DNA of 64,000 nucleotides from Pyxidicoccus caerfyrddinensis (GTDB taxonomy: Bacteria > Myxococcota > Myxococcia > Myxococcales > Myxococcaceae): NCBI RefSeq assembly GCF_010894405.1, contig NZ_JAAIYA010000026.1:111494-175493 (forward strand), given 5' to 3'. Below, in pieces: positions 1 through 64,000 of the stretch. Below the pieces are notes generated by a model. It saw nothing but the letters and a program-made list of their open reading frames with translations. It did no database searches and had not been told where the DNA came from. The translations under genes were made by a program, and so were the position numbers. Positions within the stretch are counted from its first letter, which is position 1; every line of letters starts with the position of its first letter.

Positions 1-1496
1 ACCAGCGGCAGGCCCCACACCGTGGGCGCGTAGAGGTACGTGAAGAACAGGTAGCCGTCATACGCGTCGCGCGTGGTGGCCAGGTGATTCAGCAGCCCCG
101 GGCACAGCGGGCCCTGCTCCGCCACCCACTGCTCCTCGCGCAGCCGCTCGTTGGGCTTGTCGAACACCTGCCGCGACAGCCCGTTGAAGCCCCGGATGTT
201 GCGCGCCCGCGTCGACGGGAAGCGCAGGACCTTGATGCCGTCCACCTCGTCCGGTCCGGGCGGGAAGACGTTCTCCCAGGACAGGTGGTTCTTCGCGCAC
301 GTGGTCAGCACCGTGAGGTCCCAGTGCGGGGCCAGGTGCTCGGCCATCTGCGCGGCCAGCTTCTCCGCTCCGCCCGTCACCTCGCCGTAGCGCTGCACCA
401 CCAGCGCCACGCGCGGGCGCTTCGGCGCCTTGCGCGCTCTCGGCGCGTGCGGCGTCAGGAACCCGTCCAGAGCGCGGGAGAGGGCACTCTGCGCGGACGT
501 CGCGGAGAAGTGCTCCAGCCGGCGCTTCTGTCCGGCGAGAACGGGCTCGCGCAGGGACAGATCCTCGCTCAGGTCCACCGCCAGTTCCGCGAGGAAGGCG
601 AAGCGCTTCTGGTCGAAGGCCACCCCCGCGCCGCCGAGCGTCTCCGGTACCGCCGCAGCCGCATACGCCAGCACCGGCACCTCGGCCGCCATGGCCTCGA
701 TGAGCGGGACGCCGAAGCCTTCGTGCTCGCTCATGGAGACGAAGACGGACGCGGAGCGGTACGCCGCCACGAGCTGCGCGTGGCTCAGTCGTCCCAGGAA
801 GTGCACGCCGCTCAGGCCCTTCGCTTCACGCTGGAGCGCCTTGAAGTAGCGGCTGCCCGGCTCGTACCCGCCCACCATCAGCAGCCGCGCCTGGGGCCGC
901 AGCCGCAGCAGCTCGCGGTGCAGCGTGATGAAGTCCTCGAAGCGCTTGTGCGGCATCACCCGGCTGACGCCCAGCAGCACGGGGCCGGGGCCGGCGAGCT
1001 GCCGCAGCATCTTCGGGTCCGCGTTGTCCCGGCTGAAGCGCTCCGGTTCGATGAACAGCGGCACCGTGTGGACGTTGCGGTAGCCCGCCGCGCGCAATTC
1101 CGCGGCGTTGAAGGCCGACACGCCGATGGCCACGTCCGCGAAGGGCGCCATGGCCGCGAGCTGGGCACGCCCCGCCACCAGCGCATCCGCCAGCGGCAGG
1201 CCCGAGTAGAAGCGCGCGGGGCTGATGTTGTGGAACACCACGCCGCGGCGGCAGGGCAGGTGCATCAGCCGGCTGCTCAGCGGCGAGGCGATGCCGTGGT
1301 GATAGAGCACCAGGTCATCGGGCTGGGGCCGCAGCGCGGAGGCGGGGCTGGCAAGACCCTCCAGGCCCGCGCCCACCTCGTCCGCGTACAGCGCGCCCGC
1401 GTGGCCCATGCGGCGCAGCAGCAATTGGAGGTGCAGCGCGGCCTGCCCGGTGGCGTCGCCAGGGACGAAGCTGGGTATCAACTGGTGGATCGCCAT
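1..1496 (-). CDS. Two-domain glycosyltransferase (GT1/GT4-like); 3' end runs off the left window edge
   Basis: Absent from the ORF track because it has no stop in the window. My translation from the ATG (complement of 1494-1496) reads MAIHQLIPSFVPGDATGQAALHLQLLLRRMGHAG... with no stops. It contains the GT1 signature EHEGFGVPLIEAMAAEVPVLAY, then a second GT-like N-domain (RVALVVQRYGEVTGGAEKLAAQMAEHL). G/C third-position bias fits this frame. Confidence 0.75.
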   Translation of the reverse strand, partial: MAIHQLIPSFVPGDATGQAALHLQLLLRRMGHAGALYADEVGAGLEGLASPASALRPQPDDLVLYHHGIASPLSSRLMHLPCRRGVVFHNISPARFYSGLPLADALVAGRAQLAAMAPFADVAIGVSAFNAAELRAAGYRNVHTVPLFIEPERFSRDNADPKMLRQLAGPGPVLLGVSRVMPHKRFEDFITLHRELLRLRPQARLLMVGGYEPGSRYFKALQREAKGLSGVHFLGRLSHAQLVAAYRSASVFVSMSEHEGFGVPLIEAMAAEVPVLAYAAAAVPETLGGAGVAFDQKRFAFLAELAVDLSEDLSLREPVLAGQKRRLEHFSATSAQSALSRALDGFLTPHAPRARKAPKRPRVALVVQRYGEVTGGAEKLAAQMAEHLAPHWDLTVLTTCAKNHLSWENVFPPGPDEVDGIKVLRFPSTRARNIRGFNGLSRQVFDKPNERLREEQWVAEQGPLCPGLLNHLATTRDAYDGYLFFTYLYAPTVWGLPL

Positions 1497-1526
1497 GCGC
1501 GCCCTGCCTATCACACGAGTCGTGCT

Positions 1527-2630
1527 ATGAGGCGCACCGTGTCCACCGGCCCCATCGCCTTCGACGCGACGCTCTGGGACGAGCCGACCACCGGCATCGG
1601 CCTGTACACCCGTTGTCTGGCCTCCGCCCTGGAAGGGCTGGACGTCCGCCTGGAGAAGCTGGGCGCGCACGGCTCCGGCGAGCACCCCCGCGGCGACGTG
1701 GGCCGCACCTCGTGGACGCTCGGCCGGCTGCCCCGGTTGCTCCAGCGCGTGGGCGCGCCGCTCTACCACGCGCACGGCAACTTCAACCTCCCGCTCACCC
1801 GCGTGCCCGGCACCGCCTACGTGCTCACGGTGCATGACCTGATTCCGTTGCTGATGCCGGAGACGGTGTCCACCGCGTTCCGCTGGCAGTTCCGCCTGTG
1901 GCTGACGCGCAGCGTGTCCCTGGCGGCCCGCGTGGTGTGCGTGAGCGAGCGCACCCGTCAGGACCTGCTGGCCCGCATCCCCGAGGCGGAGTCGCGCACC
2001 GTGGTGGTGCCCAACGGCGTGGACCACGTGCACGCGCCGGTGCTGGATGCCATCAGCGTGGACTTCCTGCGCGCCCTGTCGCTGCCGAAGGACTACGTGC
2101 TCTACGCGGGCTCGCTGGACGTGCGCAAGAACGTGGACCTGGTGCTGGACGCCATGGAGCGACTCCGGGAGCGCGGGCGTCCTGTGTCGCTGGTGCTGGC
2201 GGGACAGAGCTGGTTCGGCTCGGGCCGGGTGGAGAAGCGCATCGCCCGGATGCGCTCCGAGGGGCATGACCTGCGCTCGCTCGGCTACCAGGCGGACCCG
2301 GTGTTCTACGAGCTGATGCGCCGCGCGGCCGTGTTCGTGTTCCCCTCGCGCTACGAGGGCTTCGGCCTGCCGCCGCTGGAGGCGATGCACCTGGGCACGC
2401 CCACCATCGTCTCCACCGCGGGCTCGCTCCCGGAGGTCTGCGGCGACGCGGCCCTGGCGGTGCGGCCGGAGGACGCGGAGGGGCTCGCGCAGTCCATCGA
2501 GCGCCTGCTGAAGTCGCCCGAGGAGCGGCGGGCGCTGGCGGAGAAGGGCCGGGAGCGGGCGGCGAAGTACACCTGGAAGCGGACCGCCGAGGCGACCCTG
2601 GCGGCGTACGAGGCCGCGCTCCAGCGTTGA
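1527..2630 (+). CDS. Glycosyltransferase family 1 (GT4-like)
   Basis: C-terminal 367 aa of track ORF 84..2630, starting at the in-frame ATG 1527 (MRRTVSTGPIAFDATLWDEPTTGIGLYTRCLASAL). GT1 motifs: FVFPSRYEGFGLPPLEAMHLGTPTIVSTAGSLPEV. The upstream part of the track ORF is antisense to the neighbouring gene. Confidence 0.85.
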   Translation: MRRTVSTGPIAFDATLWDEPTTGIGLYTRCLASALEGLDVRLEKLGAHGSGEHPRGDVGRTSWTLGRLPRLLQRVGAPLYHAHGNFNLPLTRVPGTAYVLTVHDLIPLLMPETVSTAFRWQFRLWLTRSVSLAARVVCVSERTRQDLLARIPEAESRTVVVPNGVDHVHAPVLDAISVDFLRALSLPKDYVLYAGSLDVRKNVDLVLDAMERLRERGRPVSLVLAGQSWFGSGRVEKRIARMRSEGHDLRSLGYQADPVFYELMRRAAVFVFPSRYEGFGLPPLEAMHLGTPTIVSTAGSLPEVCGDAALAVRPEDAEGLAQSIERLLKSPEERRALAEKGRERAAKYTWKRTAEATLAAYEAALQR

Positions 2631-2651
2631 GACAGTGACGCGGTCTGGAGG

Positions 2652-3191
2652 ATGCGCATGCGAAAGCTGAGCTGGAGTGGCTTCGTGCTGTTCGGTCTGC
2701 TCGCCGGTTGCGCGAGCACGCCGGTGAAGGAGGAGCCGTCGGACGCCACCACGGAGGAGCGCCGTGAGGCGGAGGGCGGGGAGGAGGCGGAGGAGTCCAT
2801 CAAGAACACCACCTCCGAGGAGGGCAAGGCGCCCGTCCAGCCCATCATCGTGAGCGCGAGCCCGCAGGCGAAGGACCTCATCCGCATCGAGGGCATGCGC
2901 ATCCTGCGGGGCGTGCTGGACGTGAGCGTGTCCCACGGCGGCGGCTGCAAGGAGCACACGTACGCGCTGGCCTGGGACGGCACCTTCACCCAGGGCACGG
3001 ACGGCACGCCGGTGGCGAACCTGGTGCTGGTCCACGACGCCCACGAGGACCGCTGCAAGGCCATGAAGTACGCGACGCCGCGCTTCGACCTGGCGCCCAT
3101 CACCCAGGCCTTCCAGCAGAAGTACGGCAAGTCCACCGGCGCGGTGGACCTGGCCCTTCCGGGACAGGCCACCCTTCGCTACGAGTTCTGA
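2652..3191 (+). CDS. Lipoprotein of unknown function
   Basis: Signal peptide plus lipobox: MRMRKLSWSGFVLFGLLAGC/AST. GGAGG at 2647-2651 favours the second ATG at 2658 as the true start. An acidic low-complexity linker precedes a Cys-containing globular domain. The 3' end overlaps the convergent giant gene by 13 nt. Confidence 0.7.
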   Translation: MRMRKLSWSGFVLFGLLAGCASTPVKEEPSDATTEERREAEGGEEAEESIKNTTSEEGKAPVQPIIVSASPQAKDLIRIEGMRILRGVLDVSVSHGGGCKEHTYALAWDGTFTQGTDGTPVANLVLVHDAHEDRCKAMKYATPRFDLAPITQAFQQKYGKSTGAVDLALPGQATLRYEF

Positions 3192-6100
3192 GGCGGCGGC
3201 TTCGGAAGCTCGGTGACGCCGGGGATGTGCGTGGCGCCGGACTGCGTGAGCTTCTGGATGTCGTAGCCGCGCAGCGTCCCGGTGCGGACCGTGTCGCGCC
3301 AGTGGAAGACGGCGCGACGGCGGACCACCTCGGTGCGGAGGTCCTCCGGGCAGACCAGCTCCACGCGGGCGGGCGCGGGGCCCCAGGCGAAGCGGGCGCA
3401 CTCCACCTGCGGGTCTCCCTCCACGGGCTGCTGGCGGCGCAGCAGCGCGTAGGCCGCCTCGGGCACGGGTGTCACCGGCTCGGCGGTGATGCCCACCGTG
3501 AGGAATATGTCCTTGTTCTCGGTGACGCGCGACGAAGCCTCCGGCAAGGCCTTCAGGGTGAGCTTCAGCATCAGTGCCTCGCCCGGGCCGAGCACCGCGG
3601 GCTCCGTGCCGTCGCGCAGGTCCAGCAGCGATACCTCGCGCAGGCGCTCGGGCGCCACCGTGAGCGCGGGGGTGTCCACGCCGTCCTCGCGGACGCTCAG
3701 CGGCCGGGTGACTCCGCCCGGGCCCACGCGCAGCAGGGACAGGAGCGCCGGAAGCCCCGTCGTACCGTCGTCCCAGTCGAAGCGCAGCGCCATCCGGCTG
3801 TCCGGGTTGTACTCGCCACGGTCCGTGGCCAGCGTCACCGCGTGCAGAGCCTTCTGCGTCCCGTCCAGCGTCTTGACCAGCTGGGTCGCCCGCCGCGTCG
3901 TCGAGGCGAGGTGGCGGTTGTACTCGGGGTCCTCGAAGTGGAGGAACACGGGTTCCAGCGGCAGCGGCAGCACCCCCGGGTCCACCACCCGCAGCGGGAA
4001 GGTGAGCGTCTGGATGAAGCCCTCCGCGCCCGTCACGCGGCCGACGCGGGCGTGCACCGCAAGCACCCGGCCGGGCGCGAGGCGCTGGGAGAAGTCCGCC
4101 CGCACCTCCTCGGCGGAGCGTCCTCCCGTCCCCGCCAGCTTGAAGCCCAGGCGCCCTCCCTCCGCGGGCTCGGCGGGGCCGTAGGCGAACACCTTCCCGT
4201 CCAGCGGAATCTCCAGCGCGAGCGTCCAGTCCGCCAACGAGGCCCCCGCGTTCACGTCCGCCGACAGCGTCAGCGTGCCATCCCAGCTGGCGGGGATGGC
4301 ACCGTGCAGCGGGGCTTCCAGGACGAGCCGCAGGCGGTGGACGGGGCCGTCACCGAACGACGCGATGAAGGCCTCGTCCGCCGGAGAGGCCGTGGCCAGG
4401 ACGCTGTGCCCGGGTTCGAAGTGGCTGGCCCAGGTGCGCAGCGCGGCGCCGGGGTGCCGCGCGTCATTCTCCCGCAGCGGCACCGGGCGTGGCACGCGGT
4501 GCTGCACCGGGATGCTGCCGGAGACCATGCCCTGCCCGCGGTGGGCCTCGTCCCGGGTGGGGTCCAGCCCGGCCTGACGCAGGAGCTGGTGGCGCATGGC
4601 CAGCATCACTCCCGGCCGCGAGCCCGTGAGGTGGAAGCGCACCGTACCGGGCAGCACCGGTTGCCACCGCTTCATCCGGTCGGGCTCGTCCACGTTGAGC
4701 AACACACGCGGGCTCATCAGGGGCAGGGGCAGCTGGGGCAGCACCGGCAGCAGGCCCTTGATGGCGCGGGCGCGGAACAGCGGCGGCAGGCCCGCGGTGG
4801 GCCCGGCGGCGCTCGTGGCGGAGCGGAACTGCACCTGGTGCTGGAGCGCCTGCCACCACAGCGAGAAGGGCTTGTCGGGCACGCCGTCACGAGGGCCCAG
4901 CGTGCCCGTCGCCCCCTCCTGCTCGTGGGTGTAGTGCACGGTGGTGCGCAGCGCGCTCAGGCCCCAGGGCCAGTCGCGCGGCGATTGCTGCTGCGGCCCG
5001 CTCGCGGGCCGGTGGGCGCGGTGGATGGGCTGGACGCCGGTGACTTGCGGCGGCGCCAGCTCCAGGGGGCGCACCTCCTGGGGCAGCTCCTGGCCGCCGA
5101 AGTGCCCGTCGCGGAAGCGCAGCCGCGCCGGGGGCGAGCGCAGCTTGAGCACGCGCCGCGACAGGCCTCCCGTGCGCTCGAGTCCGGGGACGAGCGAGAA
5201 GGAGTAGGCGGTGGTCAGCACCGCTTCGTCCTCGCCCGACGCCACGGTCCGGTAGACCTCCCGGAACCGCAGCACGGCGAGCGGCGACTCGGGGGTGAGC
5301 CGACGGTGCATCTCCCGCGCCCAGGCGATGGCGGAGGCGCGGACCGCGTCGAGGCCCTCTCCGCCCTCCTTCACGTGGCTGGCGGCGGGCAGCAGGGCGC
5401 GGCGCGTGCGGTCCAGGCAGAGCAGCTCCACCACCACCAGCTCCGGGATGTCGTCCTCGCGAGGGGCCGCGGGGCGGAAGCCGAGGCCGAGGTAGGGGCT
5501 CACGGCGAGGCTCATCGGCGCGCGGACGGCATCCGCGCGCGGCGCGAGCGCGGTGGCGGCGGGGAAGCGGCGCGTCCCGGTGGCCGTCGACGGCCGGAGC
5601 CAGCCACCGCTCACGAGCTGGAGCGCGGTGAGCAGCCAGCCTGACGGCAGCGGCGTGGAGCTGCCGCGTTGTGTGAGTACGGCCTGGAGCGCGAGGAGCG
5701 CGTCCGGGCGCCACTGGAGGCGCGCCTGGCCCGGCAGCGGGTCCACTCCTCCGGAGGCCTTGGGCTGACCGGGCGGATAGGCGTTGCGGACCGGGTCGAA
5801 GGCGTACTGGAGCGCCGTGGCCCGGCTGAGCCTTGCGGGCGTCTCCGGCCTCGCGGCCAGCACGCTCTGGAGCGTGTCGAAGCGGGGCTCCGGCAGCGGG
5901 TGCTGCACTCGGAACCAGCTCTCCTCCAGCGACAGCGGGTCCAGCCTCGACCAGCTGCGCGCGCGGGCGGTGTCCAGGCTGGTGAAGGTGACGGCGGCGG
6001 CCTTGCGGTCGGCCCAGCCGCTCAGCGCCAGGGCCAGCGGGGGCAGCGCGGCCGGCTGCTTGCGCCGGCGCTCCAGGTTCAGCACCGGGTCCACCTGGAG

Positions 6101-9100
6101 CTGCGAGGCCGGGCCGGACGGGGCCTCCAGCCCGTCACGCGTCCGGTCCTGCAGGCGCCCGAGGAAGGGCACCACCAGCAGCAGCCAGCGCGGGTCCGCC
6201 GGGTCCGTGGGGCCGTAGTCCTGCGGGTTGCTCAGCAGGGCCTGCTGCGTGCCGCTCGGGAGGAACTGGAGCGTCGTGGCCGCGGTGGCCTTCACGGGCT
6301 CGCCCTTCACCCAGTGCAGCGCGGTGGCCTCCACCAGCAACGTACCGGCGGGCAGCGCGGCCAGCTCCGGAGCGCTCCCTCCCGCGAGCATCGTCCGGAC
6401 CTCCTGCCCCAGGTAGCCCGCGAGCACCTCGCCCACGGGGTCCACGTCGTCGGTGGGCGAGACGGCATGCAGGTCGCTGTCCTTGAAGCGCTGGAGGAAG
6501 GCCTTGAGCCCGGCGGGCGAGGCGATGCGCACCTCCTGCAGCGCCGTCCAGCGTCGGTCGTTGGACAGGCGCGGCGTGGTGAAGCCTTCACCCGGCGCCA
6601 CGTCCACGAGCTGGTGCTCCACCACCGCGAGGAACTGCCAGGACCTGCCGTCCGACAGGCGGAACAGCAGGTCTCCGGCGCTCACCTCGAAGGCGTCCCG
6701 TGGCAGCGCGTGCTGGTTGAAGAGGATGCGCGCCGTGTGTCGGACGTGGGCCAGTGGCACTGCCCCCGCCGCGGCCGGGACGGTGAGCGTCACCTTCGAC
6801 GCGTCGTACTGGAGGCTCGCCGGGTAGGAGAGGAGGTCCTTCACCTCCAGGTAGCCGTTGAGCAGCAGCGTCTCCGTCCAGGTGCTGTCCCGCGACTGGC
6901 CGGTGTAGCCGAACACCAGGTCGCCCGCGGAGGAGCCCGCCACCTGCGCCAGCGTGGGCTGCGCCGGGAGCGGCTCCGCCTGGAGGAAGGTGCCCCAGCG
7001 GCAGCTCAGCAGCGCCTCCACGAACGAGGTGCGCAGCCGCAGCGTGGGGACGTCCACCACGCCGGTGGCCGGTAGCAGCACGTCGAAGGACAGCGCCACG
7101 AAGCCGGGCGCGTCCTGGCCCACCAGCGACATGCCGGGAAGCAGCTGCAGGCCCGAGCTGCCCGGAGAGGGCATGGGCGCGCGGTAGCGGCTCCAGGTGA
7201 GCTGGAGCGCGCCGGGGCCGGTCTCGAGCGCCACCTCCGGTGGGGGCCGCTCCAGCTCCAGGTCGTCCAGCAGGAAGCCCGACTCCCAGATCGCCCTTCC
7301 CCGGCCGGGAAACGTGACGGCCGCCGCATCCTGACTGGTGCCCACCACGCCAAAGCGCACGCCCGCGCGGAAGGCCGAGCGCGCCACCGGGGTGGCCGTG
7401 GGACGGACCGCGCCTGGCGCGGTGGCTCCGGGCACCACCGGCACCCAGCGCACGGGCCGGGTCCGCGGGCCCGGCGGCATCTCCTGGAGGGCGCGGCCCA
7501 GCCGCACGTCCACCAGCAGCGACACCCGGTACTCGAGGCCGCGCGGGTCCAGCTCCACGGCGACTTCCTTCGGTGACAGCGGCTCGGCCGCGTCCAGCTC
7601 GGCCGGCACCATGCGCACGGAAAGCGGGGACGCCTTCCCGGTGAAGGTGAGCGCGGGCAGCGGCACGTTCCAGGTGGCGCCGAACAGCAGGAAGGCGAGC
7701 TGCACGCCGTCGACGCGGAGCCCGTCCTTCTCCGGTGTGAGGGCCGCGGAGCGGACGGTGAGGCGCGGGGCGTCTCCCAGCTCTCCGTTCGCGAGCTCCA
7801 GCGGCCATTCGCACTCCGCCGGAGCGCCCGGGGACGCCTCCAGCGCCGCCGCCGTCAAAGCCAGCCCGCCGCCGGACGGCGGCCGCTCGAAGGTGAGCCG
7901 GAGCGCGTTGCCCAGGTCCACCAGCTCTCCGCCGCCGGACAGGGGCAACTGCACGCGGCCCACCAACTCCAGTCGCGTCACCCCGGCGGCATCGAGCCGC
8001 ACCCGCTCCAGCGTCAGCGGGTAGAAGCCCAGCCCGAAGAGGGTGAAGGCGTCGACGTCGGTGGGCGGCGCCAGGCGCCACTCGTAGCCGTTGAGGACGT
8101 TGTGCTCGCGCGAGCCCGCCTCGGGGTCATTCACGTCCTGCGCGGCGGCGGAGCGGGTGCTGTCGCGCCGGAACTCACCCGCCGCGGCCGGCAGGTCCCT
8201 GAACCAGAGGCCCCACGTCAGCGCGCCACCCGTGATGGGGTCCTTCCCCAGGCCCAGCGTCACCGCCTCCAGCGTGGACACCAACTCCACCGCGGCGCCG
8301 CCCTCCAGGCGCACCGCCGTCCGCAGCTGCGTGCCCACGAGGCGCGTGGCCTTGCGCCACAGGCCCCGCTGGTCCCTCAGCCCCTCGCCGGCCTTCGCAT
8401 GGGCAGCCATGCTGCCCGCCACCAGCGTGTACGCGTCCGCGGAGGGCGTGCCCGCCGCGAGCCGGATGCCTCCGTCCGCGCTCTCGAAGCGGCCGGTGAA
8501 GCCCTCCAGGGCGGCCTCGCCCTTCAGCTCCACCGAGGCCGCGGGTGCTCCCGCCGCGTTGGCCACCACCAGCGAGCCCGGGTACGTGCCCAGCGCCAGC
8601 GTGGGGCTCACCGTCCACGTGTGCGGCTCCACCAGCCCCTGGACGCGCACGGCGCCGCCGCTGGAGGAGAAGGCGTCCACCGCGTCGGCGCTCGCCAGGA
8701 CGGCCAGCTCCGAGAGGCGGGACCAGTGGTCCGCCAGCGTCTCGCGAACCAGTGGCCGGGGCGGCTCCGGCGGCGAGTCATCCGCTGTGGGGGTGACTTC
8801 GTCCGGGCGGCGCGTGGGCGGCTTCAGCCGGGCCAGGGCCTGCGGTTCGTCCGTGTACGGCAGGTCCAGGCGGAGCTGCACCGGCAGGGTGGTGCCGGCG
8901 TCCAGCGGCAGCCCGGAGGCATTGGCGCCCGGCTTCAGCACCAGGCCTGGCAGCGACAGCGACACGAGCGGCAGGTCTGGCCTCCCCTTCCACTCGCACG
9001 CGGGGACCTGGGGCCCCCGTGCCCGGGGCCACGCGGCGGCGCCGTTCGTCCCGGTGACGCCGAAGCGCCAGCCCGAGGGAAGGGTGAGGCCGTTCATCTC

Positions 9101-11182
9101 CACCACCGGGAGCTCGAAGGGCGCGAGCTGTCGGCTGGCGCTGGGGTGGTTGGCGGGAGTGCGGCTCTGGGTGAGCGGCAGCGCCTGAATCCAGGGCAGG
9201 GCGGGGTGGCGCTTCCAGACGAGCGGCAGGTGGCTCGCGAACAGGGACGGGGGCAGCAGGTTCCGGTCCGCCATCGCGCGCAGCACCTCCGCGTCCGCGC
9301 CGTAGTCGAAGGACCAGGTCTTCAGCTGCGCGCTGGGGTGGGCGACCCGCCCCGGCCGGCGCTGGAGCTGCAGCGTGCCGAGCCCCGCCGTCACCACCGC
9401 GGGGAAGGCATCCTCCGGGGACACGCTTCGCAGCGTCACCGGGCGCAGGCCGCCAGCCCAGTCCTCCAGGTCCGGCAGGGCGTCCTCCGTGCGCGGCGCT
9501 TCGCTGCCCAGCCACACGAGGCCGCTCACGCGCACCTCGGGCTCATGCAGCACCAACTGCACCGAAGCCAGCGCGAGCGGCGCATTGGCGTTGGCGCGCT
9601 GCAGGCGCCACGTGCCGGTGAGCCCACCGAGGTCGGTGAGCGTCAGGCTCCACGACTGCTCGCCGCGCTCCAGCGCGCCGTCCTCCGGCTTGTCGTTGCC
9701 GTAGGAGACGGCGCCCTGGAGCCGCGGCTCGGGCAGCGTGTCCGTGCTGGGGAAGCGGGCGAGGCCGGCGTCCAGGTACATCTGCTCGGTGAGGTTGGGC
9801 ACCGGCAGCTGGGCCCAGCCGTCCTCCAGGCGCATGAAGGCCCAGAGCAGCGCGGGCTCCACGGGCTTGGCGGGCGTGGTGGCCGTGCCGGCAGTCCACT
9901 CGGGCGTGGGCAGCCGCTGCAGGCCGCGCACCAGCCTTGGCGTGTCCACCGGGCTGAAGGCGGCCCGCACGCCGGTGACGGTGAAGCCCTCCGTCCACTC
10001 CGGCTGGGCGCGGGTTGCCTGGTACTTCGCGCTGGCACCGCCCTCGGGGCCGCTGCGGAGCGTCACCTCCACGGTGCCATCCATGTGGCGGCCCACCGTC
10101 ACGTCCTCGGGGACGGTGCGCGCCAGCGAGGTGGGGGGCGTGCGCGGGTCGTACGGCGAGGCGTCGCTCAGCAGCAGCGCCAGCTCCTCACGGCCGAAGT
10201 GCAACTGGTGCCAGGTGGGCTGCTCCTGCCACGCCGGAATCTCCCAGGTCATCCGCGGCACCGTGCGCGGATTGACCACCTCCAGCGTCACCCAGCCGGG
10301 ACCCTGGGAGGCGGGGCCCTCCAGCTGCGGATTGCCAGGGTTGAGCGCGCTGGCGAGGCGCCCCCAGGACGCCGTCAGCGCGGTGCGCTCGACCGCGGTG
10401 AGCCGCTCCTCCTCGAGGGACAGCAGGTAACGCTGGAGGGTCGTCGTCCGCGAGCCCTCCGGCAGCACCGGCGCCAGGAGGAAGGGCGCGGCGAAGCGGT
10501 CCTTGCCCTGCGGCTCCCACGGCAGCGCGATGCGGCCGAACACCGACAGGCCGCTGGCATGCACGGAGAGCGCGGAGGTGAGGCACGCCGGGCCCGTGGC
10601 ATTGCGCGGCTCCAGTGGGGCCACGTCCAGCGTGAGCGCCCGGAACAGGCGGTCGCGCGCATTGTTCTGGGCGCACAGTTTGTCGAGGGGAATCTCCCCC
10701 GCGAGGCACGTCAGCTCCAGGTCCGACTGCCCCGACGCGGCGGGCGGGGTGCCCGCCCGGCCCGGGGCGCTGGCGGACCGGCCCGGGCCTCCCATGAGGA
10801 TGTCCAGCAGGCCGCGGCGCGAGTGCTCGTCCCAGTCCGTGGGGCGGGCCTGCACGAGCAGCAGCGCCAGGAAACCCTTCGTCACCTTGTCGTGCAGCTC
10901 CTCGGCCGTGGCGGGCAGGGACGGCGTGTTGCCGCCGCCGTCGTGCTCCCAGCGGTACTTCACGTCGCTCGGCGCCACCTCCACGGAGCGGACGTGGCAC
11001 AGCACCACCACCGTGGTGGGCGCGAGCAGCTGCTCGTTGTCCACCTCGCGCCCGTTCAGGTCGAGGAAGAGCTGGCGGAACGCGTAGGACTTCTTCGGGT
11101 CCTCGGCGCGCACCAGCTCCGCCTCGGCGCGCCAGAACGGGCCGCGGAGGACCACCTTCTTCAAGTCAATCGATGAAGACAT
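3179..11182 (-). CDS. Giant protein (2667 aa), unknown family; third gene of the giant operon
   Basis: Uninterrupted 8-kb ORF with native G/C third-position bias. AGGAG lies 8 nt upstream of the ATG, and the start is only 21 nt after the stop of the upstream 3472-aa gene. No signal peptide, TM segment, Walker A, HExxH or RHS/YD motif seen by eye. Confidence 0.85.
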   Translation of the reverse strand: MSSSIDLKKVVLRGPFWRAEAELVRAEDPKKSYAFRQLFLDLNGREVDNEQLLAPTTVVVLCHVRSVEVAPSDVKYRWEHDGGGNTPSLPATAEELHDKVTKGFLALLLVQARPTDWDEHSRRGLLDILMGGPGRSASAPGRAGTPPAASGQSDLELTCLAGEIPLDKLCAQNNARDRLFRALTLDVAPLEPRNATGPACLTSALSVHASGLSVFGRIALPWEPQGKDRFAAPFLLAPVLPEGSRTTTLQRYLLSLEEERLTAVERTALTASWGRLASALNPGNPQLEGPASQGPGWVTLEVVNPRTVPRMTWEIPAWQEQPTWHQLHFGREELALLLSDASPYDPRTPPTSLARTVPEDVTVGRHMDGTVEVTLRSGPEGGASAKYQATRAQPEWTEGFTVTGVRAAFSPVDTPRLVRGLQRLPTPEWTAGTATTPAKPVEPALLWAFMRLEDGWAQLPVPNLTEQMYLDAGLARFPSTDTLPEPRLQGAVSYGNDKPEDGALERGEQSWSLTLTDLGGLTGTWRLQRANANAPLALASVQLVLHEPEVRVSGLVWLGSEAPRTEDALPDLEDWAGGLRPVTLRSVSPEDAFPAVVTAGLGTLQLQRRPGRVAHPSAQLKTWSFDYGADAEVLRAMADRNLLPPSLFASHLPLVWKRHPALPWIQALPLTQSRTPANHPSASRQLAPFELPVVEMNGLTLPSGWRFGVTGTNGAAAWPRARGPQVPACEWKGRPDLPLVSLSLPGLVLKPGANASGLPLDAGTTLPVQLRLDLPYTDEPQALARLKPPTRRPDEVTPTADDSPPEPPRPLVRETLADHWSRLSELAVLASADAVDAFSSSGGAVRVQGLVEPHTWTVSPTLALGTYPGSLVVANAAGAPAASVELKGEAALEGFTGRFESADGGIRLAAGTPSADAYTLVAGSMAAHAKAGEGLRDQRGLWRKATRLVGTQLRTAVRLEGGAAVELVSTLEAVTLGLGKDPITGGALTWGLWFRDLPAAAGEFRRDSTRSAAAQDVNDPEAGSREHNVLNGYEWRLAPPTDVDAFTLFGLGFYPLTLERVRLDAAGVTRLELVGRVQLPLSGGGELVDLGNALRLTFERPPSGGGLALTAAALEASPGAPAECEWPLELANGELGDAPRLTVRSAALTPEKDGLRVDGVQLAFLLFGATWNVPLPALTFTGKASPLSVRMVPAELDAAEPLSPKEVAVELDPRGLEYRVSLLVDVRLGRALQEMPPGPRTRPVRWVPVVPGATAPGAVRPTATPVARSAFRAGVRFGVVGTSQDAAAVTFPGRGRAIWESGFLLDDLELERPPPEVALETGPGALQLTWSRYRAPMPSPGSSGLQLLPGMSLVGQDAPGFVALSFDVLLPATGVVDVPTLRLRTSFVEALLSCRWGTFLQAEPLPAQPTLAQVAGSSAGDLVFGYTGQSRDSTWTETLLLNGYLEVKDLLSYPASLQYDASKVTLTVPAAAGAVPLAHVRHTARILFNQHALPRDAFEVSAGDLLFRLSDGRSWQFLAVVEHQLVDVAPGEGFTTPRLSNDRRWTALQEVRIASPAGLKAFLQRFKDSDLHAVSPTDDVDPVGEVLAGYLGQEVRTMLAGGSAPELAALPAGTLLVEATALHWVKGEPVKATAATTLQFLPSGTQQALLSNPQDYGPTDPADPRWLLLVVPFLGRLQDRTRDGLEAPSGPASQLQVDPVLNLERRRKQPAALPPLALALSGWADRKAAAVTFTSLDTARARSWSRLDPLSLEESWFRVQHPLPEPRFDTLQSVLAARPETPARLSRATALQYAFDPVRNAYPPGQPKASGGVDPLPGQARLQWRPDALLALQAVLTQRGSSTPLPSGWLLTALQLVSGGWLRPSTATGTRRFPAATALAPRADAVRAPMSLAVSPYLGLGFRPAAPREDDIPELVVVELLCLDRTRRALLPAASHVKEGGEGLDAVRASAIAWAREMHRRLTPESPLAVLRFREVYRTVASGEDEAVLTTAYSFSLVPGLERTGGLSRRVLKLRSPPARLRFRDGHFGGQELPQEVRPLELAPPQVTGVQPIHRAHRPASGPQQQSPRDWPWGLSALRTTVHYTHEQEGATGTLGPRDGVPDKPFSLWWQALQHQVQFRSATSAAGPTAGLPPLFRARAIKGLLPVLPQLPLPLMSPRVLLNVDEPDRMKRWQPVLPGTVRFHLTGSRPGVMLAMRHQLLRQAGLDPTRDEAHRGQGMVSGSIPVQHRVPRPVPLRENDARHPGAALRTWASHFEPGHSVLATASPADEAFIASFGDGPVHRLRLVLEAPLHGAIPASWDGTLTLSADVNAGASLADWTLALEIPLDGKVFAYGPAEPAEGGRLGFKLAGTGGRSAEEVRADFSQRLAPGRVLAVHARVGRVTGAEGFIQTLTFPLRVVDPGVLPLPLEPVFLHFEDPEYNRHLASTTRRATQLVKTLDGTQKALHAVTLATDRGEYNPDSRMALRFDWDDGTTGLPALLSLLRVGPGGVTRPLSVREDGVDTPALTVAPERLREVSLLDLRDGTEPAVLGPGEALMLKLTLKALPEASSRVTENKDIFLTVGITAEPVTPVPEAAYALLRRQQPVEGDPQVECARFAWGPAPARVELVCPEDLRTEVVRRRAVFHWRDTVRTGTLRGYDIQKLTQSGATHIPGVTELPKPPPQNS

Positions 11183-11203
11183 GGACGTGGCTCCTGGCTC
11201 GAA

Positions 11204-14200
11204 TCAGAGCGGGCGGGAATCCAGCGGGTGGATGGGGCTGGGACGAGCGCTGCCCCGCCGGGCGCGGATGCCCAGCTTGCGGTCGTCCATGCCGCGCGAG
11301 TGGGACTGCTTGTGGAGCCGCTCCACCGCGGCCTTCTCGGCGCCGCGGGGGAACAGCGCGCGCAGCCGCAGCGCCTCGTCGCGCGTCATCAGCCCGTGGT
11401 AGCGCAGCACGGCCCCGCCGATGACGAGGCGCGCGGACAGCGGGTGCGCCGCATCCAGGGTGGGACGCAGCGGCGCGGTGAAGGGCACCTGGAGCACGCG
11501 GGCATCGAGGTCGGCGACGAGGGCCTGGAGCGCGGCGACGAAGGGCGCGTCACCGTCCAGCGCCAGCAACTGCTCGCGCTGTGTAATGTCGTCCAGCGGG
11601 CCCCTCCAGTGCACGGCCGTGGGCTCCACGGTGAGCCGCGCGGAAAGCGCGTCGGGGAGGTCGCCCTGGCGGGGCCGGCGCTTCACCGGCGCCAGGTCCA
11701 CCTCCTGGTCCACGTCCACCAGCTGGAGCAGCAGCCGCACCGTGCCCTGCCACTGCGCGTCCCCGGGCATGGCGAGCAGCGCCGCGCGCTGGGCATCGGT
11801 GGGCGCCGGGGCCGTCCACGTCACCGTCCCCGTCGCGAAGCGCAGCTGGGCGCGCACGAACTCGGGCAGCGTGTCCTCCGCGGGGCGCTCGCCCAAGTGC
11901 GGCACCGTCCGGTCCGTGTCGATGGCCGCGAGCAGGCGCGTGCGGGCGCCGAGGAACGCGGCGTCCCCGGCCAGCGCGGCCAGGGCCTCGCGCTCGGCGT
12001 CCGTGGGCGCGGGGCCCTTCCACCGCAGCTTCGCGTCGGTGATTCCGAGCCGGCCTCGCAGGACGGCTGGCAGCTCCCCGGCGAGGGGCCGGGCGGCGGG
12101 CAGCGGCCGGGTGGCCACGGCGGCGTCGAAGGCCTCCTTCAGCCGGGCGAAGGCATCGGCCAGGGCCGTCACCCGCACCCAGCGGTCGATTTCGAGCTGG
12201 TGCTCGGCCCACAGGTGCCCCTTCCACACCAGCGTGGTGTACGCGGTGCCGGCGGCGTCCGTGCGCAGCTCCACCTTCTGCGCGAGCGCCGGTGGCAGCT
12301 GCTCCGGCCCCCGCGGCGCCACGACGGTGGTGACGGTGTCTGCGCCCGCGCCAGCCGCGGTGGCGATGAGCGTCTCCACCGTGCGGCGGAGTTCCTCGTC
12401 GCCGGGCAGGGCGCGCAGCGCCTGGGCCTGTGCCGCGTCCAGGGGGCCCGTCCACACCAGCGGCAGGTCCTCGGGCTTCTCGAAGTCCACCACGTCAGCG
12501 AGCGACGCGGGCACGTCCATCGCCGAGGCCACGGGCACGCGGGCGTACCAACCGTCATGCACCCGGCCCACCGCCTGGCGGTCCAGCGCGTCCAGCACGG
12601 CGAGGTTCTGCCGGTCCTCGTGCGTGAGGACTCCCACGAAGGACAGCCGCCGCGCGTTGAAGGCCAGCTTGGAGCGGGTGGGCTCGGGGATGGAGGCCTG
12701 CTGCGGCGCCGTGTACGGGCGCGACAGCTCCAGCTCCGTCACCTGCTGCACGGTGACGGCCAGCAGGAAGCGGTCCTCCTCCGTGCCGAGGGGGACCTCG
12801 GGCAGCGACAGCGCGGCGATGTCCGCGAGGAAGTGCCCGCCGAGCTGCCGCTTCGCGAAGGCGCCTGCCGCCGCGTCGAAGTAGAGCTCCGCCTGCACCT
12901 CCACGTTGCCCTGGTGCTCCTCCACCACCTGGTAGACGACATCCAGGTCCGGCAGCCACGAGGGGCCGCGCCCGCCGGGCCGGGGCCGCTCGCTGCCCCA
13001 GCGCTGCTGAGCGCGCTCCGGCAGCGACTCCCACAGCCGCCGCAGCGGAATGCCCAGGCCCCGCGCGCGCACCGTCAGCCCGGACGCCGGAGTCGTGCCG
13101 CCGAAGGGCGGGGTCGGCACCCAGCCGGTGCGTGTCATGCCCTCCACCCAGGCCACGGGCTTCTCCGGCGCGCGGTACTCGAAGTCGCGCTGCCGCACCT
13201 CGTTGAGCGGGGACACGGTGCTGTGCGTCTGCGCCATCAGGAGGAGCCGGTGCTTGTAGTAGAAGGGCAGCCCCTCCCACTGGATGACCTGCGCGCCCTG
13301 CTGGAAGGCGCCCACCCGCAGCGGCAGGTCCAGTCCCCGCGCGTCCTCCACGCTCAGCCGCCCGGACAGGTCCAGGTGCTCCGGCTGCTCGGGGAGCGTG
13401 CCGGGGATTTCCGGCACGCGGTCCTCCACCGGCGTCAGCACCAGCGGCCCTGACAGGCCCGCGGCGCCCTCCAACGCGGACACCCAGCCTGGGAAGGCGA
13501 AGCCGCGCAGCAGTGTGAAGGCCACCTGCCGGAAGCCGAGCTGCCGCGCCAGCGTCTGGTTGCGCTCCATCAGCGCCTGCTCCGGGTGCTGGGCCACCAC
13601 CACCTCCCACGTGCTGCCGGGCTCGGAGGGCACCACGGGTGGAAGCGGTTCATCGGGAGCGGACGGCTCGAGCGGCGCGTCCGCGTCCAGGCGGGTGGAG
13701 CTGAGCACCAGCGGCATGTCCACGGCGCGGGTGCGGTCCATCACCACGTCGAGCCCGCCCGCGAGCGGGTCGGGCCGGGCGGGCTCCACGGCCGGGGCGT
13801 CCGGGTACAGGAGCGGCGACTGGCGCAGCCCCTGCCACAGCAGGTCGTAGCGCGCGAAGGGGCGCACGTAGAACCGGTAGTTGTGCGCCCACGCGTCCTC
13901 GAGGAGGTGGTCGTACGTCAGCCGGCCGCTCTCGTCCGGGCTGGAGTACGCAGGTGAGCTGGCGCGCGGGTACGCCGTGGCCACCCACGGCCCTTCGGGA
14001 GCCACGAGGGGGCCGTCCTGGGTGAAGTCGATGCGGCCGGTGGCGTCGAAGAAGCGCTGCGACCAGGTCAGCACGTCCGGCAGCACGTCCTCCAGCGCGC
14101 TGCCCGAGGCGGGGATGCGAATCTTCTGCTCCGCGGGCATGCCCGGGTCGGTGCTGGAGAGCGACTCCGCGTACCGCCGGAAGCGCCGCCACTGCACGGC

Positions 14201-17200
14201 CTCCGGGCGCAACTTCTCGTCGGACGTGTCTTCGTCATGGGCGAGGAGCGCGGCCAGCGGCTCGACGTCGGCGGGGAAGTAGGTGGTGCGCTCGTCGGTG
14301 ACCTGGAAGAGCGGCTCCAGGCGCATCCCCAGGAGGGCGGTGAGCGCGGCGGGCTCCTGGGCGAGCGTCGTGCGCAGCAGCGCGCGCGCGTCGGCGGACA
14401 GCGTGTGCGGCGACTGCGCCAGCACCAGCTCGGCGGCCGGCGTCTCACGGTACGTCACGTAGGCCGGCAGCGGCTCCTGGGTGAGCAGGGCCTGCGCCTC
14501 CGGGGACAGGGGCCTGCCCAGGGCCACGCCCGCGCCGGGCAGGTCCGCGAGCGACAGCGCCTCCGCCGCGCTGCGCGTCCTCAGCAGCACCTGCGTCTTC
14601 CCATTCAGCGGCAGCACGAAGGTGCGCTTCGACACCGTCCCGGTGGTGGCGCCCGGCTCGGGCTCCAGCTCCGCCTGTCCGGCGGCGGGGTTCGTCTGCT
14701 CCACCACGCTGCACGTGGTGGCCGGCTTCAGGTGGAGGACGACGTCCAGCGGGGCCCCGGCGGGGCCTTCCAGGTGGATGGCCGAGTACAGCGCGCGCTG
14801 TCGCACCACCGGCCGCAGGCTGAGCTGCACCAGCGCGAGCAGGTCCTCCGCGACGACGGCGCCCTCCCGCAGCGCGACGGCACGTCCCGGCTGGAAGAGC
14901 AGCTCGACATGGAGGTGCCGGGCCGCTTCGTCCGGGAGGACGCCCTGCTGTGCCAGCACGTCACGCACGGCGTCCAGCAGGGCCTGGCCCTTCAGCACCT
15001 CGCCCGTCCGCGGCTCGCGCAGGCTGAAGGCCATGCTCAGCCCCAGGCGCTGGAGCACGCCCCAGCCGTACGGGTCCGCCTGAGCCGCCGTGGCGCGCAG
15101 CAGGTCCGCGAAGCTGCCCGGCTGGGTGGGCGGGCTGATCTGCAGGTCCACGGTGAAGGCCGGCAGTTGCGAGTCCCCGGCCGGGCGCTGGAGGCGCTGG
15201 ACGATGCCCGCGAGCACCGGGTGCAGCGCGCTGGTGCGCGACGGCGCGGGCGAGTCCGTCAGGCCTGGCCAGTGCGGCCACTCGAGGAGGGACTCGCGCC
15301 AGGACGGACCGGGCGTGAGCGAAAGCTGCGAGCCCGCCGCGCGCGCGGCCGGCGTGCGGCGCCGCTGCAGGGTGCTGGGGTACCAGGCCTCCCACGCGCT
15401 GGTGGCCAGCGTGTCACCGGGGACGAGTTGCATGTCCCCGGCCGGCAGCATCTGCACTTCCTGCAGGCCGCGCAGCGCGCGGGACAGCCGGTCCGCGTCG
15501 CCGAACGTCTCAGTGGTGTGCGCGTCGGTGTCCAGCTCCAGCAGGTGGTAGCCGGCATGCAGGTCCAGCGGGTGGTCCGGCGCGCCGCTGGGGCCCTGGT
15601 TCCACCGGAACCGGATGCACCGCACGCCCGCCGGGTGCTTCTGGTGGAGCACCCCGGTGAGCTGGCCATTGAAGCGGAAGGCCTCCGGGTGGCCCACGGT
15701 GCCCACCGGCATGGGGAAGTGCGCGTCCTCCACGGTGGCGCGTACGTCCTCGGGCGGCAGCACCGGCAGCACCACCGGCGAGGGCAGCCACTCCAGCTCG
15801 GCGGGGCGGCGCTCCTCGCGGCGGCGGTTGTCCGTGTCGTCCGCGGGGGCGTCCGCGCGCACCACGCGCAGCAGCAGCTGCACGGGTGCGAGCGCGGAGG
15901 GCACGCCGTTGCCCGACTCCGTCTGCATGAACAGCCGCCAGGCCTCGGGGCGCCAGGCATCATTCTCGGCGGGGAGCACGCGCAGCTCGCGCAGCTTCGT
16001 GAGCGGCACCTCGGCGACGCGCTTCTCGCGGGGGCCGGTGGGCACCACGGTGACGCGCACGTCGGTGGGCAGTGGCCGCGCGTTGCTGGTGGGCAGGGAG
16101 CGGGCGCCGGCGCGCTGGGTGGCGCTGTCCAGCCCGTAGCTGCCGATGGGCAGCGACGTCTCGCGCCGGAAGACGAGCACGTATGTCTTCACCGGCACCT
16201 GCGGCTGGCCGGGCGCTGCGGATGGTTCGGACCACTCCAAGAAGACGCGGTCCGGCGTCACCACCCTCGGCGTCCCCACGTCGCGCCGGGCGAGGATGGC
16301 GAGGTCCACCTTGTAGCGGACGACGCACTCGGCGTTCACCGGCACGAGCGGCGGCTCGCTGGGGTAGCGCGTGGCCACCACCGTCAAGGGGCGGCCCGCG
16401 TTGCCGGCGAAGTCGTAGGGCGTAATCGTGTAGAGGTAGCTGCGGCCGCTGAGGGGCAGCGCGGCCAGGTCCTCCGCCGTGTCCTCGTGGAAGTGGTCCA
16501 CGAGCTGGAAGCGCGGCTGCAGGCGCTTGAGGGCGCCGCCCTCGCGGTGCAGCGTCTGCGCGCCCTTCAGCGTGTAGACGGCTTCCGGGGTGTTGCTTTC
16601 CAGCCCGCGGCGGCGGACGTGGTAGTGGACCAGGTGGTGCTCGGGCGAGGCCTGGGCCGGCGTCAGCCCCGCGCGCGGGGGCTGCTCCCAGACCAGCTCC
16701 CACGCCAGGGCGATGGTGCGCGCGTCGGTGAGCTGCTGCACCCGCCGGAACTGGGGCGGATTGCGCGTGAAGTTCGTGTCGCGCACGTTGAAGGTGCGCA
16801 CCGACACCTCGGACCCGGAGCAGGTGGTGTCCTCCACGCGGATGCGCTGGCGGAGCCTGGGCTCGGGCTCACCCCTCTCGGGCACGCCATCCAGCCACGC
16901 GGGCAGGCCACCGCTCACGCGGAACACCAGGCCCATGTGCAGCGCGACGGAGCGCTCACGCTGCTCCGGCGTCAGGCCGCTGCCGTCCGGCGACGCGGCC
17001 AGCGCGCGCAGGTCCGCGACGATGTCATGCACCACCATGCCGCGCAGCTGGTGCGCCTGCTGCTCCTCCAGCATCTTGCGCAGGCCCGGCGCATCGTCCG
17101 GGACCTTGCCGTCGTCGGAGTACACGGTGGTCCTGTCCTGGTACGCCTGTCCAAGCAGTCGGTCGTACTCCACCCGCGTGTCGTCGCGCTTGAAGAAGGG

Positions 17201-20200
17201 CGAGCCCCGGAACTGCTCCACCGCGCCGCGCACCGCGGCCTCGAAGGCGTTGTCGGTGGGGTTGTGGACGCGGTCGTCCGCCACCACGTCCTCTGACCGC
17301 GTCGGGGGCAGGCGAGCCGGATCTCTCAATCGAATGGTGGCACCCAGCGCGTCCACCTCGGTGACGAAGGCATGGCGCAGGTAGCGCGCCAGCGTGAAGG
17401 TCTCGTCCCCCACCTCGGGCACGCCCGTCTCCGAGTACCTTTCCCCCTTTTTCTCCAACTCCGTCTCCCAGTGGGCGCGCCACGCCACGTCCTGGGAGGG
17501 CTGACCGGGGGTGGGCGCGTGGGGCTTCCACATGCCCGTGAGCGGGTCGAGCTGCTCCAGCGTGTACGTGTCCTTCGCGGCCCGGGGCACGGTGAGGACG
17601 AAGTCGTTGTAGCCGGGCTGAGCCCACGCACCCTCCGCGGGCGGCACGGGCAGGAAGCCGGGCTCCTCCTCCACCTCCCCGCTCGGGGTGGGCCGCTCGC
17701 CCTGTGGCATCAGTACGAAGTAGTGGGTGCCCTTCGGGTCCTCGGAGCGGATGGCGAACACCGTGTAGCCCGGGGCCTCGAACGTGCCTTCCGCCAGCGT
17801 CCGGCGCTGGAGGGCCGGGGGTGCTTCTTCCGTACGAAGGGTGTCGGCGCGCAGGGCGGCGGGCGCGGGACGGCCGCTCCGGAGGGCGGCGCCCTCGACG
17901 CCGGGGATGCCCTCGACGTCGGTGGCTTCCAGTCCGTAGTCGAGCACGTGCTTCGTGCGCTCCAGGGCCTCGGCCACCTTGCCCTCCCTCATACCGATGT
18001 GCGCGCTGAGGTGGAAGCTGCGGCCCATCACCGACAGCGACAGGGTGCCGGTGCCGCGCAGGCCGATGCCGTTGGGGGACAGGCCGACCATGCCCACCTC
18101 CAGCCCGGCGGTGAAGTCGATGCCGAAGCTGAAGCGGAACGACTTCTTTATCTTGATGAAGCCCAGCTTCAGCTTGATCCAGAACTCGATGGCGAACCGG
18201 ATGTGCGCCTCGATGCCGATGCCGCCGTAGAGCGCGGAGCTGCCCACCGGGTCCTTCAGGCTGAGCAGGCCGATGTAGCGGGCGCCGTATGCGAGGCTGG
18301 CCTGGGCGCTGACGCGCACACCGACGATGCCCAGGTTCACCTGGGCGCTGAAGTCCAGCTTCGCGCGGGCGAGGAAGCTGGTGCCGGTGACGAGCTCCTC
18401 GCGCGACAGCCGCCAGATGAAGCCGCCGCGCAGCTCCGCCTCCAGCGGGCCCAGCTTCTGGCTCCAGCGCAGCATGTTGGGCCAGCCCAGCTCGTAGTGC
18501 AGCAGTCCCGGCTCCACCAGCAGGGTGGCGGAGAACTGGCAGCTGGTGAGGGCCTTCTCCACGAACTCCGGCAGCTGCGGGTGGGGCCCGAGCTGGCCGT
18601 TGGGGTTGGAGGCCACGTGCGCCAGCAGCCGCTTCTGCCGCGGTGACAGCAGCACGAAGCCGGAGACGAAGGGGCGCTCGCGCAGGCCTTTGTAGTTGCT
18701 GACGTAGTCGTAGTAGTTCGCGTTCAGCCAGCCGCGCACCGCCATGAAGAACGTCAGGTCGCTGCGGAAGGCGATGACGGCGTCCAGCAGGAAGAGGCAG
18801 GAGATGAGCTTCTCGGCATTCTCATCCCACTGCAGCGGCGACGCGGACGCGGACGTCTGGGAAATCATCGCGCGCAGCACGATGGTCCACCGCGGGTCCT
18901 GTCCGGGGTCCTCCAGGTCCAGCGCCCACCGGTCCCGCTTGGAGAGGTCACCCTGCGTGCGCGACAACTTCTTGAGCTCCTTCAGCAGCTCGCGCACATC
19001 GTTGGCCTGGTCCGCGGCCTTGATGCTGGCCAGGGTGTAGCGGTACCCGAAGCCCAGGCCCACCTCGCGCACGTACAGCTGCACGACGGGAATCATCAGG
19101 CTGATCTGCCGGGCCTCCAGGTAGATGAACCAGGCGCGCAGCCAGGGCGAGGACTCGTCGCGGCGCACGCGCAGGAAGGAGAAGGCGGCGGCGAAGGTGG
19201 GCAGGCCCTGAATCTGGAGCGTGCCCTCGCCGGAGAAGCCCTTCTCCGTGGTGCTGTCCACGAAGTCCACCACGCCGTTGAGGCGGAAGGCGGCGCCGAA
19301 GTTGAGGTTGACCGGCAGGTTGCCGAAGTGGAGGCGCGGCAGGAAGTGGCCCTCCTCCGGCAGGCCGATGTAGAGCCGGTGGTAGTCCACGCGGGTGTCC
19401 GGCGTGTCGCCCGCGCCCTGCGCGAACTTGAGCTGGCCGGTGAGCAGCATGGCCCCGTCGCCGCCGAAGACGTCGGCCTGTGGGATGAAGCCGATGCCGC
19501 GCAGCTCCAGCTCGAAGCAGCCCAGGAAGCTGAAGGACAGCGGCTTGGGCAGCTCGATGAGGAAGCGCACGTGCTTGGAAATGACGCGCGCGTCGCCGGT
19601 GAGCGGGCACTCCACCAGGTCGATGCGCAGCTTCGGCAGCAGCGCCAGCGCACCCTCCGCGTCGTCGCTCTCCGCGAGGCGGAATTGCGCGCTGCCGGTG
19701 AGCACGAAGTACAGGTGGAAGCGCCCATCGTTGACGAAGCGCAGGCCGATGGCGTCCACCTGGAACTCGAAGCGGGTGCTCTGGCAGTGCAGCAGCTTGG
19801 AGCCCCGCAGGCGCGCGCCGCCGGACACCAGCGTCAGCGCTCCGTCGCGCTGCGCCAGCTGCAGCGAGATGTCCGCCATGGCGTCGCCCACCAGCGCGGG
19901 CGGCATCGGTCCGGAGCCGTTGAGGGTGAAGTCCTGGACCCGGTTCTCCACGATGACGAGCCGGCTGTCATTGAAGCGGAAGCGTGTGTCCAGGCCGTTG
20001 AGCTTCGCGGGCCGGTCGGTCACCGTCGCGGTGACGTTGAGCCCCTTGGGGGTGAGCGCGAAGTCGGTGATGGCGAAGACGATGGGCTCGTCGCTGACGT
20101 GGAGGTACTTCACCTCGAAGGACGCGCCGGGAGCCTGCTGGAGCTGGTAGTTGTACTTGTCCGTGGCCAGCGTGAAGAGGTGGTAGCGCGTCTTGCCGTT

Positions 20201-21622
20201 CTCGGTGATGGGCGTGCCCTTGAAGCCCCAGGTGAGGCCCAGGTACTCCACGGGCTTGCCGTTCTCGTCCTTCGGTGCCAGCTCCGCCTCGTTCGCGTAC
20301 AGCTTGAGGCCGTCGCTGTGCCGCACGGCGAAAGAGAAGGTCTCCCAGTTGAAGGCCAGCTCCGCGGTGGTCTCCAGGTTGAGCGGGCCGAAGCTCACCT
20401 TCACCGTGACGGGCACGGCGATGGAGTGGTTGGGGATGTCCAGGGTGATGGCGCTCAGGTTCGGCTTCACCTGGAGGAACTGCGGCGCGTCCTCGCCGCC
20501 CGGCTCCTGCTTGAGGAAGGGCAGGGTGAAGGGCGCCTTCTCCAGGTTCAGCTTGAAGCCGAAGCTCCAGTCCTCCGCCCGCATGCTGAAGGAGTCCGTG
20601 GCGGTGGGCAGGCACAGCGTGTCGGGGTCGCCGTAGTTGAGCGGCTCCAGCGCGGTGGTGAGCTGGCGGAGGAAGTGGGGCAGCCGGGCCTCCTTCCACT
20701 CGAACTCCGCCAGGGCCAGCGTCACGCGCTGTTTCGCGGCGATGGACAGCTGGAGCAGCGGGTCTGGCGACGCGCGGCCCTGGTCGGCGTGGACCTCGCG
20801 GCCCTCGTCGCGCTCCCAGGCGAAGTCGCTCGTCACCGTCAGACCGGAGCCCTCGGCGAAGGTGAGGTAGAGCCCGGCCTGGCTCAAGGAACGGTCGTCG
20901 CCCTCCGCCTTGGCGTTCACCACGACGCTGAGCTGCGTGTCGTCCGGGAGCTGGAGATTGAGCCCGGGCAGGGGCAGCGCGCGGCCCATGCCGCCCAGCT
21001 CCACGTCCACGCGGACCTCGCGCAGCGGCTGTCCGAACACGAGGCGGAAGGTGATGGCCTGCCGCGCGAAGGTCTGCCGGTCGAGCTGCTCCCAGGTGAG
21101 GGCGAGGCACTCGCGGCCGAGGTGGAAGCCGGCGATGTCCAGCTCGCTGCCATGCTCGAACAGCCCGGGCAGGAAGGCGCGCAGGCGCACGTCGGTGGCG
21201 GTCAGCTCCAGCGCGCTGCTCACGCGCAGGGTGCCCCGGAACGAGAAGCCGGGGGCCTCACCCGCCCCGCCGTCCAGGCCGAGCTGCCCCGCGTCCAGCT
21301 GCACGCAGATGGGGATGTCGTGGAGGATGAGCTCCAGCTCGTCGGTGAACCTCACCTCCGCGCGCAGGAAGGTCAGCCCGTCGCGCACCTCGCCCACGGT
21401 GAGCCGCGCGCCGTCCTGGCCGGCCAGCGGCACGGACAGCTCGCCTTCGATTCCCAGCCACGCGGTGGCGTCGAGCGTGCCGTTCCCCGTGCGCGCCTCG
21501 TAGTCGAGCACGTGGACGCCGCCGAAGAGCTGGCGCAGCGCGGGTTCTGGGAACATGCCGCCGGGAATGGCGGTATCGGCGAGGAAGCCATCGAGGCGAC
21601 CCAGGGAGCGGTAATAGGGCAT
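11204..21622 (-). CDS. Giant protein (3472 aa), unknown family. N-terminal ~1200 aa is rich in amphipathic beta strands, the middle carries FN3-like modules, and the C-terminus has six ~70-aa tandem repeats
   Basis: Uninterrupted 10.4-kb ORF starting 15 nt after the stop of the 757-aa gene. Motifs: AIEFWIKLKLGFIKIKKSFRFSFGIDFTAGLEVGMVGL (alternating polarity); SGRSYLYTITPYDFAGNAGRPLTV (FN3 F/G-strand-like); repeated LxWxGPxxxxxxxxLxxLxGD units near the C-terminus. Confidence 0.85.
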   Translation of the reverse strand: MPYYRSLGRLDGFLADTAIPGGMFPEPALRQLFGGVHVLDYEARTGNGTLDATAWLGIEGELSVPLAGQDGARLTVGEVRDGLTFLRAEVRFTDELELILHDIPICVQLDAGQLGLDGGAGEAPGFSFRGTLRVSSALELTATDVRLRAFLPGLFEHGSELDIAGFHLGRECLALTWEQLDRQTFARQAITFRLVFGQPLREVRVDVELGGMGRALPLPGLNLQLPDDTQLSVVVNAKAEGDDRSLSQAGLYLTFAEGSGLTVTSDFAWERDEGREVHADQGRASPDPLLQLSIAAKQRVTLALAEFEWKEARLPHFLRQLTTALEPLNYGDPDTLCLPTATDSFSMRAEDWSFGFKLNLEKAPFTLPFLKQEPGGEDAPQFLQVKPNLSAITLDIPNHSIAVPVTVKVSFGPLNLETTAELAFNWETFSFAVRHSDGLKLYANEAELAPKDENGKPVEYLGLTWGFKGTPITENGKTRYHLFTLATDKYNYQLQQAPGASFEVKYLHVSDEPIVFAITDFALTPKGLNVTATVTDRPAKLNGLDTRFRFNDSRLVIVENRVQDFTLNGSGPMPPALVGDAMADISLQLAQRDGALTLVSGGARLRGSKLLHCQSTRFEFQVDAIGLRFVNDGRFHLYFVLTGSAQFRLAESDDAEGALALLPKLRIDLVECPLTGDARVISKHVRFLIELPKPLSFSFLGCFELELRGIGFIPQADVFGGDGAMLLTGQLKFAQGAGDTPDTRVDYHRLYIGLPEEGHFLPRLHFGNLPVNLNFGAAFRLNGVVDFVDSTTEKGFSGEGTLQIQGLPTFAAAFSFLRVRRDESSPWLRAWFIYLEARQISLMIPVVQLYVREVGLGFGYRYTLASIKAADQANDVRELLKELKKLSRTQGDLSKRDRWALDLEDPGQDPRWTIVLRAMISQTSASASPLQWDENAEKLISCLFLLDAVIAFRSDLTFFMAVRGWLNANYYDYVSNYKGLRERPFVSGFVLLSPRQKRLLAHVASNPNGQLGPHPQLPEFVEKALTSCQFSATLLVEPGLLHYELGWPNMLRWSQKLGPLEAELRGGFIWRLSREELVTGTSFLARAKLDFSAQVNLGIVGVRVSAQASLAYGARYIGLLSLKDPVGSSALYGGIGIEAHIRFAIEFWIKLKLGFIKIKKSFRFSFGIDFTAGLEVGMVGLSPNGIGLRGTGTLSLSVMGRSFHLSAHIGMREGKVAEALERTKHVLDYGLEATDVEGIPGVEGAALRSGRPAPAALRADTLRTEEAPPALQRRTLAEGTFEAPGYTVFAIRSEDPKGTHYFVLMPQGERPTPSGEVEEEPGFLPVPPAEGAWAQPGYNDFVLTVPRAAKDTYTLEQLDPLTGMWKPHAPTPGQPSQDVAWRAHWETELEKKGERYSETGVPEVGDETFTLARYLRHAFVTEVDALGATIRLRDPARLPPTRSEDVVADDRVHNPTDNAFEAAVRGAVEQFRGSPFFKRDDTRVEYDRLLGQAYQDRTTVYSDDGKVPDDAPGLRKMLEEQQAHQLRGMVVHDIVADLRALAASPDGSGLTPEQRERSVALHMGLVFRVSGGLPAWLDGVPERGEPEPRLRQRIRVEDTTCSGSEVSVRTFNVRDTNFTRNPPQFRRVQQLTDARTIALAWELVWEQPPRAGLTPAQASPEHHLVHYHVRRRGLESNTPEAVYTLKGAQTLHREGGALKRLQPRFQLVDHFHEDTAEDLAALPLSGRSYLYTITPYDFAGNAGRPLTVVATRYPSEPPLVPVNAECVVRYKVDLAILARRDVGTPRVVTPDRVFLEWSEPSAAPGQPQVPVKTYVLVFRRETSLPIGSYGLDSATQRAGARSLPTSNARPLPTDVRVTVVPTGPREKRVAEVPLTKLRELRVLPAENDAWRPEAWRLFMQTESGNGVPSALAPVQLLLRVVRADAPADDTDNRRREERRPAELEWLPSPVVLPVLPPEDVRATVEDAHFPMPVGTVGHPEAFRFNGQLTGVLHQKHPAGVRCIRFRWNQGPSGAPDHPLDLHAGYHLLELDTDAHTTETFGDADRLSRALRGLQEVQMLPAGDMQLVPGDTLATSAWEAWYPSTLQRRRTPAARAAGSQLSLTPGPSWRESLLEWPHWPGLTDSPAPSRTSALHPVLAGIVQRLQRPAGDSQLPAFTVDLQISPPTQPGSFADLLRATAAQADPYGWGVLQRLGLSMAFSLREPRTGEVLKGQALLDAVRDVLAQQGVLPDEAARHLHVELLFQPGRAVALREGAVVAEDLLALVQLSLRPVVRQRALYSAIHLEGPAGAPLDVVLHLKPATTCSVVEQTNPAAGQAELEPEPGATTGTVSKRTFVLPLNGKTQVLLRTRSAAEALSLADLPGAGVALGRPLSPEAQALLTQEPLPAYVTYRETPAAELVLAQSPHTLSADARALLRTTLAQEPAALTALLGMRLEPLFQVTDERTTYFPADVEPLAALLAHDEDTSDEKLRPEAVQWRRFRRYAESLSSTDPGMPAEQKIRIPASGSALEDVLPDVLTWSQRFFDATGRIDFTQDGPLVAPEGPWVATAYPRASSPAYSSPDESGRLTYDHLLEDAWAHNYRFYVRPFARYDLLWQGLRQSPLLYPDAPAVEPARPDPLAGGLDVVMDRTRAVDMPLVLSSTRLDADAPLEPSAPDEPLPPVVPSEPGSTWEVVVAQHPEQALMERNQTLARQLGFRQVAFTLLRGFAFPGWVSALEGAAGLSGPLVLTPVEDRVPEIPGTLPEQPEHLDLSGRLSVEDARGLDLPLRVGAFQQGAQVIQWEGLPFYYKHRLLLMAQTHSTVSPLNEVRQRDFEYRAPEKPVAWVEGMTRTGWVPTPPFGGTTPASGLTVRARGLGIPLRRLWESLPERAQQRWGSERPRPGGRGPSWLPDLDVVYQVVEEHQGNVEVQAELYFDAAAGAFAKRQLGGHFLADIAALSLPEVPLGTEEDRFLLAVTVQQVTELELSRPYTAPQQASIPEPTRSKLAFNARRLSFVGVLTHEDRQNLAVLDALDRQAVGRVHDGWYARVPVASAMDVPASLADVVDFEKPEDLPLVWTGPLDAAQAQALRALPGDEELRRTVETLIATAAGAGADTVTTVVAPRGPEQLPPALAQKVELRTDAAGTAYTTLVWKGHLWAEHQLEIDRWVRVTALADAFARLKEAFDAAVATRPLPAARPLAGELPAVLRGRLGITDAKLRWKGPAPTDAEREALAALAGDAAFLGARTRLLAAIDTDRTVPHLGERPAEDTLPEFVRAQLRFATGTVTWTAPAPTDAQRAALLAMPGDAQWQGTVRLLLQLVDVDQEVDLAPVKRRPRQGDLPDALSARLTVEPTAVHWRGPLDDITQREQLLALDGDAPFVAALQALVADLDARVLQVPFTAPLRPTLDAAHPLSARLVIGGAVLRYHGLMTRDEALRLRALFPRGAEKAAVERLHKQSHSRGMDDRKLGIRARRGSARPSPIHPLDSRPL
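11207..12460 (-). repeat. Six protein-level tandem repeats (~68-76 aa each) forming the C-terminal 418 aa of the 3472-aa protein
   Basis: Repeat starts: LVWTGPLDAAQAQALRALPGDEEL / LVWKGHLWAEHQ / LRWKGPAPTDAEREALAALAGDAAF / VTWTAPAPTDAQRAALLAMPGDAQW / VHWRGPLDDITQREQLLALDGDAPF / LRYHGLMTRDEALRLRALF. Each linker ends in an acidic residue followed by LPxxLxxxL. Coordinates come from my residue counting. Confidence 0.7.
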
Positions 21623-21637
21623 GGCGGGCTCGTGGCG

Positions 21638-23911
21638 CTACGAGAGGGGAAGCTCGTCGGGGCGGATGACCCACAAGGTCCCGACGATGCGGTTGTCCCA
21701 GGTGACGGAGTTGGCGGCCCAGGTGGTCTGCGTCTGGGCCCAGTTCTGGCCGCGCAGCGCCTGGATGTTGGCGTCGTTGACGCCGTTGAGCGCGCGCTGT
21801 TCGACCTGGTAGCGGTCGATGACGTAGTCGCGCAGCACGTTGTGCAGGGGCGACACCAGGCACCCCGCGGAGCCGGTGCCGGTGTTCTGGCCGCTCATGG
21901 TGCCGCGGTGGATGCGGACGTTCACCTTGCCGCCGTGGGTGGGTGACGTCTGCGGGTCGTGGCCCGCCTCGGGCACGTCCTCTGTGACGTGCTCGCCGAA
22001 GTAGAAGCGCGCCTCGCGTAAGCCGTCGTAGGCGGTGACGTCCGGGTCCACGACGGTGAAGGTGTAGTTGCGGAACTGCGGGCCACTGCCCGTTCCGGGC
22101 GAGCGGTAGCTGGCCCAGTGGTAGCGGCGGTTGCCCCGCACGGACGACAGGTTCTGGTCGTTGGCAGGGTAGTTGCGCGAAGTGAAGCTGGTGTAGCGCA
22201 CCTGCGCGTGCACCTCGCCGTTGTGCACGACGAACATCACCCCGTCGTAGTGGTCATAGAAGCGGGGGTTGGCCGGGGTGGCGGGGACGGCCGGACCCAG
22301 GTCATAGGCCAGCGCGGGCAATTCGCCGCTGAGGCCAGCGGGGATGTGCCAGGCGGAGGTTCCGCCGCCGAAGTCCGGGTTGCCGTCCAGGGTGAGGGTG
22401 CGCTGGACGCGGTCGAAGGCGGTGATGCGGTAGGTGCGGCGGGGCCGCGCGGTGTCCGAGGGCAGGTAGACGGTGTCGAAGCGCGCGTTGAGCTTGTTGA
22501 TGTTGGGGGTGCCGTCCAGGCGCACCGTGTTGTCCGCGGTGCGCGTGGCGGAGGCGCCCTGCAGCCGTCCGCCCAGCGGGTCGATGAGCACCAGCACCTG
22601 CCGCAGGCTGATGCGCCACGGGGACGGATTGCCGCCGAGGTTGGGCTCGCTGGCGCCGGCCTCCAGCGTCACCTGCCGGTTGGCCACGTCCACCGCGGTG
22701 ATGCGGTACCACTTCCGGGGGCGCGCGGTGTCCGCGTCGAGGTAGAGCAGGTCCTTCCCGGCGCGCACCCGGCTCAGGTCCATGGTGCCGTCGAGGGTGA
22801 CCTGGTTGCCCGCGGCGGTGGCGGCGGCGCCCTCCGGGTCCAGGAAGTCGATGGTGGTGGCCGCCGTGGGCGTGCCAGGCACCGCGCCGGCGAGCCAGGG
22901 GTCGTCGAAGAGCGAGTAGAACTCGACGATGGCCTCGAGCTGGAAGAGGTTGAGCGCGTCGCGGTCGTTGAACTCGAAGGGCGGGGCGGTGCTGCCCGCG
23001 GGGGCGTGGCCCGCGCGCTTGAGGAGCTGCTCGCGGTAGAGCGCCTTCTGGTGGTTGCCCACCTGCCGCCACTGCGCGGCGGTGAGGTGGAGGCGGTCCT
23101 TCGCCTCCTTGAGCACGCTGAACGGATAGAGCGACGCCTGCACCAGTCCGAGCAGCGCGGCCGGCGTCGCCGCGTCGATGACGGGCCACTTCCTGGGCGC
23201 GAGGGTGAGGAGCTCATCCACCTTCGGCTGCCCCTCCTCCACGAAGTCGCGCATCACGTCGTAGAGGTGCGACGGGTCCGTGGTGCCGGAGAAGGTGAGC
23301 ACGGAGAAGCCCACCTCGCGGGTTCCCGCCTGGCCTGCGACCGGCGCGGCCCGGCCGATGGCATGTCCCGCCGTCACCGGCACGTCCACCTGCCCGCGGA
23401 TGAGCAGGTCCACCACCCGCGCGCGGTTGAGGCCCTGGTTGGGGATGAGGAAGTCCAGCTGCTCCGCCAGCGCGGCCTCCAGGGAGCCCGTCTCGATGTC
23501 CAGGTAGATGAAGCCACGGAGGCCGCCCAGCTGCTGCGCGCGCTGTTGGAAGGCCTGCGCGCCCGTCATGACGAAGGACGGGTGGAGGTACAGCTTCACG
23601 CGGGGCGGGAGCGGCTCGTAGTCCTCGGGCAGGTCGAAGGGCTCCGTCGGGTCGGGTGCTCCACCCAGCGGCGGGCGCGCGGACAGCGTGCCGGCCATCA
23701 CCGCGAGAAGCTGCCCGGTGTCGGTGGTACGGAGCCGGAGGTGGTCGCGGAAGGCGTGCTGAGGCCCGGGCGTGGACGGGGCCGGCCCATAGCCGTGGAC
23801 GCGCGTCCATGGCGTGGGGGCGACGAAGGGCGGGTTGATGAACAGCCGGAGCGGTTTGGCCAAGCGCGACTCCCCCTCAGATTCGCGTCGATGCGGCGCT
23901 GACGCTTCCAT
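21638..23911 (-). CDS. 757-aa protein of unknown family with an internal duplicated module and a C-terminal YkuD (L,D-transpeptidase)-like His/Cys motif; first gene of the giant operon
   Basis: ORF with native codon bias and no signal peptide (MEASAPHRRESEGESRLAKPLRLFINPPF). C-terminal motif VNVRIHRGTMSGQNTGTGSAGCLVSP. A 122-bp divergent intergenic region lies upstream. Confidence 0.8.
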   Translation of the reverse strand: MEASAPHRRESEGESRLAKPLRLFINPPFVAPTPWTRVHGYGPAPSTPGPQHAFRDHLRLRTTDTGQLLAVMAGTLSARPPLGGAPDPTEPFDLPEDYEPLPPRVKLYLHPSFVMTGAQAFQQRAQQLGGLRGFIYLDIETGSLEAALAEQLDFLIPNQGLNRARVVDLLIRGQVDVPVTAGHAIGRAAPVAGQAGTREVGFSVLTFSGTTDPSHLYDVMRDFVEEGQPKVDELLTLAPRKWPVIDAATPAALLGLVQASLYPFSVLKEAKDRLHLTAAQWRQVGNHQKALYREQLLKRAGHAPAGSTAPPFEFNDRDALNLFQLEAIVEFYSLFDDPWLAGAVPGTPTAATTIDFLDPEGAAATAAGNQVTLDGTMDLSRVRAGKDLLYLDADTARPRKWYRITAVDVANRQVTLEAGASEPNLGGNPSPWRISLRQVLVLIDPLGGRLQGASATRTADNTVRLDGTPNINKLNARFDTVYLPSDTARPRRTYRITAFDRVQRTLTLDGNPDFGGGTSAWHIPAGLSGELPALAYDLGPAVPATPANPRFYDHYDGVMFVVHNGEVHAQVRYTSFTSRNYPANDQNLSSVRGNRRYHWASYRSPGTGSGPQFRNYTFTVVDPDVTAYDGLREARFYFGEHVTEDVPEAGHDPQTSPTHGGKVNVRIHRGTMSGQNTGTGSAGCLVSPLHNVLRDYVIDRYQVEQRALNGVNDANIQALRGQNWAQTQTTWAANSVTWDNRIVGTLWVIRPDELPLS
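22337..22807 (-). repeat. Tandem duplication of a ~65-68 aa module inside the 757-aa protein
   Basis: Copy 1 is NQVTLDGTMDLSRVRAGKDLLYLDADTARPRKWYRITAVDVANRQVTLEAG...SPWRI (22604-22807). Copy 2 is NTVRLDGTPNINKLNARFDTVYLPSDTARPRRTYRITAFDRVQRTLTLDGN...SAWHI (22337-22531). The DNA cores also match (GGTGATGCGGTA...CGCGCGGTGTCCG). Confidence 0.75.
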
Positions 23912-24033
23912 CTGCCCATGCGCCTGGGTTTGGAGACAAGAGAAATCTGGGATTGGCTCGCCTGCTGGGGATGATGATTGCAGCCGTGAAGGACGGTTCC
24001 AGTCGCGGGCTCGGGGGATGCTAGGGTTCCAGC

Positions 24034-25206
24034 GTGCTCTTCAATCTCTTGTCAGGCATTCCGTCGTTGCTTGCCCAGGTCCCGGCGCCGGCGCCGGCGC
24101 CCACGGAACCCCAGAGTCTCACGGTGACCCGGGAGCTCATCAACGCCTACGACTCCGCGCGGAACGGGCGGGGGCGGCTGCGAGGGGCCATCGACGAGAT
24201 TCGCCAGGGAAGGGCACTCGGCTATCACCAGACACAGACGTCCCGGCGCTTCCTGGTGCCGCTGCTGGACGACGTGCTCCATGTCCCCGCCGCGGACAGG
24301 GCGGCGCGGCTGGCGGACTGGGATTGGTTCCTGGCCAGTGGCCCGCCCGGCAGCACCCCACGCGCGACGAACGCGGACTGGACGGCGCGGAGAACGGCGT
24401 TCCTGGACTCGATGAAGGTGCCGGTGGAGTCGCGCCTGGCGCGGTTCAACCCCGCGGACAACGTGGCATTCGACGCCACGCTCAACTGGCTCCAGAACCT
24501 GCCCCAGTCGGTCCACGAGCTCATCCAGGACGTCTCGCACGCGGAGATTCCGCCCGCCTTCGTCTACTCGGCGGCGGCGAACGAGGGCCTGGTGGACCAG
24601 TACATCCGGCCCCAGGTTCCCGGCGCCGGAGTCCGGCTGAATGCCGCCCAGTTGTCGGGCATCCGCGTCGACCTGCCCGTGGATGGCTTCATGGCGCTTG
24701 GGATTGACACGTTCTTCACCGAGCTGGGCTACACGCATCAGCCCCTGCGCTCCTTCTTTCCCGCCGGATTCGACGTCACGCAAATGGTGGAGATCACCTA
24801 TACCAACGAGAAGGGGGAGACGGTTCGCTCGGCGCGCGCTCCCAATCTCAGGATGGGGCTTCAGGCGCAGGTGGCCATGCTCCGGCGGCGGCGCGCGCTG
24901 TTCCTGGAAGACCAGACATCGCTCGGCTTCGCGGCGCCGCTTCCCGACGAGCTCGTCTACTTCGCATACATCTATTACAACGTAGGCCCCGGGGACCGGG
25001 CGCATCCGGATGCGCCGGGGAACGGCGGCTACCAGACGTTGTATCGCCACCGCCCGGCCCATCCGAATCCCGCGGAGCGCCGGGTGCTGGGAGATTGGAT
25101 TTCGCAGTCGGCGCTCTGGTACCGGAACGCGATGAAGGTGCTGGTGACGTACCGCTTCGTGTCGGATGCGACAGGCGGTCACCCGGTCATCTTCGCGGGG
25201 CTGTGA
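24034..25206 (+). CDS. Hypothetical protein (390 aa); weak lysozyme/SLT-like hints
   Basis: GTG start right after an in-frame stop, with good G/C third-position bias. It is divergent from the giant operon. Weak motif hints: AAANEGL ... DGFMALGIDT ... YIYYNVGPGD, compared with SLT motifs ES / GLMQ / AYNxGxG. Its stop is 2 nt before the next gene. Confidence 0.6.
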   Translation: MLFNLLSGIPSLLAQVPAPAPAPTEPQSLTVTRELINAYDSARNGRGRLRGAIDEIRQGRALGYHQTQTSRRFLVPLLDDVLHVPAADRAARLADWDWFLASGPPGSTPRATNADWTARRTAFLDSMKVPVESRLARFNPADNVAFDATLNWLQNLPQSVHELIQDVSHAEIPPAFVYSAAANEGLVDQYIRPQVPGAGVRLNAAQLSGIRVDLPVDGFMALGIDTFFTELGYTHQPLRSFFPAGFDVTQMVEITYTNEKGETVRSARAPNLRMGLQAQVAMLRRRRALFLEDQTSLGFAAPLPDELVYFAYIYYNVGPGDRAHPDAPGNGGYQTLYRHRPAHPNPAERRVLGDWISQSALWYRNAMKVLVTYRFVSDATGGHPVIFAGL

Positions 25207-25208
25207 GC

Positions 25209-25913
25209 ATGGTCCGCGCGCGTCCCTGCCTCGGGCTCCTCGCGGCGCTGGTGCTGGCGGGGTGTCCCCGGCAGGGCGTGGTGCCACTGCGGCCAGAACA
25301 GTACCCGGCGCCCTACGAGGTCGTGGCGCGGCTGGACGTGAATGGCGATGGCCGTGAGGATGCGCTCTTCCGGAATCCGGATGACTGCGGCTCCGCGGGC
25401 TGCGCGCACCTGCTCTGGCTCAGTGGCCCCGGAGGCTACCGGGCCGCGCTGACCACGGTGGCCTCGCTGTGCGAGGTGGCCGCGGAGAAGACGCGCGGGT
25501 ATCGGGACGTGCGCTGCGTGCAGCCGGTGGTGGACGAGGGAACGCAGCTCAACGTCCGCGCGGCAGTGCGCTACCGGTGGAGCGGGACGGAGTACGTGAG
25601 CGAGCTCGCGCACCTGGACGGCGCGGCCGAGCGCCCCGCCTGCGAGCTGTTCCGCGCGCGAACGGCGCTGCCGCTCTGGGTGCTGCCGGCCCGGGACGTG
25701 TCGGTCTCCGAGCGCACGCCGCAGGGGTGGACGTTCGGTCCCCCGGTGACGCCGCGGCGCGGAGCACTGGAGGAGGGAGAGACCTTCGAGCCGGGCGTCG
25801 AGCGGGTGGACGCGGCGGGGGAGCGCTGGACGCAGGTGCCGGGGCGCGGGTGGGTGGAGTCGAAGGGGCTCGACTGCGCTGAAGGCGGCGAGGACTCAGC
25901 GGCCGGGCCCTGA
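25209..25913 (+). CDS. Lipoprotein with an FG-GAP/VCBS-like Ca-binding loop and an SH3b-like C-terminus
   Basis: Internal ATG of track ORF 25095..25913 gives MVRARPCLGLLAALVLAGC/PRQG (lipobox). It contains DVNGDGREDALFRNPDDCGSAGC. It is likely co-transcribed with the 24034 gene (2-nt gap). Confidence 0.7.
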   Translation: MVRARPCLGLLAALVLAGCPRQGVVPLRPEQYPAPYEVVARLDVNGDGREDALFRNPDDCGSAGCAHLLWLSGPGGYRAALTTVASLCEVAAEKTRGYRDVRCVQPVVDEGTQLNVRAAVRYRWSGTEYVSELAHLDGAAERPACELFRARTALPLWVLPARDVSVSERTPQGWTFGPPVTPRRGALEEGETFEPGVERVDAAGERWTQVPGRGWVESKGLDCAEGGEDSAAGP

Positions 25914-26690
25914 CGGCTTCCACCGGCGCACCTCGTAGGGCGCGGAGTGGTACGGGACGTCGCCCAAGGAGCGCTCCTCGGCGAGCCCGTGGAACGTGTG
26001 GAGGATGAGGTCCCCGGCGTCGAGCACGCCCATGGGCGCACGGTCCTCGGCGAGCACGGCCGTCTGGAAGCCGAAGTGGAGCACGTCTCCCGCGCGCACG
26101 GGCCCCGTCACCCGCCAGGTGAAGCGATGCAGCGCGGACGGCGCGACGTAGGGCATGGCCTCGCCCAGGCGCCGCCGCCCGTAGATGGTGAGCGCCACAC
26201 AGTCGGCGCCGAGCCGCGCATCCGTCTGGTGCCGGCCGTCCGGGAGGTGGCGGGGGAAGAGGACGAAGGGCACGCCAATGAGCTCGCTCGCGTAGCCGGC
26301 ATAGGAGTCATCGCGGCGGACCACCAGCTCCCATGCGGCGGCGAGGTCCGAGGCGCCGGGCGGAGCAGTGGGCGCCTCCGCTCGCGCGAGGAGGCGGTGG
26401 GTCCCCGGTGAGGCCAGCTCCGGGACGTCGCGCGCATCGAAGGCGGAGAGGCCGCGAAGCGCGGGCAACTCCCGCCAGGCGTAGACGATGGGGACCACAC
26501 ACCGTTGCCCGCAGCTGGTGTTGTCGTAGTCGAGCGGCAGCGGCGCAAGGAGGTACCAGCGAGGGGAGGGAATGCTCCGCTCCGTCATGGGCAGCGACTC
26601 ACCCACCCGGGCGAAGCGCGTGCGGGGTGGAGCCTCCGCAATGGCGGCTCCGGACCCCAGCAGCGCCAGGAGGGGCAGGAGTGGCGCCAT
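25896..26690 (-). CDS. Secreted NlpC/P60-like (papain-fold) putative cell-wall peptidase
   Basis: Signal peptide MAPLLPLLALLGSGAAIAEA from the ATG at 26690. An alternative start at 26795 forms an ATGA overlap with the upstream stop. NlpC/P60-like pattern: IGVPFVLF...GADCVALTIYGRRRLGEAMPY...AGDVLHFGFQTAVL...GDLILHTFHG. Confidence 0.55.
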   Translation of the reverse strand: MAPLLPLLALLGSGAAIAEAPPRTRFARVGESLPMTERSIPSPRWYLLAPLPLDYDNTSCGQRCVVPIVYAWRELPALRGLSAFDARDVPELASPGTHRLLARAEAPTAPPGASDLAAAWELVVRRDDSYAGYASELIGVPFVLFPRHLPDGRHQTDARLGADCVALTIYGRRRLGEAMPYVAPSALHRFTWRVTGPVRAGDVLHFGFQTAVLAEDRAPMGVLDAGDLILHTFHGLAEERSLGDVPYHSAPYEVRRWKPSGPGR

Positions 26691-26791
26691 GCGCAGGCGC
26701 CGTCCCGGCCGCGGGGGCGACAGTGGCCTTACCGTGGAGGCCTGGAAGCGCGGCGGTGCCGCGTCGACCGGAAAGGGCGCGAGGCGGACGC

Positions 26792-28141
26792 TCATCCGCA
26801 GTTGTAGAGGGGCACCAGCTCGGTGACGCAGGTGTCCGGGTAGCGGGTGCCGGGGGCCACCTCGACGAATGTCAGCCGCAGGCAGAGGTCTCCAGAGGGC
26901 TGGGGCAGCGTGTCCCGTCTGGAGCCTGGTGTCCGGGTGGCCGCGACATCCTCCTTGCCGGACTCGGAGATGACATGTGCCTCGGCGTCGGGGCGGTCCG
27001 CGAGCGCCAGGTCGACCTCCACGAAGTCCTCCGGGGCCGCGCAGGTGGCCACCCGTACGCGGCGGGGCCGCCCGTTCTCCCCGTAGGTCTTCGCGCTTCG
27101 CGTGTACCCCGCGACGAGCCCCACGCCCTCGAAGTGACAGGGGAACATGGGTGGCGTCGCGGGAGGGCCCGCACGGACCTCCAGCCACTCACCCGCGCCG
27201 TCACCCTTGCTCCCCTCGCACCACGCGGTGTCCGCCCTGCCATCCAGGACATGGGCCGGGGCATAGCGGCCGCCGGCCAGCGTGCTCGACGCGGTGACGG
27301 AGAGCGGCAGCTTCAGCGGATTGAAGCGCGCGCGCTCCACGGTGAGCTGCCTGTGCCGCGCGAAGGCCTCCTTGTTGAACCGGACCGAGAGGAACGGAAG
27401 CTGGTCCAGGTCCACCTTCTCGAAGTGCCAGCGTGCTCGCGCCGCTTCCGGTTTCGCACCCGCCGGGCCGAATATTTCGGCACGTCCCGCGTACGGACCG
27501 AAGTCCACGGTGACGTCCACGCGCTCGGCCTGGCCCTTCCACCAGCCGGCGGGGAACAGGGGGTAGCGCAGCCACCGCCCGTCCACATGCGGCAGCGCCG
27601 CCTTCGACGTCTCCACATCCTGGAACAGCAGCTCGCCGCTGTACTCGAGCCGCAGGGGAACCGCCTTGCCGCTCGGAATGGTCAGCTCCGCGACGCACCA
27701 GCCATCCACGTCGAGCGGCTGGAGGAGGACCTGCGCGAAGGGAAGCGGCTGCACGTTGTCGCGAGGGTCCTCGATGCGCGCCTGGGTGCGCACCACCTTG
27801 CACGGCACCCTCCGTCCCGCGAGGGAGATGCGGATGCTGCCGGCCGTGACGTCGAGCTTCTGGCCCTCGTCGTCGACAGCGAACAGCGGCACGCCGTAGG
27901 AGGCCTTCACCTTCGCACCCTCGTTCGCGAGCACGTAGTCCGCGCGGACGCGGTAGCGCTCCAGGCCCGTCACGGTGATGGAGAGGTCCTCGGAGACGAG
28001 CCGGACCGGGAGGTCCGTGCGGGGCTGCAGGTTGCCGGTGGCGGTGGGCCCCGACCACGCCACGGGGCCGCCGTTGGGCCATGCACGGCCCGCCCCGAGC
28101 AGTGCGAACACGAAGACTGGAAGCAGGAGGGCGCGGAGCAT
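26792..28141 (-). CDS. Secreted protein with a C-terminal discoidin / galactose-binding-like domain
   Basis: Signal peptide MLRALLLPVFVFALLGAGRAWP. The C-terminal region VTASSTLAGGRYAPAHVLDGRADTAWCEGSKGDGAGEWLEV...GYTRSAKTYGENGRPRRVRV matches the F5/8-type-C / NedA-like pattern. Confidence 0.7.
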   Translation of the reverse strand: MLRALLLPVFVFALLGAGRAWPNGGPVAWSGPTATGNLQPRTDLPVRLVSEDLSITVTGLERYRVRADYVLANEGAKVKASYGVPLFAVDDEGQKLDVTAGSIRISLAGRRVPCKVVRTQARIEDPRDNVQPLPFAQVLLQPLDVDGWCVAELTIPSGKAVPLRLEYSGELLFQDVETSKAALPHVDGRWLRYPLFPAGWWKGQAERVDVTVDFGPYAGRAEIFGPAGAKPEAARARWHFEKVDLDQLPFLSVRFNKEAFARHRQLTVERARFNPLKLPLSVTASSTLAGGRYAPAHVLDGRADTAWCEGSKGDGAGEWLEVRAGPPATPPMFPCHFEGVGLVAGYTRSAKTYGENGRPRRVRVATCAAPEDFVEVDLALADRPDAEAHVISESGKEDVAATRTPGSRRDTLPQPSGDLCLRLTFVEVAPGTRYPDTCVTELVPLYNCG

Positions 28142-28207
28142 GTCACCTCCGGTTCTAGGCGGGCACTCGGGCCCGTGTCGATTGCCCGCCCATGCGATGT
28201 CCGGTGT

Positions 28208-28729
28208 TCAGCGCGTGGCGGGGCGGGCCTCGGTGATGCCCTCGGCCATCAGGTCCTCACGCAGCTTCGTGAGAACCTTGCCGAGCAGATTCAGTCCGCG
28301 CCACTTCGACGGGTCCTGGATGCGCGGGTCCTCCGCGCCCAGGCCCACGCCCCAGATGCGGTCCAGGGGACTGGCCTCCACCAGCTCCGTGCCCTTCGTG
28401 GCCAGCAGCGCCTTCAGCAGCTCCGCGCTCTGGGTGAACTTCGCGCGATTGCCCTCGTAGACGATGCGCTCCCGCTCGCGCTCCCACACGGCGGCGTCGA
28501 AGTCGCGCACCTTGCGGCCCAGCGCCTTGTGCGTCTTCGGAGAGGCGGACTTCAGGATGCTCGCCAGCACCTCCGCGTCCCCGAAGAGGCGTGCCTTGCC
28601 CGCCATCATGTACTGCTCCGCGCACATGTAGCGCACGCCCTCCACCACGAAGTCGGACCGGTGCCACTGGGAGAAGGGGGACTCCTCGCGCCAGAAGAAG
28701 GTGAACCTGCGCTGCTCGGCTCCGTCCAT
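28208..28729 (-). CDS. NADAR (YbiA/DUF1768) family protein
   Basis: From internal ATG 28729: MDGAEQRRFTFFWREESPFSQWHRSDFVVEGVRYMCAEQYMMAGKARLFGD...LVEASPLDRIWGVGL, the typical NADAR/YbiA signature. Confidence 0.85.
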   Translation of the reverse strand: MDGAEQRRFTFFWREESPFSQWHRSDFVVEGVRYMCAEQYMMAGKARLFGDAEVLASILKSASPKTHKALGRKVRDFDAAVWERERERIVYEGNRAKFTQSAELLKALLATKGTELVEASPLDRIWGVGLGAEDPRIQDPSKWRGLNLLGKVLTKLREDLMAEGITEARPATR

Positions 28730-28812
28730 GTCTCGTGCCTCCTGCTTGGTGTGGAGAATACACCAACGTTCCACGCGCGCGAGCCTGACACGGGCACTAC
28801 ACTGCCGGCACG

Positions 28813-29538
28813 ATGAAGCTCTCCGACGCCCAGGCCCTGCTGGAACGCTGCTTCGGCGGCGTGAGGGAGGGCGCGCCCCGCCTCCGCGAGCCCGACGACG
28901 CGCGCTTCGCGCTCCGCCCGAGCGCCGTCTGGCTGGAGTACCGCTGGTACGCGCAAGAGCGCGGCCTTGCCGAGGTGTTCCTCAAGTGGGGCCGCGTCCC
29001 GGCCGAGCAGTCCGCCGGGGCGGAGGCGACGGTGCTGCGCATCCACCTGCTCGGCGCGTCGCCGGAGTTGTCCGTGAGGGCGCATCGGATACTTGAAGGG
29101 GGGACGCCCTCGCGCGAGCGCATCCTCGACCTCTTTGGCGACGACGGCGTGCGCCGCGAGTGTGTCGCCTTCGGCCGGACGAGCGCCACCGTGGAGCAGT
29201 GGGAGTTGCCCGGCCCGAGCCCGCTGCTGGAGGACGCGCGCTTCGAGGCGCTCACCTCGACGCTGGAGGACGCGGACTCCACGAACGAGGAGCGCCACGA
29301 GGCCGTGCAGCGACTCGCCGCCGAGCGCAGCCCGCGCGTGGCGGAGGCGCTCGTCGCGCTGGTGACGCGCCGGCCCTCGCTGATGGCGCTGCGCATCCTG
29401 TCGGAGTGGGGCGAGGTCCGTGCCCGCCCCGCGCTCCAGCGTGACCTGGCCGCGGTGCGCCCGGACAATCCCGCAGACCTGTGGGCCCTCACCGCACTGG
29501 ACCGCCGGCTGGAGGCCTGGCAGTCGCTGGTGACGTGA
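28813..29538 (+). CDS. Hypothetical protein with a HEAT-like C-terminal repeat
   Basis: 241-aa ORF with good codon bias. The C-terminus EERHEAVQRLAAERSPRVAEALVALVTRRPSLMALRILSEWGEVRARPAL resembles HEAT/PBS-lyase repeats. Confidence 0.6.
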   Translation: MKLSDAQALLERCFGGVREGAPRLREPDDARFALRPSAVWLEYRWYAQERGLAEVFLKWGRVPAEQSAGAEATVLRIHLLGASPELSVRAHRILEGGTPSRERILDLFGDDGVRRECVAFGRTSATVEQWELPGPSPLLEDARFEALTSTLEDADSTNEERHEAVQRLAAERSPRVAEALVALVTRRPSLMALRILSEWGEVRARPALQRDLAAVRPDNPADLWALTALDRRLEAWQSLVT

Positions 29539-29548
29539 GTCCACGGCT

Positions 29549-30892
<1,344 letters not shown>

Positions 30893-30972
30893 CCCACGAA
30901 TCAAACACGGAAACCGCATGATTTGAATCGTGGCCGGGAAACACCGCTCCAGCAGTTCCGGACACTTGGCCC

Positions 30973-30988
30973 TGGCAGGGGGCGTGCA
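30973..30988 (+). promoter_or_regulatory. Candidate sigma-54 (-24/-12) promoter for the flotillin-like gene
   Basis: TGGCAGGGGGCGTGCA compared with consensus TGGCACG-N4-TTGCW. GG and GC are separated by exactly 10 nt. It lies ~50 nt upstream of the ATG at 31038 and next to the divergent EBP gene. Confidence 0.4.
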
Positions 30989-31037
30989 GTGGAGGGGGGC
31001 ACTCCCGCACTCCCGCGGGCGGCAGGAGAAGGGCCTC

Positions 31038-32963
31038 ATGGAATACATCGTGGTTCTGGCCGTGGTCGGGTTGCTGCTGGGCGTTGGCGCGGTCTACGTG
31101 TTCAGCGGCCTGCAGGTCATCGGCGAGGACGAGTCGGGGCTGGTCATCAAGAAGTACGGCGCGCCGCTGCCGCCCGGACGGCTGGTCGCGCTGGAGGGCG
31201 AAGCCGGCTACCAGGCGGAGATGCTCCCGCCGGGTTGGCACTTCGGCTACCCGTTCTGGCGCTTCAAGGTGACGCGCGTCCCGGTGGTGGTGGTGCGCCA
31301 GGGGCACATCGCGCTCGTCGTCGCCAACGGCGGCGCGCCCATCCCGCCCGGGAACATCCTCGGCTGCGAGGTGGCCTGCGACAACTACCAGGATGCGCGC
31401 GCGTTCCTCGACGGCGGTGGGCAGAAGGGCCGTCAGCTCGCCTTCCTCACCGCGGGCACGTACCGCATCAACCCCTCGCTGTTCAACGTCATCACGCCGG
31501 AGAACGCCGAGGCCTTCGACATGTCCGAGGAGGACCTCGAAATCTTCAGCGTAGGCCCCGACAAGGTGGGCATCGTGACGACGCTGGATGGCCGCCCCAT
31601 TCCCGCCGGGGACCTCGCCGGCTCGCCGGTGGAAGGGCATGACTCGTTCCAGAGCGCCCAGCGCTTCCTCGACGCGGGCGGCTGCCGCGGCCTCCAGGAG
31701 CAGGTGTTGCTGTCGGGCTCGTGGAACCTCAACCCGTGGTTCGTGAAGGTGGAGCAGATTCCCATGACGGAGGTGCCCATCGGCTACGTGGGCGTCGTCG
31801 TCAGCTACGTGGGCCGCGAGCACCTGGACGTGTCCGGGGACGAGTTCACCCATGGCGACCTCGTGGAGCGCGGGCGCAAGGGCGTGTGGATCGAGCCGCT
31901 GCTGCCCGGCAAGCACCCGCTCAACACGCGGGTGATGAAGGTGGAGCTGGTGCCCACGACGAACATCGTCCTCAACTGGGCGCAGCGCACGGAGCAGCAC
32001 AAGTACGACGAGAAGCTCAGCCCCATCACGGTGCGCTCGCGCGACGGCTTCAGCTTCACGCTCGACGTGTCGCAGATCATCCACATCAGCATGAAGCAGG
32101 CGCCGCGCGTGATTTCGCGCGTGGGCTCCATGCAGAACCTGGTCGACCACGTCCTGCAGCCCACGGTGGCCAACTACTTCCGGAACTCCGCGCAGCAGGT
32201 GTCGGTCCTCGAGTTCCTCTCCGCGCGCACCGAGCGCCAGCGCGAGGCGTACGAGGCCATCCACGGCGCGCTGGGGGCATACGACGTGGAGTGCATCGAC
32301 ACGCTCATCGGTGACATCCAGCCGCCCGGCGAGCTGATGAAGACGCAGACGGACCGGAAGATTGCCGAGGAGCTCCAGGTGACGTTCGAGGTGCAGCGCG
32401 AGGCCCAGGTCCGACGCCGTGAGCTGGAGCGCGCGACGGCGGTGGCGAACATGCAGGGCGAGGTGGTGCGCAGCGAGCAGATGGTCGCCATCAGCGAGAA
32501 GGGTGCCCTCGCGGCGGCGGAGACGGCCAAGGGCGAGGCCGCCCGTACGCGGCTGCACGCGGACGCGGAGGCGCACGGCTTGAGGCAGCGCGCGGATGCG
32601 GAGGCGCATGGCATGCGGCAGCGCGCGGAGGCCGAGGCCGAGTCGAAGCGGCTGCACGGCAGCGCGGAGGCGGACGCGACGCGGCTCGTCGGTGATGCGA
32701 AGGCGGAGGCGTATCGCACCGGTGTGGCGGCGCTCGGCGCCCAGGCGTTCACCGCGGTGCAGCTGGCCACGGTGCTGGCGCAGCATGGGGTGAAGCTGGT
32801 GCCGGAAATCGCGCTCGGTCAGGACGGCGGCGGGGGAGGGCAGGGACTGCTCGGCGCGCTGATGGCGCGGGTGCTCCAGAACGGGGCGGCGCCCCAGGTG
32901 CTGCAGCGCCCCACGAAGCCGCAGGGTGGCAACGGCGTGGAGAACGGCCGCAAGGAGGCCTGA
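31038..32963 (+). CDS. SPFH/band-7 flotillin-like membrane protein
   Basis: The internal ATG with GGAGAAG upstream gives an N-terminal TM segment, MEYIVVLAVVGLLLGVGAVYVF. A long SPFH-like region follows, then an Ala/Glu-rich coiled coil with short repeats (HADAEAHGLRQRADAEAHGMRQRAEAEAESKRLHGSAEADA). Confidence 0.85.
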   Translation: MEYIVVLAVVGLLLGVGAVYVFSGLQVIGEDESGLVIKKYGAPLPPGRLVALEGEAGYQAEMLPPGWHFGYPFWRFKVTRVPVVVVRQGHIALVVANGGAPIPPGNILGCEVACDNYQDARAFLDGGGQKGRQLAFLTAGTYRINPSLFNVITPENAEAFDMSEEDLEIFSVGPDKVGIVTTLDGRPIPAGDLAGSPVEGHDSFQSAQRFLDAGGCRGLQEQVLLSGSWNLNPWFVKVEQIPMTEVPIGYVGVVVSYVGREHLDVSGDEFTHGDLVERGRKGVWIEPLLPGKHPLNTRVMKVELVPTTNIVLNWAQRTEQHKYDEKLSPITVRSRDGFSFTLDVSQIIHISMKQAPRVISRVGSMQNLVDHVLQPTVANYFRNSAQQVSVLEFLSARTERQREAYEAIHGALGAYDVECIDTLIGDIQPPGELMKTQTDRKIAEELQVTFEVQREAQVRRRELERATAVANMQGEVVRSEQMVAISEKGALAAAETAKGEAARTRLHADAEAHGLRQRADAEAHGMRQRAEAEAESKRLHGSAEADATRLVGDAKAEAYRTGVAALGAQAFTAVQLATVLAQHGVKLVPEIALGQDGGGGGQGLLGALMARVLQNGAAPQVLQRPTKPQGGNGVENGRKEA

Positions 32964-33178
32964 TTCAGGTCGCGGGAGCTCGCATGGAATCAGCGGGACG
33001 CGCCTCGTCCGGCCGCGGGCAGGCGCGGAAGGAACGTTCATTCCGCGAGTCCTCCTTCCGAAGGGGAGGCGGTTCCCGCGAATCGCATGACGTCGCGGAT
33101 GTGAAAGCCCTGCACCTCCGTGCTTCTCGCGGAGGTGCGCGGCCATTCGTTAGGCCCGGTTTGATTTCTGGAGGTCGG

Positions 33179-33973
33179 GTGGTCGAGGCGGCAAGGTTGG
33201 AACTCCTGCAAGCGCTCCGGGCGCTCCCTCGTGGCGCGGGGCCCGAGGCGCTGCGCCTCACTGCCGCGCTGTTCGAAGCCGCGGTCGACGCGGACGATGA
33301 CGTCGACCCACGCTTCCGGGATGAGCTCATTCGCGTCCTCGGCCCGGTGATGGCCGAGGACACTCCCGTGACAGTCGAGGACGCGGCGGCGTACGTGACG
33401 GGAGTGGACGCGGAGGTCCTCGTCGCCATGTTGCCCCGGTTGCGCGCTGCGCTCGCGGAGGTGCGCGGGCTGAAGGCGTGCCTTGCGCGCGAGGCGGTCG
33501 AGCTGCTGTCGCGTGTGGAGACGCTGCTCCATGACGCTCCGGCCACGCATACCCGACGTGCGCTGGAGGTCGCGGTGAACGCCCTGCGCGCACGTCTCGC
33601 GGCCGAGTTGTCGCGGCTCCACGCCCCGGTCACCGTCCTGCCCGAGGATGCGCTCCCCGTCGCGCGCTGGATGCTCGGAGACGGGCCTCCGCCCAGGGGC
33701 GCAGCCGTGCTGGAGTTCGCTCGTGGCCTGGACGACTTCTGCCGGCGTGCACCGCTGTCTCCAGCAACTCTGGATGCGCTCCGGGCACTCGCACGCAGAG
33801 CGGACGCGGAGCGTGACACGCCGGGCTGGCCGCTGCTGGTGGAGCGGCTGCGCACGGTCCGCCCCCGGCTGCTGCCCCGCAGGCCGCTGTCGCCGTTCTA
33901 CCGGTCCCTGGCCGGAATCCAGGCACGCACACCGGATGCACCCGCCTCCCTCGAAGCGCTCCTGCGCGAGTAG
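33179..33973 (+). CDS. Hypothetical protein (Ala/Arg/Leu-rich, helical)
   Basis: In frame with track ORF 32984..33973. I place the start at GTG 33179, preceded by GGAGG (33170-33174), because 32984-33170 looks non-coding (lower GC). Third-position G/C bias is good downstream. The start is uncertain. Confidence 0.5.
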   Translation: MVEAARLELLQALRALPRGAGPEALRLTAALFEAAVDADDDVDPRFRDELIRVLGPVMAEDTPVTVEDAAAYVTGVDAEVLVAMLPRLRAALAEVRGLKACLAREAVELLSRVETLLHDAPATHTRRALEVAVNALRARLAAELSRLHAPVTVLPEDALPVARWMLGDGPPPRGAAVLEFARGLDDFCRRAPLSPATLDALRALARRADAERDTPGWPLLVERLRTVRPRLLPRRPLSPFYRSLAGIQARTPDAPASLEALLRE

Positions 33974-34064
33974 GCGACAGGACAGCGCACCCCTTCTGGC
34001 TTGGCATTCCAGCTCCGCGCGGCACACTTGCGGCACATCCAGGCCGAGACCCGAGGAGCCCCAC

Positions 34065-35249
34065 ATGAGCATCGACGTCACCCGCGCCCGCGCCGAGACA
34101 CCGGGGACCGCCCACGTCGCACACTTCAACAACGCCGGTGCGAGCCTGCCGCCCCAGCCGGTGCTCGACACGGTGATGGCGCACCTCCAACTGGAAGCCC
34201 GCATCGGCGGCTACGAGGCCGAGGACGCGGCCCGCGACAGGCTGGAGCGCGTCTATGACTCCATCGCCGCGCTGCTGCACGCGTCGCGCGAGGAGGTCGC
34301 CGTCGTCGAGAACGCCACCGTCGCCTGGGACATGGCCTTCTATGGCCTCGCCCAGGACTTCCGCCCCGGGGACCGCATCCTCACCGGCGTCGCCGAGTAC
34401 GCCGCGAACTACGTCGCCTACCTCCAGGTCGCCCGCCGCACGGGAGCCGTCGTGGAGGTCGTCCCGAACGACGCGCATGGCCAGCTGTCCATCTCCGCGC
34501 TGGAGTCGATGATGGACGCCCGCGTCCGGCTCATCTCCGTCACCCACATCCCGACCAACGGGGGCCTGGTGAATCCGGCGGCCGCCATCGGCCGCATCGC
34601 CAGGTTGGCCGGCGTGCCCTTCCTGCTCGATGCCTGCCAGACGGCCGGGCAGTTGCCCATCGACGTCGAGGCGCTCGGCTGCGACCTCCTGTCCGCGACG
34701 GGCCGCAAGTTCCTCCGCGCCCCGCGCGGCACGGGCTTCCTCTACGTCCGCAAGGCGCTGCTCGAGCGGCTCGAACCTCCCATGCTCGACCACCACGCGG
34801 CGCCCTGGACATCCGCGGACGGCTACACGCTGCGCCCGGACGCGCGGCGCTTCGAGAGCTGGGAGAGCAACATCGCCGGGAAGCTCGGCCTCGGCGTCGC
34901 CGTCGACTACGCGCTCGGCTGGGGTGTGGAGGCCATCTGGGAGCGCATCCGCCACCTCGCGGAGCGTCTGCGCGTCCGGCTCGCCGACGTCCCCGGCGTC
35001 ATCGTGCGCGACGTGGGCCAGGTGAAGTGCGGCATCGTCACCTTCACCGTCGAAGGCCAGGCGCCCGATGTCGTCCGGCAGCGGCTGCTCGCCCAGGGCA
35101 TCAACGTGTCGGTGACGCGGCGCCCGTCCACGCGGCTCGACATGGAGGCGCGCGGGCTGGGCGAGATGCTCCGCGCCTCGGTGCACTACTACAACACGGA
35201 GGAGGAGCTGGAGCGGCTCGTCGGCGCGGTGGCTCAGCCCTCGTCGTGA
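34065..35249 (+). CDS. Class V aminotransferase / cysteine-desulfurase-like PLP enzyme
   Basis: ATG 34065 with GAGGAG upstream. MSIDVTRARAETPGTAHVAHFNNAGASLPPQPV..., with the PLP-lysine region SATGRKFLRAPRGTGFLYV typical of class V aminotransferases. Confidence 0.85.
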   Translation: MSIDVTRARAETPGTAHVAHFNNAGASLPPQPVLDTVMAHLQLEARIGGYEAEDAARDRLERVYDSIAALLHASREEVAVVENATVAWDMAFYGLAQDFRPGDRILTGVAEYAANYVAYLQVARRTGAVVEVVPNDAHGQLSISALESMMDARVRLISVTHIPTNGGLVNPAAAIGRIARLAGVPFLLDACQTAGQLPIDVEALGCDLLSATGRKFLRAPRGTGFLYVRKALLERLEPPMLDHHAAPWTSADGYTLRPDARRFESWESNIAGKLGLGVAVDYALGWGVEAIWERIRHLAERLRVRLADVPGVIVRDVGQVKCGIVTFTVEGQAPDVVRQRLLAQGINVSVTRRPSTRLDMEARGLGEMLRASVHYYNTEEELERLVGAVAQPSS

Positions 35250-35893
35250 ATGAACTTGTACTGACCGCCCTTCACCCGCTCACGCCACACCGACTTGACG
35301 GTGGGCACGTCCACCAGCCGGTAGCCCTGCTGGAGGAGCTGGAAGGACTGGTAGATGTCGGAACTCCAGTGCGCGAACTCGCCGTCGGGGTACGGGTACT
35401 TCGCCAGCACCTCGGTCCTCCCGGCGAAGAGGCCCCCCTGGATGTGGAGGCGCGGCAGTGACTCCGGGAAGCCGAGCTTGGACGGAGGCCCGCTCGCGTA
35501 GTGGGAGCCGGTGAGGGCCACCTTGCCGCTCGCGTCGTTCACCATCGGCTCGAGCATGTCCCACAGCCACGTCGGGTCCAGCATGCGGCCGTGGTTGGCG
35601 CAGACGTAGACCAGGAACGGGTGTGCCGCGGCCTTCACGGCCAGGTTGATCGCCGGGCCGTAGTAGAGATTGCGTCCCTCGCTCCAGATGTACTTCGCGG
35701 GGAAGGTGCCGTTGTCGCGCACCGCCTCGGCCAGCCGGGGCTGTGGCTTCTCGCTGTTGTCGACGACGATGAGCTCCGCATCGAGGACGCCGCGGTACAG
35801 GAGGAGCGACGGCATGAGGTCGCGCAGCAGGCGCGTCAGGGCCAACTCCTCGTTGTGGTACGCGACCATCACCGCCGTGACGCCGACCTTCAC
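35234..35893 (-). CDS. Glycosyltransferase family 2-like protein
   Basis: The GTG start overlaps the upstream stop (GTGA). VTAVMVAYHNEELALTRLLRDL...AELIVVDNSEKP resembles the GT-A N-terminal fold. It is the last gene of the gmd operon and overlaps the convergent aminotransferase 3' end by 16 nt. Confidence 0.6.
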   Translation of the reverse strand: MKVGVTAVMVAYHNEELALTRLLRDLMPSLLLYRGVLDAELIVVDNSEKPQPRLAEAVRDNGTFPAKYIWSEGRNLYYGPAINLAVKAAAHPFLVYVCANHGRMLDPTWLWDMLEPMVNDASGKVALTGSHYASGPPSKLGFPESLPRLHIQGGLFAGRTEVLAKYPYPDGEFAHWSSDIYQSFQLLQQGYRLVDVPTVKSVWRERVKGGQYKFIHDEG

Positions 35894-36417
35894 GTCCCGG
35901 GTCCCAGCTTCACGGCGAGGGCGTAGATGTCCCCCGGCGTGGTGGCCGTATCAATCATCGCGAAGCCGAAGGGCTTCAGCCACTGCTGGAGCTGCTCGCG
36001 GTTGACGTTGCGGTAGTACTCGCCGGGCCGCAGCCCCTGCCCATCCACCGCCGAGTGCGGCGCGCGCCCGACTCCCGCGGCGGTGAGGATGAGCACCCCG
36101 CCGACTTCGAGCATGGCCAGCGCGTTGTGGCAGATGCGCTCGGCTTCCGGCGTGTGCTCCAGCGTCTCGGTGCACACGACGGTGTCGAACTGGCGGAAGG
36201 GCTCCGGGCGCCAGGTGGCGGCGTCCCCGATGAAGTCCACGTTCTCACCGGGGGCGATGTCCACGCCGACGTACTCGGAGCCGGGGAACAGTGGCCGGAT
36301 GGAGCCGGAGTAGGGCCAGTTGCCCGCCACCGTCCGGCTGCCAAGCTCCAGGACCTGCTTGCGTGGCTCGAGCTGCATGACAGCGCGAGCCACGAACTTG
36401 TAGGCGCCTTCGTGCAT
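35890..36417 (-). CDS. Class I SAM-dependent methyltransferase
   Basis: Motif I-like VLELGSR, then YVGVDIAPGENVD and DTVVCTETLEHTPEAERICHNALAMLEVGGVLILT. Confidence 0.75.
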   Translation of the reverse strand: MHEGAYKFVARAVMQLEPRKQVLELGSRTVAGNWPYSGSIRPLFPGSEYVGVDIAPGENVDFIGDAATWRPEPFRQFDTVVCTETLEHTPEAERICHNALAMLEVGGVLILTAAGVGRAPHSAVDGQGLRPGEYYRNVNREQLQQWLKPFGFAMIDTATTPGDIYALAVKLGPGT

Positions 36418-36466
36418 CCCCCAGGAATATCAGAAGGGGCTGCGCGCTGACGACCCGGCCCCCGTT

Positions 36467-37396
36467 CTACGAGGCCCGCGCCGGCACCTTGGGACCCAGC
36501 ACGTCACGCAGCGCGTCCGTCACCGTCAGCTTCGGCGCCCAGCCCAGCGCCCGCAGCTTGTCCGGTGCGCCGACGAGGCTCGGGATGTCCGAGGGCCTCA
36601 AGCGCGCGGGGTCCAATTCAATCCGCGCATTCACGCCGGCCAGCGTCAGCATCTCCTCCAGCAGGCTGCGGATGGTGCGTCCCTCGCCGCTGCAGATGTT
36701 GTACGCCTGCCCGGGCTCGCCCTTCACGAGCAGCAGCCGGTACGCCTCCACCACGTCGCGCACGTGGGAGAAGTCACGCACCGCCTCCAGGTTGCCCGTG
36801 CGGAGCACCGGGTCCACCGTGCCCAGGCCAATCGCGCGAATCTGCGAGGCGAAGGAGGGAACCACGAAGGTAGGGTCCTGCCCCGCGCCCAGGTGGTTGA
36901 AGGGCCGGGCCATGACGACTTCCAGCCCGTAGCTGCGGTGGAACTGCACGCCGGCCAGCTCCGCCGCGGACTTGGAGGCCGCGTAGGGGCTCAGGGGGAC
37001 GGCGGGCGTGGACTCGGTGGCGCGCGTGCCCTCGGGCACCGGGCCGTACACCTCGCCCGAGCCCACCAGCACCACCCGCGTCTTCGGCGCGGTGTCGCGC
37101 AGCGCCGTGAGCAGGTGCACCACCCCCATCGTGTTCACCGCGAACACGCGCGAGGGGTTGTTGTGGCTCTTGGCCACCGAGCTGAAGCCCGCCAGGTGGA
37201 TGACACCCTCGGGCTTCGCCTCGGCGATGGCGGTCTTCATCGCGGCCTCGTTGGCCACGTCGAAGTGGAGGGCGCTGCTGCTGATGCCCTCCCCGCGCGG
37301 CCCGTGGGCCTCGACGACGTCGTCACCGGCGGCGCGCAACAGGGCGCACAGGTGCCGGCCGACGAAGCCGTCCGCTCCAGTGACGAGGATGCGCAT
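36467..37396 (-). CDS. rmd: GDP-4-dehydro-6-deoxy-D-mannose reductase-like SDR (Rmd-like)
   Basis: MRILVTGADGFVGRHL (Rossmann GxxGxxG), YAASK (catalytic YxxxK) and GNLEAVRDFSHVRDVVEAYRLLL, which resembles Rmd rather than Fcl. The start codon directly abuts the gmd stop. Confidence 0.7.
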   Translation of the reverse strand: MRILVTGADGFVGRHLCALLRAAGDDVVEAHGPRGEGISSSALHFDVANEAAMKTAIAEAKPEGVIHLAGFSSVAKSHNNPSRVFAVNTMGVVHLLTALRDTAPKTRVVLVGSGEVYGPVPEGTRATESTPAVPLSPYAASKSAAELAGVQFHRSYGLEVVMARPFNHLGAGQDPTFVVPSFASQIRAIGLGTVDPVLRTGNLEAVRDFSHVRDVVEAYRLLLVKGEPGQAYNICSGEGRTIRSLLEEMLTLAGVNARIELDPARLRPSDIPSLVGAPDKLRALGWAPKLTVTDALRDVLGPKVPARAS

Positions 37397-38380
<984 letters not shown>

Positions 38381-38441
38381 CTATGTTTGCTGGAGGACGG
38401 CGCGTTGTACCCGAGGCGGTCACCAGTAGCCAACCGTTGCC

Positions 38442-38466
38442 TGTGCCTTCGTACTTGAAAGGCACA
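38442..38466. promoter_or_regulatory. Inverted repeat TGTGCCTT-N9-AAGGCACA in the gmd/phytase divergent intergenic region
   Basis: 8-bp perfect arms seen directly. It could be an operator or a 5'-UTR hairpin. Confidence 0.25.
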
Positions 38467-38513
38467 CCCCCCGTGACAAGGTAGGCGTTTCCCAGATGAG
38501 CGAGGAGCCGGTC

Positions 38514-39770
38514 ATGCGCAACCCATTCTTCCTGGCCCTGGCGGCGCTGCTCGCGAGTGCGACCGTGTCCGCACAGCCCGTTTCCGTGTCCGTGGCGCCT
38601 GTCCGGGAGACGCAGCCGGACCCGGGCACCGTCGCCGGGGCGCTGCGCGACGTCGCGCTCTGGGTGAACCCGGCCGACGGTGGGGCCAGCCTCCTCATCA
38701 GCGCCTATGACAACGTCAACGCGGGCCTGGTCACCTTCGGGGTGGACGGGACGCAGGTCGAGGCGGAGCTGCCGGATGGGCCGGCCCTCGGCGTGGCATT
38801 GCACGACGACTTCCCCCTGGGAGGGGGCTCCCGGACGCTGGTGGTGACGGCGAACCCCAACTTCAACGGGCTGGGGGCGTACCGGCTGGACCCGACGGGC
38901 GCGGACCGGGTCGTGCGCATCGGCAACGCGGGCTTCCTCACCGGTACGCAGTACGCCACGGTGGCGCTCTACCGCAGCCCCACCTCGGGCCGCTTCTTCG
39001 TCTTCGCGGGCACCCAGGGCGGCAGGCTCGAGCAGTTCGAGCTGACGGGCACGGACGGCGGCCTGACGGCCACCCCCGCGCGCGTGCTCGCCACGGCGGG
39101 AGGCGGCATCGCGGGCGTGGTGGCGGACGAGGAGTCCGGCCGGCTGTTCGTCACCGAGGAGGGGCAGGGCCTGTGGCGCTACTCCGCCGAGACGGATGGA
39201 GGCCAGACGCGCACGCAGATTGCCTCGGTGGGAAACACGCTCAGCACCGACGTGGGCCGGGTGAGCCTGTACCGGGCGCGCAATGGCGAGGGCTACATCC
39301 TCGTCGCGGACACGGCGTCGGGCGCGTTCGCCGTGTTCGAGCGCCGCTCCGAGGCCCTGGTGGGCAAGTTCCTGGTGGTGGCGGACGGCGGCGTCGACGC
39401 GGTGGATGACCCGGTCGCCCTGGCGGTGTCGTCACGTCCGGTGGGGCCGGACTTCGCGGATGGGCTCTTCGTCGCGCACGACGGCGTCAACGGTCCGGAC
39501 AACCTGAAGCTGGTGCGCTGGTCGGCGGTGGCGAACGCCTTCAGCCCGCCGCTGCGCGTCGACACGCTGCAGGCCACCGATGGCGGGACGGATGCGGGGA
39601 CGGGTGGAAACGATGCCGGTCCCGACGTCCAGCCCCAGCCGCTGCCGGTGCCCGGCGGTGGCGAGGACGAGGACGACAGCGGCTGCTCGTGCGCCACGGC
39701 CTCGGTGCCCGCCTCGGCGCTGCTCGGGCTGCTTGCCCTGGCGCTGGCCGGACGGCGGCGCCGGAGCTGA
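38514..39770 (+). CDS. Beta-propeller phytase-like secreted protein with a MYXO-CTERM sorting tag
   Basis: ATG 38514 is preceded by GAGGAG (the track start 38496 is also possible). Signal peptide MRNPFFLALAALLASATVSAQP. BPP-like strings: DVALWVNPADGGASLLISAYD, GVVADEESGRLFVTEEGQGLWRY, GYILVADTASGAFAVFER. The C-terminus is GCSCATASVPASALLGLLALALAGRRRRS. Confidence 0.8.
   Translation: MRNPFFLALAALLASATVSAQPVSVSVAPVRETQPDPGTVAGALRDVALWVNPADGGASLLISAYDNVNAGLVTFGVDGTQVEAELPDGPALGVALHDDFPLGGGSRTLVVTANPNFNGLGAYRLDPTGADRVVRIGNAGFLTGTQYATVALYRSPTSGRFFVFAGTQGGRLEQFELTGTDGGLTATPARVLATAGGGIAGVVADEESGRLFVTEEGQGLWRYSAETDGGQTRTQIASVGNTLSTDVGRVSLYRARNGEGYILVADTASGAFAVFERRSEALVGKFLVVADGGVDAVDDPVALAVSSRPVGPDFADGLFVAHDGVNGPDNLKLVRWSAVANAFSPPLRVDTLQATDGGTDAGTGGNDAGPDVQPQPLPVPGGGEDEDDSGCSCATASVPASALLGLLALALAGRRRRS
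39654..39767 (+). other. MYXO-CTERM-type C-terminal sorting signal
   Basis: Acidic/Gly linker, then GCSC, a hydrophobic helix (LLGLLALALAG) and a basic tail (RRRRS). Confidence 0.75.
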
Positions 39771-39816
39771 AAGCGCGTTGCCAGGGGGCGCGTGCCGCGC
39801 TGAAGTGCGCGGCTCC

Positions 39817-41628
39817 ATGCGTTCCCCGCGCCCCGTCCTCGTCGCGCTGGCGGCTGTCATCGCCGCCTGCGCCAGCACCCCTCCCACGTCCACGCCTGAC
39901 GGCGTCGGCTCCACCGCGAGCGCCGCGTCGGCGCAGCCCGTGCGCCTCACGCTGGTGGGGCTCAATGACCTCCATGGCCACGTGGAGCCCGGCCGCACCG
40001 TCCTGAAGGACGGGCAGGTGGTGGAGGAGGGTGGGGCGGCCACGCTCGCGGCCTACGTGGCACGGCTGCGCGCGGACAACCCGGGCGGGGTGCTGCTGGT
40101 GGATGGCGGGGACCTCTTCCAGGGCACGCTGCCCTCCAACCTCACGGAGGGCGCCATCGTCGTCGACGTGTACAACCACCTGGGTGTCACGGCGGCGGCC
40201 ATCGGCAACCACGAGTTCGACTACGGCCCCGTGGGGCCGGGCACCATGGCGAAGGGCCCGGGCGAGGACTCGCTGGGCGCGCTCAAGGCCCGCGTCGCCC
40301 AGGCGCGCTTCCCCCTGCTGTCCGCCAACCTGCGCGAGGCGGCCACCGGCCAGCGCCCGGCGTGGATGGGCAATGACGGCACGGCGCTCGTCACGGTGAA
40401 GGGCGTGAAGGTGGGGCTCCTGGGGCTCACCACCGAGTCCACGCCGGAGGCCACCAACCCCGTCAACGTGGCGTCGCTGCGCTTCCTGCCGCTGGCGCCC
40501 GCCGCCCTGGAAGCGGCCCGCTCCCTGCGCGCGCGCGGCGCCGAGGTGGTCATCGTCGTGGCGCACGCGGGCGGCAAGTGCCCGGACGTGACGAATCCGC
40601 GCGACACGTCCCGCTGTGACAGGGGCGACTCGGAGATTCTCGACATGCTGGATGGGCTGCCGCCGGGCATGGTGGACGCGGTGGTGGCCGGGCACACGCA
40701 CCAGGCCCTGGGCGTCTTCTACGGCGGCGTGCCCGTCATCGAGACGTCGGGCATGGCGCGCTCGCTGGGCGTGGTGGAGCTGTACGTGGACCCGGCGGGC
40801 CGCCGCGTGCTGCCGGAGCGCACCCGCCTCCAGGCGTCGATTCCCCTCTGCGCGAAGGTGGACACGGCCAGCGGCACGTGTGACGGGCGCAAGCTGAAGG
40901 AGCAGGCGGAGGTGAAGCTGGTGCAGGCCACCTTCCTCGGCGCGCCGGTGGTGCCCGACGCCCAGGTGGAGCAGCTGCTGGCGCCGGCATTGAAGACGGC
41001 GCGGGAGACGCAGCTGCACCCGCTCGGCATCTCCGCCGCCGCGCCCCTGACGCGTGGCTACGCCCAGGAGAGCGCGCTGGGCAACCTCCTCGCGGACGCC
41101 CTGCGCGACGCGGCCCGCGCGGACGTGGCGGTGATGAACCCCGGCGGCCTCCGCGCGGACCTCTCAGCGGGCCCGCTCACCTTCGGCCAGCTGTACGAGG
41201 TGCTGCCCTTCGACAACACCGTGGCCGTGCTCCAGCTCAGCGGCGCGGAGCTGCGGCGCCTGCTGGAGCTGGCCCATGCCACGGACCGGGGCGCCGTCTT
41301 CCCCGTCTCCGGGCTGGAGCTGACGCTGGCGAACTGCCCGGGGCCCCAGCGGCTGCAGCGCGCGACGCTGGCGGGAGGCGGGGCGCTGGAGCCGGGGAAG
41401 ACGTACCGGGTGGCCCTGCCGGACTTCCTCGCCCGTGGCGGAGACGGGCTGGCGCCCCTCATCCGGACGCTGCCCCCCGAACGCGTGGACCTCACGCCGG
41501 TGCGCGGCATGGACCTGCGCGACACCGTCATCGCCTACGGGAAGGCGCGGGGGGGAGTCCTCCCCGTGCCCCCGGTGGGTCGCGTGCGCTACACCGGTGT
41601 CGCGGCCTGTCCCGGCGCGGTGCGCTGA
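39817..41628 (+). CDS. 5'-nucleotidase / metallophosphoesterase family lipoprotein (UshA-like)
   Basis: Internal ATG of track ORF 39580..41628 gives MRSPRPVLVALAAVIAAC/AST (lipobox). Metallophosphatase motifs: LVGLNDLHGH, VDGGDLFQGT, IGNHEFDYG, VAHAG, AGHTH. The C-terminal 5'-nucleotidase substrate domain reads NPGGLRADL...LYEVLPFDNT. Confidence 0.85.
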   Translation: MRSPRPVLVALAAVIAACASTPPTSTPDGVGSTASAASAQPVRLTLVGLNDLHGHVEPGRTVLKDGQVVEEGGAATLAAYVARLRADNPGGVLLVDGGDLFQGTLPSNLTEGAIVVDVYNHLGVTAAAIGNHEFDYGPVGPGTMAKGPGEDSLGALKARVAQARFPLLSANLREAATGQRPAWMGNDGTALVTVKGVKVGLLGLTTESTPEATNPVNVASLRFLPLAPAALEAARSLRARGAEVVIVVAHAGGKCPDVTNPRDTSRCDRGDSEILDMLDGLPPGMVDAVVAGHTHQALGVFYGGVPVIETSGMARSLGVVELYVDPAGRRVLPERTRLQASIPLCAKVDTASGTCDGRKLKEQAEVKLVQATFLGAPVVPDAQVEQLLAPALKTARETQLHPLGISAAAPLTRGYAQESALGNLLADALRDAARADVAVMNPGGLRADLSAGPLTFGQLYEVLPFDNTVAVLQLSGAELRRLLELAHATDRGAVFPVSGLELTLANCPGPQRLQRATLAGGGALEPGKTYRVALPDFLARGGDGLAPLIRTLPPERVDLTPVRGMDLRDTVIAYGKARGGVLPVPPVGRVRYTGVAACPGAVR

Positions 41629-41855
41629 GGGAGCCCGGGCCGAAAATTCAGTCCCTGTGTGATCCGCTGGGACTGAACGAGGAGAGCCAACCCGGCGTAA
41701 GATCAGCGGAAACGCGCCAGGGCCCGATTTTTCGGCCTTGGATCAGTTTTCAACGGGAGGAAGAGTCCCTAGTCTAGGGCCTGCGAGCGACTGAACCGAG
41801 GTGGCCCTTTGCCTGGGCCTGCGAGTGCTGGCGCGCGTGAGTGGGAGGGACTGAC

Positions 41856-42239
41856 ATGCTCTACAAAGTGACCCCGATGATGGCGCCGCCTGCGCCTGAC
41901 AAGGCCAAGCAGCGTGAACCGGGGCAGGGCCAGCCGCGCAAGCGGCGCAAGTCCGCCGTCTACGACGCGGACGGCCACGAGGTGCTCATCTCGCTGATGT
42001 GCATCAAGTGCCGGACCCTGAAGCCGCTGGCCCAGTTCGGCCTGCGGAAGATGGCGGATGGCGCCATCCGTAACCAGCCCTGGTGCCGCACCTGCCGCTC
42101 GGGCGCGGGCTCCAAGAAGGCGAAGGCCGGCAAGGAGGCCGACGCGAAGGCCCCCGAGGCCGCCGCGCCCGTGCTCCAGGTCGTCGCCAAGGCGAATGAC
42201 GCCGAGACGGCCGCTGCGCCCGCCGCGGCGCAGGGCTGA
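41856..42239 (+). CDS. Small zinc-ribbon protein (CxxC...CxxC) with a Lys/Ala-rich tail
   Basis: ATG 41856 is preceded by GGGAGG 7 nt upstream. Third-position G/C bias is very strong. The sequence contains LMCIKCRTLKPLAQFGLRKMADGAIRNQPWCRTCR. Confidence 0.65.
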   Translation: MLYKVTPMMAPPAPDKAKQREPGQGQPRKRRKSAVYDADGHEVLISLMCIKCRTLKPLAQFGLRKMADGAIRNQPWCRTCRSGAGSKKAKAGKEADAKAPEAAAPVLQVVAKANDAETAAAPAAAQG

Positions 42240-42275
42240 GCTGATCCACCGCTGAGCCACGCTCCCGAGGGGCGG

Positions 42276-42301
42276 CCCTCCCGGCCGACCTGACGGGAGG
42301 G
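42276..42301. terminator. Hairpin between convergent genes (CCCTCCCG-N10-CGGGAGGG)
   Basis: 8-bp GC-rich stem seen directly, with no clear U-tract. Confidence 0.3.
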
Positions 42302-42352
42302 ATCTGACCGGGATGATCGCGACCTCGCCGGTTGCGACGCCCGGAAGACGCC

Positions 42353-45130
42353 TCAGGACAGCCGGAGTCCGGCGGGCAGCGTGTCGCCGAGCGCCCGGGC
42401 TTCGTCCGCCGCGTCCAGCGCCACCACCTCGCGCACCATGCGCAGCCAGGCCTCGGCCGCCTTCGCCGCGACGAGCTCCCGGGCGGTGCGCTCGCGCAGG
42501 GCGGGGTCCAAATCCCGCGTGCGGTCCCCGGTGAGCCGGGCCAGCTGCGCCGCCGCGAAGGGGGCGCCGTCAATCTTCTTCAGGTCCATGTCGAGCAGCA
42601 GCGTGAGCCACGCCTCCGCCGTCTCCACGTCCACCACCTTGTGGCTGCTGCCGTAGAGCGGCACGCGCGCGCCCAGCCGGCCCAGGGCCCAGGCCCAGGG
42701 GCCGCCGGACTTCGCCTCGGCCTTCAGTCGCGCGGCAATCCACCTGCCCACCTCGGACTTGTCCCCGGGCGACAGGTGCTCCAGCGAGGCCACGGTGCGG
42801 ACCATCTCCTCCAGCCCCTCCGGCTGGATGCCCTTGAGCTTCCCCGCGGGCGGCGCGTCCGGCGGCACCTTCCGCGCCAGGTGCGGCTGGAGGTACGCGT
42901 ACAGCTTCTGCTGCTGGGCCTCGGTGAGGCCGCCGGCGATGCGGCGCCACATCACCCAGAACTCCGTCCACACCGCCTTGTCCGAGTGGTGCTGCACCAG
43001 CGCGTCGAAGAGGCTGAAGGTCTGCTCCGAGCGCCAGCCGTCCAGCGGGTAGCCGAAGCCCGGACGCAGCGAGAAGCCGGTGAGGCTGTAGAAGACGCGC
43101 TCGTGGTCCTCCGTGCGCCGCCGCTTGCTGGCGCCCGCGTACAGGGTGCTCCACATCTCGCGCAGCACCGGCACGCGCCACGTCTCGCGCGGGCCCAGCG
43201 CCTTCTCCAGCGTGCGCCCCAGCTGCTTCACGTCCTTGGGGCCGATGGGCAGCGGCTTGTTGCCGTAGACGCGCTCGATGTTGTCCTTCGCCTCGACGAA
43301 GCGCGCGGGCATGGACTCGGTGACGGTCAGCTCGTGCGAGCCGCCGGTGCCGCGCAGCTCGAACTCCAGCCGCCAGCGCTCGTCCGCCACGTTGGAGACG
43401 CAGTACAGCTCCAGCGTGCCAATCTCCGTCAGCGCGGCCTGCAGGTGCACGGGGACTTCCGCCACCTTGCCGGTGGCGCCCTTGAGCAGCGTGTGGATGG
43501 GCGGCAGGGGCTTCAAGTCCTCCGCCAGCGGGACGAGGTCTCCCGGCTTGTCGATGCGGTCGCTCGTCGTGGAGTAGAGCTGGAACTGCACCGGCCGCCC
43601 GAGGGTGAGCGTGAAGGGGCGCTCGCCCAGGTCCACCTTCTGGCCCTCCTCGAAGCCGCGGGGGATGAGGCACAGCGCCGGCTGCTCCGCGCTGTCCGCC
43701 GGCCGCTGCAGGCCCACGTAATACGCGCGCGCCGCGCCACCACCGATGCGCAGGCCATGCCCGCGCCGCACCAGACCGTAGTACGCCGCGCCGCGCGCCA
43801 CCGCCAGCTCCAGCGAGGTGTGGCGCAGCAGGGGAATGCGCGGCGCGCCGGGCCACCACGCGGAGAGCGCCTGCACGAGCCGCTCGGAAATCTGGGGTGA
43901 GTTGAAGACGCCGCCGTTGAGGAGGATGGCGTCGGGGCGGGGCAGGGCGCCCTCGGCCGGAGCTGCCTCGCCCAGCGCCGCGAAGCCCGCCGCCGCGTGC
44001 TGCGCGAGGAAGGCCGCCAGGTGCCGCGTCACCGCCGGGTCCTGCACGTACGGCAGGCCCAGCTCCTGGAGCGCCATGCGCGCGGCGCGGCGCGGGCGCT
44101 CGGTGGGGGCAGAGGCCGGGAAGAAGCCGTCCAGCACCAGGGCGTGCGCCTCGTCGCGCAGCAGCTCCGTGGACAGCGTGCCGCCCAAGAGCCGGCTGCC
44201 CCCGCCCACCAGCGAGACGCCGTACTTCTCCGGAGGCTCATTGCCCAGCAGCGCCTCCTTCGCGGTGCGCGCGGCCTGGATGGCGTGCGTCCACTGCGTG
44301 GCGGACAGGCGCCGGCCGTCGGTGAAGAGCTTCTCCTCCACGCGGCGGGCCAGGGCGGCGTCCATGTTGTCGCCGCCCAGCATCAGGTGGTCGCCCACCG
44401 CGAGGCGCCGCAACATGGGCCCTTCCGGCGAGACGCCCGCGTGCACCAGCGTGAAGTCCGTGGTGCCGCCGCCCACGTCCACCACCAGCACCAGCCGCAC
44501 GTTGGAGAGCGTCTGCTCCAGGTCCGTCCGGTGGCGCGCGGTGTAGTCGTAGAAGGCCGCCTGTGGCTCCTCCAGCAGGGTGAACTTCTCCAGCCCCGCC
44601 TTGCGCGCGGCGCTCACCGTGAGGGCACGCGCGGCCTCGTCGAAGGAGGCGGGAACGGTAATCACCACCTCCTGCTTGGACAGCGGCGCGTCCGGGTGGG
44701 CGAAGTCCCAGGCGCGCGCCATGTGCGTCAGCAGGAGGGCGCTGGCGTCCACCGGCGAGAGCTTCTGCACGTCCGCCGGAGCGCCCCACGGGAGGATGGG
44801 CGCGGAGCGGTCCACGCCCGGGTGACACAGCCAGCTCTTGGCGCTGGAGACGAGGCGGCCCGGCACGCGGGCGCCCTGCCAGCGCGCCAGCTCGCCCACC
44901 ACCCACGGGCCGCCGTCATCGCCCCAGGGCAGCTTCAGCGACTCGGCGGCCAGCTCCTGGCCTGCGGGCACGTACACGGTGGAGGGCAGCAGCGCGCGGG
45001 GGGCTACCTCTCCCTGCCGGACGAGCTGGGGAATCGGGAAGTCCTCCACGGGGGCGCCCGCGCCCTTCGAGGGGTCCACGGACGCCACCGCGCAGTGGGT
45101 GGTTCCCAGGTCGATTCCGACGATTCGCAT
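42353..45130 (-). CDS. Atypical Hsp70-family protein (925 aa) with a long helical C-terminal extension
   Basis: Actin-fold ATPase motifs: MRIVGIDLGTTHCAVASV, VITVPASFDEAAR, VVDVGGGTTDFTLV, NGGVFNSP. About 350 extra C-terminal residues have no canonical lid or EEVD motif. Confidence 0.9.
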   Translation of the reverse strand: MRIVGIDLGTTHCAVASVDPSKGAGAPVEDFPIPQLVRQGEVAPRALLPSTVYVPAGQELAAESLKLPWGDDGGPWVVGELARWQGARVPGRLVSSAKSWLCHPGVDRSAPILPWGAPADVQKLSPVDASALLLTHMARAWDFAHPDAPLSKQEVVITVPASFDEAARALTVSAARKAGLEKFTLLEEPQAAFYDYTARHRTDLEQTLSNVRLVLVVDVGGGTTDFTLVHAGVSPEGPMLRRLAVGDHLMLGGDNMDAALARRVEEKLFTDGRRLSATQWTHAIQAARTAKEALLGNEPPEKYGVSLVGGGSRLLGGTLSTELLRDEAHALVLDGFFPASAPTERPRRAARMALQELGLPYVQDPAVTRHLAAFLAQHAAAGFAALGEAAPAEGALPRPDAILLNGGVFNSPQISERLVQALSAWWPGAPRIPLLRHTSLELAVARGAAYYGLVRRGHGLRIGGGAARAYYVGLQRPADSAEQPALCLIPRGFEEGQKVDLGERPFTLTLGRPVQFQLYSTTSDRIDKPGDLVPLAEDLKPLPPIHTLLKGATGKVAEVPVHLQAALTEIGTLELYCVSNVADERWRLEFELRGTGGSHELTVTESMPARFVEAKDNIERVYGNKPLPIGPKDVKQLGRTLEKALGPRETWRVPVLREMWSTLYAGASKRRRTEDHERVFYSLTGFSLRPGFGYPLDGWRSEQTFSLFDALVQHHSDKAVWTEFWVMWRRIAGGLTEAQQQKLYAYLQPHLARKVPPDAPPAGKLKGIQPEGLEEMVRTVASLEHLSPGDKSEVGRWIAARLKAEAKSGGPWAWALGRLGARVPLYGSSHKVVDVETAEAWLTLLLDMDLKKIDGAPFAAAQLARLTGDRTRDLDPALRERTARELVAAKAAEAWLRMVREVVALDAADEARALGDTLPAGLRLS

Positions 45131-45155
45131 ACACCTCCGGTTGACGGACGGCTTT

Positions 45156-47018
<1,863 letters not shown>

Positions 47019-47035
47019 ATCGGACGGGAACTCCT

Positions 47036-47671
47036 TCAGGCGAGCTCGACTTCCGCGGGCGCCAGCACTCGCGGGTCCATGGCCGGGCTCACGGCGGGGA
47101 ACTTCACTTCCGTCGTCACCCAGCCGTGATGGCGCAGCGTCCCGTTGTAGGGAGGCTGGCCGGCCACGTTGCCGGTGAGGCGGATGCGCTGGGCGTCGAA
47201 GCCGGCGGGCACCGGGACGCCGTCCCCCTCCGACTGCGGCAGCACCGGCTGGAGGGTGAGGTATTGGTTCACTACCTTGCGGCAGCCCTCGTGGACGATG
47301 CGGGCCGCGGCCCCCACCTCGGCGTCCGAGAAGGCGGCCACGTTCTCCTGGAGGAAGTCCACGAAGCGGCCCTCGCGCTGGAGCATGCCCAGCACGGACA
47401 GGGCGCTGGCGTGCTCACGCTCGGGCGGCAGGGCGGGGGGCGGCTCGGGGGGCTTCACCACCGCCACCGCTACAGGCTTCGGCTGCTCCCTGGGCAGGGC
47501 GGCGGGCGCGGGGCCACCGGCCGGGAGCTGTGCGAGCTGGCCTGCGTCGTAGGCCCGGCTGGCTGGCAGCACCGCCTGGGCGAACTCGCGGGACACGAGG
47601 CAGCGCCAGAAGCACAGCCAGGCGAGCCAGAAGCGTGCGAAGAACGACAGGGAGGCGGACGGGTCGGTCAT
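47036..47671 (-). CDS. DUF2760-like protein (first gene of the Hsp70-pair operon)
   Basis: Internal ATG 47671 (MTDPSASLSFFARFWLAWLCFWRCLVSREF) gives a hydrophobic N-terminus. A Pro-rich linker follows, then LQREGRFVDFLQENVAAFSDAEVGAAARIVHEGCRKV, typical of DUF2760. The N-terminal part of the track ORF is the translated tRNA. Confidence 0.75.
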   Translation of the reverse strand: MTDPSASLSFFARFWLAWLCFWRCLVSREFAQAVLPASRAYDAGQLAQLPAGGPAPAALPREQPKPVAVAVVKPPEPPPALPPEREHASALSVLGMLQREGRFVDFLQENVAAFSDAEVGAAARIVHEGCRKVVNQYLTLQPVLPQSEGDGVPVPAGFDAQRIRLTGNVAGQPPYNGTLRHHGWVTTEVKFPAVSPAMDPRVLAPAEVELA

Positions 47672-47728
47672 CGACTCCGGATAACAAAGCCCGCCTGCTT
47701 TGCAATTCAGCAAATGGAGGGAAGTGCC

Positions 47729-47767
47729 CCAAATGCAAAGGGCCTCACGGTTTCCCGTGAGGCCCTT
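47729..47767 (-). terminator. Rho-independent terminator after tRNA-Ala
   Basis: On the minus strand: AAGGGCCUCACGG-GAAA-CCGUGAGGCCCUU (13-bp perfect stem, GNRA-type loop), followed by UGCAUUUGG. Confidence 0.65.
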
Positions 47768-47777
47768 CGGTTCTTCA

Positions 47778-47853
<76 letters not shown>

Positions 47854-47920
47854 ACAACCGGACTGCTGACTGCTCGCCTGCTGCGCCCCGGCGGCGTTGG
47901 GGCCGACGAAGTGGAACGGG

Positions 47921-47949
47921 CTAGTACCGGACCCCTTTCATGCTGTCAA
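47921..47949 (-). promoter_or_regulatory. Candidate sigma-70 promoter for tRNA-Ala
   Basis: Minus strand: TTGACA (47944-47949), 17-nt spacer, TACTAG (47921-47926), about 60 nt upstream of the tRNA 5' end. Confidence 0.4.
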
Positions 47950-47978
47950 GCGCAAGGCGCAGCCAATAATTCCTGCGA

Positions 47979-48007
47979 TTGACGTGCCGCGCAGCGGATG
48001 CCATAAA
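47979..48007 (+). promoter_or_regulatory. Candidate sigma-70 promoter for the TPR gene
   Basis: TTGACG (47979-47984), 17-nt spacer, CATAAA (48002-48007), about 50 nt upstream of ATG 48058. Confidence 0.35.
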
Positions 48008-48057
48008 AACCCCTCGTTTCAGGCGTAACCTTCCCGCCCGCTTCAACGCCCCCGGTA

Positions 48058-50445
48058 ATGTCTATCTCCCCCTCTAAGACGTTGAGCCCGGCAGAGCTCG
48101 CGAAGCTGGAGCACGCCTTCGCTTCCGACCCCTCGTCCGCCGCCTACAAACCCCTCGCCGAGGCGTACCTGAGCATGGGTCGCTTCATGGAGGCGATGGT
48201 CGTCTGCAAGAAGGGGGTGAAGGCGCATCCGAACGCCTCCGACCCGCGCCTGCTGCTCGCCCGCGTCTACGCGGAGCAGGGCAAGGACAAGAAGGCGTTG
48301 GAAGAGGCGCTCGGCGCCCTCACCGTGCAGCCCGAGGACAAGGCCGCGCTGCGGATGGCCGGCACCCTCCAGTTGAAGACGGGCGAGACGGAGCCCGGCA
48401 AGGCCAACCTCCTCAAGGCGTACGGCGCGGACCCGGGTGACCCGGAGACCGTGACGCTCCTGCAGCAGTACAAGATCGACCTGCCCCGGCCCGCGGCGCC
48501 CGCGCCCGTGGCCGCGCCCCCGGTGCTCACGCCGGCCGCGCCGCCGCCTCCGTCCGCCACCCAGCAGTCCGCCGCCGCCCTCGCGAGCGTCGCGGCGACG
48601 GGGGCCTCGCAGGCTTCGCCCTCCGCCACGGCCCGGGCCACTTCGGGCGCCCCGCAGCAGCGCTCCTCGGGCGGTGCCAACGCGGCCCGCGCGGAGGCCC
48701 CGGCGGTCCGTTCGGCGCCGCAGCCGCGCCGCGCGCCCGTGGTGGTGGAAGAGGTGGACGAGGACGAGGACGACGAGCCCTCGACGTCGCGCCGCCGCCC
48801 GGCCTCGGGTGGCCGCGGCGGCAAGATGGTGACGCTGGCGCTGCTGGTGGCCATCCCGCTGTTCGCCATCGGCTACGGCTGGTACTCGTCGCACGCGAAG
48901 GCGCGCGCCCGCGAGCTGAAGAAGACGCTGGACGTGGCCACCGAGCTGCTCAAGCGCGACTCGTTCGACAGCTACAAGAAGGCGTGTGAGGCGGCGGACA
49001 AGGCGCTGGAGGTGGACTCCGACTCCACCGTGGCGCACGGCTACCTGGCCTACGCGTACGCCATCCGCTGGGGTGAGCACGGCGGCGGCGACGATGCGCG
49101 CCGCAAGGCCGAGGAGCACCTGGCCGCGGGCAAGGCGGGCAAGGACGTCAGCTCGCACCTCATCGCCGCCGAGGCCCTCATCCAGACGTACGGGGGCAAG
49201 GGCAAGGAAGCGCTGGGCAAGCTCGAGGAGACGGTGAAGGGGCTGGACGCCCAGGGCCGCTCCAGCTCGCTGCTCTACCTGACGCAGGGCCTCATCCAGA
49301 TGAACGCCGGCGATCTGGAGCGCGGGCGGGACAGCCTGGAGCGCGCGCAGGTGCTGGCGCCGGACGACCCGCGCATCTACGCGGGGCTGGGCGCCGTGTA
49401 CCGCCGCCTGGGCCAGGACAACACCGCCTGGAAGAACTACGACTTCGCGCTCCGCTACGAGAAGGACCACCCGGAGTCGCTGCTGGGTCGCGCGCTGCTG
49501 ATGCTGGAGCAGGACTCGCCCAACTACGGGCTGGCCCACACCATGCTGAAGAAGCTGCTGGAGACCGACCCGCCGCCGTCGCCGCGCCAGCTGGCCGCCG
49601 CGCACCTGGCCCGCTCGCTGCTCATCAGCCGCGTGTCGGCGGAGATGGCGGAGCTGAAGCCGGACGTGCAGCAGAAGCTGTCCGAGGCCACCGGCGTGCC
49701 GCTGGACAAGGACAAGGCGCGCGCGGAGATGCTCAAGAGCGAGGAGACCGGCTTCGCGCTCGACAAGCAGAACCCGGAGCTGCACCTCATCAAGGGCCGC
49801 CGGCTGCTGGCGGAGAACAACTTCGACGCGGCCGCCGAGGAGATTCGCAAGGCCATCCGCGTGGACGGCACGCGCGCCCAGTTCCACGTCGAGCTGGCCA
49901 AGGCCCTCATGGGCAAGCAGGGCGGCGAGAAGGAAGCCGCCGAGGCGCTCGTGACGGCCCTCAAGACGATGGGCGACAGCCCCAAGCTCGTCGTCATGCT
50001 GGGCAACGCGTACCGCCGCCAGGGCAAGCTGGACGAGGCCCTCACCCAGTACCAGCGCGCGGTGAAGGACCCGAAGGCGAAGAACCCCGAGGCGCGGCTG
50101 GCCATGGGCGCCATCTACCGCGAGCGCTCGGACTGGGCGAAGGCGCAGGAGCAGCTGGAGAAGGCGAGCCAGGAGTTCGTCGGCCAGGCCGACCGCGCGG
50201 CCATGGCCCTCACCGAGCTGGCGCGCGTCTACCAGGGCAAGGGTGACGCGGCGAAGGCAGACGAGACGTACCAGCGCGCCCTCAACGCCGACGAGAGCTA
50301 CGGCCCGGCCTACTACTTCTACGCCACCCTGCTGTCGAAGGACGCCAAGCAGGGCCCCAAGGCGAAGATGCTGGCCCAGGAGTACCTGAAGCGCGAGCCG
50401 AGCGGCGAGCACGCCAACGCCGCCCGCGCGCTGTCCGGGAGCTGA
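48058..50445 (+). CDS. TPR-repeat membrane protein (795 aa)
   Basis: N-terminal TPRs (AYKPLAEAYLSMGRFMEAMVVCKKGVKAHP) and an Ala/Pro-rich low-complexity segment. One TM segment (MVTLALLVAIPLFAIGYGWY) is followed by many C-terminal TPRs (YAGLGAVYRRLGQDNTAWKNYDFALRYEKDHPES). Confidence 0.85.
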   Translation: MSISPSKTLSPAELAKLEHAFASDPSSAAYKPLAEAYLSMGRFMEAMVVCKKGVKAHPNASDPRLLLARVYAEQGKDKKALEEALGALTVQPEDKAALRMAGTLQLKTGETEPGKANLLKAYGADPGDPETVTLLQQYKIDLPRPAAPAPVAAPPVLTPAAPPPPSATQQSAAALASVAATGASQASPSATARATSGAPQQRSSGGANAARAEAPAVRSAPQPRRAPVVVEEVDEDEDDEPSTSRRRPASGGRGGKMVTLALLVAIPLFAIGYGWYSSHAKARARELKKTLDVATELLKRDSFDSYKKACEAADKALEVDSDSTVAHGYLAYAYAIRWGEHGGGDDARRKAEEHLAAGKAGKDVSSHLIAAEALIQTYGGKGKEALGKLEETVKGLDAQGRSSSLLYLTQGLIQMNAGDLERGRDSLERAQVLAPDDPRIYAGLGAVYRRLGQDNTAWKNYDFALRYEKDHPESLLGRALLMLEQDSPNYGLAHTMLKKLLETDPPPSPRQLAAAHLARSLLISRVSAEMAELKPDVQQKLSEATGVPLDKDKARAEMLKSEETGFALDKQNPELHLIKGRRLLAENNFDAAAEEIRKAIRVDGTRAQFHVELAKALMGKQGGEKEAAEALVTALKTMGDSPKLVVMLGNAYRRQGKLDEALTQYQRAVKDPKAKNPEARLAMGAIYRERSDWAKAQEQLEKASQEFVGQADRAAMALTELARVYQGKGDAAKADETYQRALNADESYGPAYYFYATLLSKDAKQGPKAKMLAQEYLKREPSGEHANAARALSGS

Positions 50446-50486
50446 GACGACACGGCGCTCCCTTCGGGGCCCGGGCAGCAACAAGC

Positions 50487-50540
50487 GGGGCTGATGCGCG
50501 CGGGCAGCACGACGCGCGGTCAGCCCCGTTGCTTTGTTGA
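50487..50540 (+). terminator. Candidate rho-independent terminator after the TPR gene
   Basis: GGGGCTGA-TG-CGCGCG-(10-nt loop)-CGCGCG-G-TCAGCCCC, followed by GTTGCTTTGTTG. Confidence 0.5.
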
Positions 50541-50761
50541 AGGTGCCTCCGGCGGGCGGTATGCACCGGACGTTTGCCTTCCCGAGCGCACCAGGAGACG
50601 GGGCCTGACGGCCTCACGTGGCGGAGGGGATGCCTGGCGGGCAGCCGTCCGTCGGAGGCATCTCCGGGTGCCGTGTCCTTGCCCACCCCCCGGTGGTGCC
50701 TGTATGGGAAGGCCGTTCCCGCGTCGGCAGCCCGTCTGTCGCGCCTTGCCCCGGAGTCTGT

Positions 50762-51646
50762 GTGAGCGCGCGTGCCGAGTCCCTGTCGACGACCGCGTCC
50801 GACCTGATCTCCCTGACGAAGCCGCGGCTGTCCAGCCTGGTGCTCATCACCACGGCGGGCGGCATGTTCCTGGCGCCCGGCCCGCTGAACACAGTGCGCG
50901 CGCTGGTGACGCTCTTGGCCACGGCCGGCACGGTGGGCGCGGCCAACTCGCTCAACTGCTACTGGGAGCGGCACAGCGACCAGTTCATGGCGCGCACCCG
51001 CAACCGGCCGCTGCCCTCGGGGCGGATGGAGCCGTCGGTGGCGCTGTGGTTCGGCATCTCCCTGGCGGCGGTGTCCCTGCCGGCGCTGGCGCTGGGCGCC
51101 AACCTGCTCACCGCGGGCCTGGGCCTGCTCGCGCTGCTCAGCTACGTGCTGGCCTACACGCCGCTCAAGGCGCGCACCTCCGCCGCCATGCTGGTGGGCG
51201 CGGTGCCCGGCGCGCTGCCTCCGCTGATGGGGTGGACGGCGGTGACGAACGTGTTGGACGCGGGCGGCTTCGCGCTCTTCGCCATCCTCTTCCTGTGGCA
51301 GATGCCGCACTTCATCGCCATCGCCCTGTTCCGCAAGGAGGAGTACGCGGCGGCGGGCCTCAAGTCCGTGCCGCTGGAGCGCGGGGACGAGTCCAGCCGC
51401 GCGCAGGTGGTGCTCTACCTGGTGGCGCTGGTGCCGATGACGCTCTTGCCCTTCCAGCTGAACATCTCCGGCTCGTGGTACCTGGCGGCGGCGGTGGTGC
51501 TGGGCCTGGGCTTCCTAGGCCTGGGGGCGTGGGGTTTCTTCCGCCGGCTCGGGAAGCCCTGGGCGCGCCAGACGTTCTTCTATTCGCTCATCTACCTCAC
51601 CGTCCTGTTCGCCGCGATGACGCTCGACCGCGTCCCGCGCGGCTAG
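50762..51646 (+). CDS. ctaB: Protoheme IX farnesyltransferase (heme O synthase)
   Basis: GTG 50762 with GGAG 5 nt upstream (start uncertain). LISLTKPRLSSLVLITTAGGMFLA, NCYWERHSDQFMARTRNRPLPSG, and multiple TM segments. This is the canonical CtaB/CyoE UbiA-family signature. Confidence 0.85.
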   Translation: MSARAESLSTTASDLISLTKPRLSSLVLITTAGGMFLAPGPLNTVRALVTLLATAGTVGAANSLNCYWERHSDQFMARTRNRPLPSGRMEPSVALWFGISLAAVSLPALALGANLLTAGLGLLALLSYVLAYTPLKARTSAAMLVGAVPGALPPLMGWTAVTNVLDAGGFALFAILFLWQMPHFIAIALFRKEEYAAAGLKSVPLERGDESSRAQVVLYLVALVPMTLLPFQLNISGSWYLAAAVVLGLGFLGLGAWGFFRRLGKPWARQTFFYSLIYLTVLFAAMTLDRVPRG

Positions 51647-51673
51647 CGCGCAGGGTGCCGGGGGAAGTCACTC

Positions 51674-52663
51674 ATGCCTGATACCTCGGTCTCCACCCCT
51701 CCGGCGCCGCTGCTCCAGCTCGAAGGCCTCACGCGGCGCTTCAAGGGCCGCATCGCCGTGGACGGCTTGAGCCTGTCCGTGCGGCAGGGCGAAATCCTGG
51801 GCCTCCTGGGCCCCAACGGCGCGGGCAAGTCCACCACCTTCCAGGTGCTGGCGGGGCTCCTGGCTCCGGACGCGGGAGAGGTGCGCTTCGCCGGGAAGGT
51901 GCTGGCGCTGAGCGACCCGTCGCTGCGGCGGCAGATGGGCATCATCTTCCAGCGCAGCAGCCTGGATGACCTGCTCACCGCGCGGGAGAACCTGATGCTC
52001 GGGGCCCGGCTGTACGGCCTGGGCGGCGAGCGGGCGCGCGAGCGGGTGGAGGCGATGCTCGCGCTCATCGGCCTGCAGGACCGGGGCGACGAGAAGGTGG
52101 GCATCTGGTCCGGCGGCATGCGCAGGCGGCTGGAGCTGGCGCGTGCGCTGGTGCACCAGCCGCGCGTGGTGCTGATGGACGAGCCCACGCAGGGCCTGGA
52201 CGAGGCGGCCTTCCGCACCTTCTGGGCGCACCTCAAGCGGCTGCGCGACAGCGAGGGCGTCACGGTGCTGCTCACCACGCACCGCGCGGACGAGGCCGAG
52301 GTGTGCGACAGGCTCGCGGTGCTGGACGCGGGCAAGCTGGTGGCGTGTGACACGCCGGCGGCGCTGGCCTCGCGCATGGGCGGGGACATCCTCTCGCTGG
52401 AGGCGGCCGAGCCGGAGGCGCTGGCGCGCGAGGTGCGCGAGCGGCTGGGGCTGGACGCGAAGGTGGTGGAGGGGAGGGTGCAGGTGGAGGCCACAGAGGG
52501 CCATGCGCTGGTGCCCCGGCTGGTGGAGGCCTTCCCGGCCGGGCGGCTGACCTCCGTGTCGCTGCGCCGGCCCACGCTGGCGGACGTGTTCCTCCAGCTC
52601 ACGGGGCGCGCGCTGGGGGCGGACAAGCCCGCCGCCGAGCCCGCGCCGAGGAGACGCCGATGA
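51674..52663 (+). CDS. ABC transporter ATP-binding protein (ABC-2 / NosF-like subfamily)
   Basis: Walker A GPNGAGKST, signature SGGMRRRLELA, Walker B VVLMDEPTQGLD, H-loop TTHRADE. Confidence 0.9.
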   Translation: MPDTSVSTPPAPLLQLEGLTRRFKGRIAVDGLSLSVRQGEILGLLGPNGAGKSTTFQVLAGLLAPDAGEVRFAGKVLALSDPSLRRQMGIIFQRSSLDDLLTARENLMLGARLYGLGGERARERVEAMLALIGLQDRGDEKVGIWSGGMRRRLELARALVHQPRVVLMDEPTQGLDEAAFRTFWAHLKRLRDSEGVTVLLTTHRADEAEVCDRLAVLDAGKLVACDTPAALASRMGGDILSLEAAEPEALAREVRERLGLDAKVVEGRVQVEATEGHALVPRLVEAFPAGRLTSVSLRRPTLADVFLQLTGRALGADKPAAEPAPRRRR

Positions 52664-53529
52664 ACGCCGAGGTTTCCGCCGCTCCTCCGCCCGTGGAGGC
52701 CCCGCAGCCGCTGGAGGCCCGTGTGCCGGCTCCTGTCGCACCGGGCTCGCTCGCGCTGCAGTGGGCGACGGTGCGCGTGCTGCTGGTGCGCGACGTGGTG
52801 CGCTTCTTCCGTCAGCCCAGCCGCGTGGTGGGGGCGTTGGCGCAGCCCATCCTCTTCTGGTTCGTCATCGGCTCCGGCTTCGCGGGCTCGTTCCGCGTGG
52901 AGGGCGCGCAGGGGCTGGGCTACCAGCAGTTCTTCTTCCCCGGCGTCGTCACCATGGTGCTGCTGTTCAGCGCCATCTTCGCGACGATTACCGTCATCGA
53001 GGACCGGCGCGAGGGCTTCCTCCAGGCGGTGCTCGCCGGGCCGGGTTCGCGGCTGGCGGTGGTGCTGGGCAAGGCGCTGGGCTCGTCGGCGATTGCGCTG
53101 ATGCAGGCGTCGCTGTTCCTGCTGCTGGCCCCGCTGGCCGGGGTGAGCGCGGCCACGCTCGACCTGCCGCTGCTGCTGACGGTCATGGTGCTGTCCGCGC
53201 TGGCGCTCACCGGCATGGGCATGTCGCTGGCATGGTGGGTGCGCTCCAGCGCGGGCTACCACGCGGTGATGAGCATCGTCCTGCTGCCCATGTGGGTGCT
53301 GTCCGGGGCGATGTTCCCGCTCAAGGGCGCGGGCTCCTGGCTGGCGTGGGTGATGCGCGTGAATCCCATGCGCTTCTCCGTGGAGGGCGTGCGGCGCGCG
53401 CTGTACGGCGTGGAGGCGTCCGCGGCGGTGGGCCCCGCGTCCGTGGCGGGGCTGGAGGTGCCGGTGCTGCTCGCCTTCGCCACCGTGTTCGTGGGCCTGG
53501 CCGCCTTCAGCGTCAGCCGGCGCGAGTAG
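52660..53529 (+). CDS. ABC-2 type transporter permease
   Basis: ATGA overlap with the ATPase stop. Six hydrophobic segments are visible, along with ABC-2-like strings (FFRQPSRVVGALAQPILFWFVIG, MFPLKGAGSWLAWVMRVNPMRFSVEG). Confidence 0.85.
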   Translation: MNAEVSAAPPPVEAPQPLEARVPAPVAPGSLALQWATVRVLLVRDVVRFFRQPSRVVGALAQPILFWFVIGSGFAGSFRVEGAQGLGYQQFFFPGVVTMVLLFSAIFATITVIEDRREGFLQAVLAGPGSRLAVVLGKALGSSAIALMQASLFLLLAPLAGVSAATLDLPLLLTVMVLSALALTGMGMSLAWWVRSSAGYHAVMSIVLLPMWVLSGAMFPLKGAGSWLAWVMRVNPMRFSVEGVRRALYGVEASAAVGPASVAGLEVPVLLAFATVFVGLAAFSVSRRE

Positions 53530-53615
53530 CCCCAGGCGCACGCGGCTTGGACATCCGGAGCCCCGTTCAGTACGACGGGGTGGCTGATGAACCTGCTTCC
53601 CGAGGAGATTGCACG

Positions 53616-54482
53616 ATGACGCTGCGCACGCTCGGTCTGACGCTGTTGGGGACCGCGGGCCTGCTGGCCCTTCCCGCCTGCCAGAAGGAGGAGGCTCCGG
53701 CCGCTCCGACTCCGGCTGCCACCGCCCCGCAGCCCGCCGCGCCCACGCCCGCGCCCGAGGCCAAGCAGCACGCTGCCACGCCCATCCAGGAGCCCGGCGC
53801 GCAGGGGACCGCGCCCGCCGTTCCAGCCATCCCCGCCGGCAAGGGCGTGGTGCGCGGCACGGTGACGTTCACCGGCACGGCGCCCGTGGCGGCCGACCTG
53901 CCGCCGAGCAATGACCCTGCCTGCGAGGGCATGTCGATGAAGGACGCCTCGGTGCTGGTGAAGGACGGCAAGCTGGCGAACGTGCTGGTGCGCGTGCGCG
54001 GCAACGTGCCGGGCGCGCCGCCCGCGCCGTCGGCTCCGGTGCTGGTGGACCAGTCGAAGTGCACCTATGTGCCGCGCGTGCAGGGGGCGATGGTGGGCCA
54101 GCCGGTGGCCTTCAAGAACAGCGACGGGACGCTGCACAACGTGCGCGGACTGGTGGGCACGAAGTCCGCCTTCAACGTGGCGCAGCCGCCGTCGGGCGCG
54201 CAGGTGCAGAAGACCTTGCCCGCGGACGCGGAGGTGCTCAAGCTCAAGTGCGACGTGCACCCGTGGATGACGGCGTTCGTGGTGACGAACCCGAATCCGT
54301 ACTTCGCCACCACGGGCGCGGACGGCACGTTCAGCCTCCAGGGCCTGCCCGCCGGGAAGTACACGGTGGAGGCCTGGCACGAGTCGCTCGGCACGAAGAC
54401 GGCCGAAGTCACGGTGAAGGACGACGCGCCGGCCGAGGCCTCCTTCGCCTTCTCCGCGACGGACGCCTCCGCGAAGAAGTGA
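53616..54482 (+). CDS. Cupredoxin-like (type-1 Cu motif) lipoprotein with a carboxypeptidase-regulatory-like C-terminus
   Basis: ATG 53616 with GAGGAG upstream. Lipobox: MTLRTLGLTLLGTAGLLALPAC/QKE. Ligand pattern FKNSDGTLHNV ... LKCDVHPWM (Cys-x2-His-x2-Met). The C-terminus is GADGTFSLQGLPAGKYTVEAWHESLG. Confidence 0.7.
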   Translation: MTLRTLGLTLLGTAGLLALPACQKEEAPAAPTPAATAPQPAAPTPAPEAKQHAATPIQEPGAQGTAPAVPAIPAGKGVVRGTVTFTGTAPVAADLPPSNDPACEGMSMKDASVLVKDGKLANVLVRVRGNVPGAPPAPSAPVLVDQSKCTYVPRVQGAMVGQPVAFKNSDGTLHNVRGLVGTKSAFNVAQPPSGAQVQKTLPADAEVLKLKCDVHPWMTAFVVTNPNPYFATTGADGTFSLQGLPAGKYTVEAWHESLGTKTAEVTVKDDAPAEASFAFSATDASAKK

Positions 54483-54495
54483 GCGTGTCGAAACG

Positions 54496-55992
54496 ATGAG
54501 CACGCACGGGCTCGCGCGGGTGCGGTGGTGGTACCTGCGCGGGCTCGGGTTCGTTTTCTGTCTCGCGTTCGCCTCGCTGCTCCCGCAGTTGCCCGAGCTG
54601 CTCGGACCTCAGGGACTGAGCCCCGCCGCGGAGTGGCTCGACCAGGTCCGTGAGTATCTGGGTGGCGAAGGACGCATGCTGCGCGTGCCCACGCTGCTGT
54701 GGCTCACGGGGGCGAGCACCGGGGCCTTGCGGGGCGTGAGCATCGCGGGCCTCCTGTGCGGCCTGCTGCTGGTGGTGGATGTGGCGCCGCGCTACGCGCT
54801 GGTGGGCGCGTGGGCCGCGTACCTGTCCATCACCACCGTGGGCGGCGTGTTCCTCAGCTTCCAGTGGGACGTGCTGCTGCTGGAGACCGCGCTCGTCTCG
54901 CTGCCGCTCACACCCGGACACCTGTGGCCGCCGCGCGTGGCATCGGAGCCGCGCCGTGAGGCGGTGCTCCTCGTCCGCTTCCTGTTGTTCCGGCTGATGG
55001 TGATGTCCGGCCTCGTGAAGCTCGCGAGTGGCGCCCCGACGTGGCGCGACTTCACCGCGCTCGAGTACCACTACTGGACGCAGCCGCTGCCGAATGCGCT
55101 GGCGTACTTCGCGCACCAGCTTCCGGCGGGGCTGCAGCGGGCCAGCGCGGTGGCCATGTTCATCATCGAGTTGATGGTGCCGTTCTTCCTCTTCGGGCCC
55201 CGGCGCGTGCGGCTCGCGGCGGCCGCGCTGCTGGTGCTGCTCCAGGTGGGCATCTTCGCCACCGGGAGCTATGGCTTCTTCAACCTGCTGACGCTCGTGC
55301 TGTGTTTCGCCGCGCTCGATGACGGCGTGCTGCGCCGGCTGCGCTTCCCGAAGCTCGGGGAGGAGGGTGCTCCACCAGCGCCGCGCTCACGGTGGGGCAC
55401 CGCGGCCTTCACCGTGTTCGCCGGCGGCTATGCCGTGCTCGCGCTGTCGCAGGATGCGCGCCGCCTCATGCGCTGGAGTCCTCCGTCGCTGGTGTCGACG
55501 GTGCTCGAAGCCGTGAATCCCTTCAACAGCATCAACACCTACGGCCTCTTCGCGGTGATGACCACGCAGCGCGAGGAAATCGTCATCGAGGGCAGCGACG
55601 ACGGGCAGACGTGGTACGAGTACCTCCTGCGCTGGCGCCCGGGCCCGGTGGACGAGCGGCCCCGCGTGGCCGCGCCGCACATGCCCCGGCTGGACTGGCA
55701 GATGTGGTTCGCCGCGCTGTCCACCTGCCGCGACAATCCGTGGCTCTTGCGCCTCCAGGACGCGCTGCTCCGGGGCGAGCCCCAGGTGCGCGACTTCTTC
55801 CGCAAGGGCTCGCTGCCGGACACGCCTCCACGCTACGTGCGCACCGTCCTCTACGACTACCGCTTCACGGACTTCGCGACGTGGCGCTCCACGGGCGCCT
55901 GGTGGACCCGGCGGGCGGTAGGCCCCTATTGCCCGCCGCTCATGCTGCGGGATGGGCAATTGCAGCGGGCGGACCCGACTTCTTCACCGTGA
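54496..55992 (+). CDS. Lipase maturation factor (LMF1/DUF1222) family membrane protein
   Basis: WWYLRGLGFVFCLAFASLLPQLPELLGPQGLSP, LSFQWDVLLLETALVSLPL, and PRLDWQMWFAAL. The gene is polytopic and starts 13 nt after the cupredoxin-like gene. Confidence 0.85.
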   Translation: MSTHGLARVRWWYLRGLGFVFCLAFASLLPQLPELLGPQGLSPAAEWLDQVREYLGGEGRMLRVPTLLWLTGASTGALRGVSIAGLLCGLLLVVDVAPRYALVGAWAAYLSITTVGGVFLSFQWDVLLLETALVSLPLTPGHLWPPRVASEPRREAVLLVRFLLFRLMVMSGLVKLASGAPTWRDFTALEYHYWTQPLPNALAYFAHQLPAGLQRASAVAMFIIELMVPFFLFGPRRVRLAAAALLVLLQVGIFATGSYGFFNLLTLVLCFAALDDGVLRRLRFPKLGEEGAPPAPRSRWGTAAFTVFAGGYAVLALSQDARRLMRWSPPSLVSTVLEAVNPFNSINTYGLFAVMTTQREEIVIEGSDDGQTWYEYLLRWRPGPVDERPRVAAPHMPRLDWQMWFAALSTCRDNPWLLRLQDALLRGEPQVRDFFRKGSLPDTPPRYVRTVLYDYRFTDFATWRSTGAWWTRRAVGPYCPPLMLRDGQLQRADPTSSP

Positions 55993-57445
55993 AGCCCACC
56001 CGCGCGCCCCCCCCGGCGCGGTTCTCCGCGAAGGCCTCACCTCCGTGGGCGCGCGCAATCCGCTGCACCAGCGCCAGCCCCAGTCCCAGCGAGCCCGCCT
56101 CGCGGGCCTCGCCGCCCCGGTCCTTCCGGTAGAAGGGCTGGAAGATGCGCACCTCCTCGCCCGGCAGGAGCCCCTGGCCCCGGTCGTCCACGAAGAAGGC
56201 GAGGTGCTCGCCGCGCTCCTGGACGCGCAGCGCCTCCGCGCCCGCGCCATGTCGCCGCGCGTTCTCCAGCAGGTTGGCCAGCGCCCGCCCCAGCAGCGTC
56301 GCGTCTCCCTGCAGGCCCGCCTCCGCCGCCTCCACGTCCAGCAGCTCCACTGGCAGCCCCGCGCGCTCCAGCGCCTGCGCCGCGAGCGTGCGCCCGTCCA
56401 GCACCCGCGACGTGAGCTGCCCGAAGTCCAGCCGCGAGCTGGCCAGCAGCTCGCCCACCAGCGCGTCCAGCTCCACCACCTCGCGGTCCACCTGGTCCAG
56501 CGTCTTCGGGTTGCCTCCGCCGTCGCGCAGCAGCTCCGTCAGCACGCGCATGCGGGCCAGCGGCGTACGCAGCTCGTGCGACACCGCGGCGAGCATCTCG
56601 CGCTGGTCCGCCACCTGCTTCTCGATGCGGCCCGCCATGTCGTTGAAGGCGACGGCCAGCACGGCGAACTCGCCCGTGGTGTGCGGGAGCACCTCGGCGC
56701 GCGCGTTCAGCTTCCCCGCGCCCAGCGCCTCGGTGGCCTTCACCAGCGCGTCCACCGGCCGGGCCAGCCGCCGGGCCAGCTTCCCCGCGGCGAGCCACAG
56801 CACTGCTCCAGCGAGCACCAGCGGCAGCGCCACCCGGAGCGGGTTCTTCGGACGGAAGGGGGAGTAGCACGCCCGCACCATCCCCAGCGGGACGCCGTCG
56901 CGCTCCACGGGGACACTCAGCTCGGAGCGCCGGCACGGCTCGCCCCCGCGCACCAGCAGTGCGCCGGAGGTGTCCCGCAGCTCCACGCCAATCTCCAGGT
57001 CCGTGGCGATGGAGTGCACCAGCGCGTCGCGCCGCGCGGGCTCGTTCCAGACCTCCTCGAAGCGGTGGCCCACGAAGGTCCGCATCCGGTCGGTCTCCTG
57101 CTTCCACGTGTTGCCGCCCACCAGGTTCATCACCGTCACCACCACGAGGCCCGTGGCGAGGATGGACAGCCCGAACCAGAGGAAGAGGCGCCGGTGCAGC
57201 CGCGCGCGCACGAAGTGCCCCAGCCGGCCCATGCGCCAGTACCGGTGCCGCCAGCGCGCGTGCGCCCGCATGTGCCGCCGCCAGGCCGCGGGGCCATGCC
57301 CATGTCCCCAGGGACCATGCCCCCAGTGCTCCATGCCGTGGCCCGGGGAAGCACCCTCGGGCTTTTGTTCGGAGTCCTCCTCGTGAAGACCGCAGTCGGG
57401 GCCACAGTCGGGCCCGTGGCCCCAGTCGCGCCGGCGGCCTCTCAT
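55940..57445 (-). CDS. Sensor histidine kinase (CpxA/EnvZ-like) with a His-rich N-terminal extension
   Basis: H-box AAVSHELRTPLARM. HATPase motifs LLENARRHG, VDDRGQGL and GLGLALV. A HAMP-like linker follows two TM segments. The N-terminus is GHGMEHWGHGPWGHGHGPAAWRRHMRAHARWRHRY. ATGA overlap with the response regulator gene. Confidence 0.88.
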   Translation of the reverse strand: MRGRRRDWGHGPDCGPDCGLHEEDSEQKPEGASPGHGMEHWGHGPWGHGHGPAAWRRHMRAHARWRHRYWRMGRLGHFVRARLHRRLFLWFGLSILATGLVVVTVMNLVGGNTWKQETDRMRTFVGHRFEEVWNEPARRDALVHSIATDLEIGVELRDTSGALLVRGGEPCRRSELSVPVERDGVPLGMVRACYSPFRPKNPLRVALPLVLAGAVLWLAAGKLARRLARPVDALVKATEALGAGKLNARAEVLPHTTGEFAVLAVAFNDMAGRIEKQVADQREMLAAVSHELRTPLARMRVLTELLRDGGGNPKTLDQVDREVVELDALVGELLASSRLDFGQLTSRVLDGRTLAAQALERAGLPVELLDVEAAEAGLQGDATLLGRALANLLENARRHGAGAEALRVQERGEHLAFFVDDRGQGLLPGEEVRIFQPFYRKDRGGEAREAGSLGLGLALVQRIARAHGGEAFAENRAGGGARVGFTVKKSGPPAAIAHPAA

Positions 57446-58122
57446 GGCCCCTCTTTGGCGAAGACGTAGCCCACGCCGCGCACCGTCTTGATGAGACGCG
57501 TCCCGACGTCGCCCAGCTTCTGCCGCAGATGCGAGATGTGCACGTCCACCGTGCGCTCGCCCACCACCGTGTCACTGCGCCCGGCCTCGCCCAGCAGCGC
57601 GTCGCGAGGAATGACCCGCCCGGCCCGGCGCACCAGCGCCACCAGCAGGTCGAACTCCAGGCCCGTCAGGTCCACCAGCCGGTCCTCCACGCGCACCTCG
57701 CGGCCGGCCACGTCGATGGACACGCCGCCCGCCTCCAGCCGGTCCGCCACCGCCGACGGCTGCGAGCGGCGCAGCACCGCGCGCAGGCGGGCCAGCAGCT
57801 CGCGGGGGCTGAATGGCTTGGGCAGGTAGTCGTCCGCGCCCAGCTCCAGCCCCACCACCCGGTCCGTCTCGTCGCCCTTCGCGGTGAGCATGACGACCGG
57901 GATGCGGCTCTTGGCGCGGATGCGCTTGCACACCTCCAGACCGTCCATGCCCGGCATCATCACGTCCAGCAGCACCGCGTCGTAGGCCCCGGCCTCCAGC
58001 GCCGCCAGGCCGCGCCCACCGTCGGGCGCGTGGGTGACGCTGAGGCCGTTCTGCCCGAGGTACTGCGCGAGCAGCTCGTACAGCCGGGTGTCGTCGTCGA
58101 TGAGCAGGACTCGCGTGGACAT
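57442..58122 (-). CDS. OmpR-family response regulator (CpxR-like)
   Basis: MSTRVLLIDDDTRLYELLAQYL...DAVLLDVMMPGMDGLEV...MLTAKG (receiver domain). A winged-helix domain follows (LTGLEFDLLVALV...IKTVRGVGYVF). Confidence 0.92.
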   Translation of the reverse strand: MSTRVLLIDDDTRLYELLAQYLGQNGLSVTHAPDGGRGLAALEAGAYDAVLLDVMMPGMDGLEVCKRIRAKSRIPVVMLTAKGDETDRVVGLELGADDYLPKPFSPRELLARLRAVLRRSQPSAVADRLEAGGVSIDVAGREVRVEDRLVDLTGLEFDLLVALVRRAGRVIPRDALLGEAGRSDTVVGERTVDVHISHLRQKLGDVGTRLIKTVRGVGYVFAKEGP

Positions 58123-58137
58123 GTACGGCCTCTGACT

Positions 58138-58401
58138 CTAGCGCGCTCCCTCGCCAGGCGCGGGGGGCTCGGAGGGACTGGGGGCTGCGACGGACGGGGC
58201 CGAGGCCCCCCTGGGCGCGCGAGACTCCCACGACTCGCTCGGGCCCCGCGAGCCCCAGCGGCGCTCCCACCGGTCCTCCCCGCGCTCTCCCCACGCGCTG
58301 GAGTGGCAGGAGTGACGGTGGTGGGCAAGGCGGGCGAAGCCGGAGGCATAGCCTCCGACGGTGCCCATGGCGAGCAGGACTATCAGCAGGCGGCGGCGCA
58401 T
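58138..58401 (-). CDS. Small His/Trp/Arg-rich exported protein
   Basis: MRRRLLIVLLAMGTVGGYASGFARLAHHRHSCHSSAW... with high G/C at third positions. It ends 15 nt upstream of the response regulator gene. Existence is moderately supported only. Confidence 0.45.
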   Translation of the reverse strand: MRRRLLIVLLAMGTVGGYASGFARLAHHRHSCHSSAWGERGEDRWERRWGSRGPSESWESRAPRGASAPSVAAPSPSEPPAPGEGAR

Positions 58402-58449
58402 GGTGCGTTCTCCTTTGCGTTGATGAAGACGGCTGTCATGGGGAGCGGG

Positions 58450-58959
58450 TCAGACCATCTGCTCGCCGTGCCCCCGCCAGCCGCCGCGCCCACCGCACCG
58501 GCCATGGCCGCCGTAGCCGCCTCGCCAGCCGTAGCCGAAGCCGTGCTCGATGAGGTCCGCCAGCTCGCGGCGCTGGCGCGGGTCCAGGGCCTCGTGCACC
58601 TGAGACAGCCCGCCCTGCACCGTGCGGCGCAGGTTGTCGAGCGCCACGTCATGGCGCGCGAACAGCTCGCGCAGCGCGTCCCCGTCGAAGTGCTCGCCCC
58701 GCAGCGCGGTGCCGAGGGCGGTGCGGCTCGGGCCCACCTCGTCGCGCACCTTGGCGAAGGCCTCCGTTACTTCTTCCACCGTCTTGACGATGACCTTCTC
58801 CTGGCCGGGAGACGTCTCCAGGCGCTCGAACAGCCAGCGCAGCCGGGCGCGGCCCCAGCGCCCTCCGCCGCGGTGATGGGAGTGATGCCAGTGGCGCCCG
58901 CCGCGCAGCGTGAAGATGAGCCCCGCGAGGCACGCGGTACCGAAGAGAAATCCGAACAT
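58450..58959 (-). CDS. Spy/CpxP/ZraP-like periplasmic stress or metal-sensor protein (His/Gly-rich ends)
   Basis: N-terminal anchor MFGFLFGTACLAGLIFTL, then HWHHSHHRGGG. Helical core with LTxxQ-like motifs (LETSPGQEKVI, LDPRQRRELADLI). The C-terminal tail is GYGWRGGYGGHGRCGGRGGWRGHG. Confidence 0.55.
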   Translation of the reverse strand: MFGFLFGTACLAGLIFTLRGGRHWHHSHHRGGGRWGRARLRWLFERLETSPGQEKVIVKTVEEVTEAFAKVRDEVGPSRTALGTALRGEHFDGDALRELFARHDVALDNLRRTVQGGLSQVHEALDPRQRRELADLIEHGFGYGWRGGYGGHGRCGGRGGWRGHGEQMV

Positions 58960-59298
58960 GGTGCTGTGCTCCCCAGAAGTGCCGTGCCCGGGAAGGGCCG
59001 GCGTTGTTGACGGGGAGAAAGGTAGAAGGCGGGTGTGAAGCGCGCGCCCGAGCCCCGTGAAGAAGTGTGAAGGGGTCCTCCGGACTCGGAATGGAGCGGA
59101 GAGCCCGGTCGGTTTTCCCTAGCGAGCGACGCTCCTTCCTGGGAGTGTCCGCCGTCCGACGCCTGCTCGCCTAGCGGGGAGGGGGACGGTGGACATTCAC
59201 CCGCAGGGTGGATTGTCGTATCGGTGTTGGGGCGATGTCCGCTCCGCACGGGCAGCCCGGAAGTCCGGACCGCCGCAAAGCAGAAAGAAGAAGGTCAC

Positions 59299-59502
59299 AT
59301 GGCAATCGGTACTGTGAAGTGGTTCAACGACGCCAAGGGGTTCGGCTTCATCGCGCAGGACAACGGTGAGGACGTTTTCTGCCACCACTCGGCCATCAAC
59401 ATGGATGGCTTCCGCACCCTCCAGGAGGGGCAGAAGGTGGAGTTCGAGGTGACCCGCGGTCCCAAGGGACTGCAGGCCCAGAACGTCCGCGCGGCTGGCT
59501 AG
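59299..59502 (+). CDS. cspA: Cold-shock protein (CspA family)
   Basis: [33 protein letters not shown] carries the RNP-1 (KGFGFI) and RNP-2 (VFCHH) motifs. It is 67 aa and starts at an internal ATG of track ORF 59224..59502. Confidence 0.93.
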
Positions 59503-59538
59503 CAGCCAGGCACCGCGGCCACCCATGGGTGGTTTCGA

Positions 59539-59578
59539 GGCCCGGTCTCCCACAGGGAGGCTGGGCCTTCGTCTTTCC
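59539..59578 (+). terminator. Rho-independent terminator after cspA
   Basis: GGCCCGGTCTCC(C)-loop-GGAGGCTGGGCC (12-13 bp including G:U pairs), followed by TTCGTCTTTCC. Confidence 0.6.
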
Positions 59579-59708
59579 GGCCTCCGGCCTGCCAGCCAGG
59601 CGGCCTCGCGGTGTCCACCCGTCGACCCCGGTCGCCTTCCTTACCTTCACGGCAGGAGCGCGGCGCACCCGCCGCCATTCACCGCCTCGAGGCGAAGGAG
59701 ACGCAGGC

Positions 59709-60080
59709 ATGGGCGACACCAGCGTGAAGAAGGTCGAGAGTCGGCACTCTCCCAAGGGAGAGCTGGGGCAGAAGTACCTGGCCTCCGGCGTCCGCCTGTC
59801 CATGCGGCTGTGGGAGGACGAGCCCCCCGGAGAGCCCGCGCCCGCCACCGCCCGCGACTACGAGACGGTGGGCTTCGTGCTGAAGGGTCGCGCCGAGCTG
59901 CTCCTGGAGGGACAGGTCATCCTGCTCAACCCGGGGGATTCGTGGCTGGTGCCGCGCGGCTCCTCGCACACGTACAAGATCCTGGAGACCTTCTCCGCCG
60001 TGGAGGCCACCAGCCCGCCGGCCGCCGTGCACGGTCGCGACGAGGGCAAGGACGTGCAGAAGAAGCCCGCCAAGGCGTGA
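59709..60080 (+). CDS. Cupin-domain protein
   Basis: ATG 59709 with AAGGAG 8 nt upstream. ETVGFVLKGRAELLLEGQVILLNPGDSWLVPRGSSHTYKILE matches the cupin motif pattern. Confidence 0.75.
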   Translation: MGDTSVKKVESRHSPKGELGQKYLASGVRLSMRLWEDEPPGEPAPATARDYETVGFVLKGRAELLLEGQVILLNPGDSWLVPRGSSHTYKILETFSAVEATSPPAAVHGRDEGKDVQKKPAKA

Positions 60081-60092
60081 GGCCATGCGCGA

Positions 60093-60118
60093 GCGGGCCG
60101 CGGAAGATCGCGGCCCGC
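60093..60118. terminator. Perfect 10-bp GC hairpin between convergent genes (GCGGGCCGCG-GAAGAT-CGCGGCCCGC)
   Basis: Seen directly. There is no U-tract, so it may be a bidirectional or stabilising hairpin. Confidence 0.35.
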
Positions 60119-60155
60119 CGTCACGCCGGGCCTACCCATCCCGAGGGGCGAGACG

Positions 60156-60455
60156 CTAGTGGGCGGTGCCCTTCAGGCAGGAACCCTGGAAGCAGTCGTC
60201 GATGCAGATGTAGCCCGTCCCGAGCGACGCGCAGTCCTCATGCCGGGTGCAGGTGATGGAACACAGCGTGTCGGTCTCGACGCAGGAGAGGCCATCGTTG
60301 GTGATCTGGTGCCCGCCATTGGAGATGCACCTGGTGCTGCCGGCGCACTCGAAGTCCTCGGAGCAGCTTTCGCCGATGTCGGCCTTGCCGGTGCCGTCCT
60401 TGCCGCAGGAGGTGAGGAGCAGGACCGCGGTCGCCACGAAAAAAAGTCTATGCAT
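60156..60455 (-). CDS. Small Cys-rich lipoprotein
   Basis: Internal ATG 60455 gives MHRLFFVATAVLLLTSC/GKDG (lipobox). There are ten further Cys residues in 80 aa (CSEDFECAGSTRCISNGG...CVETDTLCSITCTRHEDCASLGTGYICIDDCFQGSC). Confidence 0.6.
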   Translation of the reverse strand: MHRLFFVATAVLLLTSCGKDGTGKADIGESCSEDFECAGSTRCISNGGHQITNDGLSCVETDTLCSITCTRHEDCASLGTGYICIDDCFQGSCLKGTAH

Positions 60456-60659
60456 CGCGAGAGCCTGATTGCCGACCGCGACATGCACAAGAAACCGGTT
60501 GTGCTCCAGATCGTGACCCGGGCTGGCGCATCCCTGACCCCGCCCCCCCGTCCGCCATGCTTCTTGTTCATACAAGCCAGAGGTGACAGGCCTTCCGGGC
60601 GACAGTGAGCCTCCGCATCTTCAGCTGCGAACCGAATGCAGACGGACGGCTGCGCCGGG

Positions 60660-61973
60660 TCATTCGCGCGGATACACGCGCGGAGCGGATTCGTCGCGCC
60701 ACAGCATCTCGAGCGTCTTGCCGGTGAGCCTGACCCGTAGCACCTCATAGCCCTCGACAGCGAAGACGTCCTCCGTCAGTGGCGAAAGGCGCGCGACCGG
60801 GCGATTGGGAAAGGCGAACCACAGCGCCCCGTCGCGATACACGACTTCGATCGGAGGGGCTCCCGCACCACTCCTCAGAAAGCGTCCCGCCAGCGGCGGC
60901 AGCTTCACGGGAGCCAGGCTGACGGGATGCATGCGCGCCTCGACGGCGACGTTCGCCCAGCGATAGTCGCCAAGCTGCTCGGGCGTCGCGCCGGGGGCCC
61001 GAGAGAGCCTGCTCAGCGCGCGCACCTGTGCCGCGTCCAGAGCCTGTGAGGAGGGAGTTTCCACGTCCGGCGCGACCCCGGCGCCCTCCCAGTTCGTATT
61101 GCTCACCGCATGCACGGGACGGCCATAGGAAACGCTGAGGATGAAGTTGGGCGCGATGGGAATCAGCTTGTTGTTGTTGGCCGCGCCCACGGTCTTGGTG
61201 CCGACCAGCTCGCCCAGCTTGAATTGCTGCACATCGTAGGCGAACGCTTCGGCAGCCGATGCTGTTTGCCCGTCGAGCAGCACATAGAGCGGCTTGCCCT
61301 GCAGTCGCCCGGCAGGGAGGTGTTCAAGGATTCGCGATTGCGAAGGCGTTTCCGAACCTTGCAGGAAGGTCAGTTCCAGTGTGTCGGGAGCCATGAAATG
61401 GCTGACCAGATAGCGGACTGCACCGTGCGAGCCGCCGCCGTTGTTGCGAAGGTCGATGATGATGGCATCGCCGTCCTTCAGGAATCGCATTGCGTCGTCG
61501 TAAGCGGTGCCGGTCTCGTCGTTGACCCACTGGAACCCGGTGATCTTCAGATAGCGGATGTTGCCCGGCAGTATCTTCATCTCCGTCAGGCCGTGATGTT
61601 CGCGGATGGCCTGGTGGCGGAAAAAGGCGTCTTCGCCCGCGGCGCTGTCCGGCGCGGCCAGCGCCGCGACGTAGGCCGCCGGATTGACCCGCAGCGAAAG
61701 ATGCCTGTCGTTGCTGACGCCACGAAGGTCCTCGGTGATCCGGTCGGCAAAGACGATGGGGTCGTCCACCTCGTAGCGTCCAGACTTTTGCAGCTGCTTC
61801 AACCGTTCGATGATCTTCGGCCGCATCTCTGGGAAGACGTAGCGCTCCTCGAACTCCGTCGAGATGGCCTGAAGCGCCGTGCCGCGCTCTTTCGGCGACA
61901 GGCGCTGTTGCGCCAGTGCGGTCGTGCAGACACAGCTCAACGCAATCAACGACGCAATCGCATGCGGTTTCAT
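60660..61973 (-). CDS. S41-family peptidase (IRBP/tricorn-core-like)
   Basis: Signal peptide MKPHAIASLIALSCVCTTALAQ. S41 strings: AIIIDLRNNGGGSHGAV, LYVLLDGQTASAAEAFAYDVQ, VGTKTVGAANN. It is visibly less GC-rich than its neighbours. Confidence 0.85.
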   Translation of the reverse strand: MKPHAIASLIALSCVCTTALAQQRLSPKERGTALQAISTEFEERYVFPEMRPKIIERLKQLQKSGRYEVDDPIVFADRITEDLRGVSNDRHLSLRVNPAAYVAALAAPDSAAGEDAFFRHQAIREHHGLTEMKILPGNIRYLKITGFQWVNDETGTAYDDAMRFLKDGDAIIIDLRNNGGGSHGAVRYLVSHFMAPDTLELTFLQGSETPSQSRILEHLPAGRLQGKPLYVLLDGQTASAAEAFAYDVQQFKLGELVGTKTVGAANNNKLIPIAPNFILSVSYGRPVHAVSNTNWEGAGVAPDVETPSSQALDAAQVRALSRLSRAPGATPEQLGDYRWANVAVEARMHPVSLAPVKLPPLAGRFLRSGAGAPPIEVVYRDGALWFAFPNRPVARLSPLTEDVFAVEGYEVLRVRLTGKTLEMLWRDESAPRVYPRE

Positions 61974-62059
61974 TGCTGGGGCCTCTTCCAGGAGGGTTTC
62001 GATGGTCCTGTCGACGGCATCGACAGGTCCCCATCGACTGCCTGCGCGCCAGGGGGGCG

Positions 62060-62089
62060 TTGCCTGGGAGCGTCACGGGCGAATATATA
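62060..62089 (+). promoter_or_regulatory. Candidate sigma-70 promoter in the AT-rich patch upstream of lepB
   Basis: TTGCCT, 18-nt spacer, TATATA. It sits inside the near-palindrome ATATAAGCGCTGTTATAT. Confidence 0.3.
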
Positions 62090-62415
62090 AGCGCTGTTAT
62101 ATGTGCGCAAGAGGTCGCTGGACTCGCGTTCGTCAGGGATGAAATCCGCGTGGTGGTGCTCGCGCCGGACTCCGGTCGCCGCCCGATTCGCCGGCCGAGG
62201 GGACCCGGCGGGGTTGCTTGGAATCACGAGGAGTGGAGGCTCGAGCCGCCATGACCAACAGGCCCAGGCTCCTGACGCGCCACTCGCGGGAGGGGGGCCT
62301 GGACATGCCCAGCACCCACGAAGCGCGTTTGGCGACACCGGCGTGCCCGCCGCGCTCGGGAAGAGACGGGAGCAGGTGCGGGTTGGGGCCGTCACCTCGA
62401 GCACCGGAGGCCCCC

Positions 62416-63087
62416 ATGGCCGAGCGCCTGCCCCGCCCCGCACCCCGCTGGAAGCGTCACCTGCCCGACCTCGCCGTGCTGCTCTTCCTGTTGGTGGGGC
62501 GCGCCAGTTTCGCGGACCACTATCACGTGCCCTCCGGCTCCATGGAGCCGACGCTGGCGGTGAAGGACCACATCCTCGTGGACAAGCGCGCCTATGGCCT
62601 GCGCGTACCGCTCACCGAGACCTGGCTCACCGAGCGCGAGCCCACCCGCGGCGACGTGGTGGTGTTCGCCCACCCACTCACAGGGACGACGATGGTGAAG
62701 CGCCTCATCGGACTGCCCGGCGACACCGTGGCTCTGGTGCAGGGGCGGCTCTGGCTCAACGGCGCCCCGGTGGAGCAGACGCTCGCGCAGGGCGTGCGTC
62801 GCGAGGCGCTGCCCGGCGCCCCCCACCCGCTCGCCCCCGAGGAGGACCAGGGGCCGGACTTCGGCCCGCTGCAGGTGCCCGCGGGCGAGTACCTGATGCT
62901 GGGCGACCACCGGGGCAACTCCGCCGACAGCCGCTTCTGGGGCCTGGTCCCCCGCGCCAGGCTGCTCGGGCGCGCGGTGTCCGTGGTGTACAGCGCGCGC
63001 GACGGGCTCTCCGGCACCGAGCGCCTGTGGCTGCCGCTCACCCCGGGCAGCGAGGACTCCCGGCTGCTGGAGCCGCGGCGGGACTGA
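62416..63087 (+). CDS. lepB: Signal peptidase I
   Basis: GGAGG lies 5 nt before ATG 62416. MAERLPRPAPRWKRHLPDLAVLLFLLV (TM segment), VPSGSMEPTL (catalytic Ser box), VKRLIGLPGD (Lys box), GDHRGNSADSRFWG. The in-frame upstream ATG at 62251 has good codon bias and remains a possible start. Confidence 0.88.
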   Translation: MAERLPRPAPRWKRHLPDLAVLLFLLVGRASFADHYHVPSGSMEPTLAVKDHILVDKRAYGLRVPLTETWLTEREPTRGDVVVFAHPLTGTTMVKRLIGLPGDTVALVQGRLWLNGAPVEQTLAQGVRREALPGAPHPLAPEEDQGPDFGPLQVPAGEYLMLGDHRGNSADSRFWGLVPRARLLGRAVSVVYSARDGLSGTERLWLPLTPGSEDSRLLEPRRD

Positions 63088-63089
63088 GG

Positions 63090-63308
63090 CCGCTCGGGCC
63101 TGGACGCGCTGGCATCCAGCCCAAGGCCGCCCCGCCGGTGCCGCCGCGCGCGAGCAGGGTAGCTGCGGCCCTTGATGCCCACCAGCACCTGGCCGCTGGG
63201 GCACAGGTCCGCGAAGTAGGTGCCACCCGTGCCGCCCAGGGGGCCGAAGTCATGGGCGGTGCCGAGTGAGCCATTGCGTGTGGGTGACCGCCGACGCAAC
63301 GGACGCAC
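63090..63308 (-). pseudogene. Possible remnant of a Gly-rich beta-prism/lectin-like gene
   Basis: The first ~45 codons of track ORF 62592..63308 read GSLGTAHDFGPLGGTGGTYFADLCPSGQVLVGIKGRS, which is protein-like. The frame then degenerates into Arg-rich antisense of lepB. No credible full-length gene is present. Confidence 0.25.
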
Positions 63309-63764
63309 CAGTCCGAGCCGTCATCGAAAACCTGATCGGCTCCTTCGCGGGCGAGGAGTGAAACCGTGAGTCGTGAGAGGATTCAATGATCAAACGTCAT
63401 CCACGAGCAGCGGCTCGCCAGATTTGGAATAATCAAAAATATACGTCGTGTATGTGAAAACACCCGGAAGGACTTTTCCGCTCCATTGGCAGACGTCTCA
63501 CACCAGACCTCGAGAACAAACTGCGGGTCGAGCAGCGCCTCGCCGGAATGCGCTTCCAGCAGGCCGACCCCATGTGTGAGATCTCCCCTCATGGGTGCAC
63601 GATTTCGCTCTTGCTTCAGCATTTCCGCGCCTGTCACAGCCCGTGTCTCCCGGGGGCAGGCGATTCACGGCCCGTACGACAGCTTCCCCGCCGAACGGCC
63701 TTTCACGTTTCAGCAGTCATTTCGATGTATTCTTGTTTGATTCCTGAAGTCTAGTGTTGCGGGC

Positions 63765-64000
63765 ATGCGTACCCCCACCTCGATCAGCGGCCAGCTCGAG
63801 CTGCATGCCGCCGCGCAGCCCCATCGGCTCGCCTACCGCTACCTGACGACTGGTGACGCGGATGGGCCGGTGGAGACGCTGACGTGGGCGGAGCTGGACC
63901 GCCGGGTGCGCGCCGTGGCGGCGGCCCTGCAACGCGCCGGTGCCGAGGGGCAGCGGGCGCTGCTCCTGTACCCGCCGGGGCTCGACTTCGTCGTGGCGTT
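63765..64000 (+). CDS. Fatty-acyl-AMP ligase / adenylation enzyme N-terminus (partial, runs off the right edge)
   Basis: MRTPTSISGQLELHAAAQPHRLAYRYLTTGDADGPVETLTWAELDRRVRAVAAALQRAGAEGQRALLLYPPGLDFVVA is the typical FAAL/PKS-NRPS loading-module start. Confidence 0.8.
   Translation, partial: MRTPTSISGQLELHAAAQPHRLAYRYLTTGDADGPVETLTWAELDRRVRAVAAALQRAGAEGQRALLLYPPGLDFVVA

Follow-up and report, generated by a model that had tools for sequence, protein, structure and literature searches.

The stretch of Pyxidicoccus caerfyrddinensis DNA that was analyzed (64,000 nucleotides, the window) carries three co-directional minus-strand ORFs of 757 (or 741), 3472 and 2667 aa, termed gene 1 (positions 21638–23911; 55 homologues), gene 2 (11204–21622) and gene 3 (3179–11182). 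Genes 2 and 3 are the first and second conserved giants, with gene 3 as the downstream partner of gene 2, and gene 1 appears to be an exchangeable first gene. All features described below lie on the minus strand. The gaps of 15 nt (21623–21637) and 21 nt (11183–11203), and an AGGAG (11195–11191) placed 8 nt ahead of the gene-3 ATG, uphold the three-gene operon architecture proposed in an earlier note on this DNA.

On the antisense strand this DNA holds ORFs as long as 1024 aa, hence ORF length alone is no proof of coding. The GC3 of the three genes (0.94–0.95, with GC2 ∼0.5) and the cross-phylum homologues found for each of them were counted as coding evidence, and the NCBI coordinates for genes 2 and 3 (WP_164000171.1 and WP_164000169.1) are identical to those of the ORFs. 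All three ORFs are genuine genes, not high-GC artefacts. An in-frame TTG at 23863 in gene 1, preceded by GAGGGGGAG, coincides with the family-consensus start and yields a 741-aa product, which is the NCBI-annotated protein; the true start is probably this TTG rather than that of the 757-aa ORF.

In Pfam, NCBIfam, PADLOC, PHROGs and the PDB sequences no match was obtained for any protein of the trio (E ≤ 1 for PADLOC-DB v2), and the earlier claim that they belong to no recognisable family was borne out. None of the three contains a hydrophobic transmembrane-like segment, as that note had held. Their N-termini, read by eye and not with a predictor, revealed no signal peptide or lipobox, and no signal peptide was visible by eye in nine partner proteins checked, PG-binding ones included. 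The trio is flanked by a GT4 glycosyltransferase and unrelated genes, which are not kept beside trio homologues in other genomes; the view that the flanking genes are cell-wall directed is accordingly weak.

Domain organization of the three proteins

The AF2 model of gene 1 (pLDDT 88, pTM 0.90) confidently predicts a degenerate LytM domain and a YkuD (L,D-transpeptidase/carboxypeptidase) fold. The putative YkuD-fold domain (21662–22249, residues ∼555–750) shows a modelled beta-sandwich and the His...(S/T)xGC motif. The predicted catalytic codons are those of His668 (21910–21908) and Cys684 (21862–21860), the latter being the sole cysteine of the protein. In the motif H668-x12-S681-A-G683-C684 all four residues are invariant among 36 homologues, in agreement with the L,D-transpeptidase-like His/Cys motif noted earlier. 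The Arg that follows the Cys in classical Ldts is missing (GCLVSP), the YkuD model (PF03734) does not recognise gene 1 (no Pfam or NCBIfam match at E ≤ 1), and the export signal of the YkuD family was not found, with neither a hydrophobic segment nor an eye-visible signal peptide. One UniRef record labels an Archangium homologue "YkuD domain-containing".

The N-terminal beta domain (23279–23809, residues ∼35–211) adopts a LytM/M23-like fold in the model. The Zn-ligand motifs HxxxD and HxH have not been retained: residues 35–211 of the homologue alignment contain no His or Asp that is invariant or nearly so, and REVGFSVLT occupies the place of the PHLHFE of M23 enzymes; for these reasons the domain is called degenerate. 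Between the two domains lies the duplicated beta module that had been pointed out previously (22343–22837): residues 359–434 align with residues 450–523 (local alignment score of 128 between tiles), and the module recurs in a 1585-aa protein encoded at another locus (L016).

Some relatives of gene 1 are fused to PG_binding_1, one (locus L005) adjoins Baseplate_J and Amidase_2, and PG_binding_1, PG_binding_3, OmpA and Amidase_2 domains occur in relatives or partners. Together with the LytM and YkuD folds, these domains sustain the proposed link to peptidoglycan, and gene 1 is here a predicted enzyme directed at the bacterial cell wall. Antibacterial peptidoglycan effectors usually come with an immunity gene; none follows gene 1. 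The second-best match to gene 1 is only 56% identical, and no close orthologue was present in the protein collection.

Gene 2 is 62% identical to its Archangium minus homologue and 40% identical to that of Crocosphaera over >3000 aa. Its first 168 residues (21119–21622) form a candidate adaptor domain that strictly co-occurs with gene-1 homologues. An HMM of this domain matches only proteins encoded directly downstream of gene-1 homologues (E 1e-9 to 1e-73), in gene-2-type and DUF6603-type giants alike, and gives no match in ∼35 gene-2 homologues from loci without gene 1. The N-terminal families of gene 2 group with the type of first gene in the case of the gene-1 and 376-aa families, and the N-termini beside PhoD-like and 340–430-aa first genes fall in one shared cluster.

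The all-beta core of gene 2 (17903–20125, residues 500–1240) is 56–79% identical across phyla, and the N-terminal third of the protein is beta-rich, as the earlier note had recognised. In the model the core folds as long antiparallel beta sheets, among them a long hairpin sheet (17990–18445, residues ∼1060–1211), that resemble an outer-membrane beta-barrel. Structure modelling of genes 2 and 3 covered 741 of 6,139 residues, and the barrel-like match spans ∼190 of these 741. This kind of match is common to long antiparallel sheets in general, and a soluble beta structure might give the same picture. A fold search of BFVD with the core returned TM-scores <0.2. At the C-terminus, ∼70-aa repeats (11315–12469, residues ∼3052–3436) share the motif L.W.GP...E...L..L.GD..F, with repeat scores of 88–115 against a shuffled maximum of 59. 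Three copies are clear (residues 3186–3373) and three are degenerate with the common motif, which accounts for the six repeats counted before. Pfam detects no FN3 domain in gene 2, for which the earlier note had proposed FN3-like modules.

A search with the N-terminal 1200 aa of gene 3 gave matches to the representatives of 284 clusters formed at 50% identity; of those listed, most are 2,600–3,600 aa long and the others are shorter fragments. The least conserved segment (7133–7585, residues ∼1200–1350) shows an identity of 0.20–0.30. In one relative (P0067) a Laminin_G_3 domain occupies residues 1255–1401, just past the conserved N-terminal block, and this single mapped case suggests that the segment may serve as a general insertion site. 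Laminin_G_3 was found in 4 of 15 long gene-3 relatives and WD40 in 1 of 15.

A conserved pair with an exchangeable first gene

In ∼30 of 30 loci having downstream DNA, the gene-3 homologue lies directly downstream of the gene-2 homologue, and pairing was universal among the loci examined. Paired loci come from Myxococcota, Cyanobacteria, Rhodothermales, one Verrucomicrobiales MAG, metagenomes and rhizobial plasmids, among them the Mesorhizobium plasmid pOM4, and fragments widen both families to Chloroflexota and Actinomycetota. The giants keep their size across loci (∼3,000–4,400 aa for the gene-2 type and ∼2,600–3,600 aa for the gene-3 type).

The first position is occupied differently. Gene 1 is present in 5 of ∼40 gene-2 loci; a PhoD-like gene is found in 7, a 340–430-aa family in 5, and many of the remaining loci carry unrelated singletons. 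Pfam detects PhoD, Peptidase_S8, PLDc_2, PG_binding_1 and PG_binding_3 in the first genes and variable gene-2 N-termini, and upstream of the pair on pOM4 lie genes for a large S8 peptidase, a PLD-like protein and an M20 hydrolase. As judged from these sequences, the first gene is exchangeable and would encode an enzyme in the annotatable cases. Conservation as a unit, seen for genes 2 and 3, does not extend to gene 1, which is not a fixed member.

The cassette occurs sporadically, in Pseudomonadota on plasmids: 8 of 11 plasmid matches sit on conjugative plasmids, and IS elements or integrases lie near several loci. Conflict-type genes are recurrent neighbours, namely TIR with DUF4062 (L007), a STAND NTPase (L009), a KAP NTPase (L011), PLD (L013) and CHAT (L014), and TIR/MoxR lies near a cassette relative on a Streptomyces plasmid. 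Its scattered occurrence, mobility and conflict-gene neighbours are in keeping with an accessory conflict system rather than with a housekeeping role in building the envelope. A literature search returned nothing on the gene-1, gene-2 or gene-3 families.

These data suggest that (i) the trio is one case of an undescribed, horizontally spread three-gene cassette found in many bacterial phyla; and (ii) the cassette may work as a conflict module that acts independently of Sec, its giant scaffold bringing an exchangeable hydrolase to a cell envelope; to this preferred reading we assign a probability of roughly 0.4.

Proposed mechanism and alternative readings

In the conflict-module reading, genes 2 and 3 would build a large Sec-independent scaffold, and gene 1 would dock onto the N-terminal adaptor of gene 2, as their co-occurrence suggests. 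The barrel-like sheet of gene 2 might engage a membrane, gene 3 might supply target binding (lectin or WD40 modules in relatives), and the complex would carry the hydrolase to a cell envelope. In a predatory myxobacterium the likeliest target would be the peptidoglycan of another bacterium, which would make the cassette an antibacterial weapon released by lysis or otherwise non-classically. Its logic would be analogous to that of the Tc/ABC toxins and of the L,D-carboxypeptidase T6SS effector Tlde1.

A bolder version holds that genes 2 and 3 represent a new class of giant Sec-independent delivery system, distinct from T1SS–T11SS, Tc toxins and contractile injection, with a barrel-forming core that crosses membranes, adaptor-matched enzymes and horizontal spread; we regard it as possible but tentative. 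Its cargo would comprise a peptidoglycan hydrolase/transpeptidase, a PhoD-like phosphodiesterase, a subtilase and a phospholipase D, carried by matched N-terminal adaptors, and its spread would include conjugative plasmids and at least seven bacterial phyla.

The conflict-gene neighbourhoods (TIR, DUF4062, STAND, CHAT, KAP) suit self-directed defence just as well. The giants would then act inside the cell as sensor and scaffold, keeping an enzymatic effector in check until infection; its release, together with a breach of the membrane by the beta-sheet module, would destroy the cell's own envelope in an endolysin/holin-like manner. Such an anti-phage or abortive-infection role, which we consider rather doubtful, draws on the PLD and TIR/MoxR neighbours as well, on a swappable effector next to a conserved core, which is typical of defence systems, on the sporadic, in Pseudomonadota plasmid-borne, distribution and on the WD40 domain of one gene-3 relative. 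The lack of an immunity gene and the presence of endolysin-like PG-binding domains without signal peptides also fit self-targeting. However, zero PADLOC-DB v2 families match the trio at E ≤ 1, the conserved pair contains no NTPase, nuclease or nucleotide-signalling domain, and its scaffold of ∼6,100 aa is, to our knowledge, far larger than any known defence system. The Laminin_G_3 (lectin) domain of gene-3 relatives and the Baseplate_J beside a gene-1 relative point outward, and the neighbouring defence genes may simply mark variable genomic islands.

The earlier note had favored an envelope or cell-wall-associated machine built as a stoichiometric complex. Read as a housekeeping machine of the host itself, fixed in its three proteins and serving, for example, sporulation, surface assembly or peptidoglycan remodelling, it would account for the peptidoglycan-related folds of gene 1, the PG_binding and OmpA domains of relatives and a degenerate LytM domain, given that those of SpoIIQ, EnvC and DipM are envelope-complex scaffolds or regulators. 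This is improbable when unrelated first genes replace gene 1 in most loci, the trio has no transmembrane segment, neither the trio nor its partners show a signal peptide or lipobox by eye, no close orthologue is found in the protein collection and the flanking genes are not conserved. The cassette is, moreover, mobile and sporadic, occurring in monoderm and diderm phyla and on plasmids, and the proposal of such a machine is not retained.

Far less credible is a phage-derived or contractile-injection accessory, with gene 1 as a tail-associated lysin and the giants as structural components or cargo of a tail-like particle. The gene-1 relative that follows Baseplate_J and Amidase_2 would agree with it, but this is the only such locus and a distant one (L005), and Pfam detects no sheath, tube or baseplate gene among 23 window ORFs scanned (the trio and 20 flanking). 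Viral contigs hold no relatives of gene 1, GenBank phages hold none of gene 1 or the gene-2 core, PHROGs gave nothing significant, and the low BFVD TM-scores of the core argue likewise. Equally remote is bridge-like lipid or polymer transfer, with the all-beta, amphipathic region of gene 2 as an envelope-spanning groove or taco (AsmA/TamB/VPS13-like) and genes 1 and 3 as accessories, since no AsmA, TamB or DUF748 domain is found with Pfam, no membrane anchor or signal sequence is present, relatives occur in monoderm Actinomycetota and Chloroflexota, and the best structural matches of the core have the form of closed barrels rather than grooves.

Should the modular reading hold, ∼6,000 conserved but unannotated residues would constitute a widespread molecular machine, with cassette members in predators, cyanobacteria, actinomycetes and rhizobial plasmids. 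With its exchangeable enzymes the cassette might serve as a programmable platform for enzyme delivery, of possible importance in bacterial antagonism, predation or immunity. New domain families for annotation, all absent from Pfam, are the core of gene 2, the body of gene 3 and the gene-1/adaptor pair.

Comparison with known systems

Between the gene-2 core and TonB-dependent receptors, FhaC/BamA, LptD or SprA, ∼190–330 residues align with 3–10% identity, and the match may reflect a generic antiparallel meander. Outer-membrane barrels carry a Sec signal peptide; none is seen by eye in gene 2, whose homologues occur in Actinomadura and Anaerolineae, which are from phyla generally regarded as monoderm. 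Gene 2 as a BAM-substrate barrel was rejected on these grounds, the barrel-like sheet being only partial, and assignment of the trio to the AsmA/TamB proteins was rejected for want of a Pfam match and a hydrophobic segment.

The DUF6603 (PF20248) giants of Actinomycetota and others share with gene 2 a 150-aa N-terminal adaptor (hhalign 98.3%) and have gene-1 homologues upstream as well. For the gene-2 core and the DUF6603 region, hhalign gives a weak, possible similarity (58%, E 1e-4). Gene 2 itself gives no PF20248 match, and one divergent relative or variable N-terminal region matches DUF6603 at E 1.9e-5. The DUF6603 clusters lack a gene-3 homologue and encode other large proteins in addition. 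No paper mentioning DUF6603, itself uncharacterised, was found in the literature.

Gene 1 resembles EnvC, NlpD, DipM and SpoIIQ in having a LytM fold without catalytic Zn ligands, and such degenerate domains exert their effect at the cell wall through contacts with other proteins. EnvC and its like are exported and form part of the division or sporulation machinery of the cell that makes them, whereas gene 1 lacks an export signal and is accessory and swappable. Compared with the T6SS effectors Tlde1/Tae5 and with Csd6 and Pgp2, gene 1 is 4–5 times larger and, on top of the YkuD fold, has degenerate LytM and helical modules and a duplicated beta module. In further contrast to these proteins, it has no Pfam YkuD match, it is coupled to giant proteins, no T6SS genes are present in the 64-kb window, and no immunity gene adjoins it.

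The Tc (ABC) toxins of Photorhabdus and Yersinia (TcA, TcB, TcC) are, like the cassette, encoded in operons whose very large products show no signal peptide. Both would combine a conserved delivery scaffold with a variable enzymatic component, both spread horizontally, and in both receptor-binding modules, putative ones in the cassette, are inserted in a large subunit. Tc toxins leave the producer by lysis. There is, however, no sequence or profile similarity between them, VRP1, TcA_TcB_BD, SpvB and RHS are absent from the trio in Pfam searches, and the trio as a Tc/ABC complex was rejected because the TcA and TcB/TcC domains were not found. The variable enzyme of Tc toxins is a hypervariable C-terminus housed within a cocoon, whereas that of the cassette is encoded by a separate upstream gene and is associated with an N-terminal adaptor.

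The three genes and their families

The three co-directional ORFs described in the earlier note were confirmed on the minus strand: gene 1 (21638-23911, 757 aa), gene 2 (11204-21622, 3472 aa) and gene 3 (3179-11182, 2667 aa) are separated by 15 nt (gene 1/gene 2) and 21 nt (gene 2/gene 3), with AGGAG 8 nt 5′ of the gene 3 ATG. All three are identical to annotated hypothetical proteins of Pyxidicoccus caerfyrddinensis. ORF length by itself is no proof of coding, because antisense ORFs reach 1024 aa in this 72% GC DNA. We take the three ORFs to be genes because of their codon-position pattern (GC3 0.94-0.95, GC2 ~0.5), the NCBI gene calls, which match the ORFs of genes 2 and 3 exactly, and the homologues that all three have in other phyla. 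Gene 1 probably starts at an in-frame TTG (23863-23861, minus strand), giving a product of 741 aa, as in NCBI, rather than 757 aa. This TTG is preceded, at a 6-nt spacer, by GAGGGGGAG (23878-23870, minus strand), and it agrees with the beginning of the family consensus.

Scans for sigma-70 promoters and intrinsic terminators at both operon ends found none, a result that is uninformative in 72% GC Myxococcota DNA. Upstream of gene 1 (23975-23991, minus strand), TGGAAC-N5-TTCA has a loose likeness to a sigma-54 −24/−12 element, with the −12 GC missing, and may be due to chance; a gene for a sigma-54 enhancer-binding protein (29549-31048) lies 5.6 kb from it.

The view that the trio belongs to no recognisable family was borne out. 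Pfam, NCBIfam, PADLOC and PHROGs gave nothing significant for gene 1, gene 2 or gene 3, and neither sequence nor profile comparison to the PDB brought up a credible match for gene 1, full-length gene 2, the gene 2 core (residues 500-1240) or gene 3. A DUF5639 match in gene 3 was discarded as noise (E 0.075, under the family cut-off). Pfam cover of the conserved body was also absent in 3 long and 15 further gene 3 relatives and in 5 gene 2 relatives. In the literature on DUF6603, giant myxobacterial proteins and YkuD with polymorphic toxins, no account of these families was found. As had been read by eye, TM helices are lacking, with no 19-mer of TM-level hydrophobicity in any trio protein; by eye, a signal peptide was seen in 0/9 partner proteins, those with PG-binding, OmpA or amidase domains included. 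The reading as a classical outer-membrane protein was rejected for lack of a signal peptide and because phyla generally regarded as monoderm also have homologues.

Gene 1 homologues (n = 55) are found in Myxococcota (Archangium, Sorangium), Crocosphaera, Nakamurella, Micromonospora and many metagenomes. In an alignment of 36 sequences H668, S681, G683 and C684, the sole cysteine of gene 1, are invariant, so that the L,D-transpeptidase-like His/Cys motif noticed earlier (H668/C684) was correctly read. The LytM part (residues ~35-211) is degenerate, because its His/Asp ligands are not conserved in the same alignment and REVGFSVLT stands at the place of the M23 PHLHFE. The duplicated module was likewise real: residues 359-434 recur as 450-523, a true duplication missed by BLAST self-comparison and detected by a tiled Smith-Waterman scan. 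The same scan recovered the C-terminal repeats claimed for gene 2, as helical-looking units of ~70 aa. We show that the first-gene enzyme of the window is made of peptidoglycan-directed folds.

Gene 2 shares 62% identity with its Archangium minus homologue and 40% with that of Crocosphaera, in alignments longer than 3000 aa. Mean identity of its core is 56-79% across four homologues from three phyla, and that of the whole protein (40-45%) is far below this value. The AF2 model of the core, built with 29 homologues (pLDDT 85.5, pTM 0.67), is all-beta, with four hairpin strands of 21-24 residues at its end. A BFVD fold search with the core gave no meaningful viral match, and hhalign against the DUF6603 region gave a weak signal (58% probability, E 1e-4). 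In gene 3, conservation is lowest at residues ~1200-1350. A Laminin_G_3 lectin domain directly follows the conserved N-terminal block in one relative (P0067); among 15 long relatives, Laminin_G_3 is present in 4 and WD40 in 1. Comparisons of sequence, profile and fold led to no described system; the models covered 741 of the 6,139 residues that make up genes 2 and 3.

A modular cassette with an exchangeable first gene

A genome scan yielded four loci (Archangium, Crocosphaera, Phormidium tenue and a Rhodothermales MAG). Gene 3 lies directly 3′ of gene 2 in all four, and gene 1 is present only in Archangium and Crocosphaera. A metagenome scan added 44 loci, with gene 2 homologues of ~3,000-4,360 aa; a gene 3 homologue follows gene 2 in ~30/30 of those having downstream DNA, and gene 1 lies upstream of gene 2 in just two. 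Conservation of the trio as a unit held for the adjacent gene 2/gene 3 pair but not for gene 1. The pairing of genes 2 and 3 is obligate and does not extend to gene 1, and a role of gene 1 as a fixed stoichiometric subunit was rejected on its absence from most gene 2/gene 3 loci.

Searched exhaustively with HMMER, the first 1200 aa of gene 3 matched 284 cluster representatives at 50% identity; most of those listed are 2,600-3,600 aa long, and shorter fragments are also present. Among the named sources are Sorangium, Ardenticatenaceae, Anaerolineaceae, Actinomadura, Bacteroidota, Kofleriaceae, several cyanobacteria, Verrucomicrobiales and Calditrichota. When a 741-aa tile of gene 2 was used as the query, all matches were ≤1280 aa, very long proteins being apparently absent from the index. 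A divergent gene 2/gene 3 pair is carried by mostly conjugative plasmids of Rhizobium, Sinorhizobium, Mesorhizobium, Bradyrhizobium, Cupriavidus and Undibacterium. On plasmid pOM4 of Mesorhizobium onobrychidis (locus at 178218-220413), an IS21 element lies downstream of the pair (3872 and 2600 aa).

A metagenome contig (L011, 10001-16487) carries a 'mini' pair: a 1227-aa protein whose match to gene 2 is confined to residues ~285-1303, and after it a 907-aa protein that matches gene 3 residues ~1334-2214 and has an OmpA peptidoglycan-binding domain but no visible signal peptide. In a Verrucomicrobiales MAG (L012) and a metagenome (L013), the gene 2 and gene 3 homologues are broken into many consecutive ORFs in different frames, which reflects either pseudogenisation or long-read assembly indels; L013 could also be a genuine multi-gene version.

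In most loci gene 2 is abutted by a first gene on the same strand. These first genes fall into a PhoD-like family (~800-860 aa, 7 loci), the gene 1 family (5 loci), a 340-430-aa family (5 loci), two small families and many singletons. Among first genes and variable gene 2 N-termini, Pfam detected PhoD (4 members), PG_binding_1 (3), PG_binding_3, Peptidase_S8, PLDc_2 and DUF6603. On pOM4, three unusually large enzymes are encoded in a run 3.4-15.6 kb upstream of the pair: an S8 peptidase (1309 aa), a PLD-like protein (826 aa) and an M20 hydrolase (1303 aa).

An HMM of the adaptor (gene 2 residues 1-168), built solely from gene 1-linked sequences, matches only proteins encoded directly after a gene 1 homologue (E 1e-9 to 1e-73). 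These are the gene 2 homologues of Archangium, Crocosphaera and two further loci (L021, L023), and unrelated DUF6603-type giants of L014, L015, L016 and Nakamurella. The ~35 gene 2 homologues without gene 1 gave no match (best E = 0.007). That the adaptor is common to gene 2 and the DUF6603-type giants was confirmed by hhalign (98.3% probability). With N-terminal clusters drawn under a strict region definition, a looser single-linkage clustering having been discarded as too loose, gene 2 N-terminal families track first-gene families for the gene 1 type and a 376-aa type; the PhoD-like and 340-430-aa types have one common N-terminal cluster.

We show that the locus is a cassette of modular build, in which two conserved giants are combined with an exchangeable first gene (an enzyme in the annotatable cases) and a matched adaptor. 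The co-variation of the first gene with the gene 2 N-terminus is the strongest functional clue and implies that the first-gene product would be physically coupled to gene 2.

Gene 1 homologues also occur in a second, related cluster type (L014, L015, L016, L006, L062), in which a DUF6603 protein or relative is downstream, upstream or divergently adjacent and several more large unannotated proteins follow. At L014-L016 a 998-1585-aa family with the N-terminal motif HLRW...GFPW.GYYLFR lies upstream of the gene 1 homologue. No gene 3 homologue was found in the four loci of this type searched (L006, L014-L016). In Nakamurella multipartita (L001; CP001737.1, 3131592-3153934), the gene 1 homologue is followed by a 935-aa protein with the adaptor, an IS (HTH_Tnp_1 and rve) and a 936-aa ORF, and the IS seems to have disrupted the giant gene downstream; upstream are genes for a CYTH protein and a LuxR/AAA_16 regulator.

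Neighbourhoods and candidate functions

The flanking genes of the window had been described as cell-wall directed. They proved to be unrelated genes, none conserved at the Archangium and Crocosphaera loci: a GT4 glycosyltransferase, two unannotated ORFs, an NADase-translocation-like F5/8 protein, an NADAR protein, a sigma-54 activator, an SPFH protein and sugar-nucleotide enzymes. The idea that the flanking genes up390, dn179 and GT848 play a conserved part was rejected, since no homologues of them appear at those loci. The 848-aa GT4 glycosyltransferase (84-2630, plus strand) also matches the 'GT4-conflict' model (E 5.7e-17), and the NADase-translocation F5/8-type-C domain protein (26792-28141, minus strand) and the NADAR protein (28208-28774, minus strand) are conflict-flavoured as well. 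A 179-aa ORF (2652-3191, plus strand; GC3 0.95) is convergent with gene 3, whose 3′ end it overlaps by 13 nt; its exact sequence is absent from the protein collection, and it has no Pfam match and no Archangium or Crocosphaera counterpart. A cluster of three genes for atypical Hsp70-like proteins (42353-47857, minus strand), a poorly characterised system unrelated to the trio, encodes a 925-aa protein with a C-terminal DUF3731 'DnaK-related' domain, a 620-aa Hsp70/MreB-like protein and a 273-aa DUF2760 protein.

At relatives' loci the neighbours are frequently conflict or mobility genes: TIR and DUF4062 (L007), a STAND NTPase (L009), a KAP NTPase and a transposase (L011), PLD, an integrase and PG_binding_1 (L013), CHAT (L014), LuxR-type AAA_16/GerE regulators (L001, L016), and TIR/MoxR and recombinases at a Streptomyces plasmid locus. 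Baseplate_J and Amidase_2 precede one gene 1 relative.

Beyond domain folds and gene-order statistics, everything functional is inferred. Our tentative reading, to which we assign a probability of about 40%, is that the gene 2 and gene 3 giants would form a Sec-independent scaffold that engages a membrane via the gene 2 beta core. The hydrolase docked on it would be brought to a cell envelope, and the most plausible target is the envelope of a competitor or of prey. The main rival, which we consider rather unlikely, is an anti-phage or abortive-infection system that acts on the cell itself through swappable effectors. It is favoured by the neighbourhoods and the lack of an immunity gene; against it are the scaffold's size, the lectin domains of gene 3 relatives, the Baseplate_J beside a gene 1 relative and the absence of an NTPase or nuclease from the conserved pair. 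The envelope or cell-wall machine of the host proposed in the earlier note is improbable: gene 1 is replaceable, export signals are lacking, and the distribution is sporadic and mobile. A phage-derived system and a lipid bridge are each very improbable, and phage origin was rejected on negative results for gene 1 (viral-contig scan, GenBank phages), the gene 2 core (GenBank phages, BFVD folds) and all three genes (PHROGs).

The proposed envelope-directed scaffold with its docked hydrolase would be alike in logic to Tc toxins, with which it is not homologous, and, at the effector level, to Tlde1.

Follow-up and report, generated by a model that had tools for sequence, protein, structure and literature searches.

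A C-terminal array of ~68-residue α/β repeats with specialised caps in a giant bacterial protein, a candidate arm of adjustable length

The last ~480 residues (aa 2993–3472) of a 3472-residue giant protein, encoded in a 64,000-nucleotide stretch of Pyxidicoccus caerfyrddinensis DNA (the window), form one modular α/β tandem-repeat arm of seven ~68-residue units. The gene, with the array at its C-terminus, occupies positions 11204–21622 of the window on the reverse strand (open-reading-frame list and translation) and has a GC3 of 0.95. The repeat unit had no match in any library searched (Pfam, NCBIfam, PADLOC, PHROGs), nor did the PDB contain a fold match to the array. Since it is unmatched in these libraries, although its fold is predicted very confidently and it is kept in many phyla, it deserves description as a new domain family. 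With a probability of roughly 0.45, we read the array as a rigid modular structural arm whose length would be tuned by the number of middle units and which would present a conserved cap for docking.

Detection and significance of the repeat

Window positions 11207–12460 (reverse strand) encode aa 3055–3472, that is, 418 residues, which the original prediction had described as six tandem units; these coordinates were exact and the unit boundaries agreed with the profile matches. Smith–Waterman alignment against 300 shuffles yielded z-scores of 2.6 to 16.7 for every pair among units 1, 3, 4 and 5, and no significant pairwise score for units 2 and 6 against the other query units. A family repeat HMM was then derived without the query, from 412 homologue units (417 units in 114 proteins when the query's five are included). 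This query-free HMM matched five query units in register, with values between 9e-10 and 4e-16, at aa 3055–3120 (9e-16), 3131–3196 (9e-10), 3199–3266 (4e-16), 3268–3335 (3e-15) and 3339–3403 (3e-15). An overfitted HMM, made from four sequences of the query only, failed to detect units 2 and 6. The periodicity is thus significant, as had been proposed.

Units within the query are 18–39% identical. Tandem Repeats Finder reported no tandem repeat at the DNA level, and a BLAST self-comparison of the protein did not reveal the repeat, which indicates that the repeats are old and divergent. Both programs were blind because the units have diverged too far, so calibrated Smith–Waterman or profile comparisons are needed. 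Six-frame translation of 205 kb, comprising the window and five related loci, placed the repeat nowhere outside the arrays. The empty Tandem Repeats Finder and BLAST self-comparison searches and the lack of pairwise significance of units 2 and 6 would be expected if the apparent periodicity were an artefact of Ala/Leu/Pro-rich composition in a high-GC genome. However, such an artefact is practically impossible to reconcile with shuffle z-scores of up to 16.7, in-register matches to a query-free profile at 1e-9 to 1e-16, the large set of homologue units behind that profile, an insertion or deletion relative to Archangium that is exactly one unit long, and an AlphaFold2 model with a pLDDT of 94 and repeating secondary structure. 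It was consequently ruled out on the shuffle scores, the profile, the model and the indel.

Units of the array

The six units are real, but the array begins ~60 residues further upstream, with a cap-like N-terminal unit 0 (aa 2993–3054, starting LSFVGVLTHEDRQNL; window 12461–12646, reverse strand, as are all units), and is therefore longer than earlier described. Comparison of unit 0 with the unit profile in hhalign gave an E-value of 6.6e-5 (probability 64%) with an alignment of orthologues only and 1.2e-9 with the iterated alignment, and the motif Dr.aI.rly in it is similar to the motif of the C-terminal cap. Unit 1 (aa 3055–3130; 12233–12460) is of a position-specific type (LVWTGPL...ALPGDEEL), was matched by the query-free HMM with an i-E-value of 9e-16 and has unit 1 of homologues as its best match. 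Unit 2 (aa 3131–3198; 12029–12232; i-E-value 9e-10), previously regarded as degenerate, is rather a position-specific 'WAQ' subtype conserved in orthologues, the consensus YTxLxWxGxLxDxxxxxLxxWAQ being kept in 36 homologue arrays.

Units 3 (aa 3199–3266; 11825–12028; i-E-value 4e-16; PAPTDAxR) and 4 (aa 3267–3336; 11615–11824; i-E-value 3e-15) are of the expandable middle type; they score z = 16.7 against each other and are interchangeable in orthologue comparisons. Unit 5 (aa 3337–3405; 11408–11614; i-E-value 3e-15) is of a position-specific penultimate type (WxGRxxxxxQxxAL...GDxPF). Comparison with homologues revealed positional orthology for units 1, 2 and 5, while units 3 and 4 can stand in for each other.

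Unit 6 (aa 3406–3472; 11207–11407; hhalign and AlphaFold2) had likewise been called degenerate and turned out to be a specialised, conserved C-terminal cap with a net charge of +9, whereas the charges of the remaining units lie between −6 and +2. When 104 family tails were aligned with the unit profile in hhalign, the first ~35 residues of the cap proved homologous to unit positions 1–35 (E-value 5.7e-6). The remainder is not detectably homologous to the unit and contains GL.G..L.IRARRGSA.PS, a motif conserved better than any other in this region and present in the query as IRARRGSARPS (aa 3452–3462; 11237–11269, reverse strand), which was read directly in the DNA and against the family consensus. 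RRG[ST]A occurs in 61 of the 104 family tails, usually 13–14 residues before the C-terminus. Most complete homologues have a tail of ~65–75 residues after the last full unit, and this tail is common to Gram-positive actinomycetes, cyanobacteria, Chloroflexota and Myxococcota.

Predicted structure and conserved positions

The AlphaFold2 model of aa 3030–3472 (443 residues; mean pLDDT 94.4, pTM 0.82) comprises six units with the order E-E-H-H-E, namely a β-hairpin, two helices and a strand, with unit 6 following the same layout and adding a terminal strand. This bears out the unit build originally read from the letters (a strand, two helices and a DLPxxLxxxL-type connector); the connector, there called a linker, is not predicted to be disordered. 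Judging from the pTM, an indirect indicator, the arm is probably rigid. The informative positions of the unit profile are L1, W3, G5, L15, L18, F24, A27, L31, P50, L55, P56, L59, L63 and I65; nearly all are hydrophobic or belong to the structural core, and the profile has no conserved catalytic, polar or surface positions.

Conservation and copy number

The array region is present in most relatives, and its copy number differs among orthologues when scored with the family profile, from 0–1 to 10 units per homologue, with no unit detected in 5–6 of 74 full-length homologues. Within some groups the detected count is constant: every Actinomadura and Spirillospora locus has two units, and other Myxococcota have six. 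Archangium orthologues, whose core is 80% identical, have precisely one additional middle unit, which keeps the register; the one-unit indel maps to aa 3245|3246 (window 11888|11887), within unit 3. This indel, together with the clade-fixed counts of two, offers natural variants for tests of arm length. Sequence identity amounts to 32–37% in the array versus 54–65% in the core, and returns to 44% in the cap.

A comparison of six loci showed that unit count does not follow the length of the partner; the pairs of detected units and partner residues are 5/2667, 2/2890, 3/2637, 9/2620, 5/2620 and 6/2866. Distant plasmid-borne giant homologues that lack the array still have the partner, so the array is not essential to the giant–partner relationship in general.

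The giant-protein family and its partner gene

The giant protein matched no family at E ≤ 0.1 in Pfam-A, NCBIfam and PADLOC or at E ≤ 0.01 in PHROGs and had no sequence match in the PDB; precomputed Pfam matches were likewise absent from its homologues at five related loci (L001–L005). An exact-sequence look-up returned no record, a literature search retrieved nothing on the family, and 'hypothetical protein' is the label in every record where a source names the giant. No N-terminal signal peptide was seen when the sequence was read by eye, without a prediction tool. Word-indexed homology searches were nearly blind to the family (1, 3 and 0 matches) and exhaustive HMMER searching was needed, which returned 249 clusters at 50% identity from at least 124 species of many phyla. 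The family is thus rare and spread over the bacterial tree, and the array flags a larger puzzle of adjacent giant genes (~3.5 and 2.7 kaa). Its distribution is patchy and includes plasmids, which is suggestive of horizontal transfer; culturable Archangium, Actinomadura, Spirillospora and filamentous cyanobacteria are among the carriers. Giant lengths range over ~3.3–5.3 kaa.

The best-conserved core of the giant (aa 430–1290; 17753–20335, reverse strand) is nearly all-β and resembles large membrane-type or huge antiparallel β-sheets. For the core only, a kinship with AsmA-like, repeating β-groove lipid-bridge proteins was considered; such proteins are characterised by an AsmA/TamB/DUF490-type profile, a long hydrophobic β-groove and an N-terminal membrane anchor. 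A genome scan with the core alignment found the core, at 44–80% identity, in 80 loci, and array plus tail were present in most loci extending to the C-terminus. A scan with the C-terminal protein as query gave no match, and two further alignments were too poorly conserved for scanning.

The partner gene (3179–11182, reverse strand) encodes 2667 residues and starts with an ATG 21 nt past the stop codon of the giant, preceded by an AGGAG ribosome-binding site. Partner homologues, of ~2.6–2.9 kaa across the family, lie directly downstream of the giant in L001–L005, with E = 0 against the 2667-residue protein in L001–L003, and in 38 of 50 genome loci; those of L001 and L005 carry Laminin_G_3. The window therefore displays the defining traits of the family, namely a β-rich core, a C-terminal array with a basic cap, and a ~2600–2900-residue partner gene directly downstream.

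Comparison with known architectures

POTRA, LysM and TPR-like membership of the units was considered and dropped, as neither profiles nor folds matched. POTRA domains occur in tandem arrays of roughly 1 to 7 with the order β-α-α-β-β. Like the present units, those of Omp85/BamA, TpsB and FtsQ are α/β modules of ~70–75 residues with three strands and two helices. However, the order in the AlphaFold2 model, as delimited here, is β-β-α-α-β, the POTRA arrays precede an Omp85/TpsB barrel whereas this array follows a β-rich body, and Pfam POTRA models did not match the 3472-residue protein. LysM and other small cell-wall-binding repeats are also short tandems of β/α/α/β type in variable number, and often occur on envelope-active proteins. 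LysM, however, a binder of GlcNAc polymers, spans ~45 residues against ~68 here, and the present units are position-specific and have no conserved ligand-contact residues; LysM gave no Pfam or NCBIfam match and no LysM chain appeared among the fold matches.

Tandem-repeat scaffolds closed by caps are a well-known form of protein architecture. As in capped solenoids of the TPR, HEAT, ankyrin and LRR type, specialised caps surround expandable internal repeats, conservation is limited to core positions, and whole units are inserted or deleted between orthologues; the present units differ in having three strands besides the two helices. On the scale of the whole cassette, Tc toxins (TcA plus TcB–TcC) and Rhs/teneurin-like cocoons share the adjacent huge genes without signal peptides, the huge antiparallel β-sheet bodies, variable enzyme genes nearby at some loci, and a patchy distribution, plasmids included, suggestive of horizontal transfer. 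The likeness does not extend to sequence: the 3472-, 2667- and 757-residue proteins had no Pfam or NCBIfam match, TcA, TcB, Rhs/YD, SpvB and toxin families included, and no sequence match in the PDB.

Possible function of the array

The layout runs from the cap-like unit 0 through the specific units 1 and 2, a variable middle (here units 3 and 4) and the specific unit 5 to the basic cap 6. Gain or loss of whole middle units may tune the length of the arm, which would hold and present the conserved terminal cap a fixed distance away from the giant's body. The cap would then be the likely docking element, and its likeliest target either the 2667-residue partner or a second giant molecule in an oligomeric assembly. 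Against this reading speak the unit counts that do not follow partner length, the plasmid-borne homologues that have a partner but no array, and the few full-length homologues in which no unit is detected. Binding of the array to the partner is plausible because gene adjacency is tight and conserved. Of the two roles suggested in the original prediction, that of a spacer or stalk fits the high-confidence rigid model, the core-only conservation and the expandable middle; both this spacer role and the docking partner are what we infer from these features.

The other role, that of a multivalent binding platform, would give every unit a ligand molecule of its own, for instance a cell-wall polymer, a lipid head group or the variable protein encoded upstream, by analogy with LysM, SLH or choline-binding arrays. 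We deem it unlikely: the unit profile has no conserved polar or surface positions, the units are not equivalent but differ in type according to their position, no binding repeat was matched in Pfam or NCBIfam and a signal peptide was not apparent by eye, even if tandem α/β units of variable copy number, with strands and two helices of loosely LysM- or POTRA-like composition, would suit such a platform, as would the Laminin_G_3 on the L001 and L005 partners and the envelope-active or hydrolytic neighbours at some loci (PLDc_2; PLD-like, S8 and M20).

By a further analogy, with C-terminal secretion or sorting domains, the cap and its motif could direct export or sorting, and the repeats would be a spacer on the passenger side. 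In favour of this, nothing else in the region is as well conserved as the strongly basic motif close to the C-terminus, the huge protein has no obvious N-terminal signal, and its core is like large membrane-type β-sheets. NCBIfam and Pfam, which include models for the C-terminal sorting signals MYXO-CTERM, PEP-CTERM and T9SS CTD, gave no match at E ≤ 0.1, however, and the tail belongs to none of these classes; for T1SS-type signals, which lack a good model, the exclusion is less firm. The tail also has no hydrophobic transmembrane stretch and is shared by the groups named above, which differ in their envelopes and have no one dedicated secretion system in common. This role was dropped as quite improbable on the missing model match, the lack of a transmembrane stretch and the wide phyletic spread.

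Extended to the whole cassette, the structural-arm reading would make the array the length-setting arm of an undescribed, horizontally spread two-giant machine, in which a ~3.3–5.3-kaa β-sheet protein and a ~2.6–2.9-kaa partner, often beside variable hydrolase genes, might have membranes or cell envelopes as its target and serve defence or the delivery of toxins or effectors; the basic cap would couple the giants and unit number would set the reach. This extension is speculative and, on present evidence, doubtful.

Neighbouring genes

The upstream gene of the operon (21638–23911, reverse strand) encodes a 757-residue protein without a family match in Pfam, NCBIfam, PADLOC and PHROGs; it is not conserved among related loci, nor is its product homologous to the upstream genes of L001–L003. 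The protein contains a YkuD-like HRG...SAGC motif, and GAYNAGSP occurs in the upstream gene of L002. To see peptidoglycan hydrolases in these upstream genes is a guess from putative motifs, which neither Pfam nor the PDB supports. Assignment of the cassette to anti-phage defence was dropped as PADLOC gave no match, despite STAND/CHAT, WYL, UvrD or integrase genes adjoining some homologous loci. A PLDc_2 gene neighbours the giant in L001, and PLD-like, S8 and M20 genes do so in L006.

Repeat units and their boundaries

The giant gene (11204..21622, minus strand) translates as a 3472-aa ORF with the codon bias of a real gene (GC3 0.95). Searches of Pfam, NCBIfam, PADLOC and PHROGs, and of the PDB by sequence, returned no match for its product. 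Nucleotides 11207-12460 encode precisely aa 3055-3472, and all six unit boundaries held as originally predicted. Periodicity was significant by two routes. In Smith-Waterman alignments calibrated against 300 shuffles, all pairs among units 1, 3, 4 and 5 reached z = 2.6 to 16.7, and units 2 and 6 did not reach significance against the rest of the query's units. A unit profile was then iterated over homologues (417 units in 114 proteins); rebuilt without the query, it matched five query units in register with these boundaries (E 9e-16, 9e-10, 4e-16, 3e-15 and 3e-15) and the last 67 aa at only E 0.68, over profile positions 1-35. A compositional artefact was excluded as the source of the periodicity. 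Units share 18-39% identity within the query; BLAST self-comparison of the protein did not detect the repeats and Tandem Repeats Finder detected no tandem repeat in the DNA, so the repeats are old. The profile had no match elsewhere when the window and five related loci were translated in all six frames.

Units 2 and 6 had been called degenerate. Across an alignment of 36 arrays, unit 2 is instead a conserved positional subtype, YTxLxWxGxLxDxxxxxLxxWAQxxxFxxAV. Of the last 67 aa, the first 35 show homology to the unit's first half in a profile-profile comparison (E 5.7e-6). The rest forms GL.G..L.IRARRGSA.PS, the motif best conserved anywhere in the region; 61 of 104 family tails contain RRG[ST]A, typically 13-14 residues before the C-terminus. 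This terminal unit has a net charge of +9, the others -6 to +2. Upstream of the predicted start, aa 2993-3054 (LSFVGVLTHEDRQNL...) matched the unit profile over its full length, with hhalign E values of 6.6e-5 (orthologue-only alignment) and 1.2e-9 (iterated alignment), and carry a motif like that of the C-terminal cap. The array therefore comprises seven units over about 480 aa and has a specialised cap at either end: the six predicted units are real, and the array begins further upstream. The original prediction was thereby both confirmed, in the significance of the repeats, and extended, by the added upstream unit.

Predicted structure, conservation and copy number

AlphaFold2 modelled aa 3030-3472 from an alignment of 36 homologous arrays, yielding a mean pLDDT of 94.4 (all five models above 92) and a pTM of 0.82. 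Six units, terminal cap included, are each predicted as strand-strand-helix-helix-strand, and the inter-unit 'linkers' are ordered, with a short helix at DLPxxL followed by a strand. Hydrophobic or structural residues account for nearly all informative positions of the unit profile (L1, W3, G5, L15, L18, F24, A27, L31, P50, L55, P56, L59, L63 and I65).

With the last 1200 aa as query, exhaustive HMMER searching retrieved 249 homologous 50%-identity clusters (155 at E <= 1e-30), mostly proteins of 3.3-5.3 kaa. The family occurs in at least 124 species representatives, patchily across Myxococcota, Actinomycetota, Cyanobacteriota, Chloroflexota, Bacteroidota, Planctomycetota, Verrucomicrobiota, Acidobacteriota and other phyla. 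Every source that names the giant protein calls it 'hypothetical protein'. Identity to the query was 32-37% in the array, 54-65% in the protein's beta-rich core (aa 430-1290) and 44% in the cap. Units 1, 2 and 5 found their best matches at the same positions in orthologues, and units 3 and 4 were interchangeable. Copy number varied among orthologues, as had been proposed for checking, from 0-1 to 10 by profile: a constant two across all Actinomadura, Spirillospora and Kribbella loci, and six in other Myxococcota. The middle of the array is expandable, with whole-unit indels between close orthologues; the closest relatives, Archangium minus Cbm 6 (core 80% identical) and an Archangium MAG, each have exactly one more middle unit, about 75 aa long, that sits in register between query aa 3245 and 3246. 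Plasmid-borne distant homologues from rhizobia and Undibacterium retain about 33% core identity. The one examined for units, from Mesorhizobium pOM4, had no detectable unit; the array is therefore a clade-specific C-terminal module.

Interpretation of the array

The array fits a capped repeat scaffold, given its apparently rigid, confident model, conservation of core positions of the unit only, specialised end units, expandable middle and basic conserved terminus. Of the earlier interpretation, the 'spacer or stalk' half is better supported than the other, a multivalent ligand-binding platform, which is less likely since the units are non-equivalent and conserved surface positions are lacking. 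Also less likely is a sorting signal in the C-terminal tail, since the tail matched no model, has no transmembrane segment and is spread too widely across phyla. As a scaffold, the array might act as an arm of adjustable length that presents a docking cap, for which the partner encoded directly downstream would be the most economical candidate target. The unit represents a previously undescribed domain family in familiar architectural use, and the array ends a member of an uncharacterised, widely scattered family of giant proteins.

Gene neighbourhood

Three genes lie on the same strand in the order 757-aa gene (21638..23911, minus), giant gene and 2667-aa partner gene (3179..11182, minus), an AGGAG ribosome-binding site preceding the ATG of the last, which stands 21 nt past the giant stop codon. 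The pairing of giant and partner is conserved: a partner homologue is the very next gene in 38 of the 50 genome loci with room downstream, and also at related loci on a Spirillospora chromosome, three metagenome contigs and a cyanobacterial MAG (E = 0 against the 2667-aa protein in L001-L003). No PADLOC model matched the pair. The Spirillospora (L001 20068-28740) and cyanobacterial (L005 17094-25694) partners carry a Laminin_G_3 (concanavalin-like lectin) insertion, for which the 2667-aa protein had no match. On the Undibacterium plasmid pUYM01 (L007 24790-32444), two genes of ~1280 aa each lie downstream of the distant giant homologue in place of the single ~2600-aa partner and may be a split version of it.

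The gene upstream of the giant is not conserved among related loci, being a PLDc_2 protein in Spirillospora; the pOM4 cluster holds S8 peptidase, PLD-like and M20 hydrolases. Genes beside the pair vary by locus, often large hydrolases, others unannotated (L001 8388-10004; L006, the pOM4 locus, 1-10173; L002 7432-9981; L003 8387-9982), an arrangement reminiscent of variable effectors beside a conserved delivery apparatus. Some loci adjoin phage integrase, CHAT-NACHT-TPR STAND, TnsD, multiubiquitin-domain, WYL and UvrD helicase genes, that is, mobile-element and conflict-system genes (L002 1-7226 and 28724-30647; L007 1-6226).

The 757-aa protein had no match in any library searched and no homology to upstream genes at related loci. 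It contains an internal duplication of ~50 aa (DLLYLDADTARPRKWYRITAVDVANRQVTLEAG / DTVYLPSDTARPRRTYRITAFDRVQRTLTLDG) and ends in VRIHRGT...GTGSAGCLVSP, which resembles the His...Cys motif of YkuD L,D-transpeptidases. Some 3 kb further upstream, on the operon's strand, lies the gene for a 449-aa protein (26792..28141, minus) with an NADase_transloc / F5/8 type C domain at its C-terminus (E 5e-15). Also in the vicinity are a sigma-54 enhancer-binding activator (29549..31048, minus), a 677-aa SPFH/Band 7 protein (30930..32963, plus) and, at a greater distance, a sugar-nucleotide cluster (GDP-mannose dehydratase, epimerase, glycosyltransferases). GC content is ~72%, which together with the 80%-identical core of Archangium minus suggests a myxobacterial origin within or close to the Archangiaceae. 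An 848-aa ORF with a C-terminal GT4 glycosyltransferase (84..2630, plus) has atypical codon-position GC (GC1 0.84, GC3 0.84); its listed start may lie too far upstream, or part of it may be non-coding.
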